DNA of 64,000 bases from Perna viridis. Its lineage: Eukaryota. A model generated the notes under the pieces. That model did no database searches, had not been told where the DNA came from, and was given only the letters and a program-made list of their open reading frames with translations. The stretch lies in contig CM074519.1 in the NCBI GenBank assembly GCA_037379345.1, positions 35,056,103 to 35,120,102 on the forward strand, read 5' to 3'. Shown piece after piece: positions 1 through 64,000 of the stretch (its first letter is position 1; each line of letters starts with the position of its first letter). Both the position numbers and the translations under genes were made by a program.

Positions 1-3000
1 AGGTGCACTATAATTATATACTTATTTTGAAGGCTGGTTCTATGACAAGAGTGCATTAATACATCTCAACACCTTGGTAATAAACACCCAAGTCTGAAAT
101 CTTTAATGCTAATTGGTACCAGATTATAGAGAACCAAATTGACCTGTGTGACCTTCACTAAATATGGGTTAAAAGATGTACAATAACATGAACTGAGCAT
201 TGTCATTCTGTATTCTGTACCTTGAATAAAAAGAAATAGTCATCTATAATTAGGGCTCAACACAATGTTTTGTTGGCCTTTATTATGGGATAGCTTGGTC
301 TGTAATTTTCCACCACAGTAAATAAGTTATTTATGGAACTTCTTTTTTCTATATCCTTTGTAGGGAAATTCATCCTCCAACAATGTCATTATTCTAGGTT
401 AATTCCTCCAATAAGAAACAGAAATGGCTTTTGTACTTGCTAAATAATGTGCTTCATTTAAAGTAAGTCAGCACAAACTTCATAATATTTGAAGAAAAGG
501 TATACATTTATTCTTGGAAAACACTGACTAAAAAGGCTAACTGCTTAACCTGCTTAACTCTTAAAAAAAGAAATAAGGCTCCAGGAGTCTCTTTAAAGAA
601 TTCTGGTACTGATTTGTCCTGAATAAGTGTATTGTTTTAACATTGCAGTTTATGAATTCCTTGTCGTAACTTCAATTCATAAAATCTGCTTAGGTCAATG
701 TTTCAGGAAATAATTCATTTGCTGGAATACTGAAACTTTAAAATGAAACAATTTTTTTTTCACATGTCATAATAAATGCTCCCTACAAAACAAATGATCC
801 CTATTGAATACATCCTACTACCCTCAAACCATAAATCAACAACAGCACATCTGAGTCCAAGTAGTTTTCTCCTCACATAAAAGCTATCCTCTGGGAAATA
901 AGATGCACAAGCAATAATTGAATTAGCTTAAAATTCTATTTTTTTACCACAAAAGCTTAAATATTTTAAGTCAATTGCTAAGTTTTATTCTTCCTTTCCG
1001 AATTAGATCTCTATTTTCCAGCACTAATATAATTTTCCCAGAACAGCGACTGGCGCTACGAATGTTTGTCTCCCGACATTTGATGCTGCGACTCAGTAAT
1101 CAGAAATGATCTGAAACCATTATGGATTTACAAGTCTCTAGGGTAAAATATTGTCACGGACATCTATCTTCCAAAATCGAAAAAAAGATATTTGACTAAT
1201 TGGGTTTTCAAAGCCCAGAGGAAAAAACGTCAGATAACTGATAGTGAGAAAATAGTTTTAGCCTAAATGGTCTAGCAATTCACAACTAATGAACGTAAAA
1301 CAAATTTAATGGATTTACTAAAACTAATGGTTTAGAAATCCAAAATAGGAATATATTCTATGCTTGAAGGCATAGTATGTTATGCTCAATTCTTCTACCA
1401 CACAGACATACAGGCTGAATTTGACGCATGCACTTGCTTTAATTTGAAGATGACTGACCCTCTTTTTTTGATTAACTATAGATTGAAGTAGTCCATCCTA
1501 ACAATTCCAAAAATAAATTCTTATTTAGACAAAAAGCAAACAATGGTCTCTAATACTCATCTTTATATAATTTTTCTGCTGATTTTCATTTTCGTCTCTT
1601 TATTTCTAGGATTCTAACATAGTTCAAAATAGCTCAAAAAGCTTTTAATATTGCAATTCTGTGTATAAAAGGTAGTCTAGACAGATATTCACCTAATTTA
1701 TTTTCCGGAACACAGACATGATATCATAAAGCAGATAAAATATCAGAAATTAATCTCACATGGTCAAATCAACAATCACCAAACAAAACAAATATGAATC
1801 CAACTTTAATTCTGTCATTCAATTCAAATACATTATTATTTGTAATGGACTATAATCCCTTAATATGGGAGAGAAAGAAAACGCATAAAATTTTACACCG
1901 TTGAGATGATCGGATATTTACTATAATCAGCTTATATACATAACATTAACTTCAGTTGTAATGGATAATATTGCAAGCCCTTAAGACTTGACATTATGAT
2001 TACAATTACCTAAATTTAAGGGCTAAAAGTATAAATATTATTTGAGGCCTCAAAGGTGTAATACAGATATAAATATTTATACTTCAATGTTATTCTGTGT
2101 ATGGAACCTTAATTATCCAGTTTTTAGACCTTTATGTATTATCATAAGATTTGATGCATTTATTTCCACAAACAATTAATATTTCTGATAAAATTACCTT
2201 TTTTACTAAAAACAAGGAAAAGAGACAATGTTCATTGATAAGAAGGAAAATTTCACACTAATACTAAGAAGATAGTGTACTGTGAATGTCTTCATTATGC
2301 GGTGTACTAATTCGTTATTCTTTATTTTTGGGATGGGCTGAAAAGCTTGAAAACAGTACCTGTTAAATTGATTTTTAACACTGTGCAACACTAATCTGTT
2401 TTTAAACCATGAAAATTGATACCAGCAAATATGTTCACTTTACAAAATCCACAAAACTTAATATGATTACAGTATTTTATCCTTTATATACACAAAAAAA
2501 ACCAGCATTTTTTCTTGTTGATAGGATGAAACAGCGAGAGAGGAAACTGACATCCAATTAGTCCCTTCAAATGATACTATATTGCATTGCACAGAAAGAC
2601 ATTTTTTATAGTTTTAGTTGGACTTAACAAAAGATCTTTTTTAAAAGTTGATAAACAATAGAAGATATCAAACTTTTTAGTAAACAAAGAGTTTTCAAAA
2701 CCAAAAAAATTATTCAATGTTAAAAACTTTTTAAAAATGGCAGAATTTCATCCCAAAAAAGAGAATACTGTAGCTTCTTGTTAAACAATAGGGTCCAAAG
2801 CATTCCCCATTCCCATAGAGTTGATTTAATCTCCTAACAGACTTTAAAATTCCCCAACTTGAACCCCATAAAATTTGACTGCACAATAATTTAATCCATT
2901 TATGATATTTTTGTCTGCATTTGAAGCCTATGATTAGTTACATCAGTAAATCGCCCTAAGTATAACAATTCTACAGCAATCCTATTATTGATCTCTATAA

Positions 3001-4578
3001 ACCATGTACCACATGGTACAATTGTACAGCATGTCAGAGTAGGTCACCTCTAAAATCCAGGCCTACTTCTTAACAGTAAATGGTGTCATTCTTCATTTAG
3101 CTTATTAAATTGAGAGTAAAGTATAAGGTTGGTTAAACAAGCATGATCAGACTTGTTATCTACATGTATGAATTTGTGAAATGTACGAAGAAATATTTAT
3201 CATGGTTCTGTTCAATCTTTTAATCTGTAGAACAAATCTTGAAACTTGTCTCATTGGCAAAGTCAAGCTAGACAGCTGGCATACAATACCATGAAATTAT
3301 AAGCGTCAACCCATATCTGACATATACACGTGTAACAAAATTATTTAAATCCAATTGCAATGCTCATGTAAAACAATACAAGGAGATTTATTCTCTTTGC
3401 AAATAAAATAGAGGTTAAATGATATATAATGATATCCAGGTCCAAAGCATAAAAAACACCTGAATGTAGTGCATTGTAAGTGTTGTGACTGGAGGTAAGT
3501 CTAGTCTTGACAATACTGTGTTTCCCTGAACATTCAGCAGAAATGTAGTCATGTATTTGGCTGTGATTAGTTACATTCATGGTTTAAATCATTAAACATA
3601 CATTTAAAGGCAATATCCATTAGTTTATTTGAGCTTATTGTCTTGTTGGAAGTTTTTGTTTTATTGTTTAAAACAGATTTGATGGGACAGTTAGTACTTC
3701 ATACAGGTGTGCTAATAAAAATCTTGCCAATGGTCCTAGAAATATAACAGATCAGTTTAAACAACTGCTGTGATTCTATCTATAACAGTATTCATTGCAG
3801 TGCCTAAAGCCTTTAACAGGGAAAGGATGGAAGGTTCAGAGTAAATGTATGGATCAATTTCTCTGTTTGTTTGCACTAAGGGATATCCTGACAGAATGAA
3901 AGGCAAATTGGTTGACAGACCCAACAAGTTCTTTAATTATATAAAACACATCAAAAAGAAACGTATCCGTTTGCACAACAGCGAAGTAAAATCCCAAAAC
4001 ATAACAATACAGGGCAAAGAACAGACTTCCCTAAACAAACCCTCTAATAGCACTTACAACAAACGATATCCTGCACTTAAAATGTACATTTTTGTTGTTT
4101 ATTTTTTACTTACCTTCTTTCATGCTTTAAAAACTCAAACGACAAAATCCATTATAGAAATATTAGTATTCCTTTGTTGATCATTAATGTAGCTCTTTTG
4201 GAAACCAGCTGCTCAGTGGATTCAGTCAATAAATATTAAAAAGCCAGTCTTGAAATTATATAATGCTACATGTTAAATATCAATATAGCTCTTTTTTTAA
4301 AATCCATGTCATCTATCGACACAAGTACACCATTTGAATAGCACGAAATACACAAAAGAAACACAATTAAATCTAAGGAAATCCGTTGCCTTGGTTTCGA
4401 AATAAAAATACGATAGTAGAAATAGCGTACTAAAGGATGTCGATCAAGTTGGCAGACTTGACAGGAAAATTATTTCAGATACAATGATACGACACTACAA
4501 CAATAGGGCTTAACTCGTTCAGCAGTTTGGTGAAGTAAAGACGCCACACATAACAATAAATACAATAAATTGACTTAC

Positions 4579-4605
4579 CCTGTCGTCCCCACTTTCACTA
4601 TCACA
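4579..4605 (-). CDS. 27-nt coding microexon (CDSESGDDR), phase 0-0
   Basis: Minus strand reads cttctttgttgttattttag|TGTGATAGTGAAAGTGGGGACGACAGG|gtaagtca: strong acceptor, consensus donor, frame-preserving, CpG-retaining flanks. Confidence 0.7.
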
Positions 4606-7156
4606 CTAAAATAACAACAAAGAAGCTCATTAATATTCATGAATTCTCAATGAAAAGTGCAATACTGCATTATGGGAAACTCCGTAATAAAACAGCAGTC
4701 TGTTAACGTTTTGATTACAAACGTTATGTGAGCAATTTTAAAAGGTGTTTTTAATGATAGGTAGCACAAACAAAATCGAAAAAAGGTTGACGTTCCAGTG
4801 GATTGAGTTTACCTTGCGGTGGTATTTAATACTCGGGAGAAGTTAGATCAGAGTTAGAGATTATACACAATATATGGGAATAAAAGGCAATACAATGAGA
4901 TCCTAATGAAAATATCAACAATAATACGATCTAAGACAGTTGACAGGTCAACTTAATCTTTTCTACAGCGTAAAAAATATACCAAGAACGGCAGATAAGA
5001 ATACTACACTCCGACTCGAGTGACGGTAAATGCCTACTGAATGGATTGAATAGCTCTTGGCAAGGAAGCCATCGTACTATATAGTTACTGACTGACCACA
5101 TTGTTTGACAACGAGATAGTGATCAATTGGAGACATCCACAGATACAATACAGTAGATGATGACTTAGTTAAAACAATGCTTGGAGACAGACAATTAATC
5201 TGTAGATTGAAAGACACATGGGTGTGAATTATATGTTCTGGCATTTCCTGAGTGTGTTTATGTTTAAAATCCCAATACTCTTATAGATTACTATAGGCTT
5301 TAAAATGCCCTTTACTTTTAAAGAGCATTTTTTGGTAAGCAGGTAACTCTTTGAAATCATGCTTATCACAGTATTCTTTCTGACTAATATTGGTAGTCCA
5401 AAAACAATGCCTTTTAAAAGTCTTGAAGTACATAATTGTTAACTCTCTACTACAAGTCTTTGACTGTGACATAATAACTAAAGTATATTAGAAGCATAAC
5501 TAGAGTTTTGCTTGAGGTTTTTAAAAAGGTTTTTCCAATTCTTTAGTTCACATAAATTAATAACCTGCAATTTCCATTCTTTACAAAGCTTTGGAAACAA
5601 TCAGGAACACACTCTTGGGCCTATCTTCTTGGAAAATTAAAAATTTTAAAAAGCAACATTTGTTTTAATTTTCAGTAATACCAGAGCTTTTGGTAAAACA
5701 ACCTACGAACACTTATATCATAACAGACACTATGGGCCACAAAGTCCCGTTAAAAAAGGGCATATTAGTAAAATGTTAACATAACACAAAGTCCTTTAAA
5801 AAATACATACTAGTAAAACTGCAAGGAAATCAATATTCCTGCTACAAACTGCCATTGAATCCATACATATGGCCGTGACTTATATAGTTACATATCAATT
5901 TTATACTTTCAATTGTTACAAGCGTGAACAATAAGCTCTGAGTGGGGTAGAAAAAATGTTTGAATTGTTTTTTAAATGATATATCCCTACATTCTTTTCC
6001 CTGATTTAAACCACCATTTGAGTGTCATAAGGATATTCTACATGAAATATAACTATCTGATCTAGTCACCCTACACTAATTGTTTATCTAGATAAGCAGC
6101 TATTATTGTAAGTCGTTGACATGGTTTGAAATTCATGACAAGCTTTCAACATGCAATCAGTATTTATCAAACCTCAAGTTTCATTAGCTATGATAGTAAT
6201 TTTATTCAATCATTTTTTTTCATATTCCAAAATCAAATATTGAAAAATACAACTATTTGCCTCAACCTACCAAACTTTATCAATAGAAAAGCTTCTGTAG
6301 ACTTTATTGGAATAGAGGAAATAATAGATAAATTATGATTTCCAACTTCATAAAATTTACACATTAGTGAAAACACTTTAATTCTGATCCATTGGGACAA
6401 ATTAAAGTCAGATTTCTATTTGAGATGACACACTTTCCCCAGTTGCTAAGCAATCTAATTTGGAGTAACTATGACAGAAACAATGTCCTTCTTTTGTCCG
6501 TCAAACAATGGAATCCTGCATTAACAAATCTCCTAGCAGCCAAGTTGATACACTCAACCCTATTAAAATCTTCATCAAAATCGTAAAAAGCTACTCAACT
6601 ATTTTTCAATTGTCCCCACCAGTATTGAGGTAAGCGCAGCCATATTTGACATAAAAATTGGAATTATTTCCCATAGCAAGGGTAATTTCCTTCAGATAAT
6701 AGACTATATTTGTGCCAAACAACTAATATTGTCACGGAAATCATGGTTTCATTACCTGCAAATGTTGATGTCTAAAAATTGCCGACAATATCCATTTTTT
6801 TTTCTTTTGAGTGCTTATCTTTTTAAGCGTTTTTAATTTATTTTTAAAGATCCATTGTTATAATATTGTAAACACACTTAATGTAGTATTTAACTATAAA
6901 TGTTTAAGATGTGGATTAGAAGGCATTAATACCTAAACAGTTATCAGGGTAGAATTGTGTTAAGTCAACTTGACAAACGGTAAAATGTTCTACTACGATT
7001 AACTAACCCTCTTAATTTTTTTAAGGTACAAGAAATCTGCTTGGTCTGGAATTCATAGAGACTTCCTGCATTTAATTTGAATGGAATTAAAAAAAAAGAA
7101 AAGATTTCATCAAATATCAATCATATCAGTAACCAATAAAAGTACAACCACACACA

Positions 7157-7363
7157 TACTGTAAACTGGGAAATTTTTGTGCTGTATTTTCTTCGTAACT
7201 GATGTGATCAGTCTACTTTAAAACAGTTTTTAATTTGTGATCGTTCTTCAAATTGTATTATAATGTTCCATGAGGAAAATATTCATGACTGTTTAATTTT
7301 GGCATCATAGGTATTACCAAGAACATAACAAAATCAAAACTGCTGCGAAAAGTTGTCTACAGA
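7157..7363. mobile_element. Degenerate TACTGT-type MITE
   Basis: Begins TACTGTAAACTGGGAAATTTT; a decayed right end ...GCGAAAAGTTGTCTACAG; same general architecture as 36316-36526. Confidence 0.35.
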
Positions 7364-7388
7364 ACTGTTTACATACAATTATTTTCTA

Positions 7389-7470
7389 AATAGACCCTTT
7401 TGTTATGGTGGGGTAGATGCGAAGAGCATGCGAAGAGCATGCTCACCAACTTACCACAAAAAGGTCTATT
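7389..7470. mobile_element. Tiny internally deleted TIR element
   Basis: AATAGACCCTTTTGT ... ACAAAAAGGTCTATT inverted ends (14/15), with an internal duplication of ATGCGAAGAGC. Confidence 0.5.
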
Positions 7471-8919
7471 AAGCTATTATTCTATTTTTTCTTATGTAAG
7501 AGTGCAAAACATGTATCCAGAGAATGGATAATTTTTAATAATGAAACCCTTAATATTTTCTACAAAACAAAAAATCATACCCCCAATTTTTGTTAAAATA
7601 AATTAATGAAAATTAAAACATTTACATGTACCAACATGTGCATTAGAAAAAATCTTTAAAACCTCAGAATGACAGGATAATAAATAATGCATGACTAAGG
7701 GCTGACTAAGGACCATGTGAAACAATACCCCTACTTAACACTTATAATAATAATTAGTCCTCACTAAAACACCAACATTTACTAAAGTATATAATCTACT
7801 GTAGTCAAGACTACAAACTGAATGTGTTCCATCAATTAATATTCCTCCACATTTAACAACAGGACTAGAAGCAAATCTTTATTGTTTGTAGTGTCTTTGT
7901 TTGTGAATCTTATGAATCTTGACTTCTGTGAAAAAGCACTTCAAGCTTTCTAATCCCTGGCCTCAGATCCAAACAATCTTAACCTAACTTATTAACATCC
8001 AACTCTTAAACCCAGACACACAACTGTATTCATTAGTTAATTCTAAACCGCTGTTCATCCAGCATGCAAACAAACAACACTCCACTACCAAAGAGGATGA
8101 ATTTCATTATTTCTTCACATGTTGATGACTTCATTGTTGTAATTATTCTCCATCTGTCAAAAGTACTTCAATCCATCTCATTTTAATGGGCAACCCAAAA
8201 GGCTACAAACTGCCTTTTTACTGCCTGATTAGACACTAAAGCCAGGGGAAAATTCTGACCTTAGCCCTGTCAATGGAGTGCCGAAGCCATTCATATTGAA
8301 CTCGGTCAACTGCCAAGTGAAGGTTATGCTTCCAAACATAGTTTGGTTTCACATGAATGCATATCAGTGATGTAAAATAAATTAAGGCACTTGGTGGAAC
8401 ACGTGTCTCTTTGCACAGTTACAAATTGCTCTTTCTTGACAAAGAAAATGATTTTTTGTGATGAAGAAGGAAGACATATAATCAATGCCTGAAACCTTAT
8501 TTAAAGTTTGACTAAGTTATTAAATTGATCATGAATGGAAAATCTGATCTGAGATTGTTTACAAGCCAAGATTTGACAGACAAATTAATTCTAGACAATT
8601 TGTTTACATTGATTAAGAAACTAAAGAACCATAAGAGAAATAAAAACATAGTATTCTTCTTTAATCATAGTTTTAATGTTGACTGAGTGAGATGTTTTTT
8701 TTAATTTTATTTCAAATTTTAGCCCTATGAAATAATTGGCCCATTCATTATTGTTCATAAGAAACTTTGCAGAAAAACAAACAATTTTTTAAACTGAAAC
8801 TGATGTGGTTAAAGCCAAGCGATATAAATTACAACCACTTCCAGTAGTAAAGCTTCTGATAATTAAGTAAACCATACATAATATCCTAATTATCAGACAA
8901 AATAGCAATTAACAAAGTT

Positions 8920-9110
8920 CAAAACAAGGAGGAATTTTGGGAAAACAAAACCAGAAACACGTGAAGCACAAAAAAAAACACAAAAGAAGCAAAAAATACA
9001 CACAGAAAAACTAATAACATGAAGCCCTCTAAAAACTCAGATGAACTCAAGTGCTCTTGAAAGATGAGTAATTCCTTATTCTTCTGAGACACCTACAATA
9101 CTGCTAATTA
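8920..9110. repeat. Decayed copy of an abundant bivalve-type interspersed repeat
   Basis: A-rich CACA tract followed by ATGAACTCAAGTGCTCTTGAAAGATGAGTAATTCC, resembling a GGTGAACTCAGGTGCTCCGGAAGGGTAAGCAGTTCC core that I recall from mussel DNA (recognition only). Confidence 0.4.
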
Positions 9111-9428
9111 ATGGAAAGTCTGATGAAAGAGAAGGAACATCGAGGACAGAAGGTCCTTGGTGACATTTCCTATTGGTAGATTTTTTTCTAGGCTGGATGG
9201 TCGGCTTATATACCACTCAACACCCATATTGTTTACTAAACCAAAATACACAAACCTCATGGAAATGCTTTCTTACAATTAGCAAGGGCCAAAAAAGATT
9301 TTTCTGAAGAACAGTACCTTTTGATGATGGCAGTGATGTATGTGTTCCTTATTTCTGTAATGTTTGTTTATTTTTCTTAATTGATTGTTTACAATCAATT
9401 AAAAGATATAAAAACAAAGTAAACTTAC

Positions 9429-9458
9429 TAAGTATCCTCTTCCTGAACTTGAACTTGC
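9429..9458 (-). CDS. 30-nt coding microexon (ASSSSGRGYL in phase 0)
   Basis: cttgtgtttattttgacag|GCAAGTTCAAGTTCAGGAAGAGGATACTTA|gtaagttt; frame-preserving and in phase with the 12007-12147 exon. Confidence 0.75.
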
Positions 9459-12006
9459 CTGTCAAAATAAACACAAGCCATATAAGTTTTATTTACAATA
9501 TTTTTTCATGTAATGGAATTTCTTCCACACTTCGGTGCCAAATTTTTGTATTAAATACTTCAATACTTCACATTAAAGTATTAAATGAAAGGTTTAATAT
9601 AAAACCCAATTAAAAGCTGATTTTAGAGCATAAATCTAATCTTATTTTGAATATGCTCCAAGTCAGTTCATTGATAGAGTGACTGATGTTTAACATTATA
9701 TAGCAGATATTTCCAGGATGAGAATGTTTGACCAGTCACTGCATGCTTTCTAATATGATATGCCTGACACAGCTTTTAATGTGCTAGCTCACAGAGGAAA
9801 CAGCCTACAGGTACATGTAAGAATATCACTGCACTTAGACACATGATTATGACTCTGAGCCAACCGTCACCCTACATACTGTATCTAACATGGTGGGTGG
9901 AGAAGCAGTGACTAGCATAGAATAACTGAACCCCTTAAAAACAGGAACAATAGTGTGTGAATCAATTTAAAACCCATGGAGTCAGTAAAACATGCATTAA
10001 CTTTCATACAAAAATGTATTTTCATTCAGTAGGGTAAATAATGAAGAATAGACCAACATTTTCTACTAGCTTTGCTGAGGAGATCTGCACCACCTCTAAT
10101 TTAAAATCATGGAAATGCTTTTGTAATTATCATTAAAATGAGCAAAAGATGATGAAATCTTTTTTTAAATGGTAATTGATCTAAATGAAAAGTAAACTAC
10201 ATGACGGGGAGAATCTGTAATATAAAATTGTACAGTCCAGTTAGCAACTTTGATTAAACGCACCTATATAATCAATGCATGCTTTCTTTGAGAATAAATA
10301 GCACAAGATATTCTGGGAACTCGTTTTATAGGCTATTGATGGTGTACCGCTAATGCAATTTATCATCATTTACATCAGAACAGGAGAAAAACAATAAAAA
10401 AGAGACATAATTTAACTAGAAATAAAACAACATAAAAACTATACCTCCATGGCGAAATGCCTTCAACTAAAAGTGGCTAAACATATTTCAAAACTTGTTA
10501 TGTATTTGGGTTCCATATGGGTACATTCAAAACTGTTTGCCTTGTGGATTAAGACGCAGTACATACACATCTAATCCTTTTAACATGGTTCAAGTCAACT
10601 TCAAAATGCATTAGTTCGAGCATCTCAAAGTTTCATTTCATAAATTTACATTTATAAAAGGATGATCAACATGTAAAAGTACTTAGATCAAAGTCTTGCC
10701 GATGTGCATAATGAATTTTTAAATCTGATCTTGTACAAAAATTTCCCAATTAAAGCCCCATAAAATGAGATTACAAGTTTTAAGAGGCTTAAGAAATAAG
10801 CAACTCAAGATTTTTATTAAAATATTTCTTTAAACTTTTAAATATTATTCATTTAAATGTAACACCTTCTTTCAAATAATTTACTTCACTTACTTTCAAG
10901 ATCAAAGGCATTCTAAAAATAAACTTATTCAAATCATACTTAAAGAAAATTTGACTATCCTTGATGAGGCATGAAAAAAAATGCCCACGGATCAATTTAT
11001 TTGTAAACAGACCATGCTTAACCACTTCAATCTATCATGAAATAGATTTACACCCTTCATATATGAAAGATTTTTGGTAACAAAGGACTTTCCACTCATT
11101 TAAAGATCAGCTGAGGTTGTGGCTGATCAGAGCAATACAACAACCTAACCTTCTGACAATGAAATCTAATTTATCAACTAGTTGGATATGTAAACAAGCC
11201 CAAGCTTTCTCAGAAAATACTATATCCAAATGCAGTCATGACTATTATACATTCACCTAGACCTCAGCCCCACAGTAATACAAACTTCACTTGGCAAATA
11301 GTTGAATTTGTGCTAATAGGTGATATACTCATTAGTCATAATTAATTGAATAACCTGGTAGTACTCAGGAGTAAATCCTTTAAATTGTGTATTATTATAT
11401 AGCCATTACTGTAACTGTCCCTTAGTGGGTTTACTTAAGTATCGGTCTATAAATATCAGACAGGTTGTGATTCATACTTTTAAAAAAGCCATCAAATTCA
11501 CTTTTATTTCTACATCAGAGAGAGTTACAGACCACAAAACATGTATTAATTTTTGTCTTTCTGTTGTTGAGACAAAAACTATATAGATTCTTAATGATCT
11601 AAATTGTCACTTTGCAAGAGTTACAGTTCTCTATTTGGTTGATTTAAGAAGTTGAATGTAAAGTTTTTTAACAAAATACAGATCTGTATGAAGAAAGGAC
11701 TATAGTTTAGCCAAAAAATATGGAATATTTAGATAATTAAAAAAACATTGTTTGTTCAAGGGTTTTTTTCAGCACCTTGAATCACCTCTACTTTTGGCAG
11801 TGTCTGAATTTTATATGGACTGGTACTTAAGTGTTGCATTTTTGTGTTGTGTTGGCCTACTGAGCTTAGTTGACAAATAGCTTCATCAATTTCTGGTAAA
11901 AGCCAAGTAAACTGTGTAAAAATAAGAAACAATTTAGTGCAATATAATAATACATAACAATAGCTGTGCTCATAATAAGAATGGCATGTATCACTCTGCT
12001 TTTTAC

Positions 12007-12147
12007 CTCACTGAGTAAATCTCTAGAATCAGTACTCCTACGGGGGCTATTGATTTTGTGTGGTTCTGTAAACTCCCCACTAGAACTGGGTTCCACCGAC
12101 TCTTCACTCTGTCTCAGTCTTGGGGAAGGCAATGGCAATGGTCGATG
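12007..12147 (-). CDS. 141-nt internal coding exon (HRPLPLPSPRLRQSEESVEPSSSGEFTEPHKINSPRRSTDSRDLLSE), phase 0-0
   Basis: tattttttattgcag|CAT...GAG|gtaaaa. GC-richer than the flanks, with protein-like Ser/Pro/Glu composition; it is the real part of ORF 11866..12153. Confidence 0.88.
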
Positions 12148-13598
12148 CTGCAATAAAAAAATAGTAATGTCATAATGAATTCTGTCTCAATATAGGCAAA
12201 TACAGTATCAATAAGCAATGCTGAAATAGAAGTAGGAACTTTAAATTGTCAAATTTAGCTATGCCTCGGTCTTTGAAAAGGCAATAAAAGTGGTCCAGGC
12301 TGCAATATAAAATGAGAAATGTCAAAACCAATAACACTTTAGTCTCTGAGGAAACAATGGTAGTGGTCAATACTGCCCTATTAGCAAAACAGAAACTCTG
12401 ATATCTTATGTGCATGAAGTAACCTTACTCCATACATGTGTACATAATTCATGAAACCAAAAGATAAATAAATGAGTGTGTGAAAATCATCCATAGTAAA
12501 GAGCTTATGTGCCAAAAACAAAACAAAACTCACATAAGTAATAAAATGAACTTCAACTGTCTTCAATGTACCAATACAAAAGTATCAGAGGTCCTTCTCA
12601 CAAAAAAATGTAAGAGTAAAATTAGTCATAAGTAATGATGACATCACAATACTTTGATCAACTATGACACAATAACTTACCGCTACTTTTACACTTAATT
12701 TTTTTGTGTGAAAAGGACCAAAATACAGATGACAGACAAAGAATGACATGCGGCCAATATAAATGGATACATTAAAAGTATGCTGAGATTATAATTTCAG
12801 TCCACCTGTATCAAATCCAACCTAGAACCCAGTGAGAAAAATGAATTTTCAGTTTTCATTTCAGCCTCATATCTTTGGAATTCCTTGAACTTTAACATGA
12901 CTCTATCCATAATTACTAAAAATATGTTCTCAGTGAAATGTATATATACACTTGTCTTCATCCAAAACCATCCTTGTTTATACAAAATAAATTGATAAAT
13001 TCCTGATAAAATTCTAAGTGTAACTAATGGAGAAAAAGATTATTGTTATAAATTCACAGATCGCTGTTTTATTGTTCCAATAAAATATAAAATATCATTC
13101 CTTATGGGACACGTGCTTCCAATATTTATTTCATTTGAAAACAATACACTCCCATGGGACACACAAAACAAACACTATAACTATATCAAACTGCTGGGCT
13201 TATGGATAATAACCCCAACTATAAAACACACTATTAGCAACTTTTTACAGTTCTAAATTACCCTGAATAGCCTAATATAACATTAAAATGGATGTTTTTT
13301 AATTCTCTATGGAAATGAAAAACATGAAAAAACACCAAAATTCAAATTAACACCTGCAGACAAAATTAACAATTTAATGACCTCCAAATGAGAAAATTAA
13401 TTATTCAAAGTGAATGACAGAAAACAAATGAAAATGAATAATGAACAGACTGTAAAAACAGCACACAGGTTGCAGCATCTGTCAACTAACTAATGATTAA
13501 AAATTAATATAAAGTCAAACACCAACATGTGCTTGACTTTGATATTATTAATGATAAGGTTTTATATACTAGCAAATAAAAAATTCAATGTTCTTATG

Positions 13599-13730
13599 CG
13601 AGATCAGAGAGGGATAGTTCGAAATCAGAGAGGGATAGTTCGAGATCAGAGAGGGATAGAGATCAGAGGGAGATCAGAGAGGGATAGAGATCAGAGAGGG
13701 ATAGTTCGAGATCAGAGAGGGATAGTTCGA
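13599..13730. repeat. Purine-rich minisatellite, 21-bp unit CGAGATCAGAGAGGGATAGTT with truncated variants (~7 copies)
   Basis: Directly visible; explains the RDQRGIV repeats in ORF 13527..13739. Confidence 0.95.
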
Positions 13731-13938
13731 AAGGTTTAATGGACTAATGGTCCATCTTAACATCATAAAGAAATTGATAGATAACTTAAAAACTCTACAC
13801 TGAAGTACCAATGACTTAGATTCCTCAATATTGGGTTGAAAATATGATATTTATTTCTTATCAATGAATGAACAACACTCGAATATGCATTACTGCACTC
13901 TGACCCAACAGACAGGGTTTGAAGGACTCATCACTTAC

Positions 13939-13950
13939 CAAGGCCCAAAC
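13939..13950 (-). CDS. Possible 12-nt microexon (VWAL), phase 0-0
   Basis: ggtttcttag|GTTTGGGCCTTG|gtaagtga. Consensus donor, but the pyrimidine tract is short with a competing AG, and the site lies in a small local duplication. Confidence 0.25.
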
Positions 13951-14145
13951 CTAAGAAACCTTTACAAAGGGTTTGATGGACTCCAAGGTAATTCATTTTA
14001 TTAATTTCTAAATAATCTCTTAAAGTCTAAGAGCAGATCATCTGACTTACATGTAATAGTATCAGTTAGTTTAAATGCTCTTATAGAGGGTATGAACCCA
14101 ATCCAGCCCCTACCCTAATTCCCAATAACTGGTATGGTACCTGGA

Positions 14146-14292
14146 TACTGTCTATAGTTAACAACCCCTGAATAAAAAGACCCCTGCTACACTACACAGT
14201 ACAACCTGTCTATAACAATTTCTGAATAAACAGACAAATGTTACACTACACAGTAAAACCTGTCTATAACAATCCCTGAATAAAGGGGACAC
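14146..14292. repeat. 54-bp tandem repeat (~2.7 copies) containing CAGTAAAACCTGTCTATAAC
   Basis: CTGAATAAA recurs at 14168, 14222 and 14276. Confidence 0.85.
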
Positions 14293-14819
14293 CCATTCTG
14301 AATCCTCATATAATTTTAAAATCCATTATTTTTTTAACCTTCCATTTTACACACACAATATTTACAGTCCAAAAGGAGTTTGATTCAGTTTAATAGACAT
14401 GTAGAAAACATCTTTTCTAACTGCCGATAGTACAACACAGTTAAATCCCAATGAAAAGTAAAATGTATTGACCAATTTCCCTATGCAATTATCTGAAGTT
14501 ACCCAAGACAGTTTTATTATAGAGAATTACAGACAAATAAGCATCCAGTGTTCCCATCAAGCTTTTTATCAAACTATATAAGACCTTAATTACACCAATA
14601 TTCCCAACAACTGCCTTTAATGATAGCACAGCCTTGGAGATAATTTCTATCTTTTTTATCATGGTTCCTGAAAATTATTCGTAATGACTGACAAAGAATC
14701 GTAGAAATTACTAGTTACGACAAGGTTTGTGATTATCAGCCCTTCATTGACGTTCTAACGATAGGTTGGCACAACAAAGGTCATATTAACGGAGGAAAAC
14801 CTTACAAACTAGTACTTAC

Positions 14820-14966
14820 CGTGTACAAACTACTTGTTATCACTTTATACGGCCCAATTAGGTCGTGTTATTTGATTCAATCCAGAGAACTTTCTCTGGT
14901 CACGTTATAGTATGGGCGTTAGTACTAAGAACAGATTATTGGGCTTCTTAGAGTGTAGATTGGCAT
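14820..14966 (-). other. Candidate non-coding or poison exon
   Basis: aataatttctgcag|ATGCC...TACACG|gtaagta; 147 nt with a perfect donor, CpG-retaining, and stops in all three frames. Confidence 0.35.
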
Positions 14967-15050
14967 CTGCAGAAATTATTTCCATTTCAAAAAATGAATT
15001 ATCATACATTCTATATAAAACAGAGAAACATAAAAAATAAGAATTAATAC

Positions 15051-15068
15051 CATCGGTGCGAGGCCCGA
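15051..15068 (-). CDS. Candidate 18-nt exon (SGLAPM) or first exon ending exactly in ATG
   Basis: ttttttaacgtccttgactacccag|TCGGGCCTCGCACCGATG|gtatta; 3 CpGs in 18 nt; phase-0 end compatible with the 12147 acceptor. Confidence 0.4.
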
Positions 15069-18000
15069 CTGGGTAGTCAAGGACGTTAAAAAACCCCTTG
15101 GTAGTAATAAGAATTTTATTCAGAAGGAGCTGATAGTTGCTATGACATTATTGATACTATGACTTCTTTTGTCAGGTGAAACCAAGAGTTTGTCATCTTT
15201 TTCTTTTTTACTCCATGTTTTATGTCAAAACCTAAATATATGCAAAATAAAACTTAACTCATACGTCTAAATTCCTTTTCTCTCTAACAAAACATCATTG
15301 GGGCAATACTTCAATGTTTCAGTCAATCAAATTTAATATTTGTCATTTTAACATGTTTACTACATGTATGATAATTAGCTTTTTTGTATCTGTACTTAAA
15401 ATAAGAGATCACTACCCTTTCACCGAATTAAATTGTCTAACAGAGTACAAGCAATAACTCATGAGCTAATTACAACTGTCTTCATCAAGTGTTACTTTAG
15501 TTGACTTCAATGAACTTGTGCTAAGGCAGGGTTAACATAAAGAAAATAAAGTATTGTCACGCTTCCATTATTTAATTTTCAACTAACAACAAGTCAAGGA
15601 AGAATAGTAAAGACCTGGTAGGATGTGCCTTATTACCAATTTACACAATATTAAGATAATATTGGAGCCACATGCAATGTCCTTAAAAAGAGTAATTGGG
15701 GATGTATAACCTCTCTAAGGACAATTATAGCGTACACAATGATGATACTCATGGAATAGCATTATATCAATTTTTAAAATATAATTAGCTGATTTATACC
15801 TTAAGATGGTTAATTGGACAGTTGGATACAGATTTTTAATACCTATTCTCTTTTCATCCAGTTAACTACATCAAGCAGTTCATTAGGTGATTGTCATTAA
15901 ACAATCCAACTCTTTCTCCTGAACATGATCATTTTATGCGCTATAACTGTTAGAAGTCTTGAAGTTACCATCATCACAGTATCACGAAGCTGACATAAGT
16001 GTCTATGGTAATTAGACATAATAAACTTCAATGTTAACAATTGATAGCCTTAAATCTGACCCGAGTGTAGCAAATTTACTTGGGTTTCCAACTAAGTCTG
16101 CGTCAGTCCCAGAGTGCTGGATACTTCCGTAACATTACAATATGATATTGATCACGATCACGGCTTGATATTGATCAAGATTTTATTTGTGTCAGTCATG
16201 CAAACTAATCCATTCAACAGAAGCCTGCCAATTTATAGCTGAAATTACTGCAAATAAAATGACTTAAGGAAACTATTACAGTGCGACAATGGAGGAAAAC
16301 ATTTTGTGATTAAAAAAAAGAATTGGTTTGAGGACATAAAAACGATTTTCAATAAAGAATGTCTCTGAGCCATCAAGAAATAATAAAATAACAGCCTAAG
16401 GAGTTACATGTCAAGCATAATGTTCTTCACAGTAATAACCTGTAAAGACTTCATTTGTTGTTTAAAAATTACTGCAGAAAAACCACAGAGGACACTTTAC
16501 AACAATTATAAATACATGTACATAGTAAGGCTGTGGCAAGATAGTAAGCTGAAATTTATGAATTCATGAAATCATTATAACTGTAATTCTGATGGAGTTT
16601 TATCTAGACAATGACTGAATGATTGTTGGGGTTTAACATCTGAGTAGCAATATTTCAACTATATTCAGACCATTTATCAAGACAATTTGGTCAACAATTT
16701 ACTGAGTTAATGTTTATTTATGTACATGAGTAAGGAAAAATAAAAAATTGCCTTCTTAAATACAGGAAAATCATTTGTGATCAACATCTCAAAGGAAGTC
16801 CAACAGTTCTGGTTATAAACACTATATGAAAGAAACTTCCAAGCCTCAGGCCAAACCAATATAATGAATGATGATGATTGGGGGGTTATACAGTCTTGAC
16901 TATCGTATCTCCGACCACTGATACCTTGAATTTTCGCCACAACACTATACATAGTGATCACATGAGTTTACTAACTACCCTTACTCTCACCAAGACCTAA
17001 TGACATTATTTTACTCAGCCACGTACAACACAATATAGATATCTGATAAACAGTCAGTTTAAGCTCATCAAATAACAATTTTAATTAGTACAAAATTTTC
17101 TGATACATGCTCAATTGCACAAAAGTCAAATATCAGTTGCTAATATAATCTATCTTATTACTTCAGCAAATTTCACTACGACTTTATTCAATTATACAAT
17201 CATAGATGAGATTCCATATTTATTAGAAGCTCGGTGGGTTTATTACACAGCAGGCAATAGTATTCATACATCCTATGGCATGAAAAAACCAGTTTCTAAT
17301 TTCCGTTTGATTCTGGTCCTTGTTTGTGGCGCAGTAGGATATTTATGCAAATTTTTAACATTAATATTATCATGGAGATTTTTTAATACAGGCTCAATCA
17401 TCAAAAGAATGGTGACTTAACCAAGGCCATAAAGTCATTAATACATCTCTTTACTACAAAGTTAGAAATTTTCACACTTAATTTATTTCTTTAATCTGGG
17501 ACTAATATTCCTTTAGCCCTATGACAGCCATTTTCATCTCTAGAGCAAAAATGTCGGGAGCCATTAAAACTAAAATCTTGTTTTCTTTATGATCACCCTA
17601 TAACCTAATCAAATGCATGAGTAGATTTCTGTCGTCATCGTAACACATTAGTCCACGTTTCTGTCCTACTGGAATAAAGGTTTCCCCGTGGATGATTTCA
17701 GGGAAATTATTGTCAAATCTGATTGTTGCAGTACGGATTGCAAGCCCTAATGGCTTTATTCTGGAATTAAGGAAACCACAAATGAATGTCACGCACATTA
17801 AAGGATCAACTCCATATTTGTAAATGAGAAAAAATTTACCTAACACAATTGTTGGAAAAACATCATTCAGTACATGAAAACTTTTGAAGAAAAGGCAAAA
17901 AAATACCTGACAAGTAGTGGAAATTACCTTGCTTACAACAATTTTAAAATTGCAGTGTTGAATTTATTGCAAAATATGGGAGTGTATTAAATTGCCATTA

Positions 18001-18156
18001 TCCAAACTCTTATATTGTATATCTAAACTAGCAGTATTTAAGTATGTATGACTACACTTTTAAACCTTACAAACTCAAATTTTTATCGTTAACCCAACAA
18101 ACTCCTTACAAACCTGAACCAGTGCAATGTACATCCAAACTTGTCACTTCTTTTTT

Positions 18157-18300
18157 CAGGGATGATTTTACGAGGTCATCAAAGAATGGGGAAATTGGTA
18201 AAACCAGAAATAAATAAACAGTAATAAAAAAGAATCTTACAGCAAAATTCAGATTTCAATTAGCGGAATTCCACTAAAAGCAGAAAAAAAATCATCCCTG
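18157..18300. mobile_element. 144-bp hAT-like MITE
   Basis: Perfect 13-bp TIRs CAGGGATGATTTT...AAAATCATCCCTG, flanked by TTCTTTTT(T)/TTCTTTTT, consistent with an 8-bp TSD. Confidence 0.8.
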
Positions 18301-21002
18301 TTCTTTTTATAATTTAAAATAACACAAATAAGGCCTCTCTGTAAAAATGAGATATCAAGAAAACCAACAGCCAAGTATCAAGATATGAATCTGATCAGAG
18401 AGAAATTGTTATACCTCTCCTACATTATCAAGTTAACATGCATTAAGTTTCATCAACATTTAAGCATTCCATTGTATGTAGTAACTTAGATGCCAGTTCA
18501 GGATAGTTTGTTGTTTACATAGACACTATGATTATCTCTGGTTATCCATAGTTTATATCCAGTTTATCCCCCCTCAAAATAAAATGATCTTATGTTACCA
18601 CCTGCAAGTAATTTATTCTGCTTGTACAGCTACATGTAATAACAAACTAGGCAGCAGAAGTAAGAAGATTCAGAACATGTTTATTGTTAGTGACCTGATC
18701 AATACCCATTAAAGGTATATCCAAATATCCCCTATTGCAAAAATCTTCAAAAAGCTTAACAAGATATTGCTTCTATCAAATTTGCTTCAGACCTGACAGC
18801 ACTTAACAAGTGTATTCATTCTATAAATTTGAAACTCATACAGGGAAACTTTCAATACTACATCTCATATCCCAAATCTGATTTCCAAACCTTAATGCAG
18901 ACTTGAACCAAATATAGAAGCCATGACAGTAAGTTTCTAATCAGATAAAGCCAGAAAATGCATCCTGAATTCAAACTATCTCCACGGATTATGCAATTTA
19001 AAGGGAATTGAAAAACTCATAGAAAATAGAAATTGTCAAATCAATTTCCAAATGAAATTGAATTTTCTGGATTTAACATGCCAAGGAGCTTGCAGATCTA
19101 TTAATGATTATCCATGAAAATTGTTCAAAAGCCATCTTTTTTAGTTACCATGACAACCAAGAAAGAAGACGGAAATTGATCTTTTTAAAATCATCAACTC
19201 CTTAAAACGAATCAAGGTTTGTCAATCTCCATCGAGTCTCCTCCGCATAATTTCAACATCTAAATTGCAAATGTAATAAAAATTTAAATAACATTGATAT
19301 TTTTATACTGATGTTATCCCTCCGACTGCAACACACTTTGCAGCACTGTCATAATCATGACATCACAGCATATGCTAAGATCCTATTTAAACTGCCTATA
19401 GAATTTAAAGGGCTCGCCATGCTATTAGAGACATAATCAGATCACTAGGCAGCAAATACCCAGACAGTAATAATTTTTACATTATTTATGGCTAATAAAG
19501 CAAGCCTTATAACATATAACAGCTCTGGGGACAGGAAAATCAATATTTTCCAGGAACAGTAAGCCTATAATGACAGTCTTTATAGCACATAGCAATTATC
19601 TATAGGGAAATATCATATAGCAGTTCTACAATGTTGTACAGGTGCAATTCTCTACAAATACATTGTTTGACAAGGAGCGTACATGTACATGTATGGAAAT
19701 ACAGAAAAAGGGTATTTACCATTGTACTGTGAGTACAAATAATGTCATAGATAGTGAGAGTTTTTCATCAATTTCCATGGGACTGTAATCACAATGAATA
19801 ATACTCTCTATGGATTTTCAATATTTCTTTTAATATAAATGTATTATTAGAATATTTTACACTCATACTTTGGATTAAGCAGTGTACAAAAATCTACTTT
19901 GGATTGTACCCAGAAAATGGGCAACATTAGGGATAAAAGTTTTGATTTGTTATACCTTCAAGAGCATGCAAGAATGGTTTTGCCTTCCATTAAGTCTAAA
20001 CATCAACCCCTGAGTGTCAATTTATATCACAAATGTGTATTTCTACTTGTGTATTAGTGTTTTATTAGTGCCTTCACTTAAACCTATTTTTCTCACAGGT
20101 AAAGCCCCCAGCAGGAAACAGAGAACAAAGTGACAAATATTTATACATCATTGTCTGCCTTTAAGTCAACCGTTCCATTTTAACCAACAATACAACTCGT
20201 ACTAAGTCCACTTGTTCGTTGTCCCCGTATCTGTGCATTGTATTCCTATTCTATCTCGTAGACCCTTGCTGTAAATCACTGATTCGGTCTTACTAAAAAG
20301 TCAGACTACTTCAAACAAACTAAGCACCAAGCTCAACAAGGGACTACGGACTCGAGTGACTGTCGTAATATTTTTAATGAAGTTCTTGACAACCTTCTAT
20401 TTATCAATACTCCACTACTTGAAATGATCAGAGCTTATGAAATTTTGTCACCTAAATATTCATCAAATGTCACAATCTAAATATGCAATATTTGTTCAGC
20501 ACCGATATAGAATATTGTCGTGTTTGTCTATCATACTTACAGAACAATCGAGTTGAGAGTTTTATTAGACTGCGGGTGGTATTTGGGTATAATCAACGCT
20601 CAAGAGCCTCTTCTTGGTTTCTAGAAGTAAGAGGATCACTAATGGTGTATGGCGGATATAAATTATATACATTCTGCTGGGACTATGCCCTGTTACTATT
20701 TTAAGGAATTTTAAGAGCAGCATTAGCGTATCACTTCCCTCCGTGAGTCTGATTTTATCACGAAAAAAAAGACACAATAAGGCAATTGACCTATTTAGTA
20801 TTATTTCAATGAAGCAGGGTTTTACACCAGCAGAATTATTGAGCTTTGTCGATCTTGTATTTTTTGTTCCTTGAATTAACACTATACATTCAAGATAATT
20901 TTTTCATATGATACAATATCTCTTATTATTACATATTCAGTGCAAAAGTAAGAAAAGGATAAAAGGATAGAAAGGTTAGATCAACATACCATACTCAAAA
21001 AG

Positions 21003-21620
21003 ACAAGAGGCTCTCAAAGAGCCTGAATCGCTTACTTGGCAATCCAAGTAAGTAATGGGTTTCATGGTTTGTTACCAGGTTTGACAATAAAATGCTGAAA
21101 AAAAGCATATATTAATGAATGCTGTAAGTAATTGAGTACATAAAGGCACTGTAAAATGTTGGAAATGCCTTAGGCAGGTGCCCCCTATGCTCTGTTATCC
21201 AACTAGGTCTGGGGGCATTAGCCAGCTATACACTTGCTGAGAAAGAACATAAAATGAATTTAAATCATGGCTATAGAACATTTTCATCATCACCATTCAA
21301 ATCAGGAGACCATACTATACAAACCCAATATCACTGAAAACAGAAATGGCAGCCATGGTAACAAAGAATAGTTGTACACTAAAAATCAACAAAAAAACCT
21401 GTTTCAAGGGCCATGGCTTACCACTCCTACATTGGGCAATGAATTATTTTGAAAATTTTAACATAAGTCATTCTTCTGATGGTGAACAAAATTAACACCT
21501 GTCAGAATTTTGCTTAATTCAACAGTTTTTGAGTTCGACAGATTGGATACATGAAGAGACAGACAGATAGACAGGGTAATGCCCATATACTCCAAAATTT
21601 CGTGTGCAAGGGGAATAATA
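21003..21620 (+). mobile_element. HINE/pearl-like non-autonomous element (Helentron-associated type), degenerate
   Basis: 5' ACAAGAGGCTCTCAAAGAGCCTGAATCGCTTAC (short GGCTCT/AGAGCC hairpin); 3' GACA microsatellite, then a decayed stem-loop and GGGGAATAATA. Confidence 0.6.
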
Positions 21621-22492
21621 TATTTACATTACAATTGCATTTACAATAAAAATCTTTTTTTAACTAATTGATGAATTCCATAATGAAACTTAATTAAAAA
21701 ATAATTACAGTAAACATGGCTGCAAACGCTGAAGGTTGAAAAAAAGATACTTAATGAAAATTACTTTCAAAAATCTTCTTATCAAATTACAGCTTTATTT
21801 CAGTAGGATGTAGCAAAAACTTACATGTCTATACATTTAAGAGTATTATACATGTAAAAAGTTGAAAAATTTGGACTTTTTGTCAAGAAATGCTAATTAC
21901 CTCAATAAAAGCTGTAAAATCTCCATTAAATATTCACAATCTCCTTTTTAAAATTCACTAAAGGTAGCTTATTTGAACCTCAAAATAATTCAATGCTAAG
22001 TCACACTGAATAGTTAATATACTGCCCCACCAATTTAAAATGAACACTTTATCACAGGTACTGAAAGAGATGAGCACTTCACAGAATTAATGTGTCTAAA
22101 ATACATCCCAACTAAATTAATATGAACATTTGATCAGAGCTATTGAAAGAGTTGAACACTTCACAGAATTAATATCTATTACATAACCATGAAGGTCATC
22201 AGAAAAGTCAAATTGTATCTGATGACGCTAACTGTAGTTGCATCAAATTTGATCAGTATGAACTTGAGACTCCTACAGATAACGATATCTAAATTGTGAA
22301 ATTTATCTCTTAAATTTACAAATTTAAACCTTATTTATTTTCTTTTTTTTTAATCAAAAATAAAGAAATTTGAAACAAAATGATGTGGGTTTTTTTTTTT
22401 GCCAATTCAGATAAATGAAATGGCATTTGTAATGTATATGTATGCAGATCTAGATATAAAGAAATAAATTCATCTACAAGACATAAGTTTAT

Positions 22493-23440
22493 GGACAACT
22501 CATTAAACAGTTAAATCTCTATCAACTTCTTCAGCAGAATATTCCCAGAAAACTCATCAAGCAAGTAATTCTGGGACAACTCATCATGCAGTTAATTCTG
22601 CAGGGACAACTCATCAAGCAGGTACTTCTACAGGAACAACTCATTAAACAGGTTATTCGGGGACAACTCATCAAGCAGGTAATTCTAGGACAACTCATCA
22701 AGTATTTAATACTGGGACAATTGTCAAGTATTTAATACTTGGACAACTGTCAAGCAGGTAATTCTGGGACAACTCATCATGCAGTTAATTCTGCAGGGAC
22801 AACTAATTGAATAGGTAGTTTATGGAGTACTCATCAAGCAGGTAATTCTAGGACAACTCATCAAGCATTTAATACAGAGAAAATTGTCAAGCAGGTAATT
22901 CTGGGACAACTCATCAAGCAGGTAATTCTGGGACAATTCATTAAGTGGTTAATTCTGGTACAGCAAGTCATGCAAGAACTCTAGAAAAAACATTTGATAA
23001 ACCAGAAATTATAGGACAATTCATCAAACTGAAAACCCACCAACAATTCAACATTCTGCCACTGCTGCAGCAATCTGAGATGTATCCATAAGAATTGTAT
23101 CATCAGACAGTAAATCCTAAGACAATCATCAGCAGTGAATTTTGTATCAACTCAGAGGGCAGATAATTTTGCAATAATTCTGCAACAACTCATCAACTTT
23201 AGTGACAGGTCATCAAACATGAACATTTGTGACCAATCATCAATGAACATAGCTTTGAAGACAAATCTACAGAATGATAAATTCTGGGACAAATCATCAA
23301 GAAGTAAATTTCTACATGAATCATCTTTTACAAATCATCAACCAGTCAATTTCGTAACAAATCATCAAGCAATTACCTCTTGGACAAATCAACAAGCGGT
23401 AAATTCTGATACAAATCATAAAGCGTGAAATTATAGGACA
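22493..23440. repeat. 27-bp minisatellite GGACAACTCATCAAGCAGGTAATTCTR; homogeneous core ~22545-22960 and decayed extension to ~23440
   Basis: About 15 well-preserved head-to-tail copies, then ACAAATCATCAA-type relics. Confidence 0.95.
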
Positions 23441-24471
23441 GTATAGATAAAAAAAAAAAGCAGCAAAGATAATATGGTGAAAATACCCAGAAAAAATATG
23501 TCCAAGAGTTATATTCGAATTGCATAATTATAACCTTTATACTATCACAATCCTTACATATTAATGTATTGTAGTGTGTGAACTTCATATTTATTTAGGT
23601 TTATATGGATAGATTCAGGTTCCTTATGATTAGTAAACAATAAAACATTCAATAAAATACAAATCCCAAACTAACCAGTACATCACTGGTCATCTCCAAA
23701 AAGGATGAATCAGTGGCTGCCTGAAGACAACACAGAGAAATGAAATTTACTTAACAAGATACTTTTTTACAAATGGAACTTTCTTCTTCAAAAATTTTAA
23801 ACAGAAAATTCCATGTATAAAAAATTCAAAATAAAAAAAAAAACATTTCAGAACTACAGTGCATTGATATCCACAAAAACAAATTCTTACACAATATGTA
23901 TCTCTTCTAGATTTATTCAAGTTTTTAAAGTATGAAATCTGTCGATGTTTTATCAAAATGTGAATACAAATTTTATTAGACATAAAATTTACATCAATGC
24001 ATTCTAAAAAATTATTTCAACATACCTTTTAAAATGTTGAAAACCATAATCCAGTAAATTTAATGTAAAATATATTTGCATCCAAATAAAGATAATACTA
24101 ACTGAACAAAACTCAATAGTAGCAACACTATAAATACCACCACTTCACCTTAAATAAAACTTTAATGCACGTTGTTCCCAGCTTTACCGTAAAAAACAAT
24201 AACACATAACAAGATTATTAAAAATTCCTAGGTAAAACTTTTATCAGACACTAAACCACTTGAAACTGTATGATCATGGTCCTTTATTGTATTAAGTTTG
24301 GATACTACAAGTTTTTCTAAAGGAACTTGTCACCCCACGACCAACTGAGCTCGTAATGAAATTTATCGGTATCTAAAACACGATACTTGTGCTGAGGTAT
24401 TTTATCACCTTTTCACTGATACCAGGGTATAATTTCCCAATGATGACAGGCATTTATCAACCCTTCGTTAC

Positions 24472-24546
24472 CGGGAGTGAACAGTGAAAGCAATTTGGAC
24501 AGGACGTAACGATGTTCTGGAGTTTACACAAGGATCTCGTTGTCAT
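24472..24546 (-). CDS. Candidate alternative first coding exon, MTTRSLCKLQNIVTSCPNCFHCSLP (exon 24472-24563 including 17 nt of 5' UTR)
   Basis: Strong acceptor ttctttgttttttcag at 24564; ATG at 24546; 25 codons to a phase-0 donor CCG|gtaacg; lies in a CpG-retaining patch. Reading from the acceptor in phase 0 hits TGA, so it only works as a start exon. Confidence 0.55.
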
Positions 24547-26677
24547 CCAGAGAAGAAAGCCCACTGAAAAAACAAAGAATTAACATGTCTTTTGCATTGG
24601 GCATTCAACACCCGCCGTCTCTGTTGACATAAATATACGGCCACCTAGCTGTCGGAACAGACCTATGGAATGCTGAATAATATTGCACTGTTTCCCTAAT
24701 CTGAGCCGATTAAATGATCATGTTAAAAACAATTGACGGAACAGAATTGGAACGCAGGTGTAAACCAAATATGTGAACTGCATAGAGTCAATGGAATTGA
24801 GGATTACTGTCTTATTGAAGTGAATATCTCGGATCATCTTCCCTATTAATGTCAGAGACAAGGATTTGAAAAGGTTCTACGATTATTCAGCACAAAGTTT
24901 CAATGAAAAAAGTTGGTTATAACTTGGAAATAATGCTTAAGTACATTTCTACTAAAAACTGTCCTGACTAATGCTTTAACAAACATATGTCTTAACACAT
25001 CATTTAGTTGGTTTTTTTTTTAAAGTTTAGGGAATGTTCAAGTGTTTTCTTGTTTGAAAGTTAAACTGCATATAAGGGTGTTAACACTTCAACATTTACG
25101 CAAGCAAGTGCACAAATAGATCTTTTCTGTTGTAATTTTTGAAAGTCAATTTTATGATTTTCCAAACAAAAGTTATAAATCATTTCAAAACATACAGAAC
25201 ATATAGAGAGCAAGTTTAATCTTTTATACCATTAAATATTGTTAACAGAGGATTTTTGCAATCCGTTTTCTCAGTTTCAGCCACCAATCTACTTTTGCGC
25301 AGTTTCGAAGTCACAACCATTCCACAATATAAATTATGATATTTCTGACTGTTTTATTTTAACATTACAGGTCTTACAGAGAAAATTACAACTGCCAAAA
25401 ATATATCACAGTTTACAGAATAAAAATTTACACACTTATGGCTGTAAAATGTTCTTGAATTTTCAGAATAAGCAAAAAATTACAGGCCACTGAATCAGTA
25501 TCTGGGCATTCCATCTACCTCATCCCACCCATCTCCCAAAAAAACAAACACAAGGAGTTCTTAAACTATGATCATACATGCAACACTCTGATGTAATTAA
25601 ACAGAACTTTGTCTATTGACCAAGTACTTCTATTTATCTCTCAATCTGTATGTATCATTCGACTACTCATCACAAGATGGGAAGCTTATCAAGATTTAAT
25701 GAGTTATCTCCCCTGAGCCCTGATAAAACAAGTGATTAGACTGTCAAAATAGATAAAATCTTGTTACTACTGACAAACTTAGGCATAAAATTAACAAATG
25801 CAGTAGTAGGTCTCTGATGTGTTATTTTGTACTTGAGGGAAATTATAAACATCTCATATGGCTTTTTTATATTAATTAACATAAATGCAGATCATAAAAC
25901 AGGTGTGGGGAAAATTCAACAATACAATAATTACAAAGAATTGAGACAGATGATTATGACACTGAATTTTTCTTCCTAAAAAACAGCTTCAATCCTTGGT
26001 TGGTATTTCACTCTAATCCTATATCTTGCACAAATCAAAGGACAACACCAACAACCATTGAAGCAAACATAATCAATGATGAGAGAAGGACTGTGGAAAC
26101 AGAACTAAAAGATATAAACAAGATGTCAGTGAGGTAGAAAAAATGGCAAAAGATAGATCCAAGTTGAGATCCTATAGTTGCATAAAGCATCATGGATACA
26201 CCCAACCTACCTCTTTACCTTTGGATTTTAATCTGCAGAAGAAAATGTCAAAATTGGCAGCCCTCCTCTGATTGACAAATGAGACTCTAATAAAAACAGT
26301 GTTCTTGATTTCATCAAACAGACAGTCAGACAGAAAACTAAATAAAGAACTTGTTATACCAGGTAAAAATATAAACATTTTTTCCAACAGCTGTGTGAAA
26401 CTGTGTAAATCAATTACATTAGAGCATATGTAAGTAGGAAAGCCAGCTGTGACGCATAAGCATATTTACAAGATTCTTAACAGGAAAAAAAACTTTGATT
26501 TATACAAATAACATTTTTCTAAATAAAAATTGGGGAACATATTTCAGCATTTTTTTCTATAGCTCTCAAATCCTATTAATAACAAAATTAGCATTGATAT
26601 TTATACAAATATTACTTATTTAATGGCAGATTATTTTTTTGCAACATACTTGTCTTCATACTACAACAGCCTAGAAT

Positions 26678-27045
26678 TTAAGTAGCACTCCAGCTAAGAA
26701 TCATGCAAAATCTGAAAAAAAAGGCTACATATTTTCATTTTTGTAATTAAGTTGTTTTATGGGTCCATACTATGAAATGTGTAATTACTCATTCGAATCT
26801 GCCTGTTCTTAGGAGATAATCAACATTAAAAATTCAATAGATTCTATTGTATTTGAGTGTCATTTACAGAGTTATCTCTCTCAATTTTTAAATCTTAAGA
26901 GCATTCTGTATATTTTTTATCTCCTAAGAACACGTTAAATTCAAAATTAAATGTTTATTTCTGTTTACTATGGCAATTCAAATAAAATATCAAAAATAAA
27001 TTTTAACCAATGAATTGCATCATTCTTAGCTCGAGTGCTACTTAA
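26678..27045. mobile_element. TTAA-bounded TIR MITE, copy 1
   Basis: TTAAGTAGCACTCCAGCTAAGAATCATGCAA ... TTGCATCATTCTTAGCTCGAGTGCTACTTAA (29/31 inverted match); interior homologous to 41587-41989. Confidence 0.85.
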
Positions 27046-28205
27046 ATAAGTATGTGAATGCACTTTTTATTAAGTTTTGTCCAAAATCTGTAAGAGAAGT
27101 TCTGAATTATATTTCTTTTCAAAACCATGCTCAGTGCAAAACTTGTTGGAGAATTAAATTTTTGGTAGCAACAGAAATAATGGTCTCCTATAACGAAACT
27201 GAGATAGCTGAAGTCAAATGGATAAAAATGACTTCCTCAAAATGTAAAGATTTGATTTCTGAGGGAAAAAATAATCACTACTAGCTAAAATTTCAAATTG
27301 TTTATATGTACATTTGCAAATAGATGCATCAATGCTGTGCAAGACGGATGATGTATTGGGAGAGTAAAATGACGAATATATCCAGAGCTGAATCATAAGA
27401 CACAAAAAGGTGTATTTGAATATTCTCCAGATTTTTGGTGGTCCTAATCAAAATTCAGTACGAAAAATGACAGAAAATGCAGTTAATTCAAAATCTTTCC
27501 AACAAGGCGGTTTCATCAGTGCAGAGAAAAACATTCAAATAAGCCAAAATTGCATCAACTCTTCAAGGCGATGTTTATAAACAAAAACTTCACACATGCC
27601 AGGTGCCTTTCAAGATTACGATAAGACAACCTCTCCAAAGCTACACAACCTCATCACCAGGATTACGCATTGCCAATCTCATATATATACAGCTTTCAAC
27701 AGAATCTGTTTTATTACTAAGTAATGGGCAAAAAACATGAGAAGATCCTTCAACCAGTTTCAACAATTACCTCCAGTAACAAGCAATTGTTTGAAATGGT
27801 ATTTCCAGATGTATACATGAAACTATATTACTATATAACTTTAAGGGAGGTGTCAGATGCTTATCTAAATAAAACTTAAGTAAATTATTCTACACTTCTG
27901 ATAACCAATCAACTATATATATAAACAAGTATGTATCTATTTCATTGAACCAATTGCATAATCTAACCTTATACATGTACCTTTTATTTGTGCTTTTTTT
28001 TCAGAGAAAGACCTGTAACTCAAAAAATAAAACTGGCTCAAACATTTCAACCACGAAGATTATAAAAATTATCAAAAACCTTCAAAAAGAGAGACATGAA
28101 AGGGGTTAAAACTTTGCATGGGATCAAAATATCATATTAAACTGGTCTCTCTCAGAATCCTGCCACACCATTAATATAAAATTGTTCCAGAACATTCTCT
28201 TTCAA

Positions 28206-28503
28206 TTCACCAGTTATCACCAATTAAACTTCACCAGTGTGCTAGGTCCTTAATATAAACATTATCCAAGACCTCAGCTTTACATTCACCAGCCATCACC
28301 AATAAAACTTCACCTGTCTACTGGGTCCTTAAAATAACATTATTCAAGACTTCAACTTTACATTCACCAGTCATCACCAATTAAACTTCACCAGTCTGCT
28401 GGGCCCTAGCATTTCATTATTCAAGACCTCAACTTTACATTCACCAGTTACCACCAATTAAACTTCACCAGTCTACTAAGCCCTTTACATTATCCCAGAC
28501 CTC
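28206..28503. repeat. ~78-bp tandem repeat, 4 copies, with internal TCACCA sub-repeats
   Basis: Units start at 28206, 28285, 28363 and 28440. Confidence 0.92.
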
Positions 28504-30801
28504 ATCTCATCATCAATAGAACTTTCCACCATCCTATGATATATACACACCATTATCCTGTCAAGTGATTTCTTGTTGATCAATGTTCTATCCATACCGG
28601 ACACGGAGATACTAAGACCTTAATTAATTCTCTCTGAGCTTAAGGTATCAATGAACAAGTAGGAAAAACTGACAGGGGAGATTACTTATATTCAATTTAT
28701 CAACTTTTCAAATCTGATTAAATTCTCCAAGGGTTTCAACAAGGATCAAGTCAAGAATTGCCTTCTTCACAAAATCTCTATATCCTCGACACTGCAGGGT
28801 TAATACTAGAGTATTGAATTCTTGGCGTCTGACTTAAACATTAGTATGATTCCAGGCAAAAATTGGACCTAAACACATCAAGGATTTATACACAATCAAG
28901 ACAATTTTATGACAGCTTGTGTAAATACCTCAGTTTCTAAAACACTTACTAAGGACACTGATTGAAGATTCTTAAAGCTTTAGACAGTGAAATTGGGGGA
29001 TTCTTCTCAATAAGTAGTTTAAGTCTTAATATCTCTATATTAAACTAGATTTTGACACATAAGATCAGATAATATCTATGTTTGGAGAGAAGAGTTTGTC
29101 TGACACCTGCAAATCACAAATAGTGGTCTTTCATCATAGGTCAAATCCAAGTACTAACATTTGGACACTGGTTATTGGTAGTGGCTAGTCTTCAAATGAT
29201 CTTCACAGTAGATATAAATGAAGCAATGTTATCATTGTGTTTTCATAGTATTTAAGTGTGCTACTAAATATTCAAATAAAATAACATCCAGAAAGTGAAT
29301 ACATGCAATTACAGACATACACTTTCTCATTTTTCTGACACATTTTAACTGCATTTTCTTACTGACACTGAATATTTCACATGGAACATTTATTCAAAGA
29401 AACAAGATAAGCAGATTTAATAATAGGTGTCTGATGATATTACAATAGTTTTAGTTCCATGAAAAATTTGTCAAAATTGCAAAAAAATAGTAAGGGCTAA
29501 ATAAACATGGGGAATCTAGTCTCTTTTTAAGTTGACAAAAGAAGTTTAGATGAGCTAATCCAGAAATACAAAATGGGGGAGGGAGTTTAAAACAATATTT
29601 GGACTTTTTTCACAAATATCAAGCACTTTTGAACAAAAGCCAGTTCCAACCATGGGAATCTGCATCCCTAGATCTCCAACTTGCTTGCCCAATAATACTT
29701 TCCAACTAGCCCAGAGTTGTTGGTCCAAGGATGCACAAAAATGACAGAGTAGAAACTATATAGTCTACAGTATGTACTTTATAAAACTGTTTATTGGAAT
29801 ACACAGATTAATTATAATGAAAGTAAATTAATTTCAAAACAAAAGCTAAAAGATTATGAAATACAACATACTTAGAAGTTAGTGTTGGCAACTTGATTAT
29901 GTGCATACTAAGAACAAGAAGCATTATCAAATTGAAACCAGCCAGGTTTCATTTTGGGAAATATTTCAGTACAATGCATATTATATTATGTAACTATATC
30001 ATGATTCAAAAAGAAGATAAAGGACTTCCGCATCAATTGTGACCAGCCCTTTCCTTGTTTGAGAGAGCTTTTGTGGCAAGCCCATACATGTACATGAATG
30101 CGTGCATGTTAATACAGTATGTAGTAGTCAATATACAGGTTTACAAACTGCTTTAAATGATACATTATTCAATAAGTACACTTTGTAAAATTCATGAAAG
30201 TCCATAAATTCTACAGTAAATACAGTATTTAATGTGTGCTATTGTCATTGTTATTTAGTCAGATTTTTTTATAAGTGAAATAATAAAAATCGTGCTAGAT
30301 TTTTGTTTACAAAAATTACTTAATTACTGTGATTGCAATCCTCTCACATTTAATCTTACATGTAGTTCCACATTTTACTGCATTTAATGCATATTCAATT
30401 TTTTTAACTTGATTCGAATTATTAATTGGATAGATTTCCAGTTACCTATTTGCTAATAGACATAGAGCTAACTGACATGTAAAAATTTCACAAGGAAGAG
30501 TCTTTCTTAGTTATATATAATACTGATATCATTATGGTGTATTAAAACATCATTTTCCTTCTACTCCATCATAAGAAATTCAAAAGTTAACACGATTGCC
30601 ATGCATTACAATGCAGTCTTAAAATTACATATAGTGGGATTAAAACACCCTCTGTGAATATGTAATTAGGCCTAGCATCTGTCAACAGCATTTCTACAAA
30701 TTATTCGAATTAACATAGTGGGATGCTAGTTGACACATCAATACTAAATCAATCTGTATTCAAGCCACGAGTTCAACTCGTCAAATAGTAAGACCTCTTA
30801 C

Positions 30802-30861
30802 CTGAGCTTTTATAGTTGGTTTTAGGAACTCATCTTTCTCCTTTAAGGCAGATTCGTCCAT
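30802..30861 (-). CDS. Candidate alternative first coding exon MDESALKEKDEFLKPTIKAQ (frame is open upstream to a possible acceptor giving exon 30802-30912)
   Basis: ATG at 30861, 20 codons, strong phase-0 donor CAG|gtaaga; protein-like composition; CpG-retaining neighbourhood 30.7-31.2 kb. Confidence 0.65.
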
Positions 30862-33800
30862 AGATTTGCAAATGTTTGAGTATAAAAATGTCACCTTCGA
30901 ATCAGATATCACCTGACATGGCCATTACGAGTCAATGTAAATGAATGTGAATTGAATGATCTGGTATCCTATTGATCCAGCCACGATATGAGCCCTGTGG
31001 ATTCACAGTTGATTGACTTAAACATCTCCAGCGAGATATCTATTTTATTTCTCCCAGTATCTGTCCAAGTTATCTTCATTTGCCATAATCACGTTTTTAT
31101 AAAGCTATCGTGAGGTGAATTGAATGTGAAGCAAATTATCACATAGAGTCGAGAAGCAGGATAACTGATACAATATGAATGATTATTCTCCATGGAGCTG
31201 GCAATATGTAGCCAAATCATGTCAGATTTCACTGATTCCTCAGTCAAAGCAAATTGAAATAAAATAATACATTAATGACATAGATAGTGACTTATCATTA
31301 TATCTTACCATTGTCAGTTTAATGAATCATTTATCTGGTGGTGAGAGGAGATTATAACTTAGGGGTGAGGAAGGAACTGAGGGAATTATCTTCAACAAAG
31401 ATAAATTGCTGTTTCCTAACACCTGCAAATCTAACCGAGATTTTTTTTATTTGTTTTTCCAATTTAATACTGAAAATCAATTAATTTTCGCAGACACTTT
31501 TTTTTCTCAATAAGGAGATACATCCATTTGTGTAACCATCTTATTTCATGATTAACAGTCTCTTTAAGATGTATTCAATTATAAAGGGATTTATTGGTGG
31601 CAATTAATTTCCATGGTCTTTTCTTGATCACAAATTTCGTTGCTCATGAAGAGCTATAGAGATCCCATGATTCTAATTCCTTTTGGAGGTTTACTTTAGG
31701 CAGGTTTGACTACACAAGATTTCATCCTAATACATTTAAAAGGAGTAAGCCTAACCTTATGAAATAACCTTTTTCCCACAAAAGTTTTATAATATTCATG
31801 TACTTAATCTTACCAGCTCACATTACCTGACAATTTTTTGTAATAACAAATACTTGTATAAATTGTCTCCTTTTACATCAAAAGCAGTGCATTCATGTTT
31901 GTGAAATCGATTTCCATGTTATTCCCATTTAAAATAGCTTAATTTAACATTGTCGCTATTTATTTTCAACTTGGAAAGGACGGCCATTGAAACCTGAATC
32001 TATGGAGCCCTTACATCAGATTTCCGCTCTTCCATTAGCCAACCAATTATAATAAAAGTTTAAATTAAGTGCTTGGTAAACAACAATATAAGTTAGGAGT
32101 CCTGACATTTTAATAAGCAAATACCCTTCTTTATTCCCTGCTATTTCCTCTGGAAAACCAGCTCTTCAGAGGAGAATCAAAACTAATGGCGATCAGCTGC
32201 TAATAGCTGAGAGTTTAATTGTATCCATCTAAATATGACTGCAAACTTTAATCAACATTGATTATTTTGAGAACTTCAAATAAATTAAAAACAAACGTTC
32301 TATGAAAGGTCTTTTATTGTATTCTGTAGAAGTAAAAGGTGTCTATTTCAAAACAAGTTTGTATTTATCTTACCATTATGCCAGGTGAATGGCAGAAATC
32401 AAAAGGAACAGACTTTGTAACTTTATTTTTTCGTGGCTTAATTGCATTTTTAACCAAAGAAGTCCAGCTGCACTACATGTGTATAGTCAGAGAAACCTTG
32501 AATAATGCTCACTTAAGGAATTACCTCAACTCCATACCAACTTAACATTATAGCCATCATATAAACAAAGTTATTCTAAGAGGAACTTGATGTCCTTCAG
32601 TCTTAAATCCCACAAAAGGGCATACCTATATCAAACTTGTAAAAATATATCAAAAGCTCATACATAGTTATGAGTAGTAGCAGAGTTAAATGTAAAAAAA
32701 ATTGTGGTCCAAAGGATGGACTGTAGGATCAGAGCATCTAAGCTGGATATAAAAACATAATGTAAATTGGAAAGGAAAGATAACAGAACTTGACACCTAA
32801 TTATTTTACCCATTAACAGATCTTGGTTGTATGCAAAAAAAACCTGTCTTTACATGTATTGTACCAGGGGTTACATTTAACCAACATTTTGGTTGATATC
32901 ATTTCCTTCCATTTGTGGTATTTTCTCACTGTTTTAAATATCTAATAAATCACCCATGTTATTAACTTACTCATACCAAACAGCAGGATTTTTCTCTTAA
33001 CCTTATGTCTTTGAGAAACCCTAATCCTTTTGTTCAGAGAGAAGTTAGATTAATCACAAGTATTTATCCACATTTCTCAAACTGAGCTTTCTCAGGTGCA
33101 CCTTATTGCAAATTTCAAAATCCATATCAATTTTTCTTCTGATTTTCCATTGCATCTGAGTCAAACCATTGATATTTTAAACCGCTTCAAAAGGAAAGCA
33201 TATTATGAACCTAAAATTAATATTACTGACAGATTACTCAATCTGGACCACAGACAATAGCCCACTGGGTAAATAACTTCTCAACCCAGCTATGTATTGT
33301 ATAAGATGTCAGGCAACTAAGAGATTTGACCCTCAACGAGGATTTCTCCGAATAATCCAATTCACTATGAACCATTTGTCATTTGTTCAGTAAAAACATA
33401 TTATGTCAACAAAATTACACAGTATTAAAGGAGCTGTTCTCCTTGAAAGACAGATAGAAAAAGAATTTAATCCTGAGATTATTAGCTAAGGTTCCATACA
33501 TGGTGAGGTTTAATTTAAAGTGTATGTATGAAATGTGAAATACCAGCTTTTCCCAGTTTTTATCAGAGAATAAATATGTAGACTAGTATAAAGTGTTTAG
33601 ACTCCTATCAACAATATGTACCCTCTGGCACTTCACATATCCATCCTCATGCCATACAGCAGGAAATTTTCATGGTTTTTTTTCAGTTTTTATGAGTTCC
33701 ACAGTTAATCATTAAATGTTAAAAAAAATATCTAAGATTAACTTGTCAATCTTAAAAATTGAATTACAGCTAATACCTCTATTTTGGAATATTTTCTAAT

Positions 33801-33884
33801 TTTAACACAGTCATCCCAGCAAATCACATTTCCTTTTTCCCCTACCAGAGCACCATATTTTATTAGCAACTCTGAAGGTGTTTC

Positions 33885-34285
33885 TAGGAAAACAGACGAC
33901 ACTTACCCTACCGGGCTCCCTGTATTTTGTGGAGTCCAAATTGCTTAATTACTTGGTCATTTCATGTCAGGGTTGGACACTAACAGTAGTCCAGTAGTCC
34001 TGTGCCACCCTAATTAGAGAGAGGACTACCTAGAAATTTTAATGGGTAGTCCTTTGGGCTACCTAAATTTAGTCTTCAAATTTTACTATACCTAAAGACA
34101 GAGTCGCAAAATTATTTTGAGGACTACCAAATTTATTGATCAGAAAGTCCCTTGGGCTACCTAGCTAAAACACTTAGTGTCAAATCCTGCATGTTCCTTG
34201 TCATGTGTGTTTGTTTTCCCTGTCTAGTCCTTATCCATGAAAAACATTCCATAGATTTCCACTAAAATCTTGGTTCCCTTGATTA
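33885..34285. repeat. Older interspersed repeat interrupted by a MITE
   Basis: GACACTTACCCTACCGG... on the left and ...TTCCACTAAAATCTTGGTTCCCTTGAT on the right; the latter motif recurs at ~60818-60845. Confidence 0.5.
33968..34189. mobile_element. 222-bp hAT-like MITE with 5-bp TSD (CATGT)
   Basis: TIRs CAGGGTTGGACACTAA / TTAGTGTCAAATCCTG (14/16); CATGT on both sides; repeated internal GGRCTACC motifs in both orientations. Confidence 0.8.
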
Positions 34286-34544
34286 GTCTTACGTGTCATC
34301 TAATAAATATTCATTAATAAAACGATAGAAATTTGCCAGAACATGTTTGTCTAAAGGTTGAGGTCATTACTAAATAAGATATCTGTCTTTATATAGCAAC
34401 TGTGACTGCACACATCTTGAAAGGAACTAATAAGAAAATATGGGTGCTGTTGTGATGATTAATTAATTCATAAATATTACAAGTGCAAGAGCATTGAAGT
34501 TTTTTTTCCAGATATTTCTTTTATACAACATAGACAATTATGTG

Positions 34545-34850
34545 CAGTAAAAAAAATCGGTCTAAACTTAACCCTGATTAATCCAAAAATCTGTCTAAAC
34601 TAAACCCTAAATAATCCAAAAACCTGTCTTAACTAAACCCTGTTTAATTTTTAAAAAACTGTCCAAACTAAACCCTGATTAATCCAAAAACCTGTCAAAA
34701 CTAAACTCTGATTAATCAAAAAACCTGTCAAAACTAAACCCTGATTAATAAAAAAAACTGTCAAAACCATACACTGATTAATAAAAAAAATCTGTCCAAA
34801 CTAACCAATGATTAATCCCAAAACCTGTCAAAACTAAACCCTGATTAATA
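34545..34850. repeat. ~33-bp minisatellite AAACCTGTCAAAACTAAACCCTGATTAATCCAA, ~9 copies
   Basis: Directly visible; the array starts at CAGTAAAA. Confidence 0.93.
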
Positions 34851-35200
34851 AAGAACTAAACATAGAATCAGTATTGATAGAAAGTGTACAAAGGGGGATC
34901 ACTCTAATTATTTTATCATACAAAATTAGCTTAATATTTAAATTCCAATACAAACTTGTATGTGATTCCTGTCAATAAATATGAAAAAAATGTAAGACTT
35001 GATCATTACCATACAACACTGTATTTTTTGTTCATTGAATGCCACAACATAATTTATTGAATGCCCCTACAATAACTACAATTAGGAACTTTAACCATGA
35101 ATGATCCTATCAATTAAGACATCAGATGAGGACTTGTATAAGATGAATCAACATGAGTTTAGATCCCTCCATTATTAATAAGGTGAAATATGATTTACAA

Positions 35201-35349
35201 TTTATGAACTTCTCTTTAGTATATTTTATGTAAATCAAATTTTGTGAACTTCTCTTTAATACATTTACATGAACATCTTTTTAATACATTTAAGTTAATT
35301 AAAATTCATGAACTGCTCTCTAATACATTTTTTGTATTACAACTTCTCC
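35201..35349. repeat. Degenerate repeat of TGAACTTCTCTTTAATACATTT (4-5 copies, irregular spacing)
   Basis: Directly visible. Confidence 0.65.
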
Positions 35350-36315
35350 CTGTTGCATCAAACTGTGTACATAGATGTTATTAAGGTGAAATCAATGACA
35401 ATCATTTTTATTAACATCAAATATAACATTTTTTGTAGAAGTTGTAATAATGGAAGAATCTGTTTCTGAAATAATTCATAAAAAAATAAAAGTGTCATGC
35501 ATGAAAAGAAAAAAAAACATCATAAGTTAGGAAACAAATGACTGAAAACATTTTGACCATAAAAAGCCATAAAAATGTTGATATTTTTCCCTATTATTGC
35601 TTGCCTACCTCCGCATCTTAAGTCTAATTTCACAATTTTTTATCAAAAGCTTTTGGGGTTTTTTTTAAGCCTGTACACAGTTAACCATAAATTTGTTATT
35701 TTTTTTACCTTATTCACATAAACCTACAGCAGCTGAAAAGTCTAGTAAGTTATAGTAAATCAACTTCAATGTTTTTGTAGCTTTGACTATTTTTTTTTTT
35801 CAGATTTGGCTATTTTTCTCACCAAAAAGCTTCAAATATATTCACAGACAAATACATCAATAATAAGTACCATACAAAAGAGGCTTGTGATAAAATATTG
35901 TTGAAAACATCAATTTCTATACATTTATTATTCATTTATTTGTACACCATATGATTCCATGAATGTCAGCAGTTACAATAACAAAGATATTATCAGATGA
36001 CATAAATATATGGTTGTCATACTGAATGTAGTTAAGTAGATATACATGTGTGTATACTGAGCAAAGGATTGATTATTGATCAATTAACAAATTCAAACAG
36101 AAATTCAATACTAATTAGCATTGATATAAAAAATGAATTTATCAAAACCATGTAATATTTGAAATTCAAATAGAAACTAATAGATGATATGTTTTATTGT
36201 TTCAAATTTCAAGTTTCCTATATACATGTAGCTTAACTTTCAAAAATACAGAAAAAGTTGAGGAACTAAAAGAAAATGGTTTCAATCTAGAGTTTGTGGG
36301 CTCATTTGTAAATAC

Positions 36316-36526
36316 TACTGTGGAAATGCCATTGTTTGTGAGGTACCAACGTTTATGGTTTTCATGGGCAGGTTAAACCAAGGAATTTGGTTCCCACTGA
36401 AATGGAAATTTTGCATTGAGGTGTATACTGAAAATATAAAAGCCACAAATTCAGGAATCCACGAATATGTGTTTCTTTCATAATCCACGAAAATTTGTAT
36501 CAACAAATTAAAGTACTTTCACAGTA
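36316..36526. mobile_element. TACTGT...ACAGTA MITE (TA-target type)
   Basis: TACTGTGGAAA ... TTTCACAGTA termini with repeated subterminal AATCCACGAA motifs. Confidence 0.75.
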
Positions 36527-36670
36527 TTTTTTTTACTGTAATAATAGACCCAATGTCCATTAGTGTCACTCTACAATCTGACATAAGTGTTGATGTTAAT
36601 GATATAAATAAACCACGTCATCAAAAAGGAAGTTATTGTTGTTGCCTAAACCCAAAATAAAATTCCCTAT

Positions 36671-37130
36671 GGCCAAAAAAAAAAATGTCTGTTTAGGGTT
36701 ACATTCCTCCCAAAAATAGGGTAGGTAGGTAGGCATTTTCATTTTTTGTTTTTTTTTCATTTTATTTTTTTTATGACTGAAGTTGAGCCTATATTTGTTA
36801 AATAGCATCATGTTTATGTCATAAAAGTGTTTGGTTTTAAGTAGAAAATTTAATTTTTAACATACACACCTATTAATCATGTCTTTTATCACAATACACT
36901 TTTTTAAAGTAATTTTGAACAAAATATAAGTACACTGTATTTACACTTGGATATAGGTAATATAAATCAGTCTCCTATTCAAACACTATTGTGACCTGGT
37001 TTTAAAGGAAATGATCCGTATTATACCGGAAATTACCGATTTTGTAAACTTTGGAGAAAAAATATATTAGGGTCGGGAGAAAAAATTAGGGTCGGTCGGG
37101 AAACCCGAAACAGACATATTTTTTGGGGCC
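36671..37130. mobile_element. 460-bp GGCC-terminated MITE (Zator/Harbinger-like, TWA-type target)
   Basis: GGCCAAAAAAAAAAATGTCTGTTT ... AAACAGACATATTTTTTGGGGCC; flanks TAT/TAA; subterminal TAGGGTAGG/TAGGGTCGG motifs. Confidence 0.8.
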
Positions 37131-37139
37131 TAATATGAC

Positions 37140-37285
37140 GCATCTACACAATACTAGTGTCAAAAATATATCAAGTAGCTGTGACAAGTTGTAGTAGAGA
37201 AAATCGTTACAAAAAAAAAATACCAGACAGACAGACTAAGGGTAAAACAATATACCCCTTATTTCAGAACAGAAATGTGTGTAAT
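37140..37285 (+). mobile_element. 3' fragment of a HINE/pearl-like element
   Basis: CAGACAGACAGAC followed by GGGTAAAACAATATACCCC. Similar fragments lie at ~43700-44030 and ~45400-45600. Confidence 0.5.
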
Positions 37286-39851
37286 AACAAAACAAAAACA
37301 CTGACATGAAATGTATCATGTCTGAACATCTCAAAATCTTTCCTCCCATTTTTTTTATTTTTTTTTGGGGGGGAGAAGGGGAGTTGTCAATATATATTAG
37401 AATATAAGCTGAAATTGAAGCTCCACTACAAGAACCTTAATCCTTATTTTCATTGATTCTCAAATCACTCATGGGATGTGTTGAATGTGTTTGCACTATT
37501 AAGGAAGTTGACAACAAACATGGTCTCCAAGTGTTCCTGCACGTAATAAGTTATGATGTTTTATGAAAATCTCGGTCATTTACACTAGTCCTACACTTGA
37601 AGTCATGCTCATTTATAAACAAATGTACTCTTACCTTAAGGAGTAATGGGTGGAAGGATTCAGGGGGATATAACAAACCCTCTTCGGAAGCAGAACCATG
37701 TTAATAAACAAATAAAAACTTGCTTAAAAATTTGTGAAGCACTACTATATTTTGTCTTAATGCCCCTCCCTCTTTCCATCAGAGCATTCACTCTCTCAAT
37801 ATAACACAACACATGTAACTGTTAACAACAATGATTTTATCACTTGACAATTATTTTGTTATTTCACATTATCCCAGCCTGTGTTGATGTAAATGGTAAT
37901 GAGAATTTTAACCAGGAGATGACCTTATTAGCAGCTTTAATTAATCTAATTAAACTCTTGTAGAAATCCTGAAATCCCTACAGATCATGCAGGAAAAAAT
38001 TCAGTAATTCTGAATGGGTAAACAATCTTAATGATGACAGTGTTCTAAGTCACGAGCGCACTCCAGTTTTTTTCTTTTAAATTAAAAGGGGCATACATCA
38101 CATAAATAATTACCAATTAATTTCTTTAACTTATACTCTAAAAATTTTAAAACTTAAAATGAATTAAGTAAGTGTAAGTGTTTGTAAGAATCAGGCAAAA
38201 TGGGAAAAATCAGAAGCATGCTTGTAAAAACCAATACTCAAGGATGCTTTCTCTATTTGAAAAGGCCATTATTCAATCCCTGCATCACTGGATTTGCTCA
38301 GAAATTTTTCAACTGAATGTTAGAAAAATGAGGTTTTGACAGAGTAATCTGCCCTTGAAATGCTAATTTTCAGTGCATTTCAATGAACTTATAACTCAAT
38401 TTCACTATATGATATGGAAAATCTCTATTTTTTCCTTGCATGATTCTGACTGTACAATATGGTAGGTTTTTTACCATGTTTCACACACAGCCTGATTCTT
38501 ACAGAGACCAACACTTAATACTTAATTCAAATGAATATCACATAAACTCTTTCAGAAATTCAGGTGAAAGTCATGTGAAATTCAGGTGAAATTCATGTGA
38601 AAGATCAATTCCTATTCATATAATCACATGTGTGAAATCCAAGACCAACAGGAAACACCATACATGTATTTCAGAAGGGAACCAACAGAGATGTTATCAG
38701 CTGACCATTATTGCTTTAGTTCTCACCACTTTAGAATCTTAACACTAAGGTAATGAGAACTTTAACCACAAGATGAACTCATCATGGTATACCTATCAAT
38801 CCTTTACTGATCTAATCAATCAGGTCATAGACTAACTAAATTTGCCACTTGTATCATGGAAAAACATCAATATGCCTGTCTATACAAAGCCCCTTCAGAT
38901 ATTAATTGCTTTTCAATAATTGATCCATCTGTATAGTTATAAGCTTATACCATTATCATGCCTGGGATTATGATCCAGTTTCTGCATTATTGATTTGGTG
39001 GATTTGATCGGTTGAAGTACCACTAAATAGATTCAGAGGCTTCTTTTCTCTCCTGGAGAAACGTCAATCATGTTTGTTGTTATAGAGTATCTGAGTGATT
39101 TCTTTGGCTTCCCTGTTACTATCATACTGTCACATTGTTAATAAAATGTTAGGCTTTCCTTTCTTTAAACAATATGCACTTGGTCTATCATTATACTTCT
39201 TTCTGGTATTTAAGTAATACATGGTTCTGAATATGTCATCCTCTATGACAAAACCAGTAAACATGATAAAGAAACTACAAATCAGAGATGGCTTTAGAAT
39301 ACCATGTATTATACCTTCAACTGCTTTAATACCTAACCATATAAAAAATACAGCATTTTGTGCTATATTTCAGAGCAAGCTTAGTAAGTTTTTCCCACAA
39401 GATAAATGCAACACTTTCCCATAAAATTTTTAACAGCTTTTAACCCTTTTTTACCTGGAAAGTGTTGCATTTACCTACAGGAAATGCTGACTGAGTCCGT
39501 TCAGAAAAAGGCATGAAATGGGGCTTCAGGACCACTAGAACTTGAACTAAAGAGTCATAGGAAAGACCAATTAAAGACATCTACAATTTCCTCAGGATTT
39601 GCATTTGTAGCATAAAAATGGTCCAGTTCTTTCAAATAGATTTTTTTTAAATAGACTTCAGTGCTAATACACAAGTAAATTTAATATGCATAGCAACTGG
39701 TTGACTGTAAACTGATTTAATAATATAGATTTTAAGATGTATTAATCCATTTTCAGGCTATTTGATTTTGTGACTTAAACTATTCTATTATAAAAAGAAT
39801 TATTCCTAGCCATTTGTTTTCATAGATTTTTTTCTTGCTTGCAGAAGTAGA

Positions 39852-40153
39852 AAAAATAAATCACTGCCCTATATAAGTTGGTTTATAATACTCCTATACT
39901 GCCCTATATAAATTGGTTTATAATACTCCTATACTGCCTATATAAGTTGGTTTATAATACTCCTATACTGCCCTATATAAATTGGTTTATAATACTCCTA
40001 TACTGTAAAATAAATCACTGCCCTACATAAGTTGGTTTATAATACTCCTATTTCCCTACATAAATTGGTTTATAATACTCCTATTTCCCTACATAAATTG
40101 GTTTATAATACTCCTATACTGCCCTATATAAGTTGGTTTATAATACTCCTATA
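39852..40153. repeat. 33-35-bp minisatellite CTGCCCTATATAAGTTGGTTTATAATACTCCTATA, 8 copies in two blocks
   Basis: Units at 39864, 39899, 39934 and 39968; then the flank AAAATAAATCA recurs and four more units follow. Explains ORFs 40032 and 40133. Confidence 0.95.
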
Positions 40154-41586
40154 TCTCCAATCATACTTAGTATCAAATCATTACAGAATACTCATACTCT
40201 TCAGGAAAACGTCAAGTTGTGTGGTATTGTCTGTACTTCATTTGATTCCATTCTTTCTAACTCCTACATCAAATGCTCAGTCTTTCATTTTCAAATTCAA
40301 CAAGTTGCCGAAGTGAATAATTTAAGAGATTCTCAAAAATCAATGGACAGCTATAGGACCACATCTAAATCTATACAAATCACCAAATAAATTACATCAC
40401 GAGAGCACATGCTCCGATGCATGCAATTATAGATTCAATTTATCTTATTAAACAAGGAACAAGCAAACATGTCCTTATATGGATCAATAACATGGCATTT
40501 GTCGAGCATTTGTTCTGTGCATGGTTGTGATTTGATAAAAACATGATTGCAATTATATACCTAGAATCTACTGAGAAATTAATTTCAATAAATGGTTTGT
40601 AAGCAACTGATGCTTATACAATTAACTGTAAATCTGCTTCCACAAACTCTAAAAAAACATAATAACTGTATTAAGACCTACACATTTTACAACCCTTTCG
40701 TCTGCTTTACATTAGCAGCACGCTGGTAATAAACAGCTGGAAAAAAAAACCATCCTCTCTTTCCATTTGTTTCAAACCAGTAAATGGAAAACAATGAAAA
40801 AATGATTGAAGCTGTAATAAATTTCTCACTTAAAATACAAATATTGCAACAAAACCTATTAAAACCATTGTGTTTTTTAAGCTATGTTAAATGCATGTTG
40901 AGACAGGAGGACAACAAACAGCTTCCATGCACATTTAGTACAGGTAAATCCATTTTGTAGCAGTTCATACAGCCATAATCTGATAATTCTGCTTCCTAAA
41001 TCTGAAGTAATCTCAATTTCATTCTTGGCAATTTTTCCTATTTTTCTATTCTTTTTGTAATATTACATATCTTTTAAACTCAAGTACAGTAACACAAAAT
41101 TCATAGACACAAAAACTTTGACATTACATCCAGACAATTTACTAGACATGCTCTGAGAGGCATGTCAATTGTTTATTATTTTTTACTTTTTTTTACCACA
41201 AAATGAATTATTCATCTCTTGTCAAACCAATTAATGCTCTAAATTATGTAGTAAACTTTTCTGATATAATTCAATTATGTACAGCTTTTATCATTGGGTA
41301 ATATACTTCAGAACTAAATTAAATTTCAATCCCTCAAGTTCATACTTTTATTGCATGGCATTTATATATGTACATGTCTTAATTTAGAAAGAGTTATAAT
41401 AGTGCCTTATTTTTGTTAAAATAAGTGTCTTGCATAGCTATGAAAAATGTTTATTTTTAATGACCAATAAAAATCCATTAGGATAAAATTATGTAAGTCT
41501 GGCGATTTGGCTAATTATTCATCAACTCAAAAGGTAATCTACTTTCAATTACATGTACATGTATACACAAACATGTTGTTTTCAAA

Positions 41587-41989
41587 TTAAGTAGTAGTCT
41601 TTGTACGAATCATGCAAATCTACAAAATGTGATACACCTCAAAAAAGGCTACATATTTTTATTCTTGTTATTAAGTTTCTTTATAGATCTATATGATGAA
41701 ACGAATAATTATTCATTCCAGTCTGTCTGCTCTTAGGTGATAATCAACATTGAAAATACAACAGTTTCTATTGTATTTTACTGTCATTTACAGAGTTATC
41801 TCCCTTAGGTATGAATTCCACAGTACATTCTATATAATTTTTATCTTCTAAAAGCACAGGTTACATGAAAAACCACATGTCAATTTCTGATTAGTACAAC
41901 AATTTAAACAATATATCAAAAATAAAAATATGTAGGCTTTCCAACCATGAATCACATTTTGCATGATTCTTAGGTGGAGTACTACTTAA
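41587..41989. mobile_element. TTAA-bounded TIR MITE, copy 2 (same family as 26678-27045)
   Basis: TTAAGTAGTAGTC...GAATCATGCAAA and TTTGCATGATTCTTAGGTGGAGTACTACTTAA; shared interior, e.g. AAAAAAGGCTACATATTTT, GATAATCAACATT, TGTCATTTACAGAGTTATCTC. Confidence 0.85.
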
Positions 41990-42099
41990 ATAGTAATGAA
42001 AGCAAACATGAGATAATAAGCAGAAATCACAATAAATCCCGATAAACAATAATTGTCTAGGGCAATATGAGTAGATATACTGTATGTTACTTCCTGCAT

Positions 42100-42739
42100 C
42101 TATACTCGGCGTTACATAAATAACATACTGTTAAAATTTGAATAAAAATATTTTCTGCGACTTTATTGACACCTACTGTCGTTTAAATTGTCTTAAATGA
42201 CTTGCTCATTCGTTTAGCCAAACGGCTTCTCCCTAAACATTGAATCGTTAAATTCCGGTCAGATTTTAATTCTCGGTGCCAATATTTACATTGTAAAAAG
42301 TCGGCCATGTTTACAGTGATCGGGTTGCTAGGATATGTTGTTTACGTTTAAATGGTTTGTCTAAAAACCGAAGAACCCAGAATGCATTTCAGCGTTATTT
42401 CGGATATCTCGGATTTATTTTACGCGAACAACGTACAATACCGAGAAGTTGATCAAGCAGACGATTGTCACCGGAGTTCGACGGGAACTTATGAACTTCG
42501 TTTGTAAACAAATCGTCCCGTAAAAACCAACATGGCGGATATTAGTATGGGATTTTCCCGTAAGGATTTGTTACGCATGATTTAAGCTAATAAGCAACTT
42601 GTTTAGGGAGAAGCTGTTTGGCTAAACGAATGAGCAAGTCATTTAAGACAATCTAAACGACGGTTGGTGTCAATAAAGTCGTAGAAAATATTTTTATTCA
42701 AATTTTAACAGTATGTTATTTATGTGACGCCGAGTATAG
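42100..42739. mobile_element. 640-bp foldback MITE with 140-bp TIRs
   Basis: 42100-42239 is the reverse complement of 42600-42739 with about 6 mismatches by eye; ends CTATACTCGGCG...CGCCGAGTATAG; CpG-rich non-coding interior. Confidence 0.93.
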
Positions 42740-45700
42740 TATTTAAGTAAATGTTAGGAGGCAAGGCAACTAACTTTATTTGTAATAATGTTTAGCTCCC
42801 ACATGCAACCTAAATAACATATTTGGAAGGTACAATGTACATGAACATTTATAATACATGTACTTAAAATTCCATACCTAAATGCCTTAAAAGTTAACAG
42901 GTAATTTGTCTAAAACCTGTTTGCTTTACATTTAACATTACATTAACCCCAATAATTCATTTCTCTAATAACAGTATAATTTCCACATCAATATTCAATC
43001 GTCTCCATTCAGCTCAATTCTATCTCCAGATCGGCAAGGCTAGAAACTCAATCTTTACTGTTGAACAAACTGAAGGTAATATGACAATGACTCAAGCCTA
43101 CTTATCAGCTCAATCACCTAAACTACTCAGCATGAAAGAGAAAACAAGACTTAGGGGGAATCTAATACACAAGAATCCTTGTCAACATACAGGTGAGATA
43201 GAACACCTGTTTATTTTGCATCAAATTAAGACAGGTAAAAAAAGCAATTTTAAACTCATGTGAAACTGACAACTACATTTTAACCATTTAAAAATGAATT
43301 AATAGTGAAATGAAAGAGATCTTTAGCCCATATGAAGTAACAGTGACACAACATATAAACATATACAAAATGTACATTTTAGAAAAGCATGTCCAACTAA
43401 AGTACTGAGATAATTAAACACTAACACACATATAAAATAAGGCCAAAAGAAAATGTAAATGAATACTGTACATTTTTATGAGCAAATTTACCTAGAAGTA
43501 AAATATTAAGAAATATTCAAATATTTTTCCTTCAAGTAATGGACAGTCTTTCCAATCCAGATTAATTTCAGCACCAGCTTGTTCTGTCTTTTTTCTGACC
43601 CAAAAAGATACATTTAAAAAAAAAAAGTTTTATTAAATTGGCTATCTAAAATAGAACTGGAAATACTGTGAGTGCAAAAATGAAATGAACTTCGATCATG
43701 TCACGCTTTATTTAGATTATCTCCCTTTTCCGATATTCAGGACAATAAATATATAAATATAATTCTTCAAGCACATCTACTTATGATGTCTGACCATCCA
43801 AACAATTTCATCATTGTTTCGCTGTCGAGGAGGAGTAGATTGCACTTATGAGAATTAAACATGTAAACCCTTTTGTAACCCCTACATGTACATTTTATTA
43901 TGCCAATAAATTAGTTGGTTTAGGACATTGCACTGTCAAGACATACATGTATGGACAGATGAACCATCAGACAGACAGGTTGGTTCCTATATACATGTAA
44001 CCCCCGACTTTGTTTGCAGGATTTATAATAAAAACATGCACTGCATTTAAAGGCAGGATAAGCTCATCATTTCTCTTTTCTGTGCTTAAAAGTCAAACTT
44101 CTGTAAAAAAAAATGTCTGAAAACATGAAGAAAAGAAGAGAAATAAGTTAATCAAAAACATTTTACCAAAATTTATATGATGTTTGGACAGGCAGACAAA
44201 CTACTAGATGTACATTTATATACCAATAAATGTCCATCAAAAGATGTTCTTATGAACAAGTACTATACAGCAGATGCATTCTATTGCTTGTTAAAATACC
44301 AAATCCGATTTAGATTTTATTTGGTGAATTCTGCAATCACTAAAGAATTATGGATGTCACATGATGTAAAAAAAAACCCAATACAGACTTAACCTTGAAA
44401 AAAAGTCCCTCTCACTGAGATGTGCATGTATGTTCAACACAAAAGAGTTATTTTGGAAGGACAATGTGTCCAATCACCACATAAGAATTCAACATTATTC
44501 ATGATGTAAATAGCTCAAGATGACCCACTTAATTAATGAGAAGATTCATATTACATACATACAACACCCTGAACCTAAATTTAGAGCAATCTGAAACGGT
44601 CCGTAAATTTCTACAAAGTTTTGGGTCTCTCTTGGCCCTTTAATCCTATGCAATCAGGGCCATAACCCTTACAATCAACCCTTCACTTATTTTTGGTATG
44701 GGTCCTTTTATTAAAATTCATCATAAAATACTCAAGTTTTGTACAAAACCAAGTGTCTATGACTTAAAACAACAATGCCATAGTGCCATGATAGTGGTGG
44801 TACAGAAAAAAAAACAATGTTATTATTTTCGTCTTTATTTACCTTCAATACCTTTAAACATTACTACACCATTGCACTACCATCAAAAGAGGAGTAAATA
44901 AAAACAATGCTCTTATTTTTGGGTTTTCTGGATACACTAAGAAGATAAACATTCACCTTTTTTTAACTCTCCCATACCTATAAAACTTTTCTTCACAACT
45001 CAACCCAGCTGTGTTGACATAATATGTGAATAATTTACATTACTAACATTATATTGCAGTTTTGGTGATTAATGGTAGGAGTCTTTTAAACAGGTGTCAG
45101 GTAGTTTAATATATTACCAAATTGTGTTATCACCCCTGATCCCTAACTCAGTCAAAATAGTTGAAATAAATTTTTAACAGAGACATGTCTTTCTCGTGTA
45201 AGGTGCAGATTAAATGCTATTAAACATGACAGGAGGAAATTCTATCTTATTTCAAGTCAAAGAATATTAGATAAAAACTCTACAAACCAATTAGTGCCTA
45301 TTTATTAACAATATATGCCAAAAATGAACACCTTCTGCATACATAGTAGACACACATCAATTAAATTTAACAAAATTATAAATAATAAAAGCTTATGACT
45401 TTCCACCCCTCCACGGTCAAAGGGGGTATACATCCACAAAATAACTTAACTAAATTATTGGATCCTCATTACCTACAAAGTTTCATGAAATTCTGTGCAG
45501 CAGTTCCAAAAGAATAGCACTTTACATAGGTGTGACATACAGACAGTAGGACAGAACAAACTAATGACTCCCCACTAAAGTAGGGTAGACATTTGTCAAA
45601 AGGGGGGAAATCAAATAGGTCTGTATGAATGACATGGCCACCTAAGTTTCAAGTACTTATACATAGTAAACAGGAAGTTAATGAGTAACCAAGACTATAG

Positions 45701-46536
45701 TGATTCTGAAGGCATTATACTGTACAACCAATCACAGTTCAGTCACATACATTACCAAACTTCAATATTAACAGGAAGGCTTCCCAAGTTTCAATTGATG
45801 AGTATTTACAATTTAATATTAACTGGTAACCAAAGGAAAATGTATGCCTGACTTACTGGCAAAACAAAAAAATCTGTGGGCAACGACTAACTAGTGATGC
45901 CCACGCTTTTAATCATGATACATAAGGAAAATACACATAGTCCCCAATAAACAGGAAGTTGTTGTACAATTTTTTCTAAAATATGGATCCAACCATATCC
46001 ATATGTGTTGAAATTTCAACCCACTATAATTATTGCTGAGAAAACTGTGACAGAAAAAATATTTACGAACAAAGCAGGGTAGGGATTGTACATTTAAGCA
46101 GATACAAAAATACATGTACATACACATCTACAAACAGCAACTAAACTTCATTTTTAAATATCTACTGGTAGACAGACTAGATGATTGGGGGATTTTAACT
46201 GCATGCACATGTAACTTGATATCTTTCTGGTCGGTGTTGCAGGGTTAGCACATGTGGATGGGGAACACAGCCTTCAGGATACCTGACCAGTACTCAGTCA
46301 AAAGTATGTCCTACTAGTGACTGGGTTACTGTGTTGGAACTCTGGACTACTCTGCACATGAGTCTGAGAGCTTTTCCCCCATTCACGAAAAATTATTTGA
46401 GACCTGAGTCGAAGTTAAAGCTCAATGTACTGGCTGGCCAAAAGAAAATGTTATTAACTGGATAAGTTTAGTTTATTCTATACACATTACATTATGTATC
46501 TAACAGAAAATTACATCATAAAAACAAAGGTCCTAC

Positions 46537-46632
46537 CTTTTTCACTTTTTTCTTGATGGAAGACTTGTGTTTATCTTTAGAAAGATTCTGGTCAGTCTTT
46601 TCACTAGGTTTGGTGCTGGCCTTGACAGAATT
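46537..46632 (-). CDS. 96-nt internal coding exon (NSVKASTKPSEKTDQNLSKDKHKSSIKKKVKK), phase 0-0
   Basis: gtctattgtttttatag|AAT...AAG|gtagga; 32 open codons, Lys/Ser-rich with a basic C-terminal cluster. Confidence 0.75.
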
Positions 46633-49600
46633 CTATAAAAACAATAGACACCATTTAAATGTACATGTAAGAATCATAAACCATCACACCAGTAGTCATG
46701 TACATAAATACCATATAAAAAACATTACATAACAGCTTGTAACCTGTTTTTAAATATGGTATTTGTCATGTAAATGAATACAGTTCATTTAGTCTGCTCC
46801 TTTTATTAAAGTCTTTTTCTGTTTTTCTATCTTGTAATGAGTGGCACATGTTACAGGGTTAAACAGGTCAAAGATGCATTATCCTCATATAAATAGACAA
46901 ACATTTAGTCTTGGATTATGCATGAGCATTAAACTGAGGTCAACAAAGGTGAGCATTACAAGTAATTTTAACACTAATTTTCTTTCTGTTCTAGCAAACA
47001 TTTTAATTTGAATCTTCAAATTGGTTTAATAAATGCCTCTGAAACCATTTAATGGTGAATGTTTAAATATACCTGTAAACTTCCTACCATAAAAATAAAA
47101 CTTTTTATTTCTAAATAGGTAAGTCATATACCACTTCAGGATATTCACAATGTATATAATCTCATTTTTATCAACACCTACTAGTACAATAAAGATTTCT
47201 AGATGAATGAAGAAAATGCCCAGAGGAAAAAGTAAAGGCTCATCTATATTTGTTTCCTCAGATCCAGCTTGTCACTGTGGATATTCAATTGAAAATGTCC
47301 AACACTATTTTTTTTAATGTCCTTTGTACAGGGAATACAGGGAATTACTTATCAATGATCTCAATTGGCTACCTAACAACATCCCGTTTGATATTAATTC
47401 ATTAATTTCTGGGAATCAAGAGTTATCTTTAGCTGAAAACAAGAGTGTGTTTAGTTACGTTTTCGCTTTCATAAAGCGGTCTAAAAAATTCATAATAATC
47501 TAATGTACTACTAGTGAACATGTCTTAAGTGGGCTATGCTTATCAACACTGTCAAATCTGTACAAATCATTTCTTCTCCTTTGTAGCTAACTTCTCAGAA
47601 GAACTTTGTTATATGTTTAATGATATAAATAATTACTCGCATGCTCATATGTACCAATGTTTCATTGTTAATATTGTATTGCGGAAAGGACTTCATAAGT
47701 ATGAGTTACTTGTGTCCAATCTACTTTGGTTTGAACAAATAAAATATGTTTAAACTGGAATTTGTTTCCTCTGTTACTAACAATTATTATTTAAATTAAA
47801 CAATGACAATGGGATAACATCAAGTAAACTCATTCACTTTTCCCGACTTTGCAAGATTCTCGCATTTTCGGAGAGGGCTGGCTGCAGCTTCTACAGTGAA
47901 TTCGAACATCAGACCCTGTTCAGAGCTTGACAAATTACATGCAATTTTTTTGTACATGTAGAACGTACAACAAAGAATCATTACAACATATACATGTACA
48001 TGTACATGTACACTGAACTAAACCCTGTATCACAATAAAATCAGTACAGATAACAGACTTCTGATTAGTGGGGATAAACAAGTTATAGAACAGAGCCAAA
48101 TGTCCAAAACACAAAACTTTTAATTTTAAAAGGGGATAACTCTTGCAACATCTGCTGATCATTATTGATTCTCAAAATTTGTCCATAAGATTAATCGCAA
48201 TAGCCTATGGTAGAAGTTTTATTAAAATCTGTTGAGAAAATTAATCTTGAAATCACTTACAAGGTGTAACAGACAAAAGAAGAATGGACAATAGATTTTT
48301 AGTCACCATGTCAAATTGCAGGTAAAAGAAAAAAACAGTTACAGTATGGGGATATCCATCTCTTTTGCCCCATTAAATCCTTACTACAAATTAGAGATAC
48401 ATGTATCAATTTTGTGATTTTTTAACTCCTCCATCTCTCATATAAACTACATATATCAGTCAAGAGATTTAGTCAATGTGTGTTCTTTTATTGTTTGTTT
48501 TTTTTTTTTTTTTCATTTTTTTTTTTCATTTCCTGGTAAATATTTTGATGTCATTGTCTATTCATGGAAAAGCCTACATGCTATTTAGAGAAAACAAGAG
48601 GAAGTGACAAGCTAATATTGTTTGGGGGAGATAAGTCTACAAGTACATTCTAAAACTAAAGGTCTTTCTGTTTAATACATGTACTTATGTTATCAATCTT
48701 AACATCAGTATACATAGCAATATCAAATTTAAAATAGGCCAAATAAATGTTAACAATGAAAGTCTATATTATTAGATTTTTTTTTATTTCATCTATTTAT
48801 AAATACATGTAATGAATTTGTAAACTAGTACACATGTAGATATATGGAACCAACAACACCCTTGTTGTCAGGGCCTTTCAGTGTTTACACTTGTTGAAGA
48901 CTTTTCTTGGTTATATTCTGGTGTATTTGTTACTTTTCACCATATCCGTTTTTTTCTACTGAATTCTGAAATGTCTTTCTCTGAAGAGAGTATAGACAAG
49001 TTTTATATTTGCTGTTAATTCATCAACAAATCCTGATATCAAAGTTGTTTTCACAAATACATTTTGCATTTGACCACCAAAGCTGAATACATGTAAGAAG
49101 TCAGTTGTATCACTACATACGGTTGATTACGTGTACATGTATGTCTAATCTAGCTCATTAGTTTACTGTATAAAGTACTTTTATTGTTACATTCTATCCT
49201 GTATTATTGATTGATATGAGATGATTAGACATGGACAAGTTCTACAGCTGAAGTTTATAAAAGATCCTTAGGTATTGCTTGCTGTGGTTGTAAAGTTTTA
49301 TTGTTCAGTTTTCCAACTCCATGACTTTTTTCATATGCTTCATGGCTATAACAACCTTGTCCTTTCATTATTACTCTGGCCTTTAATAGGCTTGTATTCA
49401 ACATTGGTAATTAACCAAAATATTTCACTGCTATACACAACACATAAGACAGAGACTTTCACAAATACATTAAGATATTTAAACTTGATGTGATCAATGT
49501 ATATTAAATATCACCTATATCTTAGTTAAAACCCACTTCAAAACAAATTTACACAACATGTAATCAATTATTCTGCCAATTACTAGAATGATCCTACCAG

Positions 49601-52600
49601 TTCTATTGATCATATCTCAATCAACATGGTATAATGGCTAACAATAACTCATACTACATCTAAAATAATTCATATCTTTTCCATGCTTGATGATGTCTGA
49701 TAGTTTGTATGGTTTCTTTAACATAGTAATGGTTAATTGAATGTGTAGACAAATATTCTACAGAACAGTACAATTTAACAGTTTTCTGGCAGACATATTG
49801 CTGTGTCATTGAATACATATTTAATTATCACTTTCATCCACCCTCAGATTTCTGTCCCCCTTAATGCTAGACAATCAGGCAGTAAATATCATATCAAAGC
49901 AGTTTTAATTGAAACATTTTGAAATTAAAAAAAAATATTTTAACACCTTAGGAGACAAAAGCATTTTCTTCTATTCTCAGGAAGTGATTAAAAATGCATA
50001 TGATTTTTTAACACCAAGTGGGAATTAATTGACTGCCATTCTATATTTTCTGGTTTGCTATGTATAAATTTCAAGGGATAAAATAATTCAATTTCAGCAG
50101 AGTTTTCTCCATCTCAATAGAAAAATTCGAATTTAAGCATGCTCTCTTAAGCTCATGTTAAATAAAATAAAACTTAACGAGTGGTGAAATGACTCAACCT
50201 ATTATTTCCTGAAAAAGAAAATTAATATAGAACACATGCAGTAAGACATGTGACATTTTTTTTTATAAATTTCAGTCTTTGCACAGGTGCCAAACCTTAC
50301 ACTTTATTCTCAGTTACATGTATACATACTTTTTTAAGTACAATTATTATGCAACTTCTTTGTTATTCAAAAAATCAGAAAATCTTTATTCCATTTTACT
50401 TTTTACAACAAATGAGCAAAAGATTACAATTTTTCATTGTTACCACTGAAACATTTTAAATTTGCATCTTTAGATATAGCCCCCAAACCTTCAGGCATAT
50501 AAGCATTTTATTTTTTTCCATTATTTTAACAGCCATTATCACTAAAGACAACACATGACTATGAACATCTGACTAAAATTTTACTCAAATAGTTTACATG
50601 TGCAGTAACTTTTAAATACACTTTGTACTTAAGAGCAGAAAATGAGAAAATGTCCTTTACAATGGCAACTCAATCTGTCATTTAAAATTCAATAAAGTTA
50701 AAAGCTTTGTGTAAAAGGAGATTATAATCTCAGGTTGTTTAAAGTTTTTCAATATAGTTTGTCTATGACACTTATTTATTCAACATATTTTCTATCCAAC
50801 TAAAGACAAACAGAGGAGTGCCTGAATACTTCCTGTGGCCTCAATAGATGTTCGAGGTTATATACTACAACAATGTATTTCAGTATCCACCCACCTAACA
50901 AGAAAGACTCCATGCTGATCATAACACCTGTATAGATAAGACATTAACTCTCTATAAGTACCTGTAGTGATGAAGGAGTATTTATCACCAAATGGTTGTC
51001 AAGGTTTCCTATGAAGAATGCTCACTTAAAGTTCAATTTTGGAAAATCAGTGGAATCCTGAGCTTCTGTCAGGCCTAAAACTTGATTAAAAGTTAAATAC
51101 TGTAATAACACAAACTCTAAGCCACTATGCCTTTTTGTGTTTAATGTTGTGCTTTTACATAATTATAGTTGCAATATCTCAACAAATATCTGTATCATAT
51201 AGATCATTTGATTATATTTTCAGGAGAGTGGGGTAAGGACAGAAAAAAATGCATACATGTACCAAAGAGCAAAATTTTTTATCAAATATTAACATGAATA
51301 TTGTTGTAACTGATATCGAAAATGAAATTTACATGTTCTATTTTTTTAACACAGAATAGCCCTTTCCTCCCCATTGCCTCACATACACTTTTAGATTCGC
51401 ACAAGTTTCTGACACTTTGGATAAGTTTGAAAGTAAATTGCATTCTAAAGTCAATCAATATTATTACATAGATATATTAAGTGAAAGAATTAATATACAA
51501 GTACATATAAATATAATCATTTGCTTAAATGTGATACATGTGGAATGAAGAAAAACAATTACATACTTTAAAGCATGTGCTCACAGTCACAGTACAATCA
51601 TTTCAATGAAAATAATCAGTGCAGTCCACTGATATAGGGTTTCGTAATTTTTGTACAAAACAAGTGTTAAATCTTAATATGATATATCTCAAGTATTTCT
51701 ATACTGACTAGTTTTGGACAAAAGTTTGAATCACAAGCAAAGTTAATTTGTGAACCCTTTTTCCCAAGAAAGGCCAACCTTAATACTTAAACCATAAAAA
51801 TGTTTTCCGTAAATCTGGGATAAGAAGAGAGTTACCATGTTCTAACAGCTGTAACAAAGAACACTATGCAATGTTTTACATTTTTATCATATCTGTAGCA
51901 GCCCTATCCCCCAAGACTATCAATTCAATGTTTCTTTTAAGAAGTAAATCAAATTATAAATATCGACACTTATAACATGAAATTGATAAGTAAATAATAC
52001 TGCTCTATAGCTGACTGCCAATTTTAATCTTCTTAGGCTGTATAAACCAGCCAATTTCTAATCTGTGCAATTTAGTTATTTCCGTAAACAAAATAGCTAT
52101 TGTCTCTAGTTCGTACCATTATCATGATATTTCACATAATGGTGGGGAGGAATGTACACAAATTAATGACAACATACAACTGCTACCTTTTTTTCACCTG
52201 TGGGGTTTATTTACATACATTTATCAATTACATGATAAACTTATACCTTGTCAAAAGCAAGAATTATTGTTTAAAGGGGCGGTAATGCTATGAAAGACAT
52301 CTCCTATGCCTTATTTACATTTTATGAGAGTTTTATTGATTTAAAAATCAGAAAATTTTATGTAAATATGATTCAATTTCAATGGGAAAAATTAAAACCT
52401 CATAAAATTTTGAGAACAATAGCCATATGATAAATAAATATGAACTTAAGTAACTTTTGATATTAGGTGAGATTAAATCAAATTAACTTGGAAGGTTGCA
52501 ATTTATTTTGATGTATGAGGTTTACAATTTCTTATTTCATTTAAAGTTGACAGAATTCTTAACTACTAAAGTATGGTTCATGCAAAATGATTAAGTGAAA

Positions 52601-53519
52601 TAAGGGTAGAATACACTACCAATAAAAGTAGATATGAAACTATACTTTTTTGATAATCTGCATACTCAAAGAAATTTATCAGTTTGAGATGACCCCTAAA
52701 ATACACAAATTGCCAATGTTCATGTCTAAACAAATTTTGCCAGTGTAGGCAGCCAGATAAACTTTATCTTCCTTCACATCAAAGACTGCTCAATCAATGC
52801 CTGAGTTATGCTGAGATTACAGGGATAAAAACAAATGGCAGCTTTCTAATGTTTTTATCAAGGCAATGTTTACTTACAACATTTTCCTCAAATAAAATAT
52901 TTCCTATGATGAAGTATTCGATAGATAGCATGATATGTGAAGATGCCTGGGCATATTGACTACATATGGCCAAAGGATATGGATAAAAAACATGGACGTC
53001 TATAGTCCAATGTCCTAATTACAGTCATGTGGCACAAGTGATCTCCCAACAAAAAATTCTCAGTAGATAAAAATAACAAAGATTCCAGTTAAACAATCCT
53101 TGATTTTCATAATTATAAAAACATTTAAAAGATTCTCGTTTTTTTTCAGTCAAACTTCAGTTGAGAAATTTAACCTCATTTTTTTCTATTTCACTGTGTA
53201 TTTACATCACATAACACATAAATCTGCACTAGTGGCTAAGGTACTTAAGTTAGTAACCATGGCACTAAAATCTTTTAGCCTATTTTTCTCATTAGGCCAT
53301 AAACATGTACATAAAAATGATGCAGTATGATTGCCAATAAGACAGTCATCCACCAAATAGTAAGCAATGAGCAATTCAACTATTACAGGTCAATATGGGT
53401 CTTCAATGAAGGGAAAGCAAGCTATAAAATGGCCCAAAATAAATGAAGTAAAACTGCTAATCGACCAAATCTACAGAAAAAAACACAGAACGAATAACAA
53501 TGAACATAAAACACTACCA

Positions 53520-54008
53520 CTATCTGTTATGGTTTCCTCACCGAACCTATTTTTTGGCCCAACCTAACTTATTTGCGCACAAACTGGAAGTAAAAAAAAT
53601 AATAAAGGTAATATCCAATTAAACAGATGTTTAAAAACAGACCAAAGTACATTTCGAAGTACATTTCAGCAAGTTATTCAGACACATTCCTAACAGGGTA
53701 ACCCTATTGACCACCTAGTTAGCATGGCACTGGTAACCACGTCAACCAGCATTACAGCGCTAAAACTATAAATAATGTCATATGGACAGCTAGTCTGTTT
53801 TTACAGCATTTCCTAATAGACTTATGCAACATAACCTGTAGAATTTTACTCCAACATTAAAGATTTTGTTAAAGTAAATTGAAATCTGAGCTAAAAAATA
53901 AAATAAAAAAAATAGTAAAATAAAAATGCAGACCTCAATGTACCAACCCTATTTTTGTTAAGTATGTAGGGTAACTGTTAACAGACATATTATTTTTTTA
54001 TGGACTAA
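53520..54008. mobile_element. Decayed, inverted relative of the 36671-37130 MITE
   Basis: TATCTGTTATGGTTTCCTCACCGAACCTATTTTTTGGCCCAACCTAA and TACCAACCCTATTTTTG...AACAGACATATTATTTTTTATGGACTAA match the reverse complements of its two ends. Confidence 0.6.
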
Positions 54009-55364
54009 CATATAAGGCATTGAAAAGTAATAAGCTACAAATACATTAATTAAATAAGCATGAAACTGCCCCTCAGAGTCACACACTCAAGTACAATGTA
54101 CATTAAGTAACTGTGTGTGACAAAATTTGTGTCAATAAATAATTTATCAATTCAAGTATGAACCCCTAAAGTCTAGACACCAATAGTATAGAACATAAAT
54201 CCAATATGAGAGTCACATAGCTTATTGATGATAAACTTGGAGGAAAGTGAGTGCTATTAAAGAGACAAAGGGATTATTATGCCAAGAGAAGATTACATGT
54301 TCAGCAAAGAAGCTCTTAAATTATCTCTCAACAAGTGCATTTTAAGTTACCTGTAATTTGTGTTGGCTTCAATTTACTGTAAATGTCTTAGTGTTGGTAA
54401 ATATCATCTATTATACTACATCTCACATCAACAAAAGAGGGTGAACACTTAGTCCAACTTCTCATTTTTTTTCCCTTAATTACCACAACCCTTTTGAAGC
54501 ACGGGCATGTACAACAAATCTGCATGTGGAAGGCAAGGAATGTCTAACTGATAATTTAAAACCCTGTTCACAATGACTTCAATAGGTAACTACATGTAGT
54601 TACATGTAACTTGTTAGTCTTTATTGTTATTTATCTAACTGCATTGGCGTCTCCAAATGGAAGGTATTAAAACTGTAGAACCCCCCTTTTTTTGCTTTCA
54701 AGTGTATCACATTTCAACTGATATTATGTCTGTGTAAAAAAGGATCTATTCTCTCCTGTTTTAACATATCAAATCTATTGTTAATCTTGTTTATGTACTA
54801 ATGCCAACAAAGAATTATCAATAAGGAGTTACATTTAAACTTTATTTAGCACCTGATCGGGACTACACACTTGTTGACCCTTGACCTTTCAGGTTGGGAG
54901 AATCTCAAGTATGCAGTTTATCTTGCTAAAGATCTTAATCAATTAAATACTGATTTTTTACCAACTTATCTGACTGAGCAAGATTTAAAAAGTTAATCAG
55001 GGTAACTGTACAAAATAGAAGGATTGTATCACTCAATTAAACCGATTTCTTTGTTTATTAGCTGATCAGCAGATGAACAATTTATAAATAGATAATGAAC
55101 AAGGCTACTCAGCTATTTGACTGGATAATTCTGCCAGTAAATTATCTCAGTTGAGTTAATAACATTTATCAAAGGATGTAATAATTAACATGTAAACCTT
55201 CCAATGAAAGCTTTTATAGCAGGAGAAATGGAGAATGTGTGTGTTTTTTCATTTTTTTTTTTTTTTTGAGTGAGGCATGTTTATTAAAATGTTCACATTC
55301 AACTGTCTTTATCAAAGCTCTGAATTTTTTTGACTGCACAAATGTGTATGCTCAAATGACAAAA

Positions 55365-55995
55365 CTGTCTCACATGCGACTATGAAGAATTTAACACATT
55401 CCTGGGTCAAATTTCTTTTGAGTTAACCCATTCCTGAGCCAAGTGTCTCACTTACATGAGACTATGAAGAAGTGAAGTCAAAGAAGTGAACTTATTCTGG
55501 AATGAAGATTGATGTCTTGCATGAGCCTATAAAGGAGTTTTTCTGGCTATTTCTGAAGACAAGATGTCCCACATCTTACTTTGAAGGAGTTAACTCATTC
55601 TGGACCAAGAATTCCTACACGAGACAATGAAGAAGTGAACTCATTCTAGAGCCATGGTGTCCCACATGAGACAATGAAGGAATTAACTCATTCTGGAGCC
55701 AAGATCTCTTACATGAGGCTATCTAGGAGTTAACTCATTCTAGAGCCATGGTGTCCCACATGAGACAATGAAGGAGTTAACTCATTCTAGAGCCATGGTG
55801 TCTTACATGAGGCTATCAAGGAATCAACTCATTCTGGAGCCAAGATCTCTTACATGAGGCTATCAAGCAGTTAACTCGTTCTGGAGCAAAGATCTATTAC
55901 ATGAGGCTATGAAGAAGTTATCACATGCTGGAGCCAAGATATCTTAGGTGGTTAACTACTCTAAAGCCAAGATCTCTTATATTAGGTAATCTAGG
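55365..55995. repeat. 47-bp minisatellite (~13 copies) with two unit subtypes
   Basis: ACATGAG recurs at 55664, 55711, 55758, 55805, 55852 and 55899; the edges are degenerate. Confidence 0.95.
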
Positions 55996-57930
55996 AGTTA
56001 CAGGAGCCAGATGCCATTGTCTTATAATAGACTATATTTATTTTGCCAGATATGTAACTTTACTGAAAGCTTAAATTTTGACATGTAAGAAACACCTACA
56101 TATACATTGTATTAGTATGTCACCACTCATATTATTTTGAAAATTAAATTTTTTTAAGTTTATACATTACTCTTTTCATTTCTAGGTAAGAGGAAATTCA
56201 TTCATCAGTAATTTTCTCATGAACCAAAATAAAATATTCAAAAAAAATAAAACATAAAATCCTTCCGTCCCTAATTTTTGAAGAACAATTAACTTGAAGT
56301 GGTCTAATGGGATCATGTTCAAACTCGACAACAGCTTTACAATGTATTTAGAAGGATGAAATATGTATCTTTAATAGCTGTTGACAATTACATGTATTGC
56401 TCTTCCCACCATGGATCCAGAAATGGTAAAAAATGAAGGTCATTGACCAACAAATTTTGCAAATGACCGACGACAATTTTCCAATATCACATTTTAGGTA
56501 CATATAATTATTCATACATTAATATTCTACATTGCATTTTTTTTTCAGTAGAATCAGGCAACAACTTGTAACCATATCAAGTTAAGATTTATTTAACACT
56601 ACTCAGTAATACATGTACATGTATCACCCTTACAGGTAATAACCAATAATGACATGTAACAACTTGTTTGTAACACCTTTCAAATCTTCAAGTATACACC
56701 TCTGGGAGCACCATATTAACATACATGTAAATGTAATTCTAATGGCAAGCACTCTATAAATAATGATAAAATTACTAACTACTTGTGATCAATGACTATG
56801 AAGTAATCTATAAGCCTTGATCATTAACAAATTAAAATACCCAACTTGTACACAGCTTTGTCAAAGACAACTGAACATTCCTGATACATCAATAATAGAG
56901 AAAATTCAACAGCAGATGCTCAAGAATAATAGTACAACGATCGTTCAATGCATTGTGACAATCTGATAGAAATCTAGCCAAATATTAACATGTAGAAATC
57001 GCTGGAGTACATTTCAGTTATGAGTATTGATTGGTAATAGTCAACTAAATCGGTCTTCTCCCATGAAGCTTTGTAAACACTGATGTCTGATGGAGGAGTA
57101 TCCTAGATATATTCAGGGAAGTCTTAGTTTACTCGTGACAATTATTGATGTAATACACATGAATGTGTATTACAGTAAAAAAACACACATTGTAATAAAA
57201 ACAAAATATATTTACAAGTGTACATGATGCATGTATGAAATACAATGTAAAAAAAAAACAGTGCCTGATACTGAAGTTTTCTTAATAATTAGTGGTTTTC
57301 AAACCCTTTTAAAAAATGTTACATTCATATTGTTTTCAACAATAAAAGAATTGTACTGAAATAATCCAGAATGTTTGAAAAATTTTGGGAAATTTTGCAT
57401 AAACAAATTATCAGAAAAAAACTTAATAGAAACCAATTATACAATATTTTTTCTGTTCTTCATGTTCATTTAAAATAACAAAGTTGTTACCCAAATTCAT
57501 AAGCAGATCAAACAAGTACTTTTTTGTGTTTTCTAGAAGTTTACAGAAAACCTTTAGACACAAAGTTCTATGGACATTTGATCTATGACTGTCACTTGTT
57601 TAATTCAATTTTTCACTTTCCCATCTAAACATAATATAAACTCAATTAATTGTAAAATGACTATTGATTTTTATTGAAGATGTCTTCCTACTATTCTAGG
57701 AAAGGATAGGTCTGAGCTAGCTTGTGATAAAACAACTTATTACAAAGGTGAAAAGAAAGAAATTGTGTAGGTCAATAGTGTGAAGTTTATGAGGAACTTT
57801 CCTTTTTTAACTACAAAAATACATGTACATGTACATACATTTAAGTACAAGTACAATTATAGGAAAAATTACTGTCCTTAATACAGTCCTTACAAAGAAG
57901 TCTTTGTTTTCTTATATTTTCAAACACATA

Positions 57931-58072
57931 ATAATTAATGTATATTACTGTATGTGTACATGAATATTTTTCCTCATCCTACTTTGTAATTTCCTATAAT
58001 TAATGTATATTACTGTATGTGTACATGAATATTTTTCCTAATTCTACTTGGTAATACTTTGTAATTTCCTAT
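57931..58072. repeat. 65-bp tandem duplication
   Basis: ATAATTAATGTATATTACTGTATGTGTACATGAATATTTTT at 57931 and 57996. Confidence 0.9.
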
Positions 58073-60901
58073 GAAGTCTGTTAATAGGTAAGTACAGTCA
58101 AGTACAATATGAGCTCTGCTTGTTGAACCAAAATCTGTAATATTCCATATTTTTTTTTGACAGTGCTCAATGTCTTCAATGTACAGTATATAATCTGCCT
58201 GTTATATATCTGTTAAATCAATTTTGTATTTCTTCACATTTCTATTTATAATAGCAATCCTTCTGTATAATTATAGGGAAAACTTGTACCAGATATGGAG
58301 AATCTATAAAGGTAAATACATCTGGTCTTTGATACAAAATGTATTTATAATCTCTTAAAACAATAAAAACTTTGGAAAAAGTTAAAAACAAAAAGGAGCA
58401 TTCTTCCTAAAAGACTGTTATTGTACCAAAGTAAATTCCCTAAATTATTGTACATGTATGAAGTGTGGATTGATACAAATTACAGTGACATGTGAATAAA
58501 AGTTGCTGACCACAATCTTATGCATTAATAATTATTACACAAAGTCTTCAATGAACAAGTACATGTAAAAGCAAAATCTAAAGAATACACATATCACAAA
58601 ATTCTCAAATTGATTTTTAATGAACATATGTCAACATGACATGATATGTGAAGTTAGACATTAGGATGGGTATATGAAGCCATGAAACCTATCTAAACTA
58701 AACTCCTTTCTGACTTAATGTCTTGTTTGGTTTAGACAAGTGTCTGGTCTACACAAGGATTGGGGGCATTAAGCTATGATAATGGCCAAAAATGTAACAA
58801 ATCTAAATGTATGTCATTGAAAAATTTCTTACAGTGCTCATTTACCGTGGATGATAGAAAAAAAAATGTTTACTAACCAGGCTGACAGGTATCCTTATGA
58901 TAACCGCTACTAGGTTAATTCTTTCATTGCCATGCATTTCGGAAAGTAGGAAAAATCACTTTGAATATGAACTAAATTTTTAAAGACCCCATTTTTCACT
59001 TTTTTAAGAAGGAGGGGGAACAAATATACTCACAGCCGAAAAAAAAAGCACCATGTCTAAATTACCATAAATTTACTACATGTACATGTGATTATACATT
59101 TGTGTAATGAGCCATTCCTAACATGGTAATTCACCAAAAAACAAATCTTAATCAATACACATCTTTTATGTATCATACCACAAGGTACATGTGTATCTTC
59201 CTGTAACATGACTGCCCCTTGTACAATAAATTTATCTGTAAACGGAACTCCTTTGTTCATTTCAACATAAAGATCAAGAGAGAATATCTTCTACTGAGGT
59301 GTCAATGGATTAATTTTACATGTAAACAACTTGTAACTTGTTTGTCCTTGAGGATGTTATACTGCACAATGGAACACACAACATTTGGCCACTCACAGTA
59401 AACTATAGAATTACAAATGACATGTAAATAATATTGTAAAACAATATCGTGCACAATAATTTTTCATAATTTTTAGCTATTGAACTTCCTGCTATCATCA
59501 GAAGTCTTTGTATGCCATGTAATGAATATACAATTGATCTGTTCTAAAAATCAATTGTTTGGTACAGTGGAAAATGTCATTAAGTCAAATTTACAGCATC
59601 ATTCCTGATTTTCACAAGGAAATAAATGTGAATTTGCCATGATTTTCCTCTGTATTGAAAAAGCATTCAGGCTAAGGTCAAATGTCATTTTCACCAAAGG
59701 TTACACTAGACCATAAGTTATGAGGATTGAAGGACTTCAAACTCAAAAAAATTTACAATTATGACTTTTTGTCTGCAGATAAATGTACCGTACTACATGT
59801 ATGTATATGTACAAGTAGAAAAAATTTCCAATATCATTGTAATCCCACATTTTTTAACTCACAGATAAAAAAAATGTATCTAACATTTACATATAACAAA
59901 ATGTAATCAATGAGAAAAATTACAGAAATTCAAGCAGTTGTAATCAGCAGGCTGGCACCTCTGATGTCAAGAGTAAGCCTAAAAAATTATCATTCTAAAA
60001 TGTCTCATTTCCTTTCATCAAGATGAATTTAAATTTATAAAATCCATGGCCTCTATAACAGCTAAGTCAACAGTCATCGAAAAGAAGGTCACTAATACTT
60101 CAGGTGAAAATTAAATTAACAGGTATAACTTTGACTATGGCCACAAATGCGCTATTTAAACCTAGATGTCACAAGTGTCACTGTGTCTTGGTTTAAAGTC
60201 TAGTATTTGAGTGGTATAACAAATGAAGTATCATCACAAACAAAGAACATGTCAACTTATGGAGACTTCTATAAATTTATTCTTGTATAGGAGAAGAAAA
60301 ATAATCACCTCAATTAAACTGCCTGTTTTATGTATATAGTGTACAGCCAGAAAATAAGTCCACTTTCGACTTTCTGTATAACAAAACAAATATGACTCAT
60401 CTAAAGTAAGCAAAGAGTTTGTCATACAACTGTTCTTATTAGTATAAAAATGAACACGGCTTCATGTGTATTGAATCTATGTTATACATGTACAATTTAG
60501 TCCATGTACATGTGCACATATACTTTAGAGAGGCAAGATTCATTTACATATACAAACTGTAAACATAAAGTTGAATATGTTGAGGTGCTAGGCATACCCC
60601 CACTCGTACAGGAAGTTGATACCGGACAGCAACCAAAATCGCTTACAAAGCAATATATGCCCCATCTACATTTTTGTACTTAAAACCACAAACCAAATTA
60701 AAAATCAAAGGCTGAAGTCTTCAAAGTCACTAATCGTCAAATATTCTATGCCACTGACGTTGGCTTACTTTCAACATCCCAAATGGCTCGAATGCGATGT
60801 GCTCTAAATTCAGGTGACTTCCACTAGAATCTTGGTTCCTTTGATATTATTAATCTTTCATAACCAAGATGACAAATGTTTTCAATCAAATCAACTGGTT
60901 T

Positions 60902-61289
60902 CAAGGGACCAGATTAAACAACTGGCAATTGCTATAAATAGATATTGGGGTCCTTATAATGTATATGACCTATATAGTCAATTAAAATGAGCCCCTGTGT
61001 TTGAATCAGAAACTGGGTAATATTATATAAATTAAATTCTAACCGATCATTTTATCTTTAAATGTAAACTTCCCCTTCTTGTACAAGCAAAAAACACACA
61101 TAGACATGTGCATGATATTTTTTTTACAAGACGTACATTTTGGAGATCTTTGGGTCGCTTATGATATTGACCAGGGAACCAGATTAAACAAATGGCAATG
61201 AATATTTATAGATATCATGGCCCTGCTAATGTACATGACCTGTATAGTTTTGTAACGAGCCCCTGTGACTAAATCGGAAATTGGGTAAT
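60902..61289. repeat. Diverged ~120-bp direct repeat (60902-61021 and 61172-61289)
   Basis: Shared blocks ACCAGATTAAACAA, TGGCAAT, ATAGATAT, TAATGTAYATGACCTRTATAGT, GAGCCCCTGTG and TGGGTAAT. Confidence 0.8.
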
Positions 61290-62838
61290 GTTCAATGCAA
61301 CACATTTGTACATGTGAACAATTACAATGTACATGTGCAGCAATCAAAATCCAAAACTGCATGAATAGAAATAAATTTAAAGTTTTGCTGAAAAATCTTT
61401 TCACAAGAGGTTAAAAACATATGTTTGATAACATCCTAGGTAATGATATTCATGTGGCCACCATTTACATATGCATGTGCAGTGTATTCATAACATATAA
61501 ATTCTCAATGCAGGATCTAGTACTTTCTAACTGGAGGAACTGCCAAGATGCAACATGTACATTTGTATTTATCGAATGTAAATGCCCCTGAGGGACTATG
61601 ACTGGATTAATGAAAAAAATGAATTTGAAATTTGAATTTATTTCCCTGAAACATTATAAAAGAATTTTGGCCAAAAGTTGAGATAAAAGCAGGATGTAGA
61701 CCCAGCATGCCAGTCTTTAATCCATTTTAAATGTTCATTAATGTGTAAACATGTGTGAAGAAATACTATTCAATCCTAGCTGGGTTTCACCACAAATTAA
61801 AGCATATAATCTTCTGTCTTATTCCCTTTGACCTTCCTAATTCATAGACAACTTGGTAACAGCAATGTAAACATTTCTTTAACATCCTTGAATTCATCCA
61901 AGGTACACATCTATTTAGTAAAATACATGTACTTAAATGCACAAGACTTGTAACTAAACAAACATATCACCATTAAATTCCCTTTAAACATGTAAAAGTT
62001 AACCCTACAAGCAAAGTTTCTCTCAGTGCAAGCTATCTGTCATCAAAATATAAAAACATATGTTTTTGCCATACAAACCTTGTATGTTGGGTAACATAAA
62101 GATGAAACATAATATTGTGAGAAATTTGAACATCTGAGGGACTACAGCTTTGTGTAAATATTTTTACCAGAACACATCTTGAATGGCATCTGCTCTATCT
62201 GATTGCACTCTCATAGAAGAATGTGAAGACGGAACATTTCACATGTGTATCATTCAGACTATGTGCACATGTACATGTGCATGTAAATGAGCATCCCATT
62301 CTACTTCAAATGTACAAAAGTTTGTACAATAAATTAAGAAGATATTGCAGTGTTTTTATTATTGCGCAAAATACAAATGACTCTAATATGCATTAAATTA
62401 TATTTGCATTATGCAATTTTTTAGGTTAATGATGTTTGATGCATTGTACATGCATTTTCAACACCACAATGCGATAGCATTTTTTCCTGTCATTGCAAAC
62501 TGTACAATAAATGACAGAATCCAGAATTCCTAGTGCATGTATATGAACTTGTATACAATACACTGTACTTGTATTTGTTTTACACAAAAACATTTCACAT
62601 TTTTCTATTTAGAGAAGGCAAACATTGTACATTTCTTTATCAGTGTACACGTACATGTTGTTATCAAATAAACTGAATTGTACACTTGTAAAATCTAGGG
62701 AATTAAGTTAGGAAAACATGTACATTGTATACATGTGTGTATAAACACCTGATTTCATCGCATGTACAATGTACATGTACATTTAAAGAGTGCAAATACA
62801 GTAATCAAAAATATGATTTCAAAAATGTCAAAGTGTTC

Positions 62839-62992
62839 AAATTTACTTCCAACAGTGAAGGGTCCTGGACTTTCCTAATTTACTTCCAACAGTGGCAGGT
62901 CCTGAACTTTCCTAATCTACTTCCAACAGTGGCAGATCCTAGACTTTCCTAATCTACTTCCAACAGAGGAAGGTCCTGGACTTTCCTAATTT
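62839..62992. repeat. 37-bp tandem repeat, 4 copies (TACTTCCAACAGTGGCAGGTCCTGGACTTTCCTAATC)
   Basis: Units at 62844, 62881, 62918 and 62955. Confidence 0.95.
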
Positions 62993-63670
62993 TCAAATCA
63001 ATGATCTACTTGAGGAAAATCAAAGGTCTTAAAGTTTTGATAGAGTTAAACCAAGGTACAATGTAACTGAATAATAAAAGATCTTAGGTATAAAAATTAA
63101 GTGGTCTAAGACCTGAGAAGACCAATAATTCAAACCCCTAATTTTTGCTCAATCTGCTGGAATACCTGCATCCCTTCTACAATGTAAATCCAAGATCTGC
63201 CCCTTGTATTAGTATTTTGAAGCATCTGGATACAAAATACATTGTGCAATTTTGTGTTGTGTTCAACTCGTGATTGGATAAAACCATTCACACAAATAAC
63301 CGAAGCAGCAATATGCAAATAAGGATGATACATAGAAAATCTATCCGCAAATGATGAAAATATTTGAATGAACAAGATGCAGATGATCACAAAGGAAATC
63401 CATCCACTAATGAGAATGACATTGAGACTAATATAGCACTGTCAAACAATATGACCTGAATGTCATGACAAAGATGGTTCAATCACCCCAGTGGCCAGTA
63501 TGTACATTTGACTGACGCCAAGACAAAAATATATTTTACCTAGTAACTACCAAATGATTTCCAAAAAAACTAAGAAGAAATATAGTTTGATGCAAAGATC
63601 AATATATAACCCATAATATATATAATCAAAATCGTACAAAAATGTTATATGCTTCCGTAACAATCTATAA

Positions 63671-63752
63671 TTATTTAGACAGTCAGTAGATCTGTTGGAG
63701 GGACTTAGCTAACACCTCATCCTCCAACAGAATCTACTGACTGTATAAATAA
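63671..63752. other. 82-nt near-perfect hairpin (31/32-nt arms, 19-nt loop)
   Basis: TTATTTAGACAGTCAGTAGATCTGTTGGAGG / CCTCCAACAGAATCTACTGACTGTATAAATAA, with one mismatch and one bulge. Confidence 0.85.
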
Positions 63753-64000
63753 CCATTAATGGTCACCTGGGAGCTTATATATGTACATGTAACTTATAAT
63801 GTTGAATGCACATTTGCAGACACACCTGAAATATACATGTACAATGTAAATGTGTATATAAGATCGAACTTGCACAAGTATTACATGTATTGTCTTTATA
63901 CATGGAAAATAAGATTTAACACTAATACATTTTAAAAATAACTGAAGCAATTAATACATGAACAGTTCAAAAGTAAAAAAAATTTAAAATTTACCTAAGA

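Follow-up and report, generated by a model that had tools for sequence, protein, structure and literature searches.

The second intron of an AUTS2-family gene of Perna viridis very probably harbours one conserved alternative coding exon (positions 30802..30861, minus strand). An internal promoter likely drives its transcription, and its donor likely joins the shared exon at acceptor 12147. All positions refer to the window, i.e. the whole analysed stretch of 64,000 nucleotides, which is part of a 723-Mb genome; the gene model drew additionally on 100 kb of flank on either side. The exon, termed exon 1b here, is most likely a genuine though unremarkable alternative first exon rather than part of a cassette, and it is already contained in the RefSeq models of four Mytilus species.

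The host gene and its long isoform

The gene, which had been left unidentified in the preliminary description, can now be named by protein comparison. On the evidence of the Pfam Auts2 domain and of mussel homologues, the region 12007-46632 is assigned to a member of the AUTS2/FBRSL1/FBRS/tay family, the counterpart in this mussel of AUTS2, a gene linked to autism. Two of the eight segments tested, both of them downstream exons, matched the Auts2 domain (PF15336) with E values of 2.6e-14 and 4.4e-13 and with 54.2 and 50.2 bits at a cut-off of 23 bits. The last exon shares 81-82% identity with mussel AUTS2-like proteins and 37-50% with those of other bivalves and a chiton, and pairwise identities of this kind, rather than a tree, support orthology to named mollusc members.

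Searches by tblastn with mussel homologues placed exon 1, exons 3 to 6 and the His-Gln exon colinearly on the minus strand. N-terminal Regions 1-3 and the His-Gln repeat appear in the expected order, matched by position and description, not by human alignment, to the available parts of PMC7732068. Exon 1 (74 codons) lies 4,522-4,743 bases past the right end of the window and is followed by exon 2 of the long isoform (46537..46632, minus strand), whose 32 codons have a basic, Lys-rich end; both were located with the Mytilus protein P0002, at 69% and 85% identity. The shared exon 3 (12007..12147, minus strand) comprises 47 codons with phase 0 at both ends and is 91% identical to Mytilus in a protein search, in which five clusters were matched, none of them from Perna viridis. 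Exon 4 (9429..9458, 10 codons) and exon 5 (4579..4605, 9 codons, boundaries read from the sequence) follow on the same strand, likewise found by tblastn. In the tblastn model, exon 6 is situated about 15.2 kb to the left of the window and the remaining exons, also on the minus strand, reach about 32 kb beyond its left end. Positions 12148-46536 are hence intron 2 of this mussel gene.

The RNA data comprised 8 of 24 listed runs, namely one raw run (about 19% of it) and seven contig runs. Contigs of run X13 reveal the splice from exon 2 to exon 3 (46537 to 12147), the loose end matching the 3′ end of exon 2 in 29 of 30 letters by eye, and the downstream loose end of exon 3 is exon 4; the joint between exons 3 and 4 is also present in X18. 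Exon 3 lies within a single contig in six of the seven contig runs and occurs in the raw reads as well, and the X7 contigs contained no piece on it. In X1, X3, X17 and X13, 471-474 bases precede exon 3, a length that would accommodate exons 1 and 2 together with some 155 bases of UTR. The long isoform that had been claimed, together with its two exons at 46537-46632 and 12007-12147, is thus borne out by a path from exon 2 over exon 3 to exon 4 in RNA of this species. As a side observation, a contig break precedes exon 3 by 3 bases in X18, and breaks in X1 and X2 fall about 29 bases inside exon 6. These breaks would fit a second incoming exon and equally a third-position polymorphism, and they were not used as evidence.

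Exon 1b and its counterparts in other mussels

The coding part of exon 1b spans 20 codons and ends in a phase-0 donor, CAG/GTAAGA. With a score of 7.5, calculated with an approximate matrix as were all donor scores in this study, this donor is the highest of the 16 donors in the intron scoring at least 4.5. An in-frame stop lies upstream of the ATG, and the exon is single copy in the genome. Its peptide is identical, without gaps, in 9-10 of 18-20 residues to the N-termini of six homologues (P0001, P0021, P0028, P0031, P0032 and P0033); none of 2000 shuffles reached any of the six scores, and all six sequences agree at Met1, Asp2, Phe12, Lys14, Pro15 and Lys18. Among the 518 ATG-to-GT phase-0 candidates of the intron exon 1b scored 46.5, followed by a runner-up at 16.0. 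An own ATG, an open frame, a phase-compatible donor and conservation are therefore combined in this unit.

In P0001 and in five RefSeq models, the X models being predictions, a homologous 18-20-mer is joined straight to the exon-3 peptide. The RefSeq models cover four species of Mytilus, namely M. edulis, M. galloprovincialis, M. californianus and M. trossulus. The AUTS2-like proteins XP_071178115/6, XP_076108914, XP_052072396 and XP_063397157 carry this short N-terminus on the same exon 3, next to a long form with exons 1-2; these database models have a start of 18 residues, as compared with 20 in Perna viridis. P0001 comes from another mussel, where a contig of 2,905 bases encodes it as an ORF of 940 residues; its transcript must therefore be spliced, and the long form P0035 belongs to the same cluster. 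The earlier proposal of an internally started, shorter isoform joined to the 12147 exon accordingly holds for 30802, which is conserved and is spliced to exon 3 in other mussels. Its N-terminus is of mixed charge (5 acidic residues, 4 Lys), and so not plainly acidic as had been stated.

We classified 75 homologues by their start, taking only proteins with the exon-6 motif and, for the Mytilus cluster, the 15 of 38 members listed. The exon-1 motif was found in 46, whereas private starts were joined to exon 2 in 2, to exon 3 in 10 and to exon 6 in 17 proteins. Six of the ten starts at exon 3 are mytilid; the other four are Mercenaria models with a 185-residue start, which uses the same exon-3 junction and is unrelated to the mytilid one.

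Transcription of exon 1b in Perna viridis itself is suggested by an exact contig of 186 bases (30838-31023, depth 3.7) in X1 and X17, which are probably one data set. This contig ends 36 bases short of the donor. Raw reads of X21 fall into two bins over the UTR of exon 1b, amounting to a few hundred bases or roughly 2-3 reads' worth. Because comparable low-depth contigs occur elsewhere in the intron (21901-22100, 22612-22858 and 24331-24481), the contig is supporting evidence at best. Four contig runs including X13 had no cover at 30212-31500; contigs drop rare variants. A mapping at 92% likeness, which included the raw run, produced many repeat matches, and 15 of its 44 joints were listed. 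Neither among these nor in the four contig runs just named, which gave one unrelated joint, was a 30802-to-12147 joint found.

The path from exon 2 to exon 3 is thus the one observed in RNA of Perna viridis, as would be expected if exon 1b were an unused relic, inherited from a mytilid ancestor, with only the long form passing through exon 3. We consider this very unlikely, given that the ATG, the open frame, the phase and the top-scoring donor are all intact, that the identity to the relatives' copies (45-55%) is similar to that among these copies themselves, and that the exon has a contig and a few raw reads mapped to it.

The likely 5′ UTR of exon 1b extends over 30862..31023 on the minus strand, may reach about 31070, and holds short upstream ORFs at 30925/30919. 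A TATAAAA word at 31095..31101 (minus strand) is a possible TATA box, although such a word is common in DNA of 68% A+T. The relatives' models give the protein alone, and 30802 could also be an internal alternative exon behind an upstream non-coding one. This is hardly to be expected, since no pyrimidine-rich acceptor is visible by eye just upstream of the ATG and the contig runs on for 160 bases upstream of it; the TATA-like word 240 bases upstream points weakly in the same direction.

With exon 1b as a first exon, a promoter near 31.1 kb would start a minor transcript, whose strong phase-0 donor would join exon 3 in frame. The resulting protein would exchange the first 106 residues, encoded by exons 1-2, for 20 others. 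Missing from it would be the basic stretch at the N-terminus, Region 2, which is hydrophobic and conserved, and the Lys-rich exon 2. Region 3 would remain, as would the His-Gln repeat and the Auts2 domain. In human AUTS2, according to the available parts of PMC7732068, exon 1 contains the conserved Regions 1 and 2, and Region 3 stretches over exons 3-6; the exon 1b form would lose Regions 1-2 and retain Region 3 and all that follows. A likely effect would be that AUTS2 dose is controlled separately in different tissues or stages, along with the loss of any partners that bind Regions 1-2. From what is accessible of a preprint (10.1101/2023.05.04.539486), only the long mammalian form binds PRC1, the short form there starting much further downstream. 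Different targeting of the isoforms, as had been suggested, is less likely, because the predicted N-terminal NLS is reported to be dispensable for nuclear localisation in the accessible sections of PMC5555464.

Further candidate sites in intron 2

Besides 30802, four more sites had been put forward, and all five motifs were found at or within one base of the positions given for them. A proposed Cys-rich first exon (24472..24546, minus strand) has 25 codons and a moderate donor, CCG/GTAACG (3.4), and is unsupported as coding. A Met-only exon was proposed with ATG/GTATTA at 15051, which has a donor score of -3.0. The two remaining sites are GTAAGTA words on the minus strand, one after TCT (20534..20541) with a weak donor (0.5) and no support, the other an ACG/GTAAGTA (14813..14820) with a strong donor (6.4) and no frame, which makes it a candidate non-coding first exon.

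As a set, the proposed units are not above chance. The 34-kb intron contains 13 units in which an ATG opens a frame that runs to a phase-0 donor scoring at least 3; 30 dinucleotide shuffles gave 11.3 ± 3.7 such units and the antisense strand gave 5. Donors scoring at least 4.5 number 16 on the sense and 17 on the antisense strand, and GTAAGTA words 2 and 3, respectively. The caveat raised at the outset, that an in-frame ATG before a random donor is not rare by chance, agrees with the shuffle counts.

The location of all sites in CpG-retaining patches holds for four of the five, which are within the top 3-4.4% of 400-base windows for CpG, but not for 15051, which stands at 20%. Within the intron, CpG is richest at 42.1-42.7 kb, in a young transposon. 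This 640-base element has inverted ends of 140 bases and is about 98% identical to its matches (40 of 2,628 candidates scored). It was rejected as a promoter island, and since the richest patch is a transposon, CpG retention is not by itself a promoter mark.

The Met-only exon was rejected too: it lies in a dispersed repeat of about 60 bases (15049..15109) with 41 other matches in the genome, out of 403 first-look candidates. All 16 raw reads at this repeat carry other letters at 15063 and 15070; in line with the repeat search, they come from elsewhere in the genome. Comparison of peptides with relatives, which yielded homologues for 30802, yielded none for 24472: its scores of 7-9 against the relatives' starts were no better than those of its own shuffles. 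Nor did any of the 75 classified homologues, with 15 of 38 Mytilus cluster members listed, join a Cys-rich or a Met-only N-terminus to exon 3.

At acceptor 12147 the exon 2 donor was seen, whereas no joint from 30802, 24472, 15051 or the other two sites appeared among the rows listed, at a low power given by 6 raw reads at 12046. The bins with 24472 and 20541 held no raw read, which weighs little at this depth, and the sole contig at 24472 (X2, depth 2) crosses the donor unspliced. The contig runs lacked cover at 20541 and 14820; as contigs drop rare variants, this is not evidence of absence.

A cassette, in which exon 3 would receive at least three internal first exons (30802, 24472, 15051, with 20541 and 14820 as possible non-coding ones), is in our view improbable. 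In its favour, three of the sites (24472, 20541 and 14820) are in CpG-retaining patches of single copy, the donor at 14820 is strong, and zebrafish auts2a joins two first exons (1B and 1C) to one exon (PMC5555464, in the parts available); the RNA depth is low, and the Mytilus cluster is known from 15 of 38 members. However, unit and donor counts equal those of shuffles and of the antisense strand, the 24472 peptide is without homologue and its contig unspliced, and 15051 combines a poor donor with a position in a repeat. What was described as several interchangeable N-termini reduces to one supported alternative, and 24472, 15051, 20541 and 14820 are most likely chance or repeat DNA.

In UGT1A, the clustered protocadherins, PDE4/dunce and plectin, a variable first exon is spliced onto constant exons. 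UGT1A and the protocadherins possess a duplicated array of first exons. In contrast, mussel AUTS2 has no array, but one supported alternative at this acceptor and unrelated single candidate sites at chance level, the peptides of 24472 and exon 1b being unrelated to each other. Instead of the likening to PDE4, plectin and UGT1A drawn before, the apt comparison is with the AUTS2 family's own alternative promoters.

Internal starts across the AUTS2 family

As far as the available text of PMC5555464 covers them, alternative promoters are numerous in zebrafish auts2a, auts2b and fbrsl1. The zebrafish auts2a exon 1B (isoform i2) is a coding first exon of 16 codons with a phase-0 donor, which is spliced onto the third coding exon and replaces 166 N-terminal residues. 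Its peptide has no likeness to mussel exon 1b visible by eye, and the equivalence of the two introns is derived from exon order and residue counts rather than from alignment. From the 166 and 227 residues lost and the 49-base exon 6 in the same partial source, exons 4-5 of zebrafish auts2a account for about 44 residues, as against 19 for mussel exons 4-5; exon 1B therefore likely enters at the equivalent of exon 3. Exon 1D of auts2a and exon 1B of fbrsl1 are first exons spliced to exon 6. In auts2a, this exon 6 encodes, as translated by eye from the sequence given there, the motif that opens mollusc exon 6. The 17 mollusc homologues with a start just before this motif have short coding first exons in their models; those reported for the fish are non-coding. 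For the Mytilus start joined to exon 6, no convincing coding match was found in Perna viridis, the best one, 4.8 kb left of the window, having a donor score of -1.8. The gene likely has one long start, one internal start at intron 2 and another further downstream.

Internal starts are also described for mouse and human AUTS2 in the accessible part of PMC9008325. The short isoforms there are N-terminally truncated like the exon 1b form, but start much further downstream, in exons 7-9, without a private N-terminal exon.

The two exons joined by internal starts in molluscs seem to be those that receive exons 1B and 1D in zebrafish, an apparently new point. At seemingly matching positions, and for zebrafish from the partial source, starts are present in the intron preceding the third coding exon in mussels, a clam and zebrafish, and in the one preceding exon 6 in mussels, oysters, scallops, a clam, a chiton and zebrafish. 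A literature search that covered few subscription journals gave no description of mollusc AUTS2 isoforms. Whether the tiered design with a long form, an exon-3 start and an exon-6 start is an ancestral bilaterian trait appears doubtful to us. The first exons at the shared positions, as far as the zebrafish source gives them, have no sequence in common between molluscs and zebrafish, and promoters can arise repeatedly in these longest introns, which weighs against shared ancestry. A continuous history at intron 2 is less likely also because the oyster and scallop isoforms listed include no exon 1b-like start.

With the gene model corrected, the long/short promoter logic of vertebrate AUTS2 extends to molluscs. 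If the positions shared with zebrafish do reflect ancestry, the N-terminal Regions 1-3, poorly understood so far, would be switchable modules, and the removal of Regions 1-2, or of 1-3, would be a switch kept for more than 500 million years. In humans, AUTS2 variants in exons 1-8 are associated with milder disease, according to the accessible part of PMC9008325, and under common ancestry the switchable Regions 1-3 would bear on this milder outcome.

Peptide of the probable alternative first exon

Within exon 1b, the probable alternative first exon of the AUTS2/FBRSL1/tay-family gene, a word of the form hydrophobic-Lys-x-acid is found in 6 of the 6 relatives (the mytilid starts P0001, P0021, P0028, P0031, P0032 and P0033); it resembles a SUMO consensus. 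In exon 1b of Perna viridis itself (30802-30861, minus strand), Thr replaces the acid.

Candidate donors in intron 5 and at the His-Gln exon

The two strongest donors of intron 5, scoring 7.9 and 7.5 by an approximate matrix, lie in or adjoin CpG-richer patches (window 4114 and 4200-5100; a further site in L002, some 3.26 kb beyond the left end of the window). They are candidates for the exon-6-joined first exon that is present in other molluscs; at neither of them was an in-frame ATG found. The His-Gln exon ends in a tandem repeat (L004:9234-9751): a 65-base unit, made up of the exon's 3′ terminus and the adjoining donor, is present in eight copies with 92% matches, and a 51-base derivative array comes after it. 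Since the donor is included in the unit, several near-identical CCA|GTAAGT candidate donors come after the real one.

Mobile elements and repeats

A young MITE-like element of 640 bases with terminal inverted repeats of 140 bases occupies window 42100-42741; a first look gave 2,628 candidates, and copies are about 98% identical (40 of the 2,628 scored). At 22487-23430, a degenerate tandem repeat results in long open frames on both strands. Downstream of the gene, 38-44 kb left of the window (L006-L005), broken frames, one of them carrying an aspartic-protease-like motif, suggest that a retrotransposon has decayed there. Many RNA reads of other loci are attracted by high-copy repeats at 11765-11830, 12570-12720 and 26677-27000.

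Exon 3: upstream RNA and peptide copies in Mytilus

Just upstream of the shared exon 3 (12007-12147, minus strand), the RNA contig run X7 delivered a single-copy intronic contig (12215-12470, depth 10.9), possibly a 5′-extended exon 3 or else unspliced RNA. The exon-3 peptide is also contained, in one or two copies with 88% identity to that of Perna viridis, in a second gene of Mytilus trossulus, edulis and galloprovincialis (P0095, P0100-P0102). The protein that surrounds it there bears transposase domains of the Harbinger type (PF13613/PF13359), an apparent case of exon capture.
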